A DNA stretch of 64,000 nt from Nannocystis bainbridge (GTDB lineage Bacteria > Myxococcota_A > Polyangia > Nannocystales > Nannocystaceae), in NCBI RefSeq assembly GCF_028368995.1, contig NZ_JAQNDL010000001.1:3712001-3776000 (forward strand), given 5' to 3'. Within the stretch, counting starts at the first letter, position 1, and each line of letters opens with the position of its first letter. Position numbers and translations under genes: made by a program. Below are positions 1-64,000 of the stretch, in pieces. The notes below the pieces were generated by a model. That model was not told the origin of the DNA, did no database searches, and saw nothing but the letters and a program-made list of their open reading frames with translations.

Positions 1-62
1 ACCGCCATGGCGACGGTCAGCACGAGCATCATGAGGGTCGCGGGATCGCGGGGCGCGGGCAT
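1..62 (-). CDS. 5' start of a probable membrane/secreted protein running off the window edge
   Basis: ATG at 62, 6 bp past the VKOR stop; reads MPAPRDPATLMMLVLTVAMA, a hydrophobic start. Confidence 0.5.
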   Translation of the reverse strand, partial: MPAPRDPATLMMLVLTVAMA

Positions 63-68
63 GACGAA

Positions 69-1382
69 TCAATCGGCTCTGGCGGGCGGAGCGGCCTGCA
101 GCTCGACATACATGCCGAGCTCGGCGAACGGGGTGTTGGCGAAGATCCAGAAGGGCGGGCGCGCCGGATCGATCTGGCCGTCTTTGGCGGCATGCACCGC
201 GATCGCAGGGACCGCCAGGTTCAGCGCCTCGGTGTGCCGCTGGTGAGCGGTGATCGTGGCGAGCACGCCGCGGTCCTCGTCGATGCAACGAAACAATGGA
301 TTGCTGCGGTCGTCCGGATCGATCTCCATGCCGAGGTCGACCGCGCGGTTGCCGACGCGCTCGGCGGTGAACAGCGGCTGGCCGGCCTGGCGATCGTCCT
401 GCAAGGCGAACAGGCCGCCGAGCAGGCGGAAGCCGGCGCCCGGATTCAGCTTCTCCATGCATTCGGCCGCGCGCGCGGCGAGGCAGGCGTTGTCGTCGCG
501 GGCGCGATCGTCGGTGCGCACGAACCCGGCCGGGAAGGCCACCGGATCACAGGCGTGGCGCGGCGCGTGGTAGATCCACAGCTGGACCGGCCGGGAGAAT
601 TGATGGTTGCGCAAGGCGTGGGCGAGCTGCTTGAACTTGCGCTTGCACGCGCTGCACGACATGTCGAGATAAGCCGCGAGGATCACCGGCGCGTCGGCGG
701 GCCCGAGGCGGATCGGCGCGATCGGCGAGGGCTCGGCCTGCTCGGGGCAGCCGTCGCGCACGCTGACGGTGTGGCGCATGCCGTGATAGGCGAGCGACTG
801 CACGCCGCTGGCGATCGTCAGCAGCATGCCGAGGCGGAACCCGGCGTCGATGAGCGAGGCGCGGCGATGACGAAACGCGATGCTCAGGCCGAACTGCTCG
901 CGCGGGTCGGCGGTGCGCCGCACGACCGCCGCGAATATCAACAGGAGCAGGGTGACGACGTACAGCGACAGGCAGAACGGACAGGGCGATTGCAGGATCG
1001 CAAACGCGTACACGGCATAGACGAGGCTCACCAGCGCGACCAGGAGCGCCATGCCCCACAGCAAGCCAGCGGCGCAGCCGCCGAGGAAATCGTGCCGGAC
1101 CAGCTGGCCGATCGCCAGTACCACCATGCACGCGTAGGCCGCCGTGCCCCAGGCGCTGATCGGCAGGCCGCCGACGATCGACCATGCCGCCCCGAGAGCG
1201 TCCTCGCAGCGCATCTCGCCGACCTGACAGCCGCCGCTCGGGGCGAGGCATGGGGTATAGACAATGCGGAATTTCAGGACGGTCAGGTAGGCGCCGATCG
1301 AGGCGCCGACGAGTCCGAGCATGGCGCAGGCGATCAGCGCTTGCCGGTAGAGGCCGGCGACAGCGAGCCGGGCGGTGCTCAT
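69..1382 (-). CDS. VKOR family protein fused to a DsbA/thioredoxin-like domain
   Basis: TM helices with loop Cys residues (GC..C) and CPFC motif typical of VKOR; C-terminal YLDMSCSAC CxxC thioredoxin-like domain; ATGA overlap with upstream kinase. Confidence 0.85.
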   Translation of the reverse strand: MSTARLAVAGLYRQALIACAMLGLVGASIGAYLTVLKFRIVYTPCLAPSGGCQVGEMRCEDALGAAWSIVGGLPISAWGTAAYACMVVLAIGQLVRHDFLGGCAAGLLWGMALLVALVSLVYAVYAFAILQSPCPFCLSLYVVTLLLLIFAAVVRRTADPREQFGLSIAFRHRRASLIDAGFRLGMLLTIASGVQSLAYHGMRHTVSVRDGCPEQAEPSPIAPIRLGPADAPVILAAYLDMSCSACKRKFKQLAHALRNHQFSRPVQLWIYHAPRHACDPVAFPAGFVRTDDRARDDNACLAARAAECMEKLNPGAGFRLLGGLFALQDDRQAGQPLFTAERVGNRAVDLGMEIDPDDRSNPLFRCIDEDRGVLATITAHQRHTEALNLAVPAIAVHAAKDGQIDPARPPFWIFANTPFAELGMYVELQAAPPARAD

Positions 1383-3334
1383 GGCTTGCCCGCCTTGTCG
1401 AGCGGCACGGGCACGAAATCGGCGCTCGACTGCGTCAATGTGTAGACAAACGCACCCCCGCGCGGGCTCTTGCCGAATGGGAACGACAGGGCCTTGCGAA
1501 AGCAGGCGCGAAGCTCACCATCGGCCGAATAGACGCGAATGTCCGCTGTGCCGCCCGGAGTGACATCGACGCGGAACTTGACGCTGGAGGTGACGCGGCC
1601 GCCCGTCATCATGCAGGTGGTACGCAGATACTTGAGCTGCTGGGCGATCTCCGAGCGCGCGGCCGTATAGGGGAAATTGGCCTCGGGCCGCGGCTTCGCA
1701 GGTGGAAGGTCGGTAGGCGGAGGTACTGGTGCTGAAGGCTGAGCGTCGGTCGGCGAAGGAGGCTTGGGTCCGGGTGACGTTTGCTTCGACTCGGATGCCG
1801 GCGGCGTTTGCGTTGACTCGGAGACCGGCGCGTCTTGCTTCGCCTTCGAGGGCGGCGCGTCTTGCTTCGCCTCCGGGGACGACGGCGGGGTTTGCTTCGT
1901 CTCCGGCGACGGCACGTTTTGCTTGGCCTCGGACGGAGACGGCGGATGGACCTGCGTGGCCTCGCCGGGCTCCGGCGCGACGATCGGCGCGGGTTCGCTG
2001 GGTGCTCGCTGGGTCTCGAGCGACGGCGGAGGTGCCTCGTGGGGCGCGTCCTTCGGCGCAATCTCGGCCGAGCCGCCGGTGAGACGCGGGTTCGTCCGGC
2101 GTTGCGTCGGGGAGCGCAATTCGGGTGACTTCGCGGGCGGGTGGTCGACGAGCGTGGGCGCGTTGGCCGTGACGACGTCGGGCGAGGCGTCGGCGGGCTT
2201 TACCAGCTGTGTGGCGACCACGAAGATGCCGATGGTCGAGAGCAGCGTGACGGCTCGGGCGGCGACCGCCCGCGGCGCGACGGTCTCAGCGGTCGAGCCG
2301 TGGCCCATGAGCGGGAACGGCCGGGGCTCTCCGCTCATCACACTGCCCTGAGGCAGCACCGCCGTCGCCGGCAGGCTGAAGGCCGCGCCCGAGACGCCGG
2401 CGCGGCGGATCCCCAGCACCGCGCAGATCGCCTGCGCCAGCTCGTCCGTGCTGGCATAGCGCTCACTGGGGTTCGCGGCCAGAGCCCGGAGGATGATCGC
2501 GTCGACGGCGGCAGGGATCGCCAGCTGCGGCGCGACACGGCTCGGCGGGATCCGCTCGCCGAGCACGTGCTTGCCCATGACCTCGAACGCGCTGTCGCCC
2601 CGGAACGGAGCGACGCCCGTCAGAAGCTTGTAGAGGGTGGCGCCGAGCGCATAAATATCGGTGCGTATGCCAGCCCGGGCGTCACCGGTGACGAGCTCCG
2701 GCGCGAGATAATCGGGCGTGCCGATCACCGTGCCCTTCTGCGTCGGGCCGGTGGGCGCGTCCACGTCGCGGGCGATGCCAAAATCGATAATCTTGATATG
2801 ATCGGGGTTGTCGTCGATCGTGATCCGGACACAATTGCTGGGCTTGATGTCGCGGTGAATAATGCCCTGGCGGTGAGCGCTGCCGAGGCCGCTGCACAGC
2901 TGCAAGGCGATCGGCCCCAGCCGCGTCCACGGCAGCGGACCCTCGCGTCGGAGCAGCACCTCGAGATCCTCACCGCGGAGGTACTCGAGCACGAGATAGA
3001 GCTCCCCGTGCGGCAAGGTCCCGACGTCGATGGCGTGCGCGACGTGGCTGCTGCGGACCTCCATCATGGCGCGCGCCTCGTTGAAGCACCGCGTCTGCAG
3101 CTCACTGCCGCGAGCAGGATGCGCCTCGACGACCTTGATCGCCAGCGACGCGCCCGTCCGCAAGTGCTTGCCGAGATACACGCGCCCCATGCCACCAGCC
3201 CCGAGCTTGCGCTCGACGCGATAGCGTCCCTCGATCTCGAGGCCGATGTACGGATCGGCCGGCGTCCGCCGCATGTTCGGTGCAGTGGCGGCGTCGTCGT
3301 CGAAGGCGGCCGCTTGCTCGGGCGGCCGCGTCAT
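1379..3334 (-). CDS. Membrane Ser/Thr protein kinase with Pro-rich linker and small two-Cys C-terminal domain
   Basis: LGAGGMGRVY, AIK, HRDIKPSN, DFG, GTPDYLAPE motifs; TM segment VTLLSTIGIFVVA. Confidence 0.93.
   Translation of the reverse strand: MTRPPEQAAAFDDDAATAPNMRRTPADPYIGLEIEGRYRVERKLGAGGMGRVYLGKHLRTGASLAIKVVEAHPARGSELQTRCFNEARAMMEVRSSHVAHAIDVGTLPHGELYLVLEYLRGEDLEVLLRREGPLPWTRLGPIALQLCSGLGSAHRQGIIHRDIKPSNCVRITIDDNPDHIKIIDFGIARDVDAPTGPTQKGTVIGTPDYLAPELVTGDARAGIRTDIYALGATLYKLLTGVAPFRGDSAFEVMGKHVLGERIPPSRVAPQLAIPAAVDAIILRALAANPSERYASTDELAQAICAVLGIRRAGVSGAAFSLPATAVLPQGSVMSGEPRPFPLMGHGSTAETVAPRAVAARAVTLLSTIGIFVVATQLVKPADASPDVVTANAPTLVDHPPAKSPELRSPTQRRTNPRLTGGSAEIAPKDAPHEAPPPSLETQRAPSEPAPIVAPEPGEATQVHPPSPSEAKQNVPSPETKQTPPSSPEAKQDAPPSKAKQDAPVSESTQTPPASESKQTSPGPKPPSPTDAQPSAPVPPPTDLPPAKPRPEANFPYTAARSEIAQQLKYLRTTCMMTGGRVTSSVKFRVDVTPGGTADIRVYSADGELRACFRKALSFPFGKSPRGGAFVYTLTQSSADFVPVPLDKAGKP
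1770..1970 (-). repeat. Intragenic degenerate repeats (E-x-K/T-Q-x-x-P) in the kinase linker
   Basis: About 7 units of 9-11 aa: EATQVHPP, EAKQNVP, ETKQTPP, EAKQDAPP, KAKQDAP, ESTQTPP, ESKQTSP. Confidence 0.75.
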
Positions 3335-3606
3335 TCGAAGCTCCCGGGCGAGGTTGTGGCGATGGCCGAGCTTGGGGAGCTCTCGCTACATGCCTTCGAC
3401 ACCTGCATCATCGTGCCTCCACACCGTTTCGCGTCGCTGCATAGGCGAGTACAGGTCGTCGACGCGTCGCGGCTCCGGCCTATCATCGCGTCCGTCGCGC
3501 TACATGAAGTGGGAACACAGCTGGTCACGCCTGGGCTGTGACGCCGCGGACCGCAAGCCACAGGGCCAGCGGCAAATGGCTCAGAGGCATGGGAGCGTGG
3601 GAGCAT
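3331..3606 (-). pseudogene. Frameshifted, truncated remnant of a fourth Cys-rich lipoprotein start
   Basis: Begins ATGCTC like the paralogs; SPGVTSCVPTSC matches [12 protein letters not shown]; LPLALWL in a shifted frame matches LPLALLV; shared CCCACTTCATG. Confidence 0.65.
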
Positions 3607-3622
3607 GGTCTGAATTCGAGGA

Positions 3623-4987
3623 TCAGAGATGGTCCTGAAAGCAATAAACGTGGAGAGCTGTGCCGCAACCGTGGGGGTTGAGCTTGCCGTCGTTCAGTTC
3701 GGTCCAATCGGCATTGATCGCGGTGGTGACTCCTAGGCGGCCGCTTGGTTCAAGTTCTGGCGATGTCCAGCTTTGGCAATGCTCCTCGCCCGCCTTTGCG
3801 CCGCCTGCGGCGGTGTTGGACCAGACTTTCTTGGGAGCCACCGGGTCCGAACCTGCCTCGGTGAGGTTGATGGCAGCTGCGAGCGTCCCGTCGGTGAGGT
3901 CGGACCAGCCCTTGGCCACCGGGGTGCCATCGACGAGTTGGTACCAGCCGGTGAAAGTTTTGTCGAAGCGCGTGGCGGGGGAGCCGGTGTCGTCGCTCAG
4001 CCACGCGCGCCAGGCGGTGCCGGGGAGCTCGGGAGCAGCGATCATGCCGGCCGCAGCGCACTTCATGTCGGCGCCGGCGAGGCCGCCGAGGTTGCCATTG
4101 TGGATCGTGCTCGTCACGAACACGAGGCGCGGCTTGATGCACGCGTTGCTGCATGCGTCCTCGTCGACCTCGTTGCCGTCGTCGCATTCCTCGCCCGCTT
4201 GCGGGATGCCGTCGCCGCACCGCGTGCAGTCGCTGCGGCATTCGACCTCGTCCTCGTTGCCGTCGTCGCAAGACTCCCCGGCCGCGGGGTTGTGGTGGCC
4301 GTCGCCGCACTCCGCCGGGGTGCAGTCGCTGTCGCACGTCGGGGTCTCGCCGCCCTCGTCGCAAACCTCGGGCGCGCTCACGATGCCGTCACCGCAGCTG
4401 CAGTCGCCGCAGCTCCCGTCCTCGCTCGCCTCCTGACAGACCCCATCGCCGCAGTGCGGCGCCTTGCCCGTGCACGCCGTGTTGCAGGGCGCCTCGTCCG
4501 CGTTTTCCGTGTAGTCGTCCGAGTTCTCCGCCCCGTCGTCGCACGCCTCGTCGGCCGCCGGGTTGTGCATCCCGTCCCCGCACATCGCCGGCGTGCAGTC
4601 CGCGTCGCAGGTCGGCGTGTTGCCGCCCAGGTCGCACGCCTCCGTCGCCTGCATCGCCTTGTCCCCGCACCACTCCGGGTACGTCCCCGTGCAGCTCGCG
4701 TTGCAGTGCTTCGCCCCCGTGTACGCGTCGGAGTTGCACACCCCTTCATCGTCGCAGTCCTGGCCGTCGTCGCACGTCTCCCCGGGGTCCACCACGCCGT
4801 TGCCGCACTGGCCCGGGCCCGTCGTCGTCACGTCCGTCGTCGTGTCCGTCGTCGGGTCCGTCGTGCCGCATGAAGTGGGACCGCAATCAGTCGCGCCAGG
4901 GCTGTCGGAGCTACAGCCGACAACGCCTGAAACAAGTAGCGCGAGCGGAAGCGCGGAGCGGAGCAGTTCGAGAGCCTGGGCGAGCAT
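3623..4987 (-). CDS. Cys-rich (DUF4215-like) lipoprotein with C-terminal DUF1554/endostatin-like domain, array copy 3
   Basis: Lipobox VVGC, Thr linker, CGDG..E.CDDGN repeats, [27 protein letters not shown]; ATG at 4987. Confidence 0.88.
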
Positions 4988-7621
4988 GGATGGGATTGAT
5001 TCAGGGAGTATTCTGGAAGCAGTATAAGTGGAAACTGTTGCTGCAGTTGAGCGGGTTGTTGCCCGCGTCTTCAACGTCGGTCCAGTCCGAGTTCGCCGCG
5101 GTCGTGTCTCCTAGACGGCCTTTTGGTGGAATTGCTGAGGACGCCCAATTATTGCAGTGCTCGGAACCGGCTTTCGCTCCGGCCAAATCCGAATTGGACC
5201 ACGCCCCGAAGGGCTCTCCGGAGATTTGACCGGCCTCGGTGAGGTTGATGGCGGCTGCGAGCGTCCCGTCGGTGAGGTCCGACCAGCCCTTGGCTACTGG
5301 GGTGCCGTCGACGAGCCGGTACCAGCCGGTGAAAGTTTTGTCGAAGCGCGAGGAGGGAGAGCCGGTGTCGTCGCTGAGCCAGGCGCGCCACGCGGTGGCG
5401 GGGAGCTCGGGAGCGGCGGTCATGCCGGCCGCAGCGCACTTCATGTCGGCGCCGGCGAGCCCGCCGAGGTTGCCGTCGAACTTTGCGCTCGTCACGAACA
5501 CGAGGCGCGGCTTGATGCACGCGTTGCTGCATGCGTCCTCGTCGACATCGTTGCCGTCGTCACACTCTTCGCCCACCTGCGGGATGCCGTCGCCGCACCG
5601 CGTGCAGTCGCTGCGACATTCGACCTCGTCCTCGTTGCCGTCGTCGCAAGACTCCCCGGCCGCGGGGTTGTGGTGGCCGTCGCCGCACTCCGCCGGGGTG
5701 CAGTCGCTGTCGCACGTCGGGGTCTCGCCGCCCTCGTCGCAAACCTCGGGCGCGCTCACGATGCCGTCACCGCAGCTGCAGTCGCCGCAGCTCCCGTCCT
5801 CGCTCGCCTCCTGACAGACCCCATCGCCGCAGTGCGGCGCCTTGCCCGTGCACGCCGTGTTGCAGGGCGCCTCGTCCGCGTTGTCCGTGTAGGCGTCCGA
5901 GTTCTCCGCGCCGTCGTCGCACGCCTCGTCGGCCGCCGGGTTGTGCATCCCGTCCCCGCACATCGCCGGCGTGCAGTCCGCGTCGCAGGTCGGCGTGTTG
6001 CCGCCCAGGTCGCACGCCTCCGTCGCCTGCATCGCCTTGTCCCCGCACCACTCCGGATACGTCCCCGTACAGCTCGCGTTGCAGTGCTTCGCCCCCGTGT
6101 ACGCGTCGGAGTTGCACACCCCGTCATCGTCGCAATCCTGGCCGTCGTCGCAGGTCTCTCCGGCCTCGACCACGCCGTTGCCGCACTGGCCCGGGCCTGT
6201 CGTCGTCACGTCCATCGTCGTGTCCGTCGTCGGGTCCGTCGTGCCGCATGAAGTGGGACCGCAATCAGTCGCGCCAGGGCTGTCGGAGCTACAGCCGACA
6301 ACGCCTGAAACAAGTAGCGCGAGCGGAAGCGCGGAGCGGAGCAGTTCGAGAGCCTGGGCGAGCATGGATGGGATTGATTCAGGGAGTATTCTGGAAGCAG
6401 TATAAGTGGAAACTGTTGCTGCAGTTGAGCGGGTTGTTGCCCGCGTCTTCAACGTCGGTCCAGTCCGAGTTCGCCGCGGTCGTGTCTCCTAGACGGCCTT
6501 TTGGTGGAATTGCTGAGGACGCCCAATTATTGCAGTGCTCGGAACCGGCTTTCGCTCCGGCCAAATCCGAATTGGACCACGCCCCGAAGGGCTCTCCGGA
6601 GATTTGACCGGCCTCGGTGAGGTTGATGGCGGCTGCGAGCGTCCCGTCGGTGAGGTCCGACCAGCCCTTGACGACCGGGGTGCCATCGACGAGCTGGTAC
6701 CAGCCGGTGAAAGTCTTGTCGAAGCGCGTGGAGGGGGAGCCGGTGTCGTCGCTCAGCCACGCCCGCCAGCCGGTGGCGGGGAGCTCGGGAGCGGCGGTCA
6801 TGCCGGCGGTGGCGCAAATCATGTCGGCGCCGGCGAGGCCCCCGAGGTTACCCTTGAAGTCCTCCGCCGTCACGAACACGAGGCGCGGCTTGATGCACGC
6901 GTTGCTGCATGCATCCTCGTCGACATCGTTGCCGTCGTCACACTCTTCGCCCACCTGCGGGATGCCGTCGCCGCACCGCGTGCAGTCGCTGCGGCATTCG
7001 ACCTCGTCCTCGTTGCCGTCGTCGCAAGACTCCCCGGCCGCGGGGTTGTGGTGGCCGTCGCCGCACTCCGCCGGGGTGCAGTCGCTGTCGCACGTCGGGG
7101 TCTCGCCGCCCTCGTCGCAAACCTCGGGCGCGCTCACGATGCCGTCGCCGCAGCTGCAGTCGCCGCAGCTCCCGTCCTCGCTCGCCTCCTGACAGACCCC
7201 ATCGCCGCAGTGCGGCGCCTTGCCCGTGCACGCCGTGTTGCAGGGCGCCTCGTCCGCGTTTTCCGTGTAGGCGTCCGAGTTCTCCGCCCCGTCGTCGCAC
7301 GCCTCGTCGGCCGCCGGGTTGTGCATCCCGTCCCCGCACATCGCCGGCGTGCAGTCCGCGTCGCAGGTCGGCGTGTTGCCGCCCAGGTCGCACGCCTCCG
7401 TCGCCTGCATCGCCTTGTCCCCGCACCACTCCGGATACGTCCCCGTACAGCTCGCGTTGCAGTGCTTCGCCCCCGTGTACGCGTCGGAGTTGCACACCCC
7501 TTCATCGTCGCAATCCTGGCCGTCGTCGCACGTCTCTCCGGCCTCGACCACGCCGTTGCCGCACTGGCCCGGGCCTGTCGTCGTCACGTCCATCGTCGTG
7601 TCCGTCGTCGGGTCCGTCGTC
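3855..7621. repeat. Tandem direct repeat, period 1378 bp (about 2.7 units)
   Basis: Stop codons at 3623, 5001 and 6379 are exactly 1378 bp apart; near-identical sequence at that offset. Confidence 0.92.
5001..6365 (-). CDS. Cys-rich lipoprotein with DUF1554-like domain, array copy 2
   Basis: Same architecture; N-terminus identical to copy 3, last ~90 aa identical to copy 1; ATG at 6365. Confidence 0.88.
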
Positions 7622-7758
7622 GTGCTGGTGCTCGACTCGGCCGGCGCCCAGCACGGCGCAGTGAGGCATTTGCCTGGCACGTCGGCGCAACCCGTCAGGG
7701 CGGCGAGGACAGCGGTGAGAGCAACGACCGGGAGCGCGGCACGTCGAGAGGCGAGCAC
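6379..7758 (-). CDS. Cys-rich lipoprotein with DUF1554-like domain, array copy 1
   Basis: Probable GTG start at 7758 giving signal [20 protein letters not shown]; stalk near-identical to copies 2 and 3; start codon uncertain. Confidence 0.85.
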
Positions 7759-8494
7759 AGGGTCCGAAGCTAGCGAAGGCGACGCAGCCGCGCAAGGGCT
7801 TCTCTTGCTGGAACCGCGTTCTGCGGTGGGTTCTCTGCGCTCATCGAGGGACTCGACCGCAAGATCGCAAGGATCGGCAGGAGGCGCATGGGTTCGCCCA
7901 CGCACCTCGTGCGCGGGGTCCTGCTCGTCTCGACCAGGAGTCCGGTAGCCCTTGGGCTTACCCCGCGCGAGTATGTTCCACAGGGAGAGCCCGCAGGTCC
8001 CCAGGCTCGCAAATTCCGCCACCTGTCTCAAAGAACTGGTGGCGACGCATCAGCTCCGCGCTCCCTGTGGTCAGAGGCAGCAGAAGCACGCGAGCTCGCG
8101 CCTCGCTACGGTTCAAATCGAGAGAACACGCAGCAGATGTCTGGGCGGGCCCGAAGCGCAATTCACGCGCGATCAGAGCTACGAACCGGATACGCGCGAG
8201 TACAAACGGTCGACAGACTGGCGCACCCCTGAACTTGGCGAGGCGGGCCGTACGCATCAGACTTGAGGATGCGGCCGCGAGGGACAGCGGAGCTAGCGAC
8301 GATCACCTGAGGGTGAGCGGGTACCCGTTGCGAGATTCTCGAGAAATCGCCGGTGGAGCAGCACTGGTCGCATGACCACTGCGGCATGTCACTCGTGCGC
8401 AGCCAAGCGCTGGGACCGCAACAATCTAGACGATTGGGCCGGCCTCGGTCGCACGACCCTGGTTTTTGTGCTGCTGGTGTGGGATGCTCGCAGC

Positions 8495-9658
8495 ATGAGA
8501 CGTTTCACTCAGGGTCGAGCTCGGTTTCTCGCTGCCTGCGCGGGTGGTTTGTGGAGCTCGCTGGGATTGGCTTGTTCAGACTTGTCCGCGGGCACGGACA
8601 CCGCGGGCCCTCAAGCTGATAGCAATAGCGGTAGCACTTCCACGACTACGGAACCGTCGATGACGGACACGACCGGACTGCCGACCTCGACGAGCCCTAC
8701 CGGCGCGTCCATGGCTTCGGACGATGCTCCAGGCTGCGGAAACGGCGTTCTCGAGGGCGAAGAAGAGTGCGATGACGGGAACTTGGAAGTGCGCGATGCT
8801 TGCCTACCCAATTGCGAGACCGCAAGATGCGGCGATGGGGTCGTCTGGACCGGAATGGAAGAGTGCGACGACGGCAACGGGATCGATGACTCGTGTACGA
8901 ACGTCTGCGCCATGGCTGGTTGCGGCGATGGGATCGTCTGGGTCGGGCAGGAGGAGTGCGACGACGGCAACCAGTCGGACCACGACATGTGCACGAACAA
9001 GTGCCAGAAGATCGAATGCGGCGATGGCGCATTGCAAGGCGAGGAAGAGTGTGACGACGGCAACGCGATCGACACAGATGACTGCAGCAACGCATGTGTG
9101 GCATCACGGTTTGTCTTCGTCACATCGATCGACTTCAACGGAGATCTAAAACAGCACACCCAGCAGCCATACTACGTCGATGTGGATGACCAACTCACGG
9201 GGCTGGATCGTGCAGACGCGCTCTGCGAGGCGGTCGCCGAGCACGGTGATTTATCAAGCGAGCGCCCCTGGCGCGCCTGGCTCAGCGATGACACCGGTTC
9301 GCCCTCGACCCGCTTCGACAGCTCGTTCGCTGGCTACTACCGGCTCCTCGACGGCAAACCTGTCACGAAAGGATTCGCAGGGCTGGCCATCTCTCCGCTC
9401 CTGAATGCCATCAACGTGGACGAGGACGGTTCCAACCCGAACGTTACCGGGGCCGCCTGGACGAACACGAATCCAGACGGAACCGTCACCGACATGACGA
9501 ATCACTGCGAAAATTGGACTCAAGGAGGAGAACTTCGCGTCAAGTCTTCCCCCGGCCTTATCGACGTCACGGACGAGACATGGACCATCTACGGCAAGAT
9601 CGTTACCTGTGCTGGCGGCCTCCACCTTTACTGCTTTCAGGATGTTGCCCGCCCATGA
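8495..9658 (+). CDS. Cys-rich (DUF4215-like) lipoprotein with DUF1554-like domain, divergent paralog
   Basis: MRRFTQ..LGLAC lipobox; [11 protein letters not shown] repeats; [28 protein letters not shown]; more A/T-ending codons than neighbours. Confidence 0.85.
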   Translation: MRRFTQGRARFLAACAGGLWSSLGLACSDLSAGTDTAGPQADSNSGSTSTTTEPSMTDTTGLPTSTSPTGASMASDDAPGCGNGVLEGEEECDDGNLEVRDACLPNCETARCGDGVVWTGMEECDDGNGIDDSCTNVCAMAGCGDGIVWVGQEECDDGNQSDHDMCTNKCQKIECGDGALQGEEECDDGNAIDTDDCSNACVASRFVFVTSIDFNGDLKQHTQQPYYVDVDDQLTGLDRADALCEAVAEHGDLSSERPWRAWLSDDTGSPSTRFDSSFAGYYRLLDGKPVTKGFAGLAISPLLNAINVDEDGSNPNVTGAAWTNTNPDGTVTDMTNHCENWTQGGELRVKSSPGLIDVTDETWTIYGKIVTCAGGLHLYCFQDVARP

Positions 9659-9935
9659 GAGCTCGATCCTACAACTAACGTCGCGAGAGACGCTCTGGGG
9701 CGCTACAGCAACACCGCTCCGAGAGGCGAAGGTGTGACGGGACGCGCCCGGGGTAGGCGCTGCGGTCATAGTCGTGCATGCTGGGCCTCGCAGCATGCCG
9801 GCTCGGTCCCATCACTGCAGCCCCAGCGTCCGATGGTGAAGCCGAGGCCGCGGAGACAAAGAGCGCGGACGCCGACACCGGCCTGCTCCACGCTTGCGCA
9901 GCGCCTCCGCCCGCTCTCCCAGAAATAGGGCCGAA

Positions 9936-9960
9936 GCCGCGAGTCCCAGGGACTCGCGGC
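9936..9960. terminator. Perfect inverted repeat between convergent genes, possible bidirectional terminator
   Basis: GCCGCGAGTCCC-A-GGGACTCGCGGC; no clear U-tract. Confidence 0.5.
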
Positions 9961-10018
9961 TCTCATGCGGACTTGACGCGTTCAGCGAGTGCGCTCAAGT
10001 CGTTGTCACCTTCAGGCT

Positions 10019-12349
<2,331 letters not shown>

Positions 12350-13099
12350 CGGGCGACGCTACCGACAGGCTCGTCGGCAAGCAACTGCCATCCCGCGGCC
12401 GCCGGCTGCGGCGTGCACCGGCGCACGCGACCGCCCCGCTCGCGCACACGACCGGACGACCGCGGCACCGCGAATCCGCGGCGACTGCACGTCCGTCGGC
12501 GACGCTCCGCGAGAGCCGCCCCGCGAGCGCGTGCAGGCGAACGCGCTCGACCGCTGCGACGCCCCGGCGAGCCAACAGCCGCGCTGCGAGACCCACGGGA
12601 CCTGGAGCCGCCGCCGGCCTCGCGCTCGCCGACGGCTGGGCGTGCCCGGCTCGTCCGCGGGCCGGGGCCCACTGTGCACAGGCTGGGTCACGCCGCCCGG
12701 CGGCCGTGAGCGTGCATCTCGCCCTCGCACGAGCCCGGGCCGCGGGCTGATGAGGGGACCGCGGCGATGCTGGCTATCAAACACGACAGGCGCCGGCTCC
12801 TGGATCGGCGATCGCCGATCGGCGCAGGCGGGCTCGTCCATCGCTCACATGAACGACCGCTCATCGAGGCGCGGCGCGGATCTGCGCGTCCGACGATTGC
12901 AATCACAGCAGCCGGCGAATCAGGCGGCGAGGGCGAGCCGGGCCGCCTGGCCCCATCCATCGACTCGCTGCAAGATCGCCGGAGCACGGCGAGGCCGCGC
13001 GGCTCTTTCAACATGTCTCTTGGCGCATGTCCTTAAAAACATTCTATACAGCCGCGGCAATTGTCTCCACGGGCGCTCTCGCCCTGCGCGGGGTGGTCG

Positions 13100-13143
13100 C
13101 TTGACGGGCACGGCGAGTTGGGGCATCTTGCGCGCCCGTCAAG
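13100..13143 (+). promoter_or_regulatory. Candidate sigma70-type promoter overlapped by an inverted repeat, upstream of the RNA repair operon
   Basis: TTGACG-17bp-CATCTT; arms CTTGACGGGC (13100-13109) and GCCCGTCAAG (13134-13143). Confidence 0.45.
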
Positions 13144-13325
13144 GGGTCACGCCTCATGCCCGTCTCGGCCCGTTGAGCGCCTGCGCGCTCCCTCGTCCCC
13201 GGCAGTCGCCATTCGTGGCCTCTCGTCGAATGCTCCGTGGCCGCCCGGCCGCGCGGCCGTCGACGCGATAGCGAGCAGCCGGGGGGCCCAGCGGGAGCGG
13301 CCGGCGGCGCGAAGGAGCGTCCGTC

Positions 13326-14120
13326 ATGACACCGCCCATTTTAAAATATCCCCGCACGCAGCACCTCGAGGGCTCGCGCTTCCAGCACGGCGACCACGAC
13401 CTCGACGCGGTGCCGTTCCGCGACCTCCGCGGCCGCTTCGTCGTGGTCGAGGAGAAGATGGACGGCGGCAACGCCGGCATCAGCTTCGACGGCTCAGGCC
13501 AACTGCTGCTGCAGAGCCGCGGCCACTACCTGACCGGCGGCGGCCGCGAGCGCCACTTCGACCTGCTCAAGCGCTGGGCCAACACCCACGTCGACGACCT
13601 CTATTTGGCCCTCGGCGAGCGCTTCGTGATGTACGGCGAATGGATGTACGCCAAGCACACCTGCTTCTACGACGCGCTGCCCCACTACTTCATGGAGTTC
13701 GACATCTTCGACCGCGAGACCGGCGAGTTCCTGTCGACCGCGCGCCGCCGCGAGCTGCTGCGCGGCCTGCCGGTGGTCTCGGTCGCGGTGCTGTGGGAGG
13801 GCCACCCCGAGCGGCCGGCCGACATCACCCGCCACGCCGGCCCGTCGCGGTTCAAGACCCCACAATGGCGCGAGCGGCTGGCCGCAGCCGGCGCGTCGGC
13901 CGGGGTGTCGCAGGCCCAGGTGATCGCCGAGACCGACGGCTTCGACGACATGGAGGGCCTCTACATCAAGGTCGAGGAGGAGGGCCGCGTCACCGCTCGC
14001 CTCAAGTGGGTCCGCGCCAGCTTCCTCAACGCGATCCTCGACAGCGGCAGCCACTGGCTCGACCGCCCGATCGTCCCCAACCAACTCGCCGACGACGTCG
14101 ACCTGTGGGCCCCCGCGTGA
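13326..14120 (+). CDS. ATP-dependent RNA ligase family protein
   Basis: KYPRTQHL N-terminus, motif I EEKMDG, YGEW, FDIFD, EGLYIK, and K in RLKWVR; AAGGAG RBS. Confidence 0.88.
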   Translation: MTPPILKYPRTQHLEGSRFQHGDHDLDAVPFRDLRGRFVVVEEKMDGGNAGISFDGSGQLLLQSRGHYLTGGGRERHFDLLKRWANTHVDDLYLALGERFVMYGEWMYAKHTCFYDALPHYFMEFDIFDRETGEFLSTARRRELLRGLPVVSVAVLWEGHPERPADITRHAGPSRFKTPQWRERLAAAGASAGVSQAQVIAETDGFDDMEGLYIKVEEEGRVTARLKWVRASFLNAILDSGSHWLDRPIVPNQLADDVDLWAPA

Positions 14121-14151
14121 GGCCCACGGCGCGTCGACGGAGGACCTCGCC

Positions 14152-15270
14152 ATGCTGCTTCCCTATCCCTGCCCCGCCGATCCGGCGATCTCGACGGCTG
14201 TCCCCTGGGACAGCTTGTGGGAGCCGTGGATCGCGCCGATGGCCGCGTGCCCGCAAGACCCGGAGCACCACGCCGAGGGCGACGTCTGGACGCACACCAA
14301 GATGGTGTGCGAGGCGCTGGTCGACCTGCCCGGCTGGCAAGCGCTCGCGCCCGCCGACCGCGAGGTGGTGTTCGCGTCAGCGCTGCTCCACGACATCGCC
14401 AAGCCGGTGTGCACGCGCATCGAGGACGGGCGGATCCGCCAGCCCGGTCACTCGCCGCGCGGGGCGCTGATGGTCCGCGCGATGCTTTGGAAGATGGGCG
14501 TCGATCCGCTCGTGCGCGAGCGGATCGCCGCGCTGGTGCGGACCCATCAGATCCCGTTCTTCCTCATCGACCAGGACGACGCCCGCCGGCGCGCGGCGCA
14601 GATCAGCCAGACGGTCCGCTGCGACCACCTGGCCCTGCTGACCCGCGCCGACGCGCTCGGACGGATCTGCCGCGACCCGCAGCGACTGCTCGACAACATC
14701 GACCTGTTCGTCGATTTCTGCGCCGAGCACGAATGCCTCGACCAGCCGTGGACGTTCCCGAGCGCGCACACGCGATTCGTGTACTTTCGCAGCGAGGATC
14801 GCGACCCGCGCTTCGCGGTGCACGACGACACCCGCTGCGAGGTCGTCTTGATGTCGGGCCTGCCCGGCAGCGGCAAGGATCACTGGATCGCGCACAACCT
14901 CGACCTGCCGGTGATCTCGCTCGACGCGCTGCGCGAGGAGCTCGACCTGTCGCCGACGGGGCCGCAGCACGCGGTGATCCAGGCCGCGCGCGAGCAAGCC
15001 CGCGAGTACCTGCGCCGCGGGCAGTCGTTCGTGTGGAACGCGACCAACCTGAGCCGCGAGCTGCGCGGGCGCCTGATCGATCTGTGCACCGATTACGGGG
15101 CGCGCGTGCGGGTCGTGTTCCTCGACACGCCGTATCGCCGGGTGCTGCGTCAGAACCGCGAGCGCGAGGCCCAGGTGCCGCTGGCGGCGATCGAGCGCAT
15201 GCTGGGGCGCTGGGAGCCGCCCGACCTGACCGAGGCGCATCAGGTCGAGTGGATCTTGCAAGGCGATTGA
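14152..15270 (+). CDS. HD-domain phosphoesterase fused to P-loop (AAA_33-like) polynucleotide kinase, HD-Pnk-like
   Basis: HHAEGDVWTHT, LLHDIAK, Walker A GLPGSGKD, WNATN; GGAGG RBS. Confidence 0.88.
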   Translation: MLLPYPCPADPAISTAVPWDSLWEPWIAPMAACPQDPEHHAEGDVWTHTKMVCEALVDLPGWQALAPADREVVFASALLHDIAKPVCTRIEDGRIRQPGHSPRGALMVRAMLWKMGVDPLVRERIAALVRTHQIPFFLIDQDDARRRAAQISQTVRCDHLALLTRADALGRICRDPQRLLDNIDLFVDFCAEHECLDQPWTFPSAHTRFVYFRSEDRDPRFAVHDDTRCEVVLMSGLPGSGKDHWIAHNLDLPVISLDALREELDLSPTGPQHAVIQAAREQAREYLRRGQSFVWNATNLSRELRGRLIDLCTDYGARVRVVFLDTPYRRVLRQNREREAQVPLAAIERMLGRWEPPDLTEAHQVEWILQGD

Positions 15271-15291
15271 GCGCGTCGCGGCGCGCGGCCC

Positions 15292-16296
15292 TCAATCGCC
15301 GAGACGACGGCGGCCGCCGAGGTCGACCTGCACGCCGACGCCGGTCGCGAGCGCGCGACCGTGCAGATAATGGGCGACGGCCACGTCCTCGACCCCGAGG
15401 CCGAGCGATTTGAAGAGGGTGATGTCGGCGTCGCTGCGTCGGCCCTCGCACGCGCCGCACAGCAGCTCGCCGAGCTCGCCGAGGATGTGGCCGTCGTCGA
15501 TGATCCCCTCGGCGCGCGCGAGCAAGAAATCACCCGACTCCGCCAGCGCCGATTCGCAGCGGTCGACGTAGAGCCGCGCGCGGGCGACGGCGCGGGCGTC
15601 GAGCTCGCGGGCCGCGGGCACGCAGGCGCCGACCGCGTTCACGTGGGTGCCCGGGGCCAGCCACTCGCCGTACAGCACCGGCTCGCGCGAGGAAGTGGTG
15701 GTGCACACGATCGCCGCGCCGTCGACCGCCTCGCGCGCCGAGCCGACGGCGCGCACCTCGAGCGGGAACCGCTGCCGGGCCTGGCGCGCGAACGCCTCGC
15801 GGTTGGCCGGCGTGGCGCTGAAGACCCGCACGCGGCGGATCGGTCGCACGCACTGCATCGCCTCGAGGTGGGTCCATGCCTGCGTGCCGGCGCCGAGGAT
15901 CGCCAGCTCGTCGGCGCCCTCCCGGGCCAGGGCGCGGGTCGCCACCGCCGAGACCGCGGCGGTGCGGATCGCGGTGACCTCGGTGGCGTCGAGGATCGCC
16001 CGCGGCGCGCCGGTGTCGGCGTCGAACAGGGTCACGAGGCCCTGATGCGAATCGAACGGGGTGCCGTGATTGCTCGGGAACACGGCGACGATCTTGAGCC
16101 CGAGCGCCTGCCGCGATTGCAGCGCCGCCGGCATCATGCCGAGGATCGCTCCGCCGGCGAGCCGCATGCCCCAGCGCAGCGGGCTGGTCGCCTCGTCGCG
16201 CGCGAGCGCGGTCAACACCTCGGCCATCTGCTCGATGCATTCCGCCATCGGCAGGAGCTGGCGGATCTCGCGTTGCGTAAGAATCACCGTGGTCAT
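15292..16296 (-). CDS. Ornithine cyclodeaminase/mu-crystallin family protein
   Basis: TAIRTAAVS, ILGAGTQA, GTHVNAVGA, LFKSLGLGVED. Confidence 0.92.
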   Translation of the reverse strand: MTTVILTQREIRQLLPMAECIEQMAEVLTALARDEATSPLRWGMRLAGGAILGMMPAALQSRQALGLKIVAVFPSNHGTPFDSHQGLVTLFDADTGAPRAILDATEVTAIRTAAVSAVATRALAREGADELAILGAGTQAWTHLEAMQCVRPIRRVRVFSATPANREAFARQARQRFPLEVRAVGSAREAVDGAAIVCTTTSSREPVLYGEWLAPGTHVNAVGACVPAARELDARAVARARLYVDRCESALAESGDFLLARAEGIIDDGHILGELGELLCGACEGRRSDADITLFKSLGLGVEDVAVAHYLHGRALATGVGVQVDLGGRRRLGD

Positions 16297-16761
16297 GCTG
16301 CGGCGCGACGGTCGCACGCGGCCGCGGCGCGCACAAGCGCCTGCGAACGTGCAGGCGCGCGAGCGCGAGGGGCGAGACCGCCCGATCGTGACAGCGAGCC
16401 CGGCGATTCGCCGGTTTGCCCGTCGGGGTCCGCGGTGATGCGACGGATGCATGACCCCGGTCGGGGATGACATTGGCCGTGGGTGTGACGAAGACTCAAT
16501 CGCAGCAGCATCTGGCGCGCGGCACGGTCGTCGGGGTCACCACCAGCGAACGAGCGGCTGACCGCGAGCGGCCCGCAGCGCTCGCCAGGCCGCGAGCCCG
16601 CGCCGTGCAAGTGAAGCCTCGCGCTTACACCTGCAACCGAGCCCACGACAGCCGACGTGCGACCCATCTGCTCGCTCGCGTTCGCCAGGCCAGCGCCGGA
16701 TCGTGGCCCCGCGGGAGCGCCGGGCCGGGCGCGCCGGCGGGTGCGTGCTATGCATCCTGCG

Positions 16762-17727
16762 ATGCCCCGGATCCTCCTCACCGGCGCCACTGGGTTCGTC
16801 GGCCGCGCGGTTCGGCCGGCGTTGCTGCGCGCGGGCTGGCAGGTCCGCGGGCTCAGCCGTGACGTCCGCCGCGCGCGCGATCGCTGGCCGGAGATCGAGT
16901 GGGTCCAGGGCGACGTCGGCGACCCTGCCGTCTGCGCCCGCGCGCTGGCCGATTGCGACGCGGCGCTCTACCTGGTCCACGCGATCGGCGAGGGCGCCGA
17001 CTTTCGCCGGCGCGAGCTGGCAGCGGCGCAGACCTTCGCCGCCGCTGCCGCGGAGGTCCCTTCGATGCGGCGCATCGTCTACCTCGGCGGGGTCGCGCCC
17101 GGCGACGAGCCGTCCGAGCATTTGCAGAGCCGGCTCGAGGTCGGTGAGGCGCTGCGCGCCGGCCCGGTCCCGGCGATCGAGCTGCGCGCCAGCATGATCG
17201 TCGGCCACGGCAGCCTGAGCTGGCTGGTGGTCCGCGACCTGGCCGCGCGCCTGCCGGTGATGGTGCTGCCGCGCTGGCTCCGCTCGCGCACCGAGCCGGT
17301 GGCGATCGACGACGTCGTGGTCGCGCTAGTGCAGGCGCTGGCGCTTGAGCAGGCCGGCAGCGCGTGGTTCGACATCCCCGGCCCCGACGTGCTCACGGGC
17401 AAGCAGATCCTCGAGGAGGTCGCCCGCGCGATGGGCCACGGGCGCCCGCGCTCGCTCGACGTCCCGCTGCTTTCGCCGCGCCTGTCGTCGCTGTGGGTCC
17501 GCTTCGTCACCCGCGCCGAATGGTCGGTGGCCCGCAACATCGTCGTCGGTCTGACGCACGACCTGCTGGCCCGCAACGACGATTACTGGCGCCGCATCGG
17601 TCACCCCGTGCGGCTGCCCTTCGCCGAGGCCGCGAAGCGAGCGCTGGATGCCGAGGCGCGCGAGGGCGTCCCGGTGCGCGGCCCGTGGGGCGTGGTCGAG
17701 CGCGTGCTGGCGACGCACGGCTCCTAG
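16762..17727 (+). CDS. NAD(P)-binding atypical SDR / epimerase family protein
   Basis: LTGATGFVG Rossmann motif, RIVYLGG, SEHLQSRLEVG. Confidence 0.88.
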   Translation: MPRILLTGATGFVGRAVRPALLRAGWQVRGLSRDVRRARDRWPEIEWVQGDVGDPAVCARALADCDAALYLVHAIGEGADFRRRELAAAQTFAAAAAEVPSMRRIVYLGGVAPGDEPSEHLQSRLEVGEALRAGPVPAIELRASMIVGHGSLSWLVVRDLAARLPVMVLPRWLRSRTEPVAIDDVVVALVQALALEQAGSAWFDIPGPDVLTGKQILEEVARAMGHGRPRSLDVPLLSPRLSSLWVRFVTRAEWSVARNIVVGLTHDLLARNDDYWRRIGHPVRLPFAEAAKRALDAEAREGVPVRGPWGVVERVLATHGS

Positions 17728-17739
17728 CCCGCCCCGCGC

Positions 17740-18570
17740 TCATTCGTGCCAGGGCTCCCACAGCGTGCGCAGGCTGACCAGCGCACCGCTGGCGCCCTGG
17801 ATCTCGGCCTTGTAGGTAGTCCCGCCGGTGAGCCTGAGGCCCGGGTCGTTGTCGTAGTGGCGACCGACCCATGTGCCGGGCTTGATCGTGTCGGTCGAGC
17901 CGCGCTCCCACCAGCACTCGAGGTCGCAGTCGAAGAGCTCGCAGGTGCGGCGGCATTTCCACCAATCGGTGGTGAACGTGGCGTCGCCGGTGCCCTCGCG
18001 GCCCTGCATGGCGACCGCCTCGTATTCGCCGGAGTTCATGTCCGACGTCGATTCGGCCCACTCCCAGCCCTGCGTGCAATGGCTGCGCTCGGGGCGGGTA
18101 CAAAAAGTGGTCTTGAACCACTGCTGCTCCCAGTCGTCGCGCGTCGGCGAGACCGTGGCGACCGGCAGCGTCGGCGGCGAGACCGGCTTCGGCGACGGTG
18201 ACACCTCCTCGACCTCGCGCTCGGCCTGGCGGTCGAGCGCCGCGGCGAGCGCGGGCGGTGGTTCGCGGCCGGGCGCCAGCCTCGACCACACCTCGGCCGC
18301 GCCCTCGCGCATCAGCTCCGGCGTCACCGCGCGCTCGGGGTCGTCGACGCTGCCGCGCTCGACCACGCTGATGAGCCCGGGCTCGAGCTCCTCGAACAGC
18401 ACCACGTGGCCGCCGCCGAGGTCGAGCTCGGCCAGCACGCCCGGCTGCGTCGCCGGCGCGGCCTGTGCCGCCGGCTCGGCCTGCTCCGGCGTCGCGGGGC
18501 TCGGGACCGCCTCGTCCGCGTCGCAAGCAGCCAGCGCGATCGACACGATGATGGCTGCCCGTCGAAGCAT
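17740..18570 (-). CDS. Hypothetical lipoprotein with Cys/Trp-rich C-terminal domain
   Basis: MLRRAAIIVSIALAAC lipobox; GAGGA RBS; GC3-rich codons. Confidence 0.75.
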   Translation of the reverse strand: MLRRAAIIVSIALAACDADEAVPSPATPEQAEPAAQAAPATQPGVLAELDLGGGHVVLFEELEPGLISVVERGSVDDPERAVTPELMREGAAEVWSRLAPGREPPPALAAALDRQAEREVEEVSPSPKPVSPPTLPVATVSPTRDDWEQQWFKTTFCTRPERSHCTQGWEWAESTSDMNSGEYEAVAMQGREGTGDATFTTDWWKCRRTCELFDCDLECWWERGSTDTIKPGTWVGRHYDNDPGLRLTGGTTYKAEIQGASGALVSLRTLWEPWHE

Positions 18571-19096
18571 GGGGTCCTCGCAGGTCGCGCCCGGCGCGAC
18601 GCGGTGACCTTGACACCCGGGCCGCAGGACGCAAGCGCAGCTCCGCGCGTCCGGCAGGCTCGGCCACAGGGCGCGCGCAGAGAAGGCCGGTCGCGCCTCG
18701 TCCGCGAACCGGTCGCAGCCACGATCCTCGTTCGGCGTCGATCGCGGCCCGGTGGCAGCTGACCGCACATTCGCCGTCATGCCATTGACCCGTGATCGAT
18801 CGGCGTATTCCACATCGTCCTTCCCCACCGATCGCTCGCACGTGCGATTGGGCGATCCTTGCCATTCGGGGGATCTTGCCCACGCGGCCTTTGGGCCCCC
18901 TCGCGAACCGCGATGTCTCTTCAAGACGCGCATTTTGTCGCGAGATCGGGGACGACGTGAAACCGCTGTTTGCGAAATCATGCCTTGCAACCCGGCCCTA
19001 GGTCGGTCACCTTCGGGCTCCCATCTCTGCCGGCGGTCTTGCGGCCGTCGCCGGCGGGGCGTGATCGCGTGGGCCGCGGAGACCGGAAAACAGACC

Positions 19097-19444
19097 ATGG
19101 CAGCCTATTTTCGCTTCACCGACACCAATGGCCAGCCGCGCTTCGTGATCGAGCTCAACGACGAGGCCAAGATTGCGCATGCGCGGCGGATCCTCAGCGG
19201 CGAGGAGACCCAGCGGATCCACATCCACGGGCGCATCATCAAGCGGCCTGTGCCCTACAACCCGGGCTGGTCGTTCCACCTGGACTCGAACACCATCGAT
19301 TTCTTCGACATGGCGATCGAAGTGTGCGACTCGAGCATGCAATACCTCGAGGATCACCTCGACGAGGCCGGCGGCGCCTTCCTGCCCGGCGGGCACTGGT
19401 GCCCGTGGTCGTCGCGGCTGGTCGACGAGGTCAAGCCGGGGTAG
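19097..19444 (+). CDS. BP74-like / calmodulin-binding-protein-related small protein
   Basis: FVIEL..IAHARRIL..GRI..YNPGWSFHLD..AIEVCD..WCPWSSRL pattern. Confidence 0.78.
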   Translation: MAAYFRFTDTNGQPRFVIELNDEAKIAHARRILSGEETQRIHIHGRIIKRPVPYNPGWSFHLDSNTIDFFDMAIEVCDSSMQYLEDHLDEAGGAFLPGGHWCPWSSRLVDEVKPG

Positions 19445-19604
19445 CGGCATTCGCCGTGATCGTCGCCCTGCGGTCGCAGGGCGGCGCGGCGCATTGCGCC
19501 TGATCGCAAGGTGGCGCCATTGGCATGACCGCCGAACGGCGCTCGTGAATGGCGGCAATCACACGCCGGCGCTCGGGGCCGGCGCTCGTCATTTCGCCCC
19601 GCGC

Positions 19605-20747
19605 TCAGCGCACGACGAAGCGCAGGCCGGCGGCCTGCAGGCGCTCGATGAGCAGCTCGCCGCAGGCGGCCGCCGTGGTCGACACGCCACCTGTCTCTTT
19701 GCACATGTCTCGTTGTAACACCAGGCACAGCGCCGTCTCGCCGGCCATCTTGGCCGTCTCGTCGTAGCCCGGGTCGCCGCCGGAGACCTCGGCGATCACC
19801 GGCGGGTCGTCGCCGGCGCGGCCGACGAAGGTCACCTTGAACCAGCTCTTGGCCCGCACCTCGGGCGCGGGGCCGCTGCCGGGCGGGTGCATGCGCGACA
19901 GCAGGCGGCGCAGCGGGCCGATCTTGGCCGCGCCGACCAGCGCCCCGGCGCCCGCGATCGCCAGGCCGACGTGGTAGAGCCGCGGCATCGCCACGTAGTG
20001 CGCGTAGCTGAACTCGGGCCCGTAGTCGCCGCGCAGCCGGGCCGAGCGGCGAGCGATCTGCGGGTCGATGGTCGGCATCGGCACCGCCCAGCGGCCGAGC
20101 TCGCGCTGGTAGTGGATCGCGGCTCGCTTGCGTCCGCTCGGAGCGCCGCTCCGCGGCTTGCGTGAAGGGGTCGGGGCGCCGAGCACGCCGAGCGCGGACG
20201 CGAGCGTGCCGCCGGAGAAGCTGCCGCGGCCCTCGAGATAGCCGGCGATCGTCAGCGGCCGGCCCTGCGGGAGGGCGCGCGTGGTCCACAACACGCCGAG
20301 GTCGGTGGGGATGCTGTCGAAGCCGCAACACGGCAGCACGAGCACGCCGCGGGCCCGCGCCGCGGCGTCGTACGCGGCGATGATGCTTTCGACGAAGGCG
20401 GGCTCGCCGGTGAGGTCGAGGTAGTCGGCACCCTGCTCGACGCACGCGCGCACCACTGGTTCGCCGTAGCGCACGTAGGGACCGACGGTCGTTAGGATCA
20501 CGCGCGAGCTGGCCGCCATGCGCGCGAGCGCGGCGGGGTCGTCGGTGTCGGCGACGACGATCCCGACCTCACGCCCGAGCTCCGCGGCGACCGCGGCGAG
20601 CTTGTCGCGCGAGCGCCCTGCGACCGCGAGACGCACCTCGGGGGGCGCGTGGGCGGCGAGGTAGGCGGCGCACAGACGGCCGACGAAGCCGGTCGCGCCG
20701 AACACGGTGATGTCCCAGTCTCTCGCGGATGCAGCGGGCGGCGTCAC
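19605..20747 (-). CDS. Saccharopine dehydrogenase-like oxidoreductase
   Basis: VFGATGFVG, TVGPYVRYGE, DLTGE, CGFDSIPTD, GDPGY. Confidence 0.92.
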   Translation of the reverse strand: MTPPAASARDWDITVFGATGFVGRLCAAYLAAHAPPEVRLAVAGRSRDKLAAVAAELGREVGIVVADTDDPAALARMAASSRVILTTVGPYVRYGEPVVRACVEQGADYLDLTGEPAFVESIIAAYDAAARARGVLVLPCCGFDSIPTDLGVLWTTRALPQGRPLTIAGYLEGRGSFSGGTLASALGVLGAPTPSRKPRSGAPSGRKRAAIHYQRELGRWAVPMPTIDPQIARRSARLRGDYGPEFSYAHYVAMPRLYHVGLAIAGAGALVGAAKIGPLRRLLSRMHPPGSGPAPEVRAKSWFKVTFVGRAGDDPPVIAEVSGGDPGYDETAKMAGETALCLVLQRDMCKETGGVSTTAAACGELLIERLQAAGLRFVVR

Positions 20748-20800
20748 CGGGCGAGGATACCTTGTTTCTCGCGCGCGACCTGGCGATACACTCGTCCGCC

Positions 20801-25897
<5,097 letters not shown>

Positions 25898-26196
25898 TGT
25901 CCGCAGGGACAGGTCGCGGAGCGACATGTCCTCCGGGACATGTCGCGCGATCGCCCGCTCGACCCCTGCAGCGCATGAATGCGCGCCCAGCCATGCGCGC
26001 AAGATCCGAAGGGAGCACCCCGACCTGGACTATCGGAACATCCCCGGGGTCAAATCACCCCGACGCGCCGATCTAACCTGTCCCAAAGGACATTCATGTC
26101 GAACGACGCCGTGTCCCGCAATCACATGTCCCGAGGGACATGCGCGATCAAGACGATCGGCGCCGCGACCGCCGCTGTCACATGTCCGAACGGACA
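25898..26196. repeat. Cluster of five TGTC-N6-GACA palindromes
   Basis: Perfect copies at 25898, 25927, 26079, 26127, 26183. Confidence 0.85.
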
Positions 26197-26389
26197 GATG
26201 AATCCGCGCCCCGTCGATGCGAACCCAGCCACTGGCACATCGTCCCGCGCCCCCTTTTGAGCCCTTCTTTAAAAGGGGCGCACGCGGGATGCGATCGAAT
26301 CTGGCCGCTCCCGCGCACATCAGAAGAGGGTTGTTACCGGGCTCCATCTCGGGTCATGCCCATTCGGGCGTGGCCCACCGCGCGAACGA

Positions 26390-26878
26390 TCAGCTCGCCA
26401 TCGACGAGGGCGAGGCGCAGTACAGCGGGCTGTGCAGCGCGTCACCGAGGCGGCGGACCACCTCGTCGTCGGTCAGGTCGAGCCAGTCGTGGCCGATCTC
26501 GACATGCACCCGCGCGTACGCGCGCGGCGACAGCGCTCGACGCAGGTCGCCGAGCGCACGCGGCGGGGCGACGAGGATCACTCGCTGGACGCGGCGGTCG
26601 CCGACGCCGCGGTCGACGAACGCGGCGATCTGGCCGCTGAACTCGACCTCGGCCTTGTCGTGCGGGTTGCTGCGCGGCTCGAACGTGTGGCGGGCGGCGC
26701 CCGCGGACCCGCGCGAGCGGCCTGGGCGGTCTTCACCGACCTCATGGTTGAGCTCTCGCCCGCTCGTGAATCCGTCGCCGAACGGCCGGGTCAGCGCGGC
26801 GCCGGGTGCTTCCTGCACCAGGATCCGGCTACGCGAGCCGTCCATGAGGACGATCCAGGTAGGAGTGTGGGGCTTCAT
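26390..26878 (-). CDS. Host attachment protein family (baeRF12-like)
   Basis: TWIVLMDGSRSRI, DRPGRS, ILVAPPRALGDLR, DLT motifs. Confidence 0.85.
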   Translation of the reverse strand: MKPHTPTWIVLMDGSRSRILVQEAPGAALTRPFGDGFTSGRELNHEVGEDRPGRSRGSAGAARHTFEPRSNPHDKAEVEFSGQIAAFVDRGVGDRRVQRVILVAPPRALGDLRRALSPRAYARVHVEIGHDWLDLTDDEVVRRLGDALHSPLYCASPSSMAS

Positions 26879-27131
26879 GTCAAAAACCCTGATCGGGGAA
26901 GCCTCGTGAGGCCAACCGAAAAATTCCAACCTGGAGCGTCGCCGCGCCACCGGAGCGGATTTGCCGACATCCTGGTGAATGCAGCCGGCGGCAGCCTCGC
27001 CCCCAAGCAGGCTCTACGGGCTGTCAGGGCCCGCTGGCGGGCTGGCGCGGCAGATTTCACGGATCTGGCCGGAGTTCCGTGGATTGACGACCCGTTCAGC
27101 ATATTGTACGCCTGAAGAGTCCGAGGAACCG

Positions 27132-27926
27132 ATGAGCGCCGTCCTGCCGCACGCCCCGCTGTCCGTCCTGAGCCCCTCGCCTGCCCCGGTCGCGCTGCGC
27201 CTTGACGGCGTCACCAAGCGCCACGGCGCCGGCGGCGACGCGGTCGTGGCGCTCGACACGATGTCCTTCGCCGTGAAGAAGGGCGAATTCGTGTGCGTCG
27301 TCGGGGCCTCCGGCTGCGGCAAGTCGACCATGCTGAACCTCGTCGCCGGGCTCGACACGCCCTCGGCCGGCAAGGTCACCGTCGCCGGCGAGCGCCCCGC
27401 TCTGATGTTCCAGGAGTCGGCGCTATTCCCCTGGCTCAGCGTCGAGGAGAACGTCGCCTTCCCGCTGCAGATGCAGGGCCTGTCGCGCAAGGCCCGGGCC
27501 GCGCGGGTCGCCGAGCTGCTGCACCTCGTCCACCTCGACAAGTTCGCCAAGCGGCGCCCGCACGAGCTTTCGGGCGGCATGAAGCAGCGCGTCGCCCTCG
27601 CCCGCGCCCTCGCCCAGCAGGCCGAGCTGCTGCTGATGGACGAGCCGTTCGCCGCCCTCGACGCCATGATGCGCGACCACCTCCACAGCGAGCTCGAGAC
27701 CCTGTGGCAGAAGACCGGCCTCACCGTCGTGTTCGTCACCCACAACGTCCGCGAGGCCGTGCGCCTCGGCGACCGCGTCCTGCTCCTGTCCTCGCGGCCA
27801 GGTCGGCTCGTCGCCGAGTACCAGGTCGACCTCGACCGCCCGCGCCGCATCGAGTCGCCCGAGGTCGCCCGCCTCGCCCGCACGATCACCGACCGCCTGC
27901 TCGAGGCCGCCCGTGCCGCAGCGTGA
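27132..27926 (+). CDS. ABC transporter ATP-binding protein (nitrate/sulfonate type)
   Basis: GASGCGKST, LSGGMKQR, LLLMDEPFAALD, FVTHN. Confidence 0.93.
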   Translation: MSAVLPHAPLSVLSPSPAPVALRLDGVTKRHGAGGDAVVALDTMSFAVKKGEFVCVVGASGCGKSTMLNLVAGLDTPSAGKVTVAGERPALMFQESALFPWLSVEENVAFPLQMQGLSRKARAARVAELLHLVHLDKFAKRRPHELSGGMKQRVALARALAQQAELLLMDEPFAALDAMMRDHLHSELETLWQKTGLTVVFVTHNVREAVRLGDRVLLLSSRPGRLVAEYQVDLDRPRRIESPEVARLARTITDRLLEAARAAA

Positions 27927-28914
27927 GCTCGCCGGCGACCCCCTGGCCCGCGCGCACCTGCACGCCGTGCCCGGCGGCGACGACGGCGGGGCCACCGGTC
28001 GTGAGGGACATGTCCTGATCGACATGCCCGAACGGACAGAGGCCGAGGACCCGCTGCGCGCCGGCCTGCGCGCCGCCGTCGGCGACCCCTCGCACGACAG
28101 CCCCGGCCCCGGCGACCGGCCCGGCCGCGGGCGCGCGCTGTGGTCCAGCGCCTGGCCCAAGCTGACCGCGGTGGCGATGGCCCTGGTGGTGTGGGAGCTG
28201 GTGGTGCTGAGCGGCTGGCGGCCCGAGTACGTGCTGCCGGGCCCGGGCGCGGTGCTCGGCCGGCTGTGGACCGACCTGCTGGCCGGCGACATCGGCGTGG
28301 CCGCGGCGATCACGATGAAGCGGGCGGTGATCGGCTACGCGATCGCGCTGGTCGCCGGGGTCAGCCTCGGCCTCGTGCTCGCGCGGGTGAAGGTCCTGCG
28401 CACCGCCGCGGGCTCACTGCTGACCGGCCTGCAGACGATGCCGAGCGTGGCGTGGTTCCCGCTGGCGATCTTGCTGTTCCAGCTCAGCGAGGCGGCGATC
28501 CTCGCGGTCGTGGTGCTCGGCGCGGCGCCGTCGATCGCCATCGGCCTGCTCACCAGCACCGACCAGGTCCCGCCGCTGCTGGTCCGCGCCGGCAAGGTCA
28601 TGGGCGCCCGCGGCTTCGCGCTGTACCGCCACATCATCATCCCCGCCGCCCTGCCCGGCTTCGTCGCCGGCCTCAAGCAGGGCTGGGCGTTCGCCTGGCG
28701 CAGCCTCATGGCCGGCGAGCTGCTCGTCATCATCGGCCACGCCCCGTCGATCGGCGTGCGCCTGCAGTTCTCGCGCGAGCTCAGCGACGCCGAGGGCCTG
28801 CTCGCCTGGATGCTCGTCGTCATGCTGCTCGGCGTGCTCGTCGACGGCCTGGTGTTCGGCGCGCTCGAGCGGAAGATCCGCGAAGGCCGCGGGCTCACCG
28901 CCGAGCACGCGTGA
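27913..28914 (+). CDS. ABC transporter permease (SsuC/TauC type)
   Basis: LQTMPSVAWFPL, AWRSLMAGEL, multiple TM helices; start uncertain. Confidence 0.88.
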   Translation: MPQRELAGDPLARAHLHAVPGGDDGGATGREGHVLIDMPERTEAEDPLRAGLRAAVGDPSHDSPGPGDRPGRGRALWSSAWPKLTAVAMALVVWELVVLSGWRPEYVLPGPGAVLGRLWTDLLAGDIGVAAAITMKRAVIGYAIALVAGVSLGLVLARVKVLRTAAGSLLTGLQTMPSVAWFPLAILLFQLSEAAILAVVVLGAAPSIAIGLLTSTDQVPPLLVRAGKVMGARGFALYRHIIIPAALPGFVAGLKQGWAFAWRSLMAGELLVIIGHAPSIGVRLQFSRELSDAEGLLAWMLVVMLLGVLVDGLVFGALERKIREGRGLTAEHA

Positions 28915-28980
28915 GGCCCACGGCCGCAGGATGAATCCGAGCGGATGCTCGCGGCCTCGTCCGCGAGGCCGCCTGCGACG

Positions 28981-29931
28981 TCATCGCTGCGTCAGACGCA
29001 GCGTGAAGTCCCGCGTGAGCCCAGCGACACCGTCGACCGCGACCTCCCACGTGCATGCCGCAAAGGCCAGCTCCAAGATGTCGCCGTAGCCCAGTGATTT
29101 GTAGTCGTACGACTCGGGCGGGAGCTCCCCTGTGTCGACGCAGTCCACGGGAAAGAGATCGACCCTCCCGCCACCCGCGATGAACTCGACCCGCAATGTT
29201 CCGGCCTGCGCGACCGTGAAACAATAGCTTCGAAGCGTCACGAAGCCGTAATCGCGTGGGCCGAAGGTCGATGCGGCGTTGCAATCGACCCTGTCCGTGA
29301 ATTCCAGCGCCGATCCCTCCCATGTCAGCATATAAGCAGGGTCGCAAGTCTCCGACCAGGAATACTCCTTGAGCCCCGACGCCCGCCAAGCGCTGTCGGC
29401 ATCCTCGATCGAGAGCCCGAAGTGACTGAGGAATGCTTCGCCATATGCCTCGCCGCCGAGGTATCGCGGATCGTTGAAGAACGCCACCAGGGACGCGTCG
29501 CCGTAATTGGCCCGCAGCCATGATGCGAAGTGTCCGGCGATGGCGTAGTCTCCGGGCACGAACTTATCCTCGCCGCGAGGAAAGTCAGCCAGCAAAGCGG
29601 GCCCACGCTCGCTCTCGCTCGGTTCTAGCCGCGCGGAGAACGGGTGCCAGCGGTACCCGGACAACAACTCGGCGAGCCCTTCCTCGAACAACCAGGTGCC
29701 GACCGCCCCGCCACCGCCCTGACTCTGTCGAACAGCATGGACGAGTTCATGGAAGATCGAGCCGCTGGTGGCAAAGACGCCGCTCGCTCGGGTGCAAGCG
29801 TTCCAGGTCCCACAGTTCCCCTCGACCGCGGACGGTCCGTAATGCACGCACGCGAGAGGAGCTTCGACGCCGAGGAACCCGGCGACGCGCTGTATCTGAC
29901 CCTCCATGGCAGCGAGGGTGCCGGCGCAGAG
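28981..29931 (-). pseudogene. 5'-truncated HExxH (gluzincin-like) secreted protein
   Basis: HELVH..EEGLAE motifs; frame continues upstream of ATG 29907 as LCAGTLAA and then loses coding character; no signal peptide; lower GC3. Confidence 0.55.
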
Positions 29932-30332
29932 CCGCCGCGATCCACGGGTTCCTGTTCCTGGACGCCGACCGGCTCGCCGCGGCGCTGGCCAACGAGACCG
30001 TCCCCGGCATGCGCGGTGCCCTCGTCAGCGCGGCGCTCGGCGTGGCCCTCGACGACATCGGCGAGGTCGGCCGGCTCGCCCGCGCCGCCTTCGCCGCCGG
30101 TGGCCCCGAGGCGCTGGCAGCCATCAACGCGGCGCTGCAGTACAACTGGCAGTTCCTGGTCGAGGAGTTCGGCGCGGCCAGCGACGACGCGCATCTGCGC
30201 GAGCAACTCGAGGGCTTCATCACCGAGGGCCTCGCGCCGCCGGCGGTCGACGAGCACGGTGAGCCGCCCGACATGTACGGCGACACGTACGGCCACGAGG
30301 ACCTCGAGAAAGCGGAAGACGACGATGCCTGA
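29932..30332 (+). pseudogene. 5'-truncated helical hypothetical protein
   Basis: Coding-like frame AAIHGFLFLDADRL..EDDDA with strong GC3 starts abruptly at about 29932 without a start codon or RBS. Confidence 0.55.
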
Positions 30333-30864
30333 AGTTCGCCTGATCCCCGACCCAACCCTCGCGCGCGCCGAGATCGTCGCCCGCCTGCGCGCCCTCGGCC
30401 TCACGCTCGAGGAGGAGGCGACGCGGAAGCACACTCGCACCCGCACGATCTGGATGCGCGGCGACGCGGCGAGCGTGCGGCTGGTCGATCATCACATCGT
30501 CGGTGAGCGCCTCGCCGTCGTCGACGGGGACATGCATGACGACATCGTCCAGGCGCTTGCGCCCGTCGACCGCGCGACGCTGCTGGCCACGATCGCCGAC
30601 CCGACGACGATCGCCGCAATGCCGGCGCTGCGCCGCCTGTGCCTGCTCGAACACCACGACCCCTCGCCCGAGCTGCGCGTGCTGCTGGCTCGCGCTCTGC
30701 AAGCGCCGCTGCTGCTGCTGCGCACCTCGGCGATGGCCGCCGCGCTGTGCCTCGCGCCCCCGCACGCCCTGTGGGCCCTCGAGCTGGCGGCCAGCCACGA
30801 GCCGGTCGCCGGGCTGCGCGAACGATACAGCCGGTCGATCGCGTACCACGGCACGCTGGCGTGA
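30325..30864 (+). CDS. Hypothetical protein, helical HEAT-like C-terminus
   Basis: ATG overlaps the end of the upstream frame; MPEVRLIPDP.. 179 aa with GC3 bias. Confidence 0.7.
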   Translation: MPEVRLIPDPTLARAEIVARLRALGLTLEEEATRKHTRTRTIWMRGDAASVRLVDHHIVGERLAVVDGDMHDDIVQALAPVDRATLLATIADPTTIAAMPALRRLCLLEHHDPSPELRVLLARALQAPLLLLRTSAMAAALCLAPPHALWALELAASHEPVAGLRERYSRSIAYHGTLA

Positions 30865-31105
30865 TACGTACCGGTCCGACGGCGCAAACATCGTCTGGCC
30901 TACCGCTCGCGCCGATGCGTTCCAGAACGCTTCGTATTCGACCTCCTGCAGATTCTAAATGCAGGCTTCAGATCGGCGTGACTCGTCGGATTACATCGGA
31001 GCGACCGGGCCGTGATTCAGATCCAGGTGAGCTTCAAACCTCGCCGGAGCACGCAGCGAGCCGCGGACGCGCCCACGACTCCTCGCATCGTCTCGACGAT
31101 CGCGG

Positions 31106-31531
31106 TCACACCGCGATGTCGAGCATCGGCGTCTCTTCGATCGCCGTATTGGCCACGCGGATCGCCAGGCCTGACATTGCGGCCAGGTCGCCGGCCACGT
31201 CGACCATGTCTTCGTCGCCCGGGTCGACGTACCAGGTCGCACGGACTGCAGCGCCGCGGAGGGTCCATTTCTTCAGGCGGCGCAGCAGCGCCACCAGCTG
31301 CGGACGCGTCGCCGCGTTGAAGTACGTCAGGCGCAGCTCGAGCACCACCGACGCCGGGGGCATCACGATCAGCGCGTCGAGCCACAGGATCAGCGGCGCG
31401 TAGAACAGCGCTGCCTCTTCGGGGTGGCTCTCGCCCTCGAGGCGTAGAAGCCCCAACTCGCCGTCGAAGTCGACACGCGGGGTGGGATTGCTCCCGACCT
31501 GGGCTGGCATGTAAAGGCGTTCTGCGAGCAA
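31106..31531 (-). CDS. SiaC-like / DUF1987 protein
   Basis: TPRVDFD..GESHPE..FYAPLILWL..LTYFN..WYVDPGDEDM; AGGAGG RBS before TTG at 31531. Confidence 0.8.
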   Translation of the reverse strand: MLAERLYMPAQVGSNPTPRVDFDGELGLLRLEGESHPEEAALFYAPLILWLDALIVMPPASVVLELRLTYFNAATRPQLVALLRRLKKWTLRGAAVRATWYVDPGDEDMVDVAGDLAAMSGLAIRVANTAIEETPMLDIAV

Positions 31532-31713
31532 AAGACCCCTCCTTCGCGCCACCATCTCCGATCGCCCAGCTCGGGGCAAGAGCCCCCAACCGAGGGGTTC
31601 CCCGCCTCCAAATCTGCGGAAGTGCGCCTACGGAGGCGCGCCTGCGCGCGCGGGCCCGCCAGCCGCCGGCGTGGACCGACGGTGTACCTTCGGCATGGAC
31701 CCAGGAGCACGTG

Positions 31714-33273
31714 ATGAGCGAAGAGCGGACGTATCTCGAGCTTTCCGAGGAGGGCGGCGGCTCGCACAAGTTTTACGAGGTCGTGGTCAACGGCAAGCAG
31801 GTCGACATCCGCTACGGGCGGATCGGCGACGCCGGGCAGGCCCAGAGCAAGAGCTACGCGACCCCGGCCGAGGCTTTGAAGGAGGCTCAAAAGGCCATTC
31901 AGGGCAAGCTCAAGAAGGGCTACGCGCAGGCGGTCCAGGGCGTCCGCAAGAAGCGCGCGACGACCGAGCGGCCGGTCGCCACCACCAAGGCCGCCAAGGC
32001 CGGCACCACCCGGGCCCCGGTGCTGTGGCGCTACGACAGCGGCGACCGGGCCTTCGGCGTGTTCGTCGACGACGAGCTCTGCTGGGTCGGCGACGACGAC
32101 GGCCAGATCTCCGCGCTCGACCACGAGGGCAAGGTCGTGCGGCGCATGAAGGTCCCCGAGGGCGTCATGAGCCTCGTGCGCGACGATCAATGGCTGTACT
32201 GCGGCTGCCAGGACGGCAAGGTCTACGACCTCAGCGGCAGCCAGCCGTTCGAGGCCTACGAGATCAGCGAAGACGTCAACATCCTCTGGCTCGACATCCA
32301 CGACGGTTCGCTCGCCGTCAGCAGCAACGACGGCCAGGTCACCGTGCTCGACCACGACTGCGACAAGCTGTGGGCCAAGAAGAGCTACGGCCACGGCGGC
32401 TGGATGGTCCGCTGCGACGGCGCCGGCATCTACCACGGCCACGCCGACGGCATCACCGCTTACGACTGGAGCGGCAAGAAGCTGTGGGCCAAGAAGACCG
32501 AGGGCAGCGTCCTGTTCGGCTGGCAGGAGGACACCGAGGTCTACGCCGGCACCAGCTCCGACCACGTCGAGGTGTTCACCAAGGCCGGCGTCCAGGGCCG
32601 GCGCTACAAGTGCGACGACAGCGTCTTCTCCTGCGCCGCCGCGCCCGGCGGCAAGTACGTGTTCGCCGGCGACAACGCCTCCTCCGTCTATTGCTTCGAC
32701 CGCGCCGGCGCTCGCCTGTGGAAGCTCGACACCACCTGCGGCTCGGCGCTGTCGATGCAGTACCACGCCGACAAGCTCTACATCGTCACCGGCGACGGCG
32801 CCTTCGCTTGCATCGACGTCAGCGAGGCCGCGATCGCCCAGGCGCGCGAGGGCAAGGTCCCTGACCTCAAGCTCGTCAAGGCCGAGCGCAGCGTCCAGGT
32901 CGCCACCGTCGGCCAGGCGCTGCCGCAGGCCGCCGCCGGGGCCGCCGGCGTGCTCGTCGAGTGCGTCGACGAGGGCGGCAAGATCCGCGTGCGGCCGCTG
33001 TCGCCCGGCTTCGACGCCGAGTTCAACGTCCAGTTCCCGCGCGACATCCGGACCCCCGGCACGCGTTACCTGGTCGACGGCCTCGAGCTCTCGGGCAGCG
33101 GCGGCTTCTACCGCGTGCGCGGCCAGATCCGCATCGCGCCCGCGGCTGCCGGCGAGGCGGCTGGTCCGGTCGTCGCCAAGAAGGCCGCCAAGAAGGTCGC
33201 CGCGGACGCGCCGGCCAAGAAGGTCAGCAAGGCCGCGCCGGCCAAGAAGACCGCCAAGAAGGTCCGCGCCTGA
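31714..33273 (+). CDS. WGR domain protein with beta-propeller and Lys/Ala-rich tail
   Basis: YLELSE..SHKFYEV..RYGRIG..KLKKGY WGR domain; propeller-like repeats; AKK tail; AGGAG RBS. Confidence 0.88.
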   Translation: MSEERTYLELSEEGGGSHKFYEVVVNGKQVDIRYGRIGDAGQAQSKSYATPAEALKEAQKAIQGKLKKGYAQAVQGVRKKRATTERPVATTKAAKAGTTRAPVLWRYDSGDRAFGVFVDDELCWVGDDDGQISALDHEGKVVRRMKVPEGVMSLVRDDQWLYCGCQDGKVYDLSGSQPFEAYEISEDVNILWLDIHDGSLAVSSNDGQVTVLDHDCDKLWAKKSYGHGGWMVRCDGAGIYHGHADGITAYDWSGKKLWAKKTEGSVLFGWQEDTEVYAGTSSDHVEVFTKAGVQGRRYKCDDSVFSCAAAPGGKYVFAGDNASSVYCFDRAGARLWKLDTTCGSALSMQYHADKLYIVTGDGAFACIDVSEAAIAQAREGKVPDLKLVKAERSVQVATVGQALPQAAAGAAGVLVECVDEGGKIRVRPLSPGFDAEFNVQFPRDIRTPGTRYLVDGLELSGSGGFYRVRGQIRIAPAAAGEAAGPVVAKKAAKKVAADAPAKKVSKAAPAKKTAKKVRA

Positions 33274-33401
33274 GCGCGTGCGCGTCGCGTTCAGTCGCGG
33301 CGCGCCTCCTCGCGGCCACGCGAAGCGAGACAGCCGTGCCCGAGCGATGCGAGGGCACGTCGCACTCGGCCGTGCACCGCCTCTCGAGGCCCTCGTATCG
33401 C

Positions 33402-33461
33402 GCGGGTGTCCGGGTCCGGACACCCGCCCGTCGCCCATTTTAAAACATGTCCCGAAGGACA
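33402..33461. repeat. 12-bp-arm hairpin plus a TGTC-N6-GACA site
   Basis: GCGGGTGTCCGG-GT-CCGGACACCCGC (33402-33427); TGTCCCGAAGGACA at 33448. Confidence 0.7.
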
Positions 33462-33564
33462 TTTCATTCTCGCCTCACGCGCCCGCGCCTGCGTGCGTGA
33501 GCGCCGGCCCGGCGGCGGGCGCGACGGCTCGCGCGTGGGGGCGCCCCGGTATACTCGCGGCGCA

Positions 33565-34458
33565 GTGGCGGCCTTCGGCTACATCTTGCTGTGCCTGATC
33601 TGGGGCTCGACCTGGCTGGCGATCAAGCTCGGCGTCGACGCTGGCATGCCGCCGCTGCTCGGCGCCTCGCTGCGGTTCGCCATCGCTGCCGCCCTGCTGC
33701 TGCCGGCCGCGCGCGTCCTGGCCCCGGCCGCCTTCCGCGACCGCACCGCCTGGCGGCTCGCGCTCCTGGTCGGCCTGCTCAGCTTCGGCTTCGGCTACGG
33801 CTGCACTTACATCGCCGCGCTGTGGATCCCCTCCGGCCTCGGCTCCTTGACCTTCGGCTTCTTCCCGTTCTGGGTCGCCGTCCTCGCTCACTTCATCCTC
33901 AAGGAGCGGCTCACCCTCGCCAAGCTGCTCGCCATCGGCCTCGGCTTCTCCGGCCTCGCCCTGCTCTCGTACGGCAGCCTGCGCGAGCTCGGGGCCGACA
34001 CCGCGCTCGGCGTCGGCATCGTCACCTGCTCCGTGCTCGTGCAGGGCTTCCCACAGGTCATGATCAAGCGCGACGGCAAGGACGTGCCGACCGTGTTCCT
34101 CAGCGGCGCCGGCATGCTGATCGGCAGCATCGTGCTCGCGCTGGTGGCCGGGCTCGCCGGCGAGTGGTCGCGGCCGTTTCCGTGGACGCCGCCCGTCGTG
34201 CTCTCGGTCGGCTACCTCGCGCTGATGGGCTCGATCGTCACCTTCATGATCTACTACGGCCTGCTGAAGCGGCTGAGCGCCACCCTCATGGCCCTCGTCG
34301 CCCTCATCACCCCGCCGATCGCCGTGGTCCTCGGCAGCATCTACCGCGACGAGAAGCTCGGCGCCCTCACCCTCACCGGCGGGGCGATCGTGCTCGTCGG
34401 CGTCGGCCTGTTCCAGCTCGAGGAGCGCCGCGTCACTCGCCTGCGCCGCGGCGCCTGA
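33565..34458 (+). CDS. DMT/EamA family transporter
   Basis: LIWGSTWLAIK, LRF, YLALMGS; about 10 TM helices; GTG start inferred. Confidence 0.9.
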   Translation: MAAFGYILLCLIWGSTWLAIKLGVDAGMPPLLGASLRFAIAAALLLPAARVLAPAAFRDRTAWRLALLVGLLSFGFGYGCTYIAALWIPSGLGSLTFGFFPFWVAVLAHFILKERLTLAKLLAIGLGFSGLALLSYGSLRELGADTALGVGIVTCSVLVQGFPQVMIKRDGKDVPTVFLSGAGMLIGSIVLALVAGLAGEWSRPFPWTPPVVLSVGYLALMGSIVTFMIYYGLLKRLSATLMALVALITPPIAVVLGSIYRDEKLGALTLTGGAIVLVGVGLFQLEERRVTRLRRGA

Positions 34459-34643
34459 GCGGCGATTCGCGGTCCTTCGCGCCACGGACATCCTCGCCGG
34501 GCCCCGCGCGCGCACCCATTCGCCGACGGCCTGAGCCCATCGTTCGGGCCGCGAATCACCGCCCTGTCGCCGGGCGTCCCCACGTCCCTCGCCGCTCCGT
34601 CCGTCTTCACAGCGCGAGCGCGGACGCGATACATTGGCGGTCT

Positions 34644-35378
34644 ATGGAATCTTCGGCCTATCGCAGCCTCGCCTTTTTGTTCTCGCTCGGGAGCTTGCCG
34701 GTCGCCTGCAACCCCAAGGGCGGTGCCACCACCGACGGCGGCACCGGCGGCACCGACCCGACGACCGGAACCACCGACGGCACCGGCAGCAGCGCGACCG
34801 ACGGCGCGACCACCGAGCCGACCACCGGGCCGACGACCACCGACCCGGGCGGCACCACCGACACCGGCGACACCACCGACACCGGGAGCGCCGACGAAGC
34901 CTGCCAGGCCTATGTCGCTTACCTGCTCAGGTGCGAGCCCGGGCTCGAGCCGATGATGGACGCGTACCTCGCCTACTGCTCGATGACCCGGAGCCGGACC
35001 GAGGCCGTGTACGGTCCGGCCTGCCTCGCCCTGTACGACGCCGCCTTCGTGTGCCTGGGGACCAGCGAGTGCGAGGATCCATCCGCCTGCGAGGCCGAGT
35101 GGGACGCCGCCGACGGCTGCCTGCCGGAGGCCGGCGCGATCTGCGTCGCGTTCGCCGCCAAGGAGGCCGAGTGTTACGGCACGCCTGTGCCCGACTACGC
35201 CGCCGGCGCGTGTCAGGCCTATCTCAACTACCAGGCTTACGCCTACGGCACCGCGTGCGGCACCGCCTACGACGAGTGGTACGCCTGCCTCACCGAGCTG
35301 CCGTGCCTCGAGTTCCAGATGCGCGCCGGCTGTGACGCGCAGCAGGACCAGATCGCCCTCGCCTGCGGCGGCGCGTAG
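34644..35378 (+). CDS. Cys-rich lipoprotein with Thr/Gly linker and two internal helical repeats
   Basis: PVAC lipobox; repeats C.AY..C..C..YG.AC..YD..CL..C. Confidence 0.8.
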   Translation: MESSAYRSLAFLFSLGSLPVACNPKGGATTDGGTGGTDPTTGTTDGTGSSATDGATTEPTTGPTTTDPGGTTDTGDTTDTGSADEACQAYVAYLLRCEPGLEPMMDAYLAYCSMTRSRTEAVYGPACLALYDAAFVCLGTSECEDPSACEAEWDAADGCLPEAGAICVAFAAKEAECYGTPVPDYAAGACQAYLNYQAYAYGTACGTAYDEWYACLTELPCLEFQMRAGCDAQQDQIALACGGA

Positions 35379-35386
35379 CCGCTGGC

Positions 35387-35456
35387 GGTCCCTGAGGACA
35401 TGTCCATCAGGACATGCCCATCAGGACATGCCTCTCAGACCATGTCCGAAGGTTCC
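35387..35456. repeat. Five phased 14-bp units of the TGTC-N6-GACA motif
   Basis: GGTCcctgagGACA TGTCcatcagGACA TGCCcatcagGACA TGCCtctcagACCA TGTCcgaagg. Confidence 0.85.
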
Positions 35457-38400
35457 TTCACCGGCGCCGGCACCTGCGCCACCGTGCGCGGCGGCGGGTC
35501 GCGGCGGGCGACCACCACGTAGAACACCGGGACCAGGGCGATGCCGAGGATCGTGCCGGTGGTGACGCCGCCGAGCACCGCCACGCCGATGGCGTTCTGC
35601 GCCCCCGCGCCCGCGCCGGCCGACAGCGCCAGCGGCAGGACGCCGAGGCCGAACGCCAGCGAGGTCATCAAGATCGGTCGCAGGCGCTCGCGGGCGGCCT
35701 CGAGCGCGGCCTCGACCCCGCTCTTGCCGTGCTCGCGCAGCTCCTTGGCGAACTCGACGATGAGGATCGCGTTCTTGGCCGACAGGCCGATCGTCGTCAG
35801 CAGGCCGACCTGGAAGTAGACGTCGTTGGCGAACCCGAAGATGAGGGTCGTCGACACCGCGCCGGCGACCCCGAGCGGGACGCCGAGCAGCACGGCGATG
35901 GGGATCGACCAGCTCTCGTACAGCGCGGCGAGGCACAGGAACACGACCAGCAGCGACAACGCGTAGAGCATCATCGCCCCGGCGCCCGACATCCGCTCCT
36001 CGTACGACAGGCCCGACCACTCGTGGCCGACGCCGTTCGGCATCTGCGTCATCAGCCGCTCGAGCGTCTCCATCGCGTCGCCCGAGCTGAAGCCCGGGGC
36101 CGGCTCGCCCTGGATGAGGATCGTCGGGTAGCCGCCGAAGCGGTCGAGCTTGGGCGAGCCGAAGGTCCAGTTGCCGCTGGCGAACGCCGAGAACGGCACC
36201 ATCTCGCCGGTCCTGTTGCGCACGTACCAGCGGTTGATGTCGTCGGGCTGCATGCGGTACGGCGCGTCGCCCTGCAGGTACACCCGCTTGGTCCGCCCGA
36301 GGTCGAGGAAATCATTGACGTAGATGCCGCCCCAGGTGGCCGCCAGCGTCGCGTTGATGTCGGACAGGGCCACGCCGAGCGCCGCCGCCTTCTCGCGGTC
36401 GACCTCGATGCGGTACTGCGGCGTGTCGTCGAGCCCGCCCTGACGCACCTTGGTCAGCGACGGCTCCTTCATCGCCAGCTCGAGCAGCCCGTCGCGCGCG
36501 GCGATCAGCGCCTCGTGCCCGAGCCCCGCGCGGTCCTGCAGCTGCAGCTGGAAGCCGGTCGCGTTGCCGAGCTCGGAGATCGCCGGCGGCACGAACGCGA
36601 ACACCGTCGCCTCCTTGATCTTGCTGAAGGCCATCGTCGCGCGCTTGGTGACCGCGCTGGCCTTGAGCTCCGGCGCCTCGCGGTCCTTCCAGTCGCGCAG
36701 GCGGATGAACGCGAGCCCCGAGTTCTGCCCGCGACCGCTGAAGCCGAACCCGGAGATCGAAAGCACCGACTCGACCGCGTCGCCCTCCTGCTGCAGGAAG
36801 TAGTCGCCGAGCTGGGCCATGACCACGCGGGTGCGCTCCATCGTCGACCCCGGCGGCAGCAGCACCTGCACGGTGATCGAGCCCTGGTCCTCCTCGGGCA
36901 AGAAGCCGGTCGGCATGCGCATGAACCCGACCGCGACCCCGGCCGTCAGCGCCAGGAACACCAGCATCGAGGTCTTGCGCCAGCGCAGCAGCCCGGCGAC
37001 GCCGCGGTGGTAGAGGTTCGCCGTGCGCTCGTAGCCGCGGTTGAACAGGCCGAAGAACCCGCGCGTGGCCAGCCCGTGCCCGGGCTTGAGCAGCGTGGCG
37101 CACAGCGCCGGCGTCAGGATCATCGCCACCGCGACCGACAGCGCCATCGAGGCCACGATCGTGATCGAGAACTGGCGGTAGATCGTGCCGACCGAGCCGG
37201 CGAAGAACGCCATCGGGATGAACACGGTCGCCAGCACCAGCGCGATGCCGATCAGCGCCCCCGTGATCTGGTCCATCGACCGCCGGGTCGCCTCGCGCGG
37301 CTCGAGCCCGGTCTCGTGCATGATGCGCTCGACGTTCTCGACCACCACGATCGCGTCGTCGACCAGCAGGCCGATCGCCAGCACCATGCCGAACATCGTC
37401 AGGGTGTTGATGCTGTAGCCGAACGCCGCCAGCACCCCGAACGTGCCCATCAGCACCACCGGGACCGCCAGCGTCGGGATCAGCGTGGCGCGGAAGCTCT
37501 GCAGGAACAGATACATCACCGCGAACACCAGCACGATCGCCTCGACCAGGGTCTTGATGACCTCCTTGATCGAGATCTTGACGAACGGGGTGGTGTCGAC
37601 CGGATAGACCGTCTTGAGCCCGGGCGGGAAGAACGCTTCGAGCTCGACCAGGCGGGCCCGGATCGCGTCGGCGGTGTTGAGCGCGTTGGCCCCGACGGCC
37701 AGGCGGATGCCCATCGCCGCCGTCGGCTTGCCGTTATAAAAGCTCTCGACGTCGAAGCTCTCGCCCGCGAGCTCGACGCGGGCCACGTCGCGCAGCCGCA
37801 CCTGCGAGCCGTCGGGGTTGACGCGCAAGTAGATCGCCGCGAACTCCTCCGCCGTCTGCAGCCGCGTCTGCGCCGTGATCGTCGCGTTGAGCTGCTGGCC
37901 CTTGACCTGCGGCAGGCCGCCGAACTGCCCGGCCGAGACCTGCGCGTTCTGGGCCTGGATCGCCGCGACCACGTCGAGCGGCGTCATCTTGTACGAGATG
38001 AGCTTGTCGGGGTTCATCCACACCCGCATCGCGTACTGCGAGCCGAACGCCTGCACGTCGCCGACGCCCGGCACGCGGCTGACCGGGTCCTGCAGCGCCG
38101 ACACCACGTAGTCGGCGATGTCGTTGCGGGTCATGCTGCCGTCCATCGACACGAAGCCGGCGATCATCAGGAAGTTGCTGGCCGACTTGACGACGCGCAC
38201 GCCCTGGCGCTGGACCTCTTGCGGCAGCTGCGGCATCGCCAGCTGCAGCTTGTTCTGCACCTGGACCTGGGCGATGTCGGGATCGGTGCCCGGCTCGAAG
38301 GTCAACGTCAACTGGGCCGAGCCGGTGCCGTCGCTCGACGACGACACGAACCGCAGCCCGTCGAGCCCGACCATACGCTGCTCGATCACCTGCGTGACCG

Positions 38401-38578
38401 TGTCCTCGAGCGTCTTGGCCGAGCCACCCGGATAACTCGCGCTGACCGAGATCGTCGGCGGCGCGATCGCGGGGTACTGCGCGATCGGCAGCGACACGAT
38501 CGCCAGCCCGCCCACCAGCACGACGATGATCGCCAGGACGATGGCGAAGATCGGTCGATCGATGAAGAACCTCGACAC
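35435..38578 (-). CDS. acrB: RND multidrug efflux permease (AcrB/MexB type)
   Basis: [50 protein letters not shown]; 1047 aa. Confidence 0.95.
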
Positions 38579-38590
38579 GCGCGACTCCTG

Positions 38591-39871
38591 TTATTGCCTG
38601 GCCGCCTCGGCCTTGCCTTCGCCGGCGGCGGGCGCCGCCTCGGCCTTGCCCTCGCTCGCGGCGGCGGCGGGTGGGTTCTCGGCCTTGCCGTCGCCGGCTG
38701 CGACCGCCTCGGGCGGCTTGTCGCCCGGGGCGGGCGCTTCGTCGGGCGCGGCGGCCACGGTCGTGACCTGCGCGCCCGGGCGGATCTTCTGCAGCCCGTC
38801 GACGATCACCTGCTCGCCGGCGAACAGCCCCGAGGTCACGCGCCAGGCGTTGCCGACCACGCGATCGGCGACCAGCTTGCGCCGCTCGACCTTGTTCTCG
38901 GCGCCGACCACCATCGCCCACGCCTGCCCGCGGGTGTCGCGGGTCACCGCCCGCTGCGGCACCAGCAGCGCCGCCGGGTCCTCGCCCTGGTCGACGCGGG
39001 CCCGCACGAACATGCCTGGCAGCAGCTCGCCGCGCGGGTTGGGGAACACCGCGCGCAGCACCACCGAGCCGGTGCCCGGCTCGACCGTCACGTCGGTGAA
39101 CTCGAGCGTGCCCGTCTCCGAATATTTGCTGCCGTCCTCGAGCAGCAACGTGACCGTCGCCGCCTCCCCGGCCGGGCGCAGCGCGTCGCTCTCGAGCTCG
39201 CGGCGCAGCCGCTGCAGCTCGGTCGTCGACTGCGTCACGTCGACGTAGACCTTGTCGATCTGCTGGATGGTCGCCATCAGCGTCGCCGGCGACTGCTGCA
39301 CGTAGGCGCCCTCCGTCACCGCCGAGCGGCCGATCCGTCCGCTCACCGGCGCGGTCACGCTGGTGTAGCCGAGGTTGATCTGGGCCGACTGCACCGCCGC
39401 CTTGTTGGCCGCGATGTCGGCCTCGATCGACTGCAGCGACGCCGCCGAGCGCTCCGCCGTCTCGGCGCTGACCGCCCCGGCGCTGGCCATCAGCTCCTCG
39501 TCGCGCTGGGCGATGTCTCGCGCCGAGTTCAGCCCCGACTGGGCCCGCCGCAGGCTGGCCTTCGCCGACTTCAGGCTGGCCTGATACGGCGCCGCCTCGA
39601 TGCGGTAGAGCGCCTGGCCCTCCTTCACCTCGCTGCCCTCTTCGAACAGCCGCTTCTCGACCACGCCGCTGACGCGCGCCCGCACCTCGGCGACCCGCAG
39701 CGCTGAAACCCGCCCCGGCAATTCGCGGGTCAGGGTCACGGGGGTGGGCGCCAGCGTCAGCACCCCGACCTCGACCGGCCCCGGGGCCGACTTCGGGGCC
39801 GCTGCCGACCCGGGCGAGCCACAGGCCACGAGCGCGAGCAACACCAGGGGAAAGAGCCGGGACGCGAGCAT
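38591..39871 (-). CDS. acrA: RND periplasmic adaptor lipoprotein (AcrA/MexA type)
   Basis: LVAC lipobox, AEVRARVSG, TAPVSGRIG, LLPGMFVR. Confidence 0.92.
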   Translation of the reverse strand: MLASRLFPLVLLALVACGSPGSAAAPKSAPGPVEVGVLTLAPTPVTLTRELPGRVSALRVAEVRARVSGVVEKRLFEEGSEVKEGQALYRIEAAPYQASLKSAKASLRRAQSGLNSARDIAQRDEELMASAGAVSAETAERSAASLQSIEADIAANKAAVQSAQINLGYTSVTAPVSGRIGRSAVTEGAYVQQSPATLMATIQQIDKVYVDVTQSTTELQRLRRELESDALRPAGEAATVTLLLEDGSKYSETGTLEFTDVTVEPGTGSVVLRAVFPNPRGELLPGMFVRARVDQGEDPAALLVPQRAVTRDTRGQAWAMVVGAENKVERRKLVADRVVGNAWRVTSGLFAGEQVIVDGLQKIRPGAQVTTVAAAPDEAPAPGDKPPEAVAAGDGKAENPPAAAASEGKAEAAPAAGEGKAEAARQ

Positions 39872-39926
39872 GGAGCGAAATTGCGCGGCGTCGACCGCGA
39901 CCGCACAAACAATGCTCTGCGGGTGC

Positions 39927-39958
39927 TTGACGGTCAAGACTGTACCGTTCAGTTTAAT
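39927..39958. promoter_or_regulatory. Candidate TetR operator and promoter between divergent acrA and tetR
   Basis: Imperfect palindrome ACTGTACCGTTCAGT (39939-39953) next to TTGACG. Confidence 0.55.
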
Positions 39959-39966
39959 CCCGTCGG

Positions 39967-40635
39967 ATGACTCACCCGGACAAGTCGGCGCGCCCGTGCG
40001 GTTTGGAGCACTCGCCGAAGCGACGCCAGATCCTGGCCGGCGCGCGCGAGGTGTTCGGCGAGATGGGCTTCGAGCGCGCCAGCGTCGACCAGGTCGCAGC
40101 TCGCGCAGGGGTCTCGAAGGCCACCGTCTACAACCACTTCCTCGACAAGAAGACGCTGTTCGTCGCCTGTTTCTCCGAGGAGGCCGACGATCTGCGCGAG
40201 GCGCTTCGCTGCAAGCTGCTGCGCAGCGAGCCTGACGGGGAGATCGCTCCGGCCCTGCAAGCCGTGGGCGAGCACCTCGTGTCGCTGGTCCTCGCACCGG
40301 CGATCGTCGCGCTGTACCGCAACACCGCGGCCGAGGTCGCGCGCTTCCCCGAGCTCGGGGCGCTGCTGTACGAGCGCGGCCCCGCGGCGATGCACGCCGC
40401 CATGGCCGAGTACCTGCGCCGCTGGCACGACCTCGGCGCCCTCAACCTCCCCGACGTGCACGCCGCGGGCATCCAGTTCTTCCTGCTGTGCAAGGGCGAC
40501 CTGGCGGTCCGCTCGCAGTTCGGCGTGCTCCCCGACCCGCTCGAACCGGCCATCGTCGCCACGGTCCAGCGCGCGGTCGCGGTGTTCCTCGCCGCCTACC
40601 GCCCGGCGCAAGCCTCGCCCGAGTCCGCGACCTGA
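39967..40635 (+). CDS. TetR/AcrR family transcriptional regulator
   Basis: GFERASVDQVAARAGVSKATVYNHF HTH; divergent from the RND operon. Confidence 0.93.
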   Translation: MTHPDKSARPCGLEHSPKRRQILAGAREVFGEMGFERASVDQVAARAGVSKATVYNHFLDKKTLFVACFSEEADDLREALRCKLLRSEPDGEIAPALQAVGEHLVSLVLAPAIVALYRNTAAEVARFPELGALLYERGPAAMHAAMAEYLRRWHDLGALNLPDVHAAGIQFFLLCKGDLAVRSQFGVLPDPLEPAIVATVQRAVAVFLAAYRPAQASPESAT

Positions 40636-40672
40636 CCCGAAGCTTCGGCACACGCGAGGTCCGAGACCTACA

Positions 40673-40991
40673 TGTCCCCGAGGACATGTGATTTCCCCCG
40701 CGACCCGCCGGCGCCGACCTCGGCGTGAGGCGCTCTTCAGCGAGATCTCGCCCCGGCCCACGATCGAGAACCGCCGAACTGCTCAGCCCGCTCGTCGCAG
40801 CGAGGACACGTGAGACGCGGTCGCTCGCCTCCCCGACATGTCCCTCGGGACATGTGAACCCGCCAGCGTCCAAAGCTCGGCGGGAGCGCGCCTCCACGGG
40901 TCGTCATTCAGCCGAGCATCGGCTCAGCCAGGTCGCTCGCGCTTCAACATGACCTCCTGGACATGTCCCATGCGACATGTCCTGCCCGATT
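40673..40991. repeat. TGTC-N6-GACA cluster between convergent genes
   Basis: Perfect copies at 40673, 40839, 40964; phased degenerate units at 40950 and 40978. Confidence 0.85.
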
Positions 40992-41944
40992 CACGGCAGC
41001 AGCACCAGCTTGCCCGTCAGTCGACCCTCGCGGCTGCGGGCCAGCGCTGCCTCGGCCTGCGTCAGCGGCATCGTCGCCTCGATCCGGACCTTCACCGCCC
41101 CGCTCGCCACCGCCGCCACCACCGGCTCCAGCCGCGCCCGCGTCGGCCGGCCGAGCACCAGCTTCGACGTGAACGGCGGTACCAGCCCGTTGAGGGCCTC
41201 GCCCACCGTCTCGCCGGCGATCATCACATGTCGCCCGCCGCGCGCCAGCAGCCGCCGGCAGGCCGTCCCGCTGTAGCCGCCCACGCAGTCGATCACCAGG
41301 TGGAACGGCCCGTGCGCGCGCGCCTCCACCAGCGGATCGCCCTGCGTGTAGTCGATCGCCGTCGCCCCCAGCGAGCGGACCAGCTCGAGGTTTCGCGTCG
41401 AGCACACCCCGACCGCGCTGCCGCCGGCGTGGCGCACGAACTGGACCACCAGCTGCCCGACCCCGCCCGAGGCCCCGAGCACCAGCGCCCGCTGGCCCGC
41501 CTGCAGCCGCCCGACCTCGCCCACGCACATCGACGCCGTCACCCCCGCGACCGGCAGCGCCCCGGCGACGACGATGTCGAAGCCCTCCGGCAGCGTCGCC
41601 ACCTGATCGTCGCGGACCACCACTGTGTCGGCCTGGCTGCCGCGCTGCTTGCGGGCGAAGTTGGTCCCACCGACCACGCGATCGCCGACGCGCACCCGCG
41701 TCCCCGCGCCCACCGCCGTCACCACCCCGGCGAAATCGATCCCCACCACCACCGGCGGCGGCGGCCCGATCAGCCGCGCCGCCAGCCGCAGCGGCCCGCG
41801 CGAGCGCATCTTCCAGTCGACCGGATTGACCCCGATCGCCTGCACCTCGACCACCAGCTCCCCGGCCCGCGGCGTCGGCGTCGGCAACTCCGTCATCACC
41901 AGTGGCTCGCCCTGAGCCCAGCTCCGCTGCGCCATCGCCCGCAT
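40991..41944 (-). CDS. NAD(P)-dependent MDR-family oxidoreductase (quinone reductase/ADH-like)
   Basis: GVNPVDWK, GIDFAG, GASGGVG, GKLVL. Confidence 0.9.
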   Translation of the reverse strand: MRAMAQRSWAQGEPLVMTELPTPTPRAGELVVEVQAIGVNPVDWKMRSRGPLRLAARLIGPPPPVVVGIDFAGVVTAVGAGTRVRVGDRVVGGTNFARKQRGSQADTVVVRDDQVATLPEGFDIVVAGALPVAGVTASMCVGEVGRLQAGQRALVLGASGGVGQLVVQFVRHAGGSAVGVCSTRNLELVRSLGATAIDYTQGDPLVEARAHGPFHLVIDCVGGYSGTACRRLLARGGRHVMIAGETVGEALNGLVPPFTSKLVLGRPTRARLEPVVAAVASGAVKVRIEATMPLTQAEAALARSREGRLTGKLVLLP

Positions 41945-42072
41945 CACCGGACCCCCCGCGACGAAGGGCGAGCGCATGGCGTGCGGCGTGAAGCGGGGCT
42001 GTGCATGCCACGCATGGTAGCCGCGCCCGCCCGCCACGACCAGCGCCCCATCACCTCACCCGGCGTCGGCCC

Positions 42073-42142
42073 AGGCCGCCACGACATGGCCGATGCGACA
42101 TGTCTATTCGCGCATGACCATTTTAACATGTCCCGAAGGACA
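42073..42142. repeat. Five phased 14-bp TGTC-N6-GACA-like units
   Basis: Units at 42073, 42087, 42101, 42115 (degenerate) and 42129 (perfect). Confidence 0.75.
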
Positions 42143-42165
42143 TATCCATCGACCACGCGCACCGC

Positions 42166-43200
<1,035 letters not shown>

Positions 43201-43239
43201 CGGGCTGGGATGACCGATCGCGCTGGCGGCGTCAACCCC

Positions 43240-43896
43240 TCACGGGTACGAGCAGCCTTGCAGCAGCACGTCGCGCGGCGCCGACAGCGTCACCGACGCC
43301 TCGGCCCGCAGCTCCATGTCGCCCGCGAGCACGGTCACGAGCACCTCGGCCGGCTTGCCGTCGAGCTGCCCCGGGTCGTGCACGTCCTCGGGCAGGTACA
43401 CCGGCGCGACGCCGATGAGCCCGGCCCACGGGTCCTCGCAGCCGATGTGATAGTCGACCTCGTCGCTGAAAAAATGACCCTCGCCGCCGAGGTCGAAGCC
43501 GGCGACGTCGACCTCGACCGTGAGCCGCACCTCGCTCGCGTGCGGGTCCCAGCCGCCGAGCGACGGGTAGAGCCCGAACATCCACCGCCCCTCGTCGCAC
43601 TCGATCGGCCACGGCGACCCATCGGTCAGCAGTTCGCCGCCGACGATGTAGAGCGAGAGGAACGGCGCCTCGGCCGCGGCCTGGAACCCGTGGCAGTAGC
43701 TCGCCGCCACCTCGCTGGTGGCCCCTGTCGCCGAGCCCGTCGCCGCGGTCGTCGTATCCGGCGCGGCGCCCTCCGTCGTCGCGCCGTCGTCGACCGGCGC
43801 CGCCGAGTCCGTCGCCCTCGTGGATCCTCCGCCGCTCTCGTAGTTGCACCCGGCCGCCGCGACGGCGACCCACGTGGTAAGGACGAGCTCCCGCAT
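43240..43896 (-). CDS. Hypothetical lipoprotein
   Basis: MRELVLTTWVAVAAAGC lipobox, Thr/Ala linker, four further Cys. Confidence 0.75.
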   Translation of the reverse strand: MRELVLTTWVAVAAAGCNYESGGGSTRATDSAAPVDDGATTEGAAPDTTTAATGSATGATSEVAASYCHGFQAAAEAPFLSLYIVGGELLTDGSPWPIECDEGRWMFGLYPSLGGWDPHASEVRLTVEVDVAGFDLGGEGHFFSDEVDYHIGCEDPWAGLIGVAPVYLPEDVHDPGQLDGKPAEVLVTVLAGDMELRAEASVTLSAPRDVLLQGCSYP

Positions 43897-44151
43897 GCTC
43901 GAAAAGGTAGCGCGATCGCGCGAGCCGCCACGCGACGCGTGTGATGCCGCGCTCACGCCCGCCGCGGGCCGCCCGCCGCGCCTCACAGGACATTCCCCAA
44001 AGGACATGTCCTCAAAGCCATCATCGTCTCCATCCCCGCGAGCAGCCGATCGTGACACCTGACCGATCCGCCAGGTCACCCTTCGTGCGCGCTTGCGCGC
44101 CCCGGGCTCGCGCGGCTGCGCGCGTGGCGTCGCCGGGCCGTTCGAGGCAGC

Positions 44152-45090
44152 ATGCGGACCTCACGGGGGAGCGGGAGCGTGGCCAAGGGCATCACGACAC
44201 TGGTAGTCGAGGGCGAGAGCATCGAGGTCACGCACCCGAACAAGCTGCTCTACCCCGACGAGCAGATCAGCAAGGGCGAGCTCGTCACCTACTACCGCGA
44301 CGTCGCCCCCTTCATGGTCCCGCACCTGACCGGTCGGCCGCTGAGCCTGCACTGCTTCCCGTCCGGCATCGCCGCCCGCGGCTACTTTCAAAAGGCCGCG
44401 CAGGAGCACTTCCCGGCCTACGTGCACCGCCTCGCGCTCGCCAGCCACAGCGGCGAGACCGTCTACGCCGTCGCCGACAACGAGGCGACGCTGGTCTTCC
44501 TGGCCAGCCAGAACTGCCTGGTGTTCCACCCGTGCCACGTCCTGCGGGACAGCCTCGACCGCCCCGACCTCCTGATCATCGACCTCGACCCGAGCGACGA
44601 CGACTTCGCCAAGGTCCGCCACGGCGCCAGGCTGCTGCGCGACCTGCTGCCCGCGCTCGGGTTGGTCCCGTTCGTCAAGACCACCGGCTCGCGCGGCCTC
44701 CACGTGGTCGCGCCGATCCACCGCGAGCTCGACTGCGACGGCGTCAGCGAGTTCGCCCGCAAGATCGCGCAATACCTGGTCGCCTGCGACCCGGCGCGCT
44801 TCACCATGGATATCAATAAAAAGAAGCGCGGCGACCGGGTGTTCGTCGACTACCTGCGCAACGGCCAGGCCCAGACCGCCGTCGCGCCCTACAGCGCCCG
44901 CGCCCTGCCCTGCGCCCCCGTCGCCGTGCCGATCGGCTGGGACGAGCTCGACGACCCCGAGCTCGACGCCCGCCGCTGGCACGTCCGCAACGTGCGCGAG
45001 CGCCTGTGGGACGTCGGCGACCTGTGGCGCGACATCCACAGCCACGCCCGCTCGCTCGCCGACGCCAGCGAGGCCCTGGCGAGCCTTTGA
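44152..45090 (+). CDS. Stand-alone LigD-type primase-polymerase domain (NHEJ)
   Basis: THPNKLLYP, IDLDP, KTTGSRGLHV, VFVDYLRN, VAPYSAR; start may be GTG 44179. Confidence 0.9.
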   Translation: MRTSRGSGSVAKGITTLVVEGESIEVTHPNKLLYPDEQISKGELVTYYRDVAPFMVPHLTGRPLSLHCFPSGIAARGYFQKAAQEHFPAYVHRLALASHSGETVYAVADNEATLVFLASQNCLVFHPCHVLRDSLDRPDLLIIDLDPSDDDFAKVRHGARLLRDLLPALGLVPFVKTTGSRGLHVVAPIHRELDCDGVSEFARKIAQYLVACDPARFTMDINKKKRGDRVFVDYLRNGQAQTAVAPYSARALPCAPVAVPIGWDELDDPELDARRWHVRNVRERLWDVGDLWRDIHSHARSLADASEALASL

Positions 45091-45098
45091 TCCGCGCC

Positions 45099-45391
45099 TG
45101 TCCTTCTGGACAGCAGTCAAATGACTCGGCGAGGTCGCGACCTCGGCCGCGAGCATGTCTCTCCGGACGTGTTCTCTCCGCGTGATGCTCCTGCAGCGCC
45201 GAGCCACGAGGCTGCGCACGGCAATCAACATGTCCCTCAGGACATGTCACATACGCGACGCTCCTGAGGCGCCGGGTCACGAGGCCGTACCCAGGAAACA
45301 TGTCCCTCAGGACATGTCCTCACCGCGACCTCGCAATCTCGAATTGCCGAGACCCCGCCGGGGCGAGGTCTCGGGCCTGTCCCTCGGGACA
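45099..45391. repeat. TGTC-N6-GACA cluster between convergent genes
   Basis: Perfect copies at 45099, 45231, 45301, 45378; near copy at 45156; ACATGTCCCTCAGGACATGTC occurs twice. Confidence 0.85.
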
Positions 45392-45393
45392 GC

Positions 45394-46938
45394 TTACTCC
45401 TTCTTCGCGTCGGCCTGGGCCTTGAGCTGCTTGAGCAGCTTCTCGCCCTCGTCGATCGCGTCGTCCTCCTCGGTGCGTTGGTCGCCGGCGAGCACGGACG
45501 TATTGACCTTGATGTTCTCGAAGCGGGCCAGCATCTGGAACAGCGCCAGCCGCGACGCGGGCGCGGGGCCCTCGGTGTCGAACTCGTCGGACTTGGCGGG
45601 GATCTTGATGTCGCCCGCGGCCCCGTCGACGATGCACTTGTGGGCCACCTTGAGGGCCGCCTCGGAGTCTTTGACCTTCGACGGCACCCCGTTCAGCAGC
45701 GGGAACTCGCTGTTGAAGCTGTAGAGCATCGTCTCGAGCGCCGCCGTCCCGCCGCAGCTGGCGTACAGCGGGTCGTACTTGTCGGGCACCGTCGCCGTGC
45801 CGATGTCGATCTGGCCGTCCATGTCGCGCTTGGCGAAGTCGGTGCCGGCGGTCGACAGCAGCTGGAAGTCGGTGAGCAGCTGGCGGAACAGGAACGAGTG
45901 GAGGAACGCCCGCTTGAGCTCGTTGCCGCCCAGCTTCTTGCTGAACACGAACACCAGGTCGTTGTAGCCGCCGCCGAGGTCCTCGCGGAAGAAGCCGTAG
46001 CCGATCTTCTTGTCGATCGTGACGCCCTGGGCCCGCTCGGGCACCAGCGGTCCGCCCTCGATCGCCCACACCGTGTGCGCCTCACCGAGGAAATCGACGC
46101 GGTCGCGCAGCTCCTTGTAGTTGGTGAGCATCGTCAGCAGCTTCTCGTCCTTCTCGATCGCCTCGGCCCAGGCCTTGAACGGCGCATCGACCGACTCCTT
46201 GAACGGCTTCGGCGGCACCTCTTCCTGGCCGAAGTCCTTGGCGATCTTCTTCAGCACGCTGCGGAACGGCTCGTCCTGACTGACCAGGCGGCGGGCGTAC
46301 ATCTTGACGCCCATCCACTTCTTCCAGATGTCCTGCTTGCCGTCGGTGTACTCCTTGCGCATCGCCTCGGCCACGCCCTTGGCGTCGCCGGACAGCTCGC
46401 CGAGCGCCTTGTCGGCCTCGGGCGAGCCGAAGAAGCTGAGCAGCTTGAGGTGCGGGTACGCGTCGAGCACCTTCGCCTTGGTCTCGTCGCCGAAGCTGTA
46501 CTTGAGCTTCTCGACCAGCAGCGCGAACTCCTTGCGGGCGTTCTTGCGGAACGTCCACGCGTCGGCGTCGGCCACCCCGAGGATGATCGCTCGCGCCTTG
46601 TCGGCCTTGCTGAGCCCCTTCTTGACCGTCACCACCGCCAGCACGCCCGGCTGCAGCACGTAGTTGCGGCCGTCCATCGGCTCCACGTCGCCCTCGATCA
46701 CGTCGGGCAGGCGCTCGGTGTTCGAGTAGATGTGGACCAGCAGCGGACGCAGCGCCTCACGCATCTCGTCCGGCGGGATCTCGGGGATCGCCACGCCCTT
46801 GTCGTCCTTGCGGCCGGCCTTCGCGTACTCCATCTCGCGCTCGAGCCTCTCCTGCCGGCCTTCGCCGCAGGCGGGAAGCGCGCCCGCGAACAGCGCGAGC
46901 GTGAGGAGCGTGAGGGTGGTGGCGTGGGTTCGTCGCAT
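45394..46938 (-). CDS. Hypothetical Lys-rich lipoprotein
   Basis: MRRTHATTLTLLTLALFAGALPAC lipobox; very strong codon bias; GGAG RBS. Confidence 0.82.
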   Translation of the reverse strand: MRRTHATTLTLLTLALFAGALPACGEGRQERLEREMEYAKAGRKDDKGVAIPEIPPDEMREALRPLLVHIYSNTERLPDVIEGDVEPMDGRNYVLQPGVLAVVTVKKGLSKADKARAIILGVADADAWTFRKNARKEFALLVEKLKYSFGDETKAKVLDAYPHLKLLSFFGSPEADKALGELSGDAKGVAEAMRKEYTDGKQDIWKKWMGVKMYARRLVSQDEPFRSVLKKIAKDFGQEEVPPKPFKESVDAPFKAWAEAIEKDEKLLTMLTNYKELRDRVDFLGEAHTVWAIEGGPLVPERAQGVTIDKKIGYGFFREDLGGGYNDLVFVFSKKLGGNELKRAFLHSFLFRQLLTDFQLLSTAGTDFAKRDMDGQIDIGTATVPDKYDPLYASCGGTAALETMLYSFNSEFPLLNGVPSKVKDSEAALKVAHKCIVDGAAGDIKIPAKSDEFDTEGPAPASRLALFQMLARFENIKVNTSVLAGDQRTEEDDAIDEGEKLLKQLKAQADAKKE

Positions 46939-47325
46939 GCGTTCTCCGAGCTCCGGGCCGACTTCGTGCGGCTGCGGCAAAACTGCCGCATCGCCACGGT
47001 AGGGGAAGGTCGCCGTCGCTGTCAAACACCGCCTGGCGCCCATTCTCACCTGGCCACGCAGCGTGGGTGAAGGATTTCGCTTTACTTGCACGGGGACACA
47101 GATCGGTCGCACGGGCGTCCTCGGCCGCTTCAGCGCGATGTGGTGAGCATCGGCTCGCTGCCTCGACGCGCCGCGCTGCATCGCCCGCGAACCGAGGCGG
47201 CGAGGCGATCGCCGTGTTCGCCGCCGCGACGCGCGTGGCATGCCGCACCCGCTTCTGCAGGGCCGCAGGCTTGACCCGTCCGGGGCTGCGCACCATCCTA
47301 CCCGAACGTCAACTTTGGAGCCCTG

Positions 47326-47721
47326 ATGTCCGTAGCCACCGAGACCGCGCCCGCGACGCCGACCCAGCATGAAGCCCACGACCCGCCGATGACGGGCGCC
47401 CTCGAGGTCACCGAGACCGCCGCCGCGAAGATTCGCGAGATCCGCGAGACCGAGGCCATCGAGAGCACCTACGCCTTGCGCGTCAAGGTCATGGGCGGCG
47501 GCTGCGCCGGCTTTCAATACGACCTCTACTTCGACGAGCCCGTCGAAGGCGACAACCACTTCGAGAGCCAGGACGTCAAGCTCGTGTGCGACGCGATGAG
47601 CTTCATGTACCTGATGGGCACCAGCATCGACTACGTCGAGGGCCTGCAGGGCGCGGGGTTCAAGTTCAACAACCCCAACACCACCGGCTCCTGCGGCTGC
47701 GGCAGCTCGTTCTCGGTCTAG
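47326..47721 (+). CDS. HesB/IscA/ErpA iron-sulfur cluster assembly accessory protein
   Basis: GGGCAGFQY, IDYVEGLQGAGF, CGCGSSF. Confidence 0.95.
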   Translation: MSVATETAPATPTQHEAHDPPMTGALEVTETAAAKIREIRETEAIESTYALRVKVMGGGCAGFQYDLYFDEPVEGDNHFESQDVKLVCDAMSFMYLMGTSIDYVEGLQGAGFKFNNPNTTGSCGCGSSFSV

Positions 47722-47739
47722 TCGTTCGCCTCGCGGGCC

Positions 47740-49134
47740 ATGGCCGTGCTCGACCTCGCCGCCCTGCACGCGCGGATCTGTGCCGAGCTCGGGGCCGACG
47801 TCGTCGTCGACGAGCGTGAGCCCTACGCGCGGGACGACGGCGCCGAGGGCCCGTTCATGCCGGGCCTGGTCGTGCGCCCGCGCGAGCGCGCCGAGGTCGC
47901 TCCGCTGGTCCGCCTGTGCCACGCGCTCGGCGTCCCGCTGAGTCCGCGCGGCGCCGGCACCGGCACCGTCGGCGGGTGCCTCGCCGACCACGGCGGCGTC
48001 GTGCTCGACCTCGGCGGCCTGCGCTCGATCGTCGACATCGACGAGCGCAGCATGCTCGCCGTCGTCGAGCCCGGCCTGCTCACCGGCGAACTCCACCGCG
48101 CCGTCGAGGCCCGCGGCCTGTTCTACCCGCCCGACCCGGCCAGCCTGAAGATCTGCAGCGTCGGCGGCAACGTCGCCACCAACGCCGGCGGCCCGCGGGC
48201 GTGCAAGTACGGCGTCACCGGCAACTTCGTCCTCGGCCTCGAGGTCGTCGACGGCACCGGCGTGCGCCACGAAGTCGGCCATCGCTCGATCAAGGGCGTC
48301 ACCGGCTACAACCTCGCCGGCCTGCTCGTCGGCAGCGAGGGCACTCTCGGCGTCGTCACCCAGTGCGTACTGCGGCTGATCCCGCGTCCGCCGTTCGCCG
48401 TCACCTTGCTGGCCTCGTTCGCCGACGAGGCCGCCGCGTGCGACGCGGTCCACCGCTGCCTCACCGGCGGCGTCGCCCCGGCCGCGCTCGAGCTGGCCGA
48501 TCGGACATGTACCGAGTTACTCGCGCGCACCGGCAAGCTGGCCGTCGAGCTGCCCCCGGGCGCGCGCGCCCTGCTGTGGGTCGAGCTCGACGGCGACGGC
48601 GCCGGCCTCGACCGCGCCCTGCTGCGCGCCGCCGATCTCTGCCGCGAAGCCGGCGCTCTCGCCGTGGCCGAGGCCACCGACGCGGCCACCCGCGAGGCGC
48701 TGTGGGACGTCCGCCGCGCCCTCAGCTTGACCCTGCGCGCCCACTGGCCCAAGAAGATCAGCGAAGACGTCGCGGTCCCGCTGGCCCGCCTGCCCGATCT
48801 CGCCGCCGCCGCCCGGGAGATCGGCGCCCGCCATCGCGTCGACGTCGCCAGCTTCGGCCACGCTGGCGACGGCAACCTCCACGTCAATTTCCTGTATGAC
48901 CCAAAGGCCAGCAGCGACATCGGCGACCGCGTGAGCCGCTGCGTCGCCGACCTGTTCGCCGCCACGATCGCTCTGGGCGGCACGCTCTCCGGCGAACACG
49001 GCATCGGCCTCAGCAAGCGCCCCTACATGCCGCTCGAGCAATCGCCCGAGCTGCGCGCGCTACAGCTGGCCCTCAAGCGCGCCTGGGACCCACAGAACAT
49101 CCTGAATCCGGGCAAGGTCTTCCCGCCGGCCTGA
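47740..49134 (+). CDS. FAD-linked oxidase (GlcD / D-2-hydroxyacid dehydrogenase-like)
   Basis: PRGAGTG, PPDPAS, GGNVATNAGG, GHAGDGNLH, SGEHGIG, LNPGK. Confidence 0.93.
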   Translation: MAVLDLAALHARICAELGADVVVDEREPYARDDGAEGPFMPGLVVRPRERAEVAPLVRLCHALGVPLSPRGAGTGTVGGCLADHGGVVLDLGGLRSIVDIDERSMLAVVEPGLLTGELHRAVEARGLFYPPDPASLKICSVGGNVATNAGGPRACKYGVTGNFVLGLEVVDGTGVRHEVGHRSIKGVTGYNLAGLLVGSEGTLGVVTQCVLRLIPRPPFAVTLLASFADEAAACDAVHRCLTGGVAPAALELADRTCTELLARTGKLAVELPPGARALLWVELDGDGAGLDRALLRAADLCREAGALAVAEATDAATREALWDVRRALSLTLRAHWPKKISEDVAVPLARLPDLAAAAREIGARHRVDVASFGHAGDGNLHVNFLYDPKASSDIGDRVSRCVADLFAATIALGGTLSGEHGIGLSKRPYMPLEQSPELRALQLALKRAWDPQNILNPGKVFPPA

Positions 49135-49189
49135 CCGAATGATGCGACTGGTTCGCATCCCATCGGATACGACCATTGCGGCGAACCCG

Positions 49190-49457
49190 TCACTCCCGCT
49201 GGCCGAACAGCTGCGCCCGCACCTGCTCCCACGGGACCGAGCTCGCGCGCCCCTCCTCGTGCTCCCTGGCGATCCGGAGCACCTCTTCCTCCCAGACAGC
49301 CTCGATCTCGGCGAGCTCCTGCTCGGACGGGACGAGCTCCTCCGGGCCCACGAACACGAGCCGAATCACCGCGCTTACGCCCGCTTGCCGAACAGCCACA
49401 TTCTCGTCCTCGGAATCGCCGACCAGCGCCAGGATCCGCGCCGCTTGCGATTCATCG
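49190..49457 (-). pseudogene. Probable addiction-module (TIGR02574-like) antitoxin, lacking a clear start or cognate toxin
   Basis: EIEAVWEEEVLR..EEGRASSVPWEQVR C-terminal signature; frame extends upstream of GTG 49399 as DESQAARILALVG. Confidence 0.5.
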
Positions 49458-49463
49458 CACCCT

Positions 49464-49491
49464 GAGCTCCGTCGCCTGCGCGACGGAGCTC
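49464..49491 (-). terminator. Hairpin just downstream of gap
   Basis: GAGCTCCGTCGC-CTGC-GCGACGGAGCTC, 11 bp past the gap stop. Confidence 0.6.
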
Positions 49492-49502
49492 GGCGGCGCC
49501 GC

Positions 49503-50579
49503 TCAGCTCTGCTTGCCGCGATTGGCCACGATCCAGTTGCCGGCGATCGCGGCCAGGTCGAGCACGCGGCCCGAGTAGCCCCATTCGTTGTCGTACCAGC
49601 CGACGATCTTCACCAGCGCGCCGAGGCCCATGCACGCGTCGACGTCGACGATGCTCGAGTGCGGGTCGCCGAGGATATCGCTCGACACCAGCGCCTCCTT
49701 GCGGACATCGAGCACCCCGCGCAGCGCCTCGGTCGCGGCGGCCTCGCGCAGCGCCTCGATCACGCGGGCCAGCGCCGGCTCGCCCTCGAGCTGGCAGACC
49801 ACGTCGTAGAGCGAGCCGTCGACCACCGGCACGCGCACGGCCGTCCCGTCGCACTTGCCCTTGAGGTTGGGCAGCACCTCGGAGATCGCCTTGGCGGCGC
49901 CGGTCGAAGTCGGCACGATGTTGCTCGGAGCGGCGCGACCGCGGCGGAGGTCCTTGCCGGCGAGCCCGTCGACCAGCCCCTGGCCCGCGGTGTACGCGTG
50001 CGTCGTGCCGACCAGGCCCCAGCGCACCCCGAACACGCGGTCGAGCACAGCCAGCACCGGCGTCAGCGCGTTGGTCGTGCAGCTCGCGTTGGACACCAGG
50101 CGGTCCTTCGCCGGATCGAAGTCATCCTCGTTGACGCCGACGACCAGCGTCTTGTCGACGTTCTTGCCCGGCGCCGCGAGGATCACGTGCGACGGCCCCT
50201 TGGCGTTGGCGCGGTGGCCGGCCATCTGCTCGCCGGTGGTGAACTTACCGGTCGCCTCGATGACGATGTCGACGCCGTGGTCGGCCCACGGGATCTTGCT
50301 CGGGTCGCGCTCCTTGAACAGGGTGACCGAGCCGTCGCCGACGTGCAGCGCGCCGCCCTCCGCGCGGGCCTTCGGCAGCTGGTAGCGGTGCACCGAGTCG
50401 TGGCTCAGCAGGTAGGCCAGCTCGTCGGCGTCGGCGAGGTCGTTGGCGGCGACCACTTGCATCGCCGGCCCCTTGCGCACGGCCCCCGAGCCAGCGAAGT
50501 CGGCGCTCCGCGCCAGCGCGTGTCGAAGCACGAGCCGCCCGATGCGGCCCATTCCGTTGATTCCCAGGCGGATCGTCAT
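49503..50579 (-). CDS. gap: Glyceraldehyde-3-phosphate dehydrogenase, type I
   Basis: GINGMGRIGR, SNASCTTN, PTSTGAAKA, WYDNEWGY. Confidence 0.92.
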   Translation of the reverse strand: MTIRLGINGMGRIGRLVLRHALARSADFAGSGAVRKGPAMQVVAANDLADADELAYLLSHDSVHRYQLPKARAEGGALHVGDGSVTLFKERDPSKIPWADHGVDIVIEATGKFTTGEQMAGHRANAKGPSHVILAAPGKNVDKTLVVGVNEDDFDPAKDRLVSNASCTTNALTPVLAVLDRVFGVRWGLVGTTHAYTAGQGLVDGLAGKDLRRGRAAPSNIVPTSTGAAKAISEVLPNLKGKCDGTAVRVPVVDGSLYDVVCQLEGEPALARVIEALREAAATEALRGVLDVRKEALVSSDILGDPHSSIVDVDACMGLGALVKIVGWYDNEWGYSGRVLDLAAIAGNWIVANRGKQS

Positions 50580-50659
50580 TGCGCGGCGGAGGATAGGTCA
50601 ACCCCCCCGCCGTCGCAACGCCGCGCCCCTGCCCGCGGGCCCGCTCCTCGCGCCGCTCG

Positions 50660-50925
50660 CCGCTCGAATTGCCGCCCGCGCCCCGCGATCGTTCCTCCGC
50701 GCCGTCGCCACGCCTCGCATGCCCGATCCCCTGAGAATTCTCGCCCGCCCCCGTCCCCGCGTCGCGCCCCCGAGAATCCTCGCCGCAGAACGCCCGCTCT
50801 TCGCGCTCGACCAAAATCTCGCCCGCCCGCTTTCGTCCGCGTCTCCTCTCGTCGCGCTCGCTGAGGATTCTCGCCGCGCCCTTCGTCCGCGCGTCGTGCT
50901 CGCTCGCCGCGACAATTCCCGTCTT
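50660..50925. repeat. Degenerate direct repeats GAGAATTCTCGCC(C)G upstream of gap
   Basis: Copies near 50666, 50733, 50772, 50813, 50863 and a partial one at 50912. Confidence 0.5.
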
Positions 50926-51000
50926 CGCCCGCCTCCTCACCCCGAAGCCGTGAGCCCGCGCATGCGTCCAGCGCGCCCACCTGCTACGTTACGCACGCGC

Positions 51001-52569
51001 ATGCCCGGACCTCGCCACGTCGCCCTCGCCGCTGCCCTCGTCACTGCCACCGTCCTGGCCGCCCCGGGCTGCAAGAAGGCCCCGCAGCGCGTCTCCTCCA
51101 CCACCGCCCCGCCGCGCGCCGGCATGCCCGCGGGCCCTGCCTTGCCCGCCGCGCATCCGCTGTCCCAGACACCCGACGCTGGCGCCTTCATCGCCAAACC
51201 GGCCGAGCTCCTCGCCGGCATCGACGCCTACTTGCCCGACGTCCCCTCGCTCGCGGATTTTGCCGGGTTCACGCTGCGCATGCAGGCCCCGGCCGAGCTC
51301 GCTGACCGGCTCGCCTCGCAGGTCGTCGGCGATCGCCCCTGGGCCGGCGTCCACGTCGCGGGCGAGGACATCGTCGTCCTGCCCGTGCGCCCCGGGACCA
51401 GCGTCAGCGACGCGCTCAAGGGCCTCGAGACCGTCGGCGACTTCGGGGCCGTCCAGCTGCCCGCGCCCGCCGGCGACAGCACCCCGGCCGATGGCAAGCC
51501 CCCGGCGCCGCGGCTCGCCTGGCTCGACGCCCAGACCCACAACCTCGTGTTCGCCGACAGCTTGCAGGGCCTCGCCACCAGCCGCCAGCTGCCCGCCGCC
51601 TACGGCGAGCGCCCGCTGTGGTTCACCCTCGCCGACACCCGCGCCCGCGCCGTCATGCCCGAGTTCCCCTACGCCCGGATCGCCGGCGCCGGCCAGGGCC
51701 TGCACGCGCTCGACGTGCAAGTCATCGAGGACCCTGGCAAGCCGCTGCCGAGCTCGCCGGACATCGCCGACGGCGCCCTGACCGGCATGCTCAAGGTCCC
51801 CGAGCTCGCGGCCGGCGTCAGCACGCGCTGGCCCGGCCACAAGAAGGCCGTCGCCGACGCGATCAAGCAGATGAACGCTGGCGTCGACCGGGCCGGGTTC
51901 GCCGCCAAGTTGATGCTCGACCCGCTCGTCGACCAGGCCGCCCGGGCCCTGCGGCGCTGGAACGGCCGCGTCCTCATCGGCACCGGCCCGGCCCGCCACC
52001 TGCGGCTCGGCCTCGGCGCCGACGACCCGGCCGCTGGTTATCGCGACCTCGTCGGCTGCCTCCGCACGCTCGTCGACAACCTCAGCCTCGCGCGCATGTT
52101 CGCGGATGTCCCCGGGGCCAGCTTCAAAAAGGTCGGCGACAACCCCACCGTCCATCTGTTGACCGTCGACGGCGTCTCGCGCCACGTCCCCGCCGTCGGC
52201 AAGCCCTTGCTCGACGACAAGGGCCGCCTGCGCGTCGCCCTCGCCGCCGACCCGCGTGCCGGCGGCCTGCTCGTCGTCATCGGCCCCGATCCGATGCCCG
52301 TGGTCCAGCGCTGGGCCAAGGCCGCGGCCGAGGGCGAGTCCGCCAAGGACTCCGCCGACGACCTGCTGTCCGCCGTGCTCGCCGTCGCCCCCGAGCGCCT
52401 GAAGCCGCTGCTCGAGACCGCCTCGTCGCAGTCGTCGCTCGTCACCGGCGCCCTCGGCCTCGAAGCCGACCGCGCGCCGACGCTGATGGTCCTGCAGCGC
52501 AAGCCCGACCGCTACTCCGCGGCCGTCCGCGGCCCCGAGCCCGAGACCGACCGCCGCAAGCGCAACTGA
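51001..52569 (+). CDS. Hypothetical lipoprotein
   Basis: MPGPRHVALAAALVTATVLAAPGC lipobox; 522 aa with GC3 bias. Confidence 0.8.
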   Translation: MPGPRHVALAAALVTATVLAAPGCKKAPQRVSSTTAPPRAGMPAGPALPAAHPLSQTPDAGAFIAKPAELLAGIDAYLPDVPSLADFAGFTLRMQAPAELADRLASQVVGDRPWAGVHVAGEDIVVLPVRPGTSVSDALKGLETVGDFGAVQLPAPAGDSTPADGKPPAPRLAWLDAQTHNLVFADSLQGLATSRQLPAAYGERPLWFTLADTRARAVMPEFPYARIAGAGQGLHALDVQVIEDPGKPLPSSPDIADGALTGMLKVPELAAGVSTRWPGHKKAVADAIKQMNAGVDRAGFAAKLMLDPLVDQAARALRRWNGRVLIGTGPARHLRLGLGADDPAAGYRDLVGCLRTLVDNLSLARMFADVPGASFKKVGDNPTVHLLTVDGVSRHVPAVGKPLLDDKGRLRVALAADPRAGGLLVVIGPDPMPVVQRWAKAAAEGESAKDSADDLLSAVLAVAPERLKPLLETASSQSSLVTGALGLEADRAPTLMVLQRKPDRYSAAVRGPEPETDRRKRN

Positions 52570-52809
52570 GCCGCGTCGCGGTCATCCGCAGAACCCAGCC
52601 CACGGACGTCCCGTGACCGCCGGGAGCCCCGGCCAGCCTTCGGGCTGCGGCGCGCCGCTTCGCGGTCATCCGCCGCAGCGAGCCCGTCCTCGACGCCTCT
52701 CGCGGCCCACGGAGCGCTGCTCCGCAGTCGCTCGCGGTCGCCCGCGCAACACCGCCTCACGGCCCGTCCCGACGGGACCTCGACGTCGCTACCCGCTCCG
52801 GCTCGCCCG

Positions 52810-52828
52810 GGTCACGCCCGGCGTGACC
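52810..52828. terminator. Inverted repeat between convergent genes
   Basis: GGTCACGCC-C-GGCGTGACC. Confidence 0.35.
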
Positions 52829-52840
52829 GCGGAGCACCCG

Positions 52841-53038
52841 CTAGTCTTCGTCCTTCGGCTTGCGCTCGAAGTCGGCGAGGCCGACGTTCGGCACGAACGC
52901 GAGCGCCTCCGACACATACAACCCGGTGTGGAGGATCAGGTGCGTCACCGTCCGCACGAGCACGCCGCCGGGTACTTCGGCCACGTACGCGGCACCGCGG
53001 TTGCCGTCTCCTTCGTGCCTGATCTCGACCCACTTCAT
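52841..53038 (-). CDS. Small hypothetical protein (65 aa)
   Basis: MKWVEI..EVPGGVLVRT..SEALAFVP; protein-like composition. Confidence 0.6.
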   Translation of the reverse strand: MKWVEIRHEGDGNRGAAYVAEVPGGVLVRTVTHLILHTGLYVSEALAFVPNVGLADFERKPKDED

Positions 53039-53312
53039 GAAGACCTGGCTGGACTATAGACCGGGGTCCCGCTCGCGGCCAAGCCGCCGACAATTCCTGA
53101 GTTCTCCGGTCCAGGGCAGCCCAATACCGGTGCAGAGGTCTTCACCCCCCACCGCTTGCGCAAGCAGCGTGGGCACCGCCACGTGACGGCGAATGCGAAG
53201 ACTCGCGACCGTGCCGATACATCACGGACATTTGCGAGGACCGTCACCACGCGCGCTGATGGAATCATCGTTCGATCGCCGACCGCAGCGAATCACCGCA
53301 CGGGCGATCGCC

Positions 53313-54809
53313 TCATCGGTGCGACGGTGATTGATCGGCCAGCAGCCCCACTACCCGCTCGAGCAGCACCAATTGTTCCGGCTGCAGCTCGGGCAAGCGG
53401 GCCACCAGCGCCAGCCGCAGCTCCGCGCCTTGCGGCAGCGGCAGGCTGAGGAACCCCCACGCTTGCGAATCGTCGCCGCTCTTGACCGCCGTCGCCGTCC
53501 CGCGGCGCAGCTCGAACCCTGGCACCCCGATGCGCGTCAAGATCGGCGCCAGCGACGGTGACAGCTCGCGCCAGCGCGCCAGCGCCGGGTCCTCCATGTC
53601 CTTGAAGACATGTTCTTTTCGCCTTGTCTCTTCGGACAGGCGATCGAAGTCGGCCAGCAGCTCGATCACCGCGCGCCTGCGGTCGCGCAGCACCAGGCGG
53701 TCGCCGGTGAACGCCGGCAGGTGGCGCAGCAGCTCGTGGTAGCCGAGCAGCCCCGCGACCACCAGCAGCCCCGCGACCGCGCCCGTCAGCGTCCACCAGC
53801 CGCCGACGCCGATCACGTTGAGCAGCGCCAGCCCGGAGAACATCGCCGTCGTCAGCCACAGCACCACCACCCCGCGGCCGTGGGTGAACCCGCGGGCCAG
53901 CAGGCGGTGGTGGATGTGATCGCTGTCGGGCGCGAAGATCGGCTGCCCGCGGGCGGCCCGGCGCGCGATCGACAGCCCCATGTCGAGCAGCGGCAGCGCC
54001 AGCACCAGCAGCGGCAGCGACACATCGATGATCGCCACCCGCTCCGGCACCGGCGCGATCTGCAGCAGCAGCGCCGGCAGCAGGAACCCGAGGAAATAGC
54101 TGCCCGCGTCGCCCATGAACACGCGCGCCGGGTGGCGGTTGTGCACCAAAAACCCGAGCACCCCGCCCAGCGCCGCCGCGCTGACCCACCCGAGCGCCAG
54201 GTCCGGCTGCGGGTGCAGCAGCGTCGCCACCAGCACCACCGCCAGGCCGATCGCCGTGTTGCCGCCCGCGAGCCCGTCGAGCCCGTCGCTGAGGTTGATC
54301 GCGTTGACCGACGCCACCAGGAAGCCGAGCGTGATCACCGGCTCGATCGCCGCCAGCGGCCCGAGCAATTCGGCCAGCGCCGGCCAGCGCAGCCCGACGG
54401 CGAACACCGCCACTCCGGCTGCGAACAATTGCAGCGCCAGCTTCACCCGCGCTCGCGCGCCGACCAGATCGTCGTAGAGCCCGACCAGCCCGCACAGCAG
54501 CGCCCCGAGCAGCGCCCCGCTCAGCGGATTGCGCGACAGCCACTCGTGCACGAGCGACAGCTCGCTGGTACCGACCAGCCCGCGGAACGCCACCGCGCCG
54601 ATCGCCACCATCATCACGAACCCGCCGACCCGCGCGATCTCGCCCTGATGGACCTTGCGCAGGCTGATCTCGCGGTCCGAGCGGCCCAGCGCGCGCCAGC
54701 CCCGGATCGCCCACGGCATCGCCACGGCCACCAGCACGAACGCCACCGCGACCGCGATCCACAGCACCCACGTGGCGGCGCTCACCGGGGCCCCCCGGCG
54801 TTCCCGCAT
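53313..54809 (-). CDS. MraY/WecA-like polyprenyl-phosphate GlcNAc-1-P transferase (GT4 family) with C-terminal extension
   Basis: GLYDD, NAINLSDGLDGL, FMGDAGS, DSDHIHHRL. Confidence 0.92.
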   Translation of the reverse strand: MRERRGAPVSAATWVLWIAVAVAFVLVAVAMPWAIRGWRALGRSDREISLRKVHQGEIARVGGFVMMVAIGAVAFRGLVGTSELSLVHEWLSRNPLSGALLGALLCGLVGLYDDLVGARARVKLALQLFAAGVAVFAVGLRWPALAELLGPLAAIEPVITLGFLVASVNAINLSDGLDGLAGGNTAIGLAVVLVATLLHPQPDLALGWVSAAALGGVLGFLVHNRHPARVFMGDAGSYFLGFLLPALLLQIAPVPERVAIIDVSLPLLVLALPLLDMGLSIARRAARGQPIFAPDSDHIHHRLLARGFTHGRGVVVLWLTTAMFSGLALLNVIGVGGWWTLTGAVAGLLVVAGLLGYHELLRHLPAFTGDRLVLRDRRRAVIELLADFDRLSEETRRKEHVFKDMEDPALARWRELSPSLAPILTRIGVPGFELRRGTATAVKSGDDSQAWGFLSLPLPQGAELRLALVARLPELQPEQLVLLERVVGLLADQSPSHR

Positions 54810-54838
54810 CCACGTGCGCCGACGTTCACCCGGCGATC

Positions 54839-56032
54839 CTACCTCATGTCGGTCGCAGCTCGCTCGATCCGGACCTCGGGCCACGGCGTCACCGTCGCCG
54901 CCGGCAAGCCCAGTCGTCGGCGCAGCGCCGCCACGCAGCGCGAAGCCGCGCGACCGTCGCCGTACGGGTTCTTGCGCGGACAGACCGCCGCGTAGGCGGC
55001 CGGGTCATCGAGCCAGCGGCGCGCCGTGGTCACCAGCAGATCGGTGTCGTAGCCGACCAGCACCGCGCAGCCGGCCGTCACACCCTCGGTGCGCTCGGTG
55101 GTCGTGCGGGTCACCAGCACCGGCTTGCCGAACTCCGGCGCCTCCTCCTGGAGCCCGCCCGAGTCGGTGATCACGAACATGCAGCGCTTCAGCAGCCACA
55201 CCGTCGCCATGTACTCGAGCGGCTCGAGCAGGAACACGTTGCCGAGCCCCCCGAGCTGCCCGCGCGCCGCCGATTGCACCGCCGGGTTGAGGTGCACCGG
55301 GTACACGAAATCCACCCCTGGATAGGCGCGGGCCAGCGTGGCGAGGCCGGTGCACACCGCTGCCAGGCCGCCGGCGAAGCTCTCGCGGCGGTGGCCGGTG
55401 ACCAGTACGAACGGCCGGCCCTTGGTGAAGCGCATCAGCTCCGGCGCCGGCGCGCCCTCGAGCGGCAGGCGGCTGGAGGCCCAGCGCAGCGCGTCGACCA
55501 CCGTGTTGCCGGTGACCTCGATCGCCTCCGGGGCCACGCCCTCGCTCAACAGCGCCTCGCGGGCCAAGGGCGTGGGCGCGAGGTGGAGGCTGGCGAGGCG
55601 GGCGATCAGCTGGCGGTTGGCCTCCTCGGGGAACGGCGCCGTCAGGTCCTGGGTGCGCAGGCCGGCCTCGACGTGGGCGACGGGGATCTTGCGATGAAAC
55701 GCCGCGAGGGCGCCGGCGAGCGCGGTGGTGGTGTCGCCCTGGACGACCACCCAGTCGAACCGCAGCGCGTCGAGCACCGGATCGATCCCGTCGAGCAGGC
55801 GCGCCATCAGGCTCGAAAGCGACTGCGCCGGCGTCATCGCGCTCAGCTCGACCTCGCACTGCAGCCCGAACGTCTGCAAGATCGGCGGCACCAGCTCGCG
55901 GTGCTGCCCGGTGCAGCACAGCGACACCTGCCAGTCGGTGTGCTGCCGCAGCGCGCGCTCCACCGGTGCCAACTTGATCACCTCGGGTCGAGTCCCGAGA
56001 ACGATGAGGATCCGGGGCCCAGTGGACGGCAT
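54839..56032 (-). CDS. wecB: UDP-N-acetylglucosamine 2-epimerase (non-hydrolysing)
   Basis: GTRPEVIK, QGDTTT, HVEAGLR, TGHRRE, TDSGGLQEEA, NPYGDG. Confidence 0.95.
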   Translation of the reverse strand: MPSTGPRILIVLGTRPEVIKLAPVERALRQHTDWQVSLCCTGQHRELVPPILQTFGLQCEVELSAMTPAQSLSSLMARLLDGIDPVLDALRFDWVVVQGDTTTALAGALAAFHRKIPVAHVEAGLRTQDLTAPFPEEANRQLIARLASLHLAPTPLAREALLSEGVAPEAIEVTGNTVVDALRWASSRLPLEGAPAPELMRFTKGRPFVLVTGHRRESFAGGLAAVCTGLATLARAYPGVDFVYPVHLNPAVQSAARGQLGGLGNVFLLEPLEYMATVWLLKRCMFVITDSGGLQEEAPEFGKPVLVTRTTTERTEGVTAGCAVLVGYDTDLLVTTARRWLDDPAAYAAVCPRKNPYGDGRAASRCVAALRRRLGLPAATVTPWPEVRIERAATDMR

Positions 56033-56050
56033 CGGCGCGACCCAGATAGC

Positions 56051-57337
56051 ATGTCCGAAAAGCCGGTGACCATTTCCCTGAACGATCCCCAACCCGACGG
56101 TGCGGCCGCGCTCGATCTCGACGTCTGCGTCGTCGGCCTCGGCTACGTCGGCCTACCTACCGCCGCCGTCCTCGCCACGCGCGGTCGTCGCGTCGCCGGC
56201 TTCGACCTCCGCCGCGACATCCTCGACACCATCAACGCCGGGCGGATCCACATCGTCGAGCCCGAGCTCGACGCCCTCGTGCGCGCCGCCGTGCTCGCCG
56301 GCACCCTGCGCGCCGTCCCCGAGCCCGTCCCCGCGCGCACCTTTTTGATCTGTGTACCCACACCGATCACCTCCGACCACCGCCCCGACCTCGCCGCCGT
56401 CGAAGCCGCCAGCCGCGCCCTCGTGCCCGTGCTGCGGCCCGGCAACCTCGTCGTCCTCGAATCCACCGTCCCGCCCGGGACCCTGCGCGACCTCGTGGCC
56501 CCGATCCTGCGCGAGAGCGGCCTCGTCATCGGCAAGGACCTGTTCGTCGCCCACGCCCCCGAGCGCGTGCTGCCCGGCGCCGTGCTGCGCGAGGTCGTCG
56601 AGAACGAGCGCATCGTCGGCGGGCTCACCGACGCCTGCACCGACCGCTGCGCCGTCTTCTACGAGGGCTTCGTGCGCGCCGAGGTCCACCGCACCAGCGC
56701 CGAGGTGGCCGAGTTCACCAAGCTGGCGGAGAACGCCTACCGCGACGTCAACGTGGCCTACGCCAACGAGCTGGCCAACGTCAGCACCCACCTCGGCCTC
56801 GACGTGTGGGAGGTGATCCGGCTGGCGAACCGCCACCCACGCGTCCAGATCTTGCGCCCCGGGCCGGGCGTCGGCGGCCACTGCATCGCCGTCGATCCGT
56901 GGTTCATCGCCGCCAGCGCGCCCGAGCACACCCCGCTGATCCAGGCCGCGCGGACCGTCAACGACGGCCGCCCCGAGCGCGTCCTGGGCCAGATCCGCCG
57001 CCTCGCCGGCAAGCTGCGCGCGCCGACCATCGCCCTGCTCGGCCTGGCCTACAAGCCAGACATCGACGACCTGCGCGAGAGCCCGGCGCTGCACATCGCC
57101 GAGGCCGTGCACCGCGAGTCCCTCGGCGACGTCCTGCTGGTCGAGCCGCACCTCAGCGCCTCGCCGATCGCCGGCTGCCCGCTGGTCGGGCTCGACGACG
57201 CGCTCGCGCGGGCCGACATCCTGGTCCTCCTGGTCGCCCACCGCGACTTCCGCCGCCTGCGCTCCGCCGACCTGCTCCGCGTCATGGTGGTCGACACCGT
57301 CGGCCTCCTGGCCGGGGCCGACAACAGGCGCGTATGA
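56051..57337 (+). CDS. wecC: UDP-N-acetyl-D-mannosamine dehydrogenase
   Basis: GLGYVGLP, ESTVPPG, PERVLPG, GPGVGGHCIAVDPWF, AYKPDIDDLRESP. Confidence 0.92.
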   Translation: MSEKPVTISLNDPQPDGAAALDLDVCVVGLGYVGLPTAAVLATRGRRVAGFDLRRDILDTINAGRIHIVEPELDALVRAAVLAGTLRAVPEPVPARTFLICVPTPITSDHRPDLAAVEAASRALVPVLRPGNLVVLESTVPPGTLRDLVAPILRESGLVIGKDLFVAHAPERVLPGAVLREVVENERIVGGLTDACTDRCAVFYEGFVRAEVHRTSAEVAEFTKLAENAYRDVNVAYANELANVSTHLGLDVWEVIRLANRHPRVQILRPGPGVGGHCIAVDPWFIAASAPEHTPLIQAARTVNDGRPERVLGQIRRLAGKLRAPTIALLGLAYKPDIDDLRESPALHIAEAVHRESLGDVLLVEPHLSASPIAGCPLVGLDDALARADILVLLVAHRDFRRLRSADLLRVMVVDTVGLLAGADNRRV

Positions 57338-58947
57338 CCAGCTCGCGGCTCTTCCGTCACGGTCCCGGGACGCTCTTCCGCACGGCCTCGCACCTGCCTC
57401 CGCGGCAGATCGCCTACCAGCTGCGGCGGCGCCTCGGCGGCCCCGCGCGCCGGCCCAAGGCCACCAGCCTCGAGGGCGTCACCGGCCTGCTCGCGCGCCT
57501 GCCCGCGCCCACCCCCGAGGGCGAGCCGAGCCCCGATGGCGTCTGTCTCTTGGGACAGCCGCCGCACGACCCGCTGCGCGCCGGCTGGGACCCGCCGGTC
57601 GGCCCGCTCTACCTCTACACCTTGCATTACCACGGCTGGCTGCAGCGGCTCCCGCCCGCGCTGGCCCTGGCGACGATCGATCACTGGATCGTCCACCACC
57701 CCGAGGGCGTCGGCTGGGAGCCGTACCCGACCGCCGTGCGGGCGCTGCACTGGCTCGGCTGGCTCTCGGGACATATCGACGATCTCGACGGCATGACCCG
57801 CCGGCGGCTGCTCGCCTCGCTCGCCGGGCAATTGCGGCACCTCGAGCGCCACCTCGAGCTCCACCTCGACGGCAATCACCTGTGGACCGACCTCGCCGCG
57901 CTGGCCGCCGGCGCGCTGGCCCTCGACGGCCCGCGCGCCCACCTGCTCGCGCCCGCGGTCGCCCGCTTCGCCGCCGTCACCGGCGAGCAGCTCGCGCTCG
58001 ACGGCTTCCACCGCGAGCGCACGCCCTCCTACCATTGCCTGCTCGCCGAGCAATTGGCCGGCGTCGTCGCGCTTGGGCCCGAGCGCGTCGACCCACGCGC
58101 CGGCCGGGCGCTGCGCGACAACCTCGCGCGCATGCTCGCCGTACTGCCGGCCTTCGCCCACCCCGACGGCGACGTCGCCCTGTTCGGCGACAGCCAGCGC
58201 GGCCTCGTCACCCCCGCGGCGCTGGCGACTCGCTGCGGCATCAGCCTGTCCCAGGGGACAGATCACAACGCCCCCGCCTCCGGCCTGTTCCGCCGCGCCT
58301 GGGGCCCGTGGACCTTGCTGTGGAACGCCGGCGGCCTCGGCATGCCGCAGCAGGTCGGCCACATCCACGCCGACTGGCTCGGCTACGAGCTCTCGCTCGG
58401 CGGCGAGCGGATCGTCGTCGACGCCGGCGTCGGCACCTACGAGGTCGGCCCCGAGCGGGCCTACGCCCGCAGCACCCGCGCCCACAACACCGTCACCGTC
58501 GGCCCCGGCGACGCCGACCAACATGAACTTTGGGCCAGCCACCGGATCGGCGGCCGCGGCGAGCTCGTCGACCTGTCCTTCGGGACATCCGAGGTCTCGG
58601 CCGGCGTACGCGGCTTCCGCTCGCGGGCGGTGCACCACCGGCGGCTGGCGTGGGACGGCCGCTCCCTGCGCTGTAGCGACCGCGTCCTGCCCGATCACGG
58701 CGAACCTGTCCCTGCGACCATGCGGATCCACCTCCCGCAGACCTGTGTCGTCGCGGTCGACGGCCCGGTCGTCCATGGGCGCACCCCCGGCGGCCGCGGC
58801 TTCGCCGTGCGCGGCCCCGCCGACCAGCGCTGGCAGGCCACCGCCGCGGCGGGCTGGACTGCCATGTCGCGCCCGGCCCCGCGCCACTGCCTGGCCCTGC
58901 CGGTGGGTCCCGGCGGCCTCGAGATCGCCTTCGAGCTCGAGACCTGA
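57334..58947 (+). CDS. Heparinase II/III family protein
   Basis: WEPYPT, HLDGNHL, ERTPSYH, GHIHAD, RSTRAHNTV; ATGA overlap with wecC. Confidence 0.88.
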   Translation: MTSSRLFRHGPGTLFRTASHLPPRQIAYQLRRRLGGPARRPKATSLEGVTGLLARLPAPTPEGEPSPDGVCLLGQPPHDPLRAGWDPPVGPLYLYTLHYHGWLQRLPPALALATIDHWIVHHPEGVGWEPYPTAVRALHWLGWLSGHIDDLDGMTRRRLLASLAGQLRHLERHLELHLDGNHLWTDLAALAAGALALDGPRAHLLAPAVARFAAVTGEQLALDGFHRERTPSYHCLLAEQLAGVVALGPERVDPRAGRALRDNLARMLAVLPAFAHPDGDVALFGDSQRGLVTPAALATRCGISLSQGTDHNAPASGLFRRAWGPWTLLWNAGGLGMPQQVGHIHADWLGYELSLGGERIVVDAGVGTYEVGPERAYARSTRAHNTVTVGPGDADQHELWASHRIGGRGELVDLSFGTSEVSAGVRGFRSRAVHHRRLAWDGRSLRCSDRVLPDHGEPVPATMRIHLPQTCVVAVDGPVVHGRTPGGRGFAVRGPADQRWQATAAAGWTAMSRPAPRHCLALPVGPGGLEIAFELET

Positions 58948-58985
58948 GCCCGGCGGTCCGGGTGCTGTGCTAGATCGGTGCGCGC

Positions 58986-59579
58986 ATGACCGCGACAACT
59001 CGCACGCCCGACGCTGAAGTCCACCCCATGTTCCTCGACCGCTGGTCGCCGCGCGCCTTCCGGCCCGGGTCGCTGACCGACGCGCAGCTCGCCAGCCTGT
59101 TCGAGGCCATGCGCTGGGCCCCGTCGAGCTACAACGAGCAGCCGTGGATGGTCGTGTACGGCCACGGCACCGGCACCGACGATCACAAGCGCGTGCTCGG
59201 CTGCCTGGTCCCGTTCAACCAGTCCTGGGCCCAGAGCGCGCCGCTGGTGATGATCCTGTTCGGCCGCCGCCGCTTCGCCTCGTCCGGCAAGGCCAACCGC
59301 CACGCCGGCTTCGACTGCGGCAGCGCGTGGATGTCCCTGGCCCTCCAGGCCCGCGTGCTCGGCCTCCACGCCCACGCCATGGCCGGCTTCGACGAGGCCA
59401 AGACCTACACCGAGCTCGGCGTCCCCGAGCCCGACTTCGAGGCGATGGCCGCGATCGCCGTCGGCGTCCAGGGCGACGTCGCCGACCTGCCCGAGGGCCT
59501 GCGCGCCCGTGAGGCCGCCAGCAGCCGCGTGCCCGCGGCCAGCTTCCTCCACCGCGGCCGCTTCAGCGCCGCCGGCTGA
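58986..59579 (+). CDS. Nitroreductase family protein
   Basis: RWSPRAF, RWAPSSYNEQPW, HAMAGFD. Confidence 0.93.
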   Translation: MTATTRTPDAEVHPMFLDRWSPRAFRPGSLTDAQLASLFEAMRWAPSSYNEQPWMVVYGHGTGTDDHKRVLGCLVPFNQSWAQSAPLVMILFGRRRFASSGKANRHAGFDCGSAWMSLALQARVLGLHAHAMAGFDEAKTYTELGVPEPDFEAMAAIAVGVQGDVADLPEGLRAREAASSRVPAASFLHRGRFSAAG

Positions 59580-59602
59580 CCTCCGCAGCCGCCCCGAACG
59601 AC

Positions 59603-59915
59603 GCACGAGGTGTTCCGCAAAGACATCTCGTGCTGTCTCTTCGGACAGCTTCGCGCGCCGCGCCTGCCGCGATAATGAGATGTCCGCAGCGACATCTTCC
59701 GCCGCGGCCGGCGGACCTCCGGCGCGTCTTCCGGCCCACGCACGGGATGTCCTTGAGGACATCTCCGGCCCGCGCACGAAATGTCCTCACGGACCTTCCG
59801 GCCCACGCACGAGATGTCCTTGAGGACATCTCGTGCTGTCTTTCAGGACAGCATCGCGCCGCGCCCGCCTCACGCTAGATGTCGCAGGGACATCTCGTGC
59901 TGTCTTTCGGGGAGC
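59603..59915. repeat. Composite palindromic repeat array built on TGTC-N6-GACA
   Basis: Perfect cores at 59634, 59681, 59748, 59815, 59837; 33-34 bp tandem repeat x3; 30-bp palindrome at 59807-59836. Confidence 0.88.
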
Positions 59916-60137
59916 CCGAGCCGGGCCACCCCATGCACGAGCTAAACTCGGGAATACCCGCCCCGCTCGACCTGTCCCTCGCGCCAGGTCCGCGCCCACA
60001 CCGGGCGCGCAGACTTCGGCCGCGCCATCCCCGCCGCCCTCCTCGCCGCGCCTGCCCGTGCGCTCCGCCTCACCGCCGCCTGCACGGCGCGTGTGCCGAC
60101 CTTGACCCTCGCCGACGCGTGCGCATGGTGGCTCATC

Positions 60138-60869
60138 ATGCAATGGTCATGGTCGCTTGGCCGACTGTTCGGCATCGAGACGCGGGTCCACGCCTCCTTC
60201 GTCCTCGTGCTCTTGTGGGCGGTTCTGAGCAGCTACGGCGGCGGTCCGGCCGCCGTGATCTACGGCCTCGCCTTCCTCGTCGCGGTGTTCGCCTCGGTCG
60301 TGGCCCACGAGTTCGGCCACGCCCTGACGGCGCGCAGCTACGGCATCGCTACCCGGCAGATCTTGCTCCTCCCGATCGGCGGCGTGGCCCAGATCGAGGG
60401 CGCGCACATGCCCCCGCGCGAGGAGTTCATGGTCGCCCTCGCCGGCCCGGTCGTCAGCTTCCTGCTCTCGGGCCTGTTCTTCGCCCTTTCCGCGCTGACC
60501 GGTGACCTCTCGCCGCACTCGTTCCTCGGCGCGCTCGCGTGGGCCAACCTCGGTCTCGGCGCTTTCAACCTGCTGCCGGCCTTCCCGATGGACGGCGGTC
60601 GCGTCTTCCGCGCTCTGCTGTCGGCGCGCATGGGCCCGCTGCGCGCCACCGAGATCGCCGCCGCTGTCGGCAAGTTCGCCGCCTTCGGCCTCGGCGCCTA
60701 CGCGATCGCCAGCGGTCGCACGATGATGACCGTCGTCGCCGTGTTCCTCTGGTTCGCCGCCAACGGTGAGGCCGGCCTCGCCGCGCGCCGCTACAGCCGC
60801 GGCACCGACGACCCCGCGCAGTGGCGCCGCACCAGCGGCTTCCCGCCTCGCGGCGGCCGCGGCTGGTGA
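60138..60869 (+). CDS. Site-2 protease (M50 family)
   Basis: HEFGH, ALAGP, FNLLPAFPMDGGR. Confidence 0.93.
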   Translation: MQWSWSLGRLFGIETRVHASFVLVLLWAVLSSYGGGPAAVIYGLAFLVAVFASVVAHEFGHALTARSYGIATRQILLLPIGGVAQIEGAHMPPREEFMVALAGPVVSFLLSGLFFALSALTGDLSPHSFLGALAWANLGLGAFNLLPAFPMDGGRVFRALLSARMGPLRATEIAAAVGKFAAFGLGAYAIASGRTMMTVVAVFLWFAANGEAGLAARRYSRGTDDPAQWRRTSGFPPRGGRGW

Positions 60870-60931
60870 GGCTTGTGAACGTCGTCTCCGGCCCCCACGG
60901 CGCACGTGGGGCCGGCTGATACGCTGCCTCG

Positions 60932-62374
60932 ATGCCCCAGCCCGCGCGCCTCTCCGCGGCCCTCCTGCTCGCCTGCGCCTGCACCTCGAGCCTCGGCGAC
61001 GGCACCGACGCCACCCCGACCACCGGCCCGTCCTCCACCGCGACCACCGCCGAGCCGACGACGTCGACCCCGACGACCACGGGCGACGAGCCTGTCTCTT
61101 CGACCAGCTCGACCTCCGGCACCACCACCACCGACGACCCGACTTCGGGCACCGGCACCACCACCGGTGGTCCGGTCGCGCCGACGGTGATCCTCCCGCG
61201 GGCCGCGATCGAGCCCGGGGAGCTGGCCGTGCTCGCCAACGACCAGGACCCGCAGTCGATGGCCGTCGCCGCCCACTACATGGCCGCGCGCGGCCTGCCG
61301 GCGGACAACCTCGTCGTCCTCAGCTTCACCCCGCCCGGCGACGCGCTCGCGGCCGACACATTCGCCAGTCTCAAGGGCCAGGTCGACGCCGCCCTCGGCC
61401 CCGACATCCAGGCCCTGGCGATCGCGTGGACGAAGCCCTACCGCGTCGAATGTCAGTCGCTCGTCAGCGCCCTCGCGCTCGGCCACGACCCCGCCAAGTA
61501 CTGCAGTCAGCCGTGCACCGAGACCGCCCCGAGCGGCTACTACGATTCGCCCTCGCTGCGCCCGTTCACCGACCACGGCCTGCGCCCCGCCATGCACCTC
61601 GCCGGCACCTCCTTCGAGAACGTGCAGGCGTTGATCGATCGCGGCGTCGCGGCCGACGGCACCGCCCCGGGCGGCACCGGTTGGTTCGTGCGCACCACCG
61701 ACAGCGCGCGCAGCGTCCGCTGGCCCTCCTTCGTCACCACCGTCGAGCAGTGGAGCCCGCAGCCGCTCGCCCTGCAGTACGTCGACAACGCCATGGGCAC
61801 GGGCTCGGACGTGCTCGAGGGCCAGACCGACGTCCTCTTCTACTTCACAGGCCTCGCCGACGTGCCCGGGATCGCTGGCAACACCTACCTGCCCGGCGCT
61901 GTCGCCGACCACCTCACCTCCTACGGCGGCCAGATTTGCGACAGCGGTCAGATGAGCATCTGTCGCTGGCTCGAGGCCGGCGCCACCGGCAGCTACGGCA
62001 CCGCGACCGAGCCTTGCAACTATCCGGCGAAGTTCCCCGAGACCCAGGTGTTCCTGCCGCACTACTGGCGCGGCGAGACGCTGATCGAAGCGTACTGGAA
62101 GTCGGTGAATTGGCCCGGCGAGGGCGTATTCGTGGGAGAGCCGCTGGCGCGTCCGTTCGCCGGCGCCACCGTCGAGTTCGACCCCGATACGCTCTCCCTC
62201 CAGATCCACACGCGACAATTCGCGCCGGGCATCCTTTACACCATCGAATCGGCGCCGGCCGAGCAGGGCCCGTGGACCGCGGTGGGCGATTTCACCCCGA
62301 CCCTCGACATGGTCCACGAAATCGAGATCGCGGACGCCACGGAGCCCTTCTACCGGATCGTCGGCCCCGGCTGA
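60932..62374 (+). CDS. TIGR03790-like lipoprotein
   Basis: LLACAC lipobox, Thr linker, HYMAARGLP, PGAVADHLTSYGG, GATGSYGTATEPC..KFP. Confidence 0.82.
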   Translation: MPQPARLSAALLLACACTSSLGDGTDATPTTGPSSTATTAEPTTSTPTTTGDEPVSSTSSTSGTTTTDDPTSGTGTTTGGPVAPTVILPRAAIEPGELAVLANDQDPQSMAVAAHYMAARGLPADNLVVLSFTPPGDALAADTFASLKGQVDAALGPDIQALAIAWTKPYRVECQSLVSALALGHDPAKYCSQPCTETAPSGYYDSPSLRPFTDHGLRPAMHLAGTSFENVQALIDRGVAADGTAPGGTGWFVRTTDSARSVRWPSFVTTVEQWSPQPLALQYVDNAMGTGSDVLEGQTDVLFYFTGLADVPGIAGNTYLPGAVADHLTSYGGQICDSGQMSICRWLEAGATGSYGTATEPCNYPAKFPETQVFLPHYWRGETLIEAYWKSVNWPGEGVFVGEPLARPFAGATVEFDPDTLSLQIHTRQFAPGILYTIESAPAEQGPWTAVGDFTPTLDMVHEIEIADATEPFYRIVGPG

Positions 62375-62666
62375 ACTATTGTCATTCGCCGGATCGCCCC
62401 GGCGACGCTCGTGAACATCGTCAGCGCCGGACCGCCTTTGCACATCGCTCCATGACGCTTCGGGACCCCCACTGGGGTCAACGGGGAGCACGTCGGGCGC
62501 TGGTGAATGACGGGCGAATGCATGTTCGGGACGCCCCCGATGAGCGGCGCGCCGCATTATGCACACATGTGATCTGATTACAGTCTTCCCATGACATTCA
62601 GAAATCACCATACCAGACATCGAGGGTCCTTGTCGGCGGCGGCGACGCCTCGGTACTGTGACTGCG

Positions 62667-64000
62667 ATGGAAACTCGCAATTTGTGCATCAGTTCGCTCG
62701 TCACCTTGCTCACCATAGGCGGCACTCTTGAGTCCGCACAGGCCGCTGCGCCGTTCGCCGCCTTCGAGAGCGGCCAGGTGCGTCCGCTGGCGCTGAACTC
62801 CAGCCGAACCCGGCTTTATGCCGTCAATACTCCCGACAATCGCCTCGAGATCTACAAGATCAAGCACGGCGGCGGCCTCGAGCATGAAGCTTCCGTACCT
62901 GTCGGGCTCGAGCCGGTCGCCGTCGCGGTGCGCAGCGACGACGAAGTATGGGTCGTCAATCACCTCTCGGACAGCGTCAGCATCGTCGATGTCGACGACC
63001 CCACGCCGCACGTCAAGCGGACCCTGCTCGTCGGCGACGAGCCGCGGGACATCGTGTTCGCCGGGCCCGGCAAGTCGCGGGCCTTCATCACCGCCGCCCA
63101 CCGCGGTCAGAACGCCCCGTTCGACCCCAAGCTGACCACCCCCGGCATCGGCCGCGCCGACGTCTGGGTGTTCAACGCCAACAGCCTCGGGAGCAACCTC
63201 GGCGGCAGCCCGCTGACGATCGTCAACCTCTTCAGCGACACCCCGCGGGCCCTCGCCGTCTCGCCGAGCGGCCACCGCGTCTACGCCGCCTCGTTCGTGT
63301 CCGGCAACCGCACCGCCGTCGTCGCGCTCGGCGTCATCCCTGACGGCGGCCAGGGCGTCGGCGGCATCCCCTTGCCGAACGTCAACCACGCCGGCGTGCC
63401 CGAGCCCGACATGAGCCTGATCGTCAAGTACGACGGCAAGCACTGGGTCGACGAGATCGGTCGCTGGTGGGACAGCAAGATCAAGTTCAACCTGCCCGAC
63501 AAGGACGTCTTCGTCATCGACGCCAACGCCGGCACCCCGGCGGTCCTGCCCGGCAACTCCGGGTTTTACCGCAGCGTCGGCACCGTCATCTTCAACATGA
63601 TCGTCAACCCGCAGAGCGGGAAGGTCTACGTCTCCAACACCGAGGCGCGCAACGAGGTCCGCTTCGAGGGCCACGGCGACTTCGCCGGCTCGACCGTGCG
63701 CGGCCACACCGTCGACAACCGCATCACCGTGCTCGGCAGCGGCAACTCGGTCCACCCGCGCGACCTCAACAAGCACATCGACCGCGACGACTGTTGCGAC
63801 GAGATCCCCAACGACACCGGCGCCCTCAGCGTGTCCCAGACCCTCGGCATGGCGATCTCCGCCAACGGCCGCACCCTCTACACCGCCGTCCTCGGCAACG
63901 ACAAGGTCGTCCTCTACGACACCCGCGACCTCGAGGACGACGACCACTGGCCCGACGACATCGACCAGATCGCTGTCAGCGGCGGCGGCCCGACCGGGCT
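62667..64000 (+). CDS. Secreted YVTN/YncE-type beta-propeller protein, truncated by the window end
   Basis: Signal peptide, then [49 protein letters not shown]; open to the end. Confidence 0.85.

Follow-up and report, generated by a model that had tools for sequence, protein, structure and literature searches.

[quoted passage not shown] According to the abstracts of two reports, HIP1 is 15-300-fold over-represented, is located within and between ORFs, is conserved, and has been proposed to have roles in nucleoid structure and DNA uptake (PMC5861425, PMC13756078). The Nannocystis motif is likewise a short palindrome that has become extremely abundant in a single lineage and is conserved in and between ORFs, and for neither element is there evidence of a peptide, RNA, or gene-regulatory role, as far as these abstracts describe HIP1 (PMC5861425, PMC13756078). 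The REP/BIME sequences of enterobacteria and pseudomonads, as they are outlined in one source, are also short and palindromic. They share a consensus, number in the hundreds to thousands, and likewise cluster close to the 3′ ends of genes and in convergent gaps, with a strain-variable copy number (PMC12306157). The Nannocystis motif differs from HIP1 in both sequence and phylum.

The DUS of Neisseria and the USS of Pasteurellaceae are lineage-specific sequences whose genome-wide excess extends over both genes and gaps and has built up through point substitutions. Behind genes, they are frequently arranged as inverted pairs. Both are asymmetric and mostly single. In MetJ met-boxes and ribbon-helix-helix plasmid centromeres, palindromic units tile head-to-tail such that every joint is again palindromic, and each unit is occupied by one dimer that contacts its neighbours. 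Winged-helix operators of the TGT-N8-ACA type include CTGT-N8-ACAG for LexA and ATGT-N8-ACAT for PadR.

Abundance and spacing of the palindrome

The window, which denotes the entire 64-kb stretch of Nannocystis DNA analysed here, contains 28 exact matches to TGTC-N6-GACA. Dinucleotide-preserving shuffles (n=100) yielded a mean of 0.82 copies (sd 0.94, max 4) with none reaching 28, and the expectation of about 0.5 copies per window given in an initial annotation of this DNA is close to that value. All 27 positions listed in that annotation are exact, and one further copy at 14199 was absent from its list. Across the 11.05-Mb genome, TGTC-Nk-GACA occurs 3663 times at k=6 versus 29-155 times for every other k in the range 0-14, such that the proposed specificity for k=6 holds genome-wide.

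The extended consensus previously given as ACATGTCC-N4-GGACATGT is correct as a majority consensus. Base frequencies flanking TGTC-N6-GACA are 0.58 for A and 0.37 for C at position −1, 0.71 for C at −2, and 0.55 for A at −3. The arms are more informative than the centre, where the genomic copies carry 854 different hexamers. Perfect TGTCC-N4-GGACA sites number 1987, about 6200 sites have at most one mismatch, and every single-mismatch variant (1-407 copies each) is rarer than the perfect form. When at least 9 of the 10 positions are required to match, TGTCC-Nx-GGACA yields 6245 sites for a spacer of 4 versus 139-272 for spacers of 3, 5, and 7. The motif excess is more than 100-fold overall and about 24-fold in genes. 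By our own estimates, roughly 45% of the 10,199 ATGTCC half-sites in the genome are without a partner arm, and these partnerless half-sites are only about 1.6-fold as numerous as expected from composition. The excess depends on paired units and the half-site alone is barely enriched, unlike HIP1.

The outer spacing of the motif is the same as that of the LexA and PadR operators, and both flank classes are present here, with 1458 copies of the A..T class and 651 of the C..G class. The regulons of these proteins comprise tens of promoter sites, versus thousands of sites in Nannocystis. No publication was retrieved when the literature was searched for the PadR consensus.

A 10-bp unit in a 14-bp register

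The unit is the 10-bp palindrome GGACATGTCC with a CATG core, repeated in a fixed 14-bp register with four variable bases between units, and two adjacent units join to form TGTC-N6-GACA. The motif of the initial annotation is therefore real but incomplete, being the joint of a tandem repeat with a 14-bp period. The most constrained bases of the unit are TG.CC / GG.CA. Genome-wide, CATG-N10-CATG is present 3736 times and CATG-N24-CATG 2073 times, versus 62-476 times at other spacings. Exact period-14 CATG chains of 2, 3, 4, 5, 6, and 7 units number 1265, 328, 213, 159, 75, and 22, respectively, and chains of 12 or more units occur rarely. With a different tetramer or period, the number of pairs is only 14-353 and longer chains are nearly absent, the exception being one 13-unit chain with a period of 13. 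The initial inspection of the window had missed both this tandem register and the strong enrichment of the motif within genes.

Distances between sites peak at 14, 28, 42, and 56 bp, and 863 of the 3658 gaps between successive sites are no longer than 100 bp, compared to 119 expected under a Poisson distribution. This clustering points to cooperativity. Genes carry mostly single joints, and intergenic gaps carry 2-7 units or, rarely, 12 or more. Long arrays retain GGACATG and not the complementary half. Tandem duplications of 14, 28, 34, and 70 bp are seen among the arrays, and array copy number differs between species. The growth of arrays is partly due to such duplication (70-, 34-, and 28-bp repeats), for which no protein is needed. 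In contrast to the fixed 14-bp arrays and gene-end clustering of the Nannocystis unit, the abstracts on HIP1 give only a 10-90 kb periodicity (PMC5861425, PMC13756078).

Sites in the window

The sites of the window are collected in Table 1.

Table 1. Motif sites and clusters in the window. Exact and 9/10 refer to matches of individual junctions.
Feature	Coordinates	Strand	Details
Exact junction outside the initial list	14199..14212	.	47 nt into predicted gene 14152-15270 (+), start codon uncertain
5-junction cluster, convergent gap	25898..26196	.	Exact at 25898 (begins directly behind the TGA stop of a 1722-aa kinase gene), 25927, 26079, 26127, 26183; two 2-unit CATG chains, 25922-25945 and 26122-26145
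Exact junction 28011 and adjacent 9/10 junction 28025, 14-bp register	28011..28038	.	In predicted gene 27913-28914 (+), near its 5′ end; start codon uncertain
Single junction, tandem gap	33448..33461	.	Only copy in 25600-45500 with a T-rich tail
Phased array, four CATG cores, period 14, units AGGACATGCCCATC	35387..35447	.	TRF period 14, 2.7 copies; exact junction 35401, 9/10 junctions 35387 and 35415; fills a 56-bp convergent gap
Convergent-gap cluster	40668..40982	.	Exact at 40673, 40839, 40964; 9/10 at 40950; 3-unit chain 40945-40982
Four-unit CATG chain, tandem gap	42082..42142	.	Ends in exact junction 42129
Single junction	42851..42864	.	Inside predicted gene 42166-43200 (-)
4-junction cluster, convergent gap	45099..45391	.	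Exact at 45099, 45231, 45301, 45378; 45231 and 45301 within a 70-bp tandem duplication; position of 45378 kept in three other species, centre changed
Two junctions (53597, 53625), 28 bp apart	53597..53638	.	Inside glycosyltransferase family 4 gene 53313-54809 (-) (PF00953, 1.2e-32)
Three single junctions (57544, 58247, 58574)	57544..58587	.	Inside heparinase II/III-like gene 57334-58947 (+) (Pfam PF07940, 2.8e-30)
5-junction cluster, tandem gap	59634..59850	.	Exact at 59634, 59681, 59748, 59815, 59837; 9/10 at 59782; 34-bp tandem repeat over part of the cluster (59730-59832, 3.1 copies); precise point at which the alignment to five relatives is interrupted

Placement relative to genes

Because the gene calls are our own crude GC3-based set (7561 genes, 82% of the genome), the gap-class densities and proportions depend on rough calls: motif densities for convergent gaps, tandem gaps, divergent gaps, and genes are 2.5, 1.09, 0.45, and 0.15 per kb, respectively, and a site is carried by 56%, 28%, and 18% of the convergent, tandem, and divergent gaps, respectively. 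Of the 28 copies in the window, 20 are intergenic, with 13 located in four convergent gaps and 7 in tandem gaps, and the other 8 lie in predicted genes. Both scales bear out the initial observation that clusters favour gaps between convergent genes. Divergent gaps are the poorest intergenic class, and a promoter operator, which the initial annotation had also argued against, is therefore rejected. Copies are placed close behind stop codons (peaks at −3, +2, and +16 nt), and arrays are often anchored in or directly beyond the stop codon, most commonly between convergent genes.

Predicted genes hold 1358 of the 3663 copies (37%). The interiors of confident genes contain 720 copies versus 29.8 ± 3.0 under synonymous-codon resampling, a 24-fold difference, and the observed and expected counts at control spacings are 19 and 26.5 (k=3), 10 and 22.3 (k=9), and 23 and 24.5 (k=12). 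Within genes, the motif uses codons with about 2% usage (ACA and GGA).

Hairpins downstream of genes, formed by a palindrome that could work both ways in convergent gaps, might serve as intrinsic transcription terminators. This function is exceedingly unlikely, since the site profile has no T-run, copies are enriched within genes, and termination needs no fixed stem sequence. In the region 25600-45500, only one motif copy (33448) scores as terminator-like, and the region count of 4 is below the shuffle mean of 5.0. Furthermore, only 9 of 102 tRNA genes are followed by a copy within 120 nt, and in the two copy-bearing tRNA tails inspected, an ordinary GC-rich hairpin belonging to the tail precedes the copy and is followed in one case by a T-tract.

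Symmetry and potential secondary structure

Stable hairpins are predicted for the 26-nt stretches carrying the motif (−11 to −21 kcal/mol). The centre bases exhibit no strand bias relative to transcription among 1145 oriented tandem-gap copies, where CGAG and CTCG (62 versus 58) and CGAA and TTCG (60 versus 51) have similar counts. Variants expected to form U-G or C-A in RNA do not differ in frequency (0.18 versus 0.19). Symmetric positions pair no more than is predicted by an independent half-site consensus, save for a weak excess at three positions: −1/+14 (2116 complementary pairs versus 1730 expected), C-G at 2/11 (146 versus 86), and T-A at 4/9 (127 versus about 100 by our arithmetic from base frequencies).

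A structure-based role is possible given that stable hairpins can form and the copies sit where REP elements sit. An REP-like hairpin at gene ends might act as RNA by stabilizing mRNA 3′ ends or coupling to translation termination, or as DNA by extruding a cruciform. The positions just beyond stops, the richness of convergent and tandem gaps relative to divergent gaps, the clustering, and the species-variable copy number agree with such a role, and the motif shares four of five REP characteristics listed in one source (palindromic, short, with a common consensus and many copies; PMC12306157). REPs seldom overlap genes, however, and more than a third of the Nannocystis copies lie in predicted genes, where they arose by substitution. 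The motif also differs from REP/BIME sequences in its strict 14-bp register and in showing no strand-specific or pairing signal, and no RAYT (Y1) transposase was found. Relative to transcription, the loop has no strand asymmetry and no wobble preference; covariation is almost absent, and the complementary half is not retained in long arrays. We consider an REP-like hairpin improbable.

Motif flanks (82 bp each) are unique in 6778 of 7326 cases, and only the remaining 548 resemble a flank at another genomic position, in agreement with the initial view that flanks are little conserved and no larger element is copied. No long-range inverted-end spacing is enriched in the genome, and a Y1/RAYT transposase was not found. 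Given the lack of a larger repeat, a RAYT transposase, strand bias, a T-tail, and nearly all pairing covariation, an REP element, a MITE, an RNA hairpin, and a terminator were rejected.

Origin, conservation, and taxonomic range

For the three sites in the heparinase gene, both tetramers are kept in 18 of 18 rows from six strains, with no indels at these sites. Compared to two other genera, gene copies involve no motif-sized insertion, and the motif codons stand in place of ordinary codons. Gene copies thus arose by base substitution in place rather than by insertion. Relative to another species at 85% identity, sites in genes (n=55 and 58) exhibit identities of 0.90-0.95 in the arms, 0.78-0.83 in the flanks, and 0.74-0.75 in the centre, and sites in alignable gaps (n=21 and 15) exhibit 0.84-0.88 in the arms and 0.63-0.71 in the flanks. 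Among 86 orthologous gaps that are unalignable, a site is present in both species in 19, only in this genome in 5, only in the other in 15, and in neither in 47.

ATGTCC-N4-GGACAT is present in all ten of the same-genus genomes (10/10, 16-576 copies each), and a low-copy form of the motif is found in two sister genera. The 24-bp double unit was sought in 185,579 species genomes and matched 78 stretches, of which 75 were labelled Nannocystis, Nannocystaceae, or Myxococcales MAG. Among these genomes, the motif is confined to Nannocystis and Nannocystaceae. These data support a motif that is genome-wide, spacing-specific, and lineage-specific. The initial annotation knew of no description of it, and our literature search likewise found none for myxobacteria or Nannocystis.

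A slippage-prone selfish minisatellite would need no reader, as a self-complementary 10-mer could misalign by 14 bp and expand or contract neutrally. The tandem duplications, the variable copy number of arrays, and the sharp fall in array length beyond 7 units fit this process. It cannot, however, make the approximately 720 isolated gene copies by substitution against codon bias, nor does it explain why arms are better conserved than flanks and centres or why the sequence is identical in every species of the genus. This constraint argues against a minisatellite as the whole story, and we regard that origin as highly improbable.

The excess and conservation reflect selection or drive on the sequence itself. 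Selection for a binding function and drive look alike here, because a sequence-specific drive such as uptake bias or biased repair predicts the same excess in genes and, if it is still active, the same conservation. One form of drive would be a self-DNA signal for uptake or recombination, as in DUS/USS. A competence or recombination protein would prefer palindrome-bearing DNA, and this preference would let substitutions build up the motif throughout the genome and would then maintain it. The Nannocystis motif resembles DUS/USS in its genome-wide excess, substitution origin, lineage restriction, and inverted pairs, and its conservation also fits such a signal. Its density tracks low constraint (convergent > tandem > divergent gaps > genes) and declines with decreasing local GC, from 0.55 per kb to 0.03 per kb, its genus-wide distribution with a low-copy form in sister genera is also as expected, and one motif-free 44-kb stretch is mosaic and non-syntenic in five relatives. 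In addition, HIP1 itself has recently been argued to act in transformation (PMC13756078; bioRxiv 2024.09.10.611283). However, known uptake sequences are asymmetric and abundant singly, and in Nannocystis the enrichment is limited to inverted pairs with an N4 spacer, with phased arrays and tight clustering that uptake does not require. Also, a second motif-free stretch is not foreign DNA but the most conserved core region (95-96% identity), encoding EF-G and a repeated segment taken to be tuf. An uptake signal is plausible but unlikely.

A methylation- or repair-linked drive, the classical idea for HIP1, would make CATG, ACATGT, or GACA the target of an orphan methylase, with associated biased repair or protection raising the frequency of the target. 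The build shared with extended HIP1 is compatible with this proposal, as is the fact that CATG is a known adenine-methylase target. N6/N4 methylases gave 12 hits in this genome and the D12 class gave one, all of which are only candidates for recognition of the unit, and HIP1 has two recognizing methylases according to one report (PMC13756078). The D12-class adenine methylase is found in 25 of 31 related genomes, in motif-bearing and motif-free genera alike. A C5 methylase was not found in this genome and is present in only 4 of 20 genomes, which removes a deamination and very-short-patch repair route. Biased repair also leaves the fixed 14-bp register unexplained, and one HIP1 abstract takes conservation as evidence for selection over biased repair (PMC5861425). 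We therefore hold this drive to be rather doubtful. Of the HIP1-like palindrome tied to methylation that was initially suggested, the likeness stands, in that the motif is found in genes and gaps, is made by substitution, and is conserved between species, but nothing ties it to methylation.

A predicted site for a symmetric DNA-binding protein

The best reading, to which we assign a probability of about 0.45, is that the motif is the site of a predicted symmetric DNA-binding protein with a genome-wide role of the kind proposed for HIP1. This model draws on symmetry, spacing, and analogy. A sequence-specific protein with two-fold symmetry would recognize the motif in double-stranded DNA, with one dimer on each TGTCC-N4-GGACA and half-site centres 9 bp apart. 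In arrays, dimers would pack side by side every 14 bp, for which the MetJ/ribbon-helix-helix arrays serve as the geometric model. Those arrays occupy a handful of loci at promoters or centromeres, in contrast to the about 2000 arrays and single gene sites in Nannocystis, which avoid promoter-side gaps. Tight binding to copies within genes should hinder transcription, yet copies are enriched there, which counts against the best reading.

The palindrome appears to be an undescribed counterpart of cyanobacterial HIP1. We take the motif not to be a promoter operator, terminator, RNA element, or transposed element, and its role would be genome-wide rather than gene-specific. The predicted protein may organize DNA topology or the nucleoid at the ends of genes or, alternatively, may label DNA as self, a function currently argued for HIP1.

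A hyper-abundant palindrome with a preferred spacer

The sequence TGTC-N6-GACA is strongly over-represented in the genome of Nannocystis bainbridge. The initial annotation listed 27 exact copies in the window, and a pattern search recovered every one of these together with an additional copy at position 14199. The resulting total of 28 compares with 0.82 ± 0.94 copies (maximum of 4) in shuffled sequences that preserve dinucleotide composition. Throughout the 11.05-Mb genome (five contigs, 71-72% GC), TGTC-Nk-GACA is present 3663 times when the spacer length k is 6, compared to 29-155 times for each other spacer length from 0 to 14. Because of this difference, the possibility that the spacer of six is not specifically enriched genome-wide, which the annotation had named as grounds for abandoning its reading, can be set aside. 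A short palindrome that is many-fold over-represented across the genome in a single lineage is also what is expected of an element resembling HIP1, the highly iterated palindrome 1 of cyanobacteria, and this is the pattern observed.

The profile of the sites is a-C-A-TGTC-C-(y n n r)-G-GACA-T-G-t, and 854 distinct hexamers are found at the centre. The base immediately preceding TGTC is A in approximately 58% of the copies and C in 37%. When the arms are extended to TGTCC-N4-GGACA, there are 1987 perfect sites versus 2-16 at control spacers, and 6245 sites versus 139-272 when one mismatch is tolerated (at least 9 of 10 matches). Perfect sites are more common than every single-mismatch variant. 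Constraint is strongest at T0, G1, C3, C4 and their mirror images, and weakest at position 2.

The half-site ATGTCC is present 10,199 times on both strands, and about half of these have a partner arm at N4. The unpartnered remainder is only approximately 1.6-fold above expectation by our own composition estimate, which argues against an uptake sequence of the DUS or USS type, an asymmetric 9-12-mer that is abundant singly on both strands. The Nannocystis element is like uptake sequences in being spread through genes, but is unlike them in being symmetric and clustered.

Arrays of units in a 14-bp register

Successive sites are preferentially 14, 28, 42 or 56 bp apart (144, 88, 61 and 36 cases, respectively), and searches for CATGTCC-Nk-GGACATG reveal peaks at k values of 4, 18, 32, 46, 60 and 74. 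Likewise, CATG-N10-CATG is found 3736 times and CATG-N24-CATG 2073 times, compared to 62-476 times for other spacings. Bases on the outer sides of two CATG cores (GGA.../...TCC) carry as much information as the bases that separate the cores, and a third core is usually found 14 bp beyond the pair. Exact CATG chains with a period of 14 number 1265, 328, 213, 159, 75 and 22 for two to seven units, respectively, with a few chains of 8-12 units. Other tetramers or periods yield 14-353 pairs, and chains of more than two units are nearly absent among them, save for one 13-unit chain with a period of 13. Therefore, the element is a repeat of the form (GGACATGTCC + 4 variable bases)n, where GGACATGTCC is a 10-bp palindromic unit with CATG at its core, and the motif noted in the initial annotation is the joint of two units.

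The sites are strongly clustered, with 863 short gaps between them versus 119 expected. Two tandem duplications in the window hold one motif copy in each repeat (see table), indicating that local duplication contributes to the growth of arrays and clusters as well. In the longest array of the genome, only GGACATG is preserved and the TCC half is degraded, which gives long arrays a directional rather than a symmetric appearance.

Locations and descriptions of the features discussed (window-relative positions, or contigs C1-C3 of the N. bainbridge genome)
Feature	Location	Description
Longest array	C3:1237915-1238190	20 units (missing unit allowed), 16 with exact CATG
Tandem duplication, 70 bp	window 45160-45320	One motif copy per repeat
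Tandem duplication, 34 bp	window 59730-59832	One motif copy per repeat
1722-aa multidomain protein	window 20729-25897	Ser/Thr kinase, AAA_16/NACHT-like ATPase, GAF, HisKA, HATPase_c; first motif copy abuts its TGA stop
DUF4215 cysteine-rich repeat genes	window 3623-8031	Three tandem paralogues
Larger DUF4215/DUF1554 gene	window 10019-12349	
Motif-free stretch	C2:741506-785869	44 kb; RND transporter, two P-type ATPases
Motif-free stretch	C2:2100542-2143127	42.6 kb, 67.6% GC; EF-G gene
1305-aa open frame	C1:1185076-1188990 (sequence piece L173, 5076-8990)	Terpene synthase, squalene-hopene-cyclase-like repeat, FAD-binding/BBE oxidase

Placement relative to genes

Genes were called roughly from GC3 periodicity, which yielded 7561 genes that together span 82% of the sequence. 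By these rough calls, 2259 of the 3663 copies are intergenic, 1358 reside fully within predicted genes, and 46 straddle an edge. Copies are densest in gaps between convergent genes, at 2.5 per kb, followed by tandem gaps (1.09), divergent gaps (0.45), and genes (0.15). At least one site (9 or more of 10 matches) is present in 56% of convergent gaps, 28% of tandem gaps, and 18% of divergent gaps. The operator of a transcription factor that controls a regulon was rejected as an identity for the motif, given that sites are sparser in divergent gaps than in the other intergenic classes.

Within the window, four convergent gaps hold 13 copies, tandem gaps hold seven, and predicted genes hold eight. 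Among the host genes, one with three copies codes for a heparinase II/III-like protein and one with two copies for a family 4 glycosyltransferase, both confirmed by Pfam. An inverted repeat that is rich in GC and includes runs of T and A (GCGCCCCTTTT...AAAAGGGGCGC, window 26255-26292) shares a convergent gap with five motif copies. This inverted repeat looks like an ordinary bidirectional terminator that is distinct from the motif.

The site nearest to a gene often begins in the stop codon or directly after it. A peak at −3 corresponds to TGA serving as a variant first triplet, and a peak at +2, which recurs 14 bp later, corresponds to TGA supplying the GA of GACATGTCC. Sites in tandem gaps are closer to the upstream stop than to the downstream start. 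Long arrays are almost all intergenic, and genes mainly carry single joints of the cCTGTCC-N4-GGACAGg type.

Function as an intrinsic terminator is unlikely because the profile lacks a T-run, copies are enriched inside genes, one copy alone scores as terminator-like between window positions 25600 and 45500, and the 120 nt downstream of tRNA genes contain a copy in only 9 of 102 cases. In two tRNA tails that carry a copy, an ordinary GC-rich hairpin precedes the motif, and in one of these the hairpin is followed by a T-tract. A search of the window with Rfam gave no matches at the gathering score.

In its placement and clustering, the Nannocystis element is like REP and BIME sequences, and it has the short palindrome, common consensus, and high copy number that are listed for REP elements in the available portion of PMC12306157, along with proximity to gene ends. 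However, two other features of that class are lacking. REP and BIME elements are extragenic and seldom overlap genes, whereas the 1358 copies within predicted genes, of which 722 are in the strict interior of confidently called genes, depart from this habit. Moreover, the RAYT (Y1) or IS200-like transposase family PF01797 has no matches in the genome (marker completeness of 90.5%), with the control being matched in 6 of 14 genomes. A REP or BIME identity was rejected on these two counts.

Mobile repeats of other kinds were also considered. An all-against-all BLAST comparison found a similar flank elsewhere for only 548 of 7326 flanks, which is contrary to a MITE or another IS-derived repeat. 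No inverted half-site spacing of up to 4 kb is enriched as IS ends would be, with a maximum of seven pairs at any distance above 150 bp. Retron-related repeats of N. exedens were reportedly described by Lampson and Rice in 1997, and we take these to be long msDNA-like copies (duplicated msr/msd in a review) that are distinct from the 14-bp unit. A link to phages was likewise rejected, as there were only eight single matches in 2.9 million viral contigs, which were judged to be at chance level.

The unit also matches the consensus p53 half-site. The p53-like DNA-binding domain PF00870 gave no match, though its control matched nowhere either. The PadR consensus is a further possible lead, for which a search of the full-text literature gave no published account.

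Origin in place and sequence constraint

At three sites within genes, an alignment of six strains is free of indels and preserves both tetramers in all 18 rows. Comparison with orthologues of two further genera, at 52-55% protein identity, gives no indication of a motif-sized insertion at any of the three sites, with one outgroup showing a one-codon gap at one of them. The outgroups carry ordinary codons at the position of the motif, such as CTC TCC ATT GGC CCC versus CTG TCC TTC GGG ACA. Thus, in this small sample, the motif has spread by substitution and not by insertion, as expected of a HIP1-like element.

The interiors of confidently called genes (5.4 Mb) contain 720 copies, compared to 29.8 ± 3.0 expected from synonymous-codon resampling. 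The same resampling at k values of 3, 9 and 12 gave observed counts near or under those expected. The codons ACA and GGA contributed by the motif each represent less than 2% of their own codon family.

Conservation was evaluated by comparison with 454 kb of another species (mean identity of 85%). In genes, identity is 0.90-0.95 for the arms, 0.78-0.83 for the flanks, and 0.74-0.75 for the centres (n = 55 and 58). In the few gaps that can be aligned, the corresponding values are 0.84-0.88 for the arms and 0.63-0.71 for the flanks (n = 21 and 15). Most gaps that bear arrays are unalignable between species, and copy number varies. Among 86 orthologous gap regions, a site is present in both species in 19, only in this genome in 5, only in the other in 15, and in neither in 47. 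In other words, occupancy is common to both species for 19 of the 24 gaps with a site in this genome. The motif is therefore found, and conserved, inside ORFs as well as in the spaces that separate them, as is HIP1. The force that holds it acts on DNA sequence, and is either selection for binding or a drive that favours particular sequences, for example through uptake bias or methylation-linked repair.

The initial annotation had proposed, as one of two alternatives, a HIP1-like iterated palindrome tied to DNA methylation. The resemblance to HIP1 is borne out by the excess of copies, by conservation in genes and gaps, and by spread through substitution. With regard to methylation, the core of a HIP1-like palindrome would be the target of orphan DNA methylases. 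Methylase genes are present in this genome. The D12 methylase does not track the motif and is present in 25 of 31 genomes irrespective of it. N6/N4 methylases are present in 19 of the 20 genomes searched. Near-complete Nannocystis genomes have 9-13 matches to the N6/N4 DNA methylase family, some of which are two halves of one gene, versus 0-7 in the other genera searched. A C5 methylase was not found in this genome. Methylase families carry no useful phyletic signal for the motif, and their occurrence is uninformative about specificity.

Probable recognition as duplex DNA

When 1145 copies from tandem gaps are placed in the direction of transcription, centre tetramers are as frequent as their reverse complements, and variants that would produce U-G in RNA are as frequent as those that would produce C-A. 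Symmetric positions pair hardly more often than predicted from independent half-sites. Once one arm is given, far more information resides in the other arm than in the centre. Hairpins predicted for the motif range from -11 to -21 kcal/mol. Selection for an RNA hairpin was rejected given the lack of strand bias, wobble bias, and covariation. These sequence patterns fit a motif that is read symmetrically as duplex DNA, and nothing among them indicates that pairing is a selected trait.

Taxonomic range and distribution along the genome

The sequence ATGTCC-N4-GGACAT is present 652 times in this genome and 16-576 times in all 10 other genomes examined from the genus. Two genomes from other genera of the family have 23 and 22 copies, and the remaining 18 genomes have 0-1, as does the reversed control. 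A search for the 24-bp double unit among 185,579 genomes, one per species, yielded 78 matching stretches. Of these, 64 are from Nannocystis, nine from Nannocystaceae MAGs, and two from Myxococcales MAGs, and the other three are strays without further copies. Loci from named Nannocystis species carry further copies at a k value of 6, with densities of 0.08-0.38 per kb, and copies with k values of 4, 5, 7 or 8 are nearly absent there. Contigs from soil, wetland and root metagenome runs match only small shares of the stretch (0.05-0.09).

In one sister genus (genome G013), seven of the 22 copies are in near-identical copies of a coding-like multi-copy element (L124-L130), each with one ATGTCCCTCAGGACAT, and thus the count is inflated and fewer copies are independent. 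The genome of the other sister genus (G011, approximately 60% GC) has 23 copies (L136-L158) that are mostly single, have AT-rich flanks, and roughly conform to TTAACATGTCC-N4-GGACATGTTAA. Several are located just upstream of putative lipoprotein genes with Thr/Ser/Glu-rich linkers. The list of ORFs neighbouring the G011 copies offered no candidate for a regulator gene. This low-copy form may represent an ancestral, regulon-sized state of the site.

Motif density climbs steadily with local GC content. Regions below 68% GC have 0.03-0.08 copies per kb and regions above 73% have 0.45-0.55, which is the reverse of the trend predicted by composition alone. Positions 1-13000 of the window (65-69% GC) have no copies and may constitute a younger or differently constrained segment. 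In addition to the DUF4215 genes, this segment holds a Ser/Thr kinase gene and a VKOR-family gene.

Two much longer motif-free stretches are located on contig C2. In five relatives, the stretch with the transporter genes is represented only by scattered, mosaic, non-syntenic pieces, and it is probably an accessory island. A 20-kb sample of the stretch with the EF-G gene has 95-96% identity in five relatives, compared to 85-93% elsewhere, making it the best-conserved region seen. A repeated segment in this stretch is taken to be tuf. Thus, the motif is missing both from DNA that was acquired recently and from the tightly packed core operons that are under the strongest constraint. Another motif-free stretch, on contig C1, includes an unusual fusion that joins terpene synthase and oxidase domains in one open frame.

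Relation to known systems and possible function

Hyper-abundant palindromes such as HIP1 have been puzzling for three decades. To our knowledge, the textbook hyper-abundant palindrome was confined to cyanobacteria until now. The available portions of two reports (PMC5861425, PMC13756078) describe HIP1 as conserved within and between ORFs and without a peptide, RNA or regulatory role, with nucleoid structure and, more recently, DNA uptake as proposed functions. In PMC13756078, the density of HIP1 was also profiled against protein families. HIP1 is the nearest analogue of the Nannocystis palindrome. However, the Nannocystis element differs from HIP1 in sequence and phylum, needs a pair of units, adheres to a strict 14-bp register in arrays, and is concentrated behind genes. 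A description of the motif was not found in the accessible portions of the full-text literature, including the So0157-2 genome paper and surveys of species-specific repeats, spaced motifs, and REP elements. We conclude that the palindrome is a real, strong, and genus-wide feature. It belongs with the highly iterated palindromes, and its array architecture lacks an earlier description.

Our preferred reading is that the motif is the site of a symmetric DNA-binding protein with a genome-wide role, to which we assign a probability of roughly 0.45. The protein would have two-fold symmetry and recognize its specific sequence in duplex DNA, and the centres of its half-sites would be 9 bp apart. This spacing is the geometry of many dimeric winged-helix operators. 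The 14-bp distance between neighbours and the excess of short gaps suggest that binding on arrays might be cooperative, with proteins side by side. A genome-wide role would be expected because the motif avoids promoter-side gaps and spans thousands of genes. Candidate roles include nucleoid or topological organization at gene ends, or the marking of resident DNA.

A more elaborate scheme, which we regard as rather unlikely, is that arrays are loading sites for a cooperative protein that polymerizes at a 14-bp register on GGACATGTCC units. Blocks behind stop codons and between convergent genes would then serve as punctuation of these 11-13 Mb chromosomes by acting as topological or transcription-collision insulators, and single sites in genes would be low-affinity anchors for nucleoid compaction. 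If true, this would be a sequence-specific nucleoid architecture without a described counterpart in bacteria.

The motif is worth weighing in the design of constructs for Nannocystis species, which are producers of natural products, because HIP1 sites are reported in the available part of a preprint (bioRxiv 2024.09.10.611283) to raise transformation efficiency in cyanobacteria. It also marks resident Nannocystis DNA and may aid the binning or classification of metagenomic contigs. More broadly, this independent and unrelated myxobacterial example provides a second system for addressing the question posed by HIP1. Like HIP1, it is selected inside genes in opposition to codon bias, is conserved from one species to another, and has spread by substitution. 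Its fixed register and two-fold symmetry lead to concrete predictions regarding the protein that would read it.
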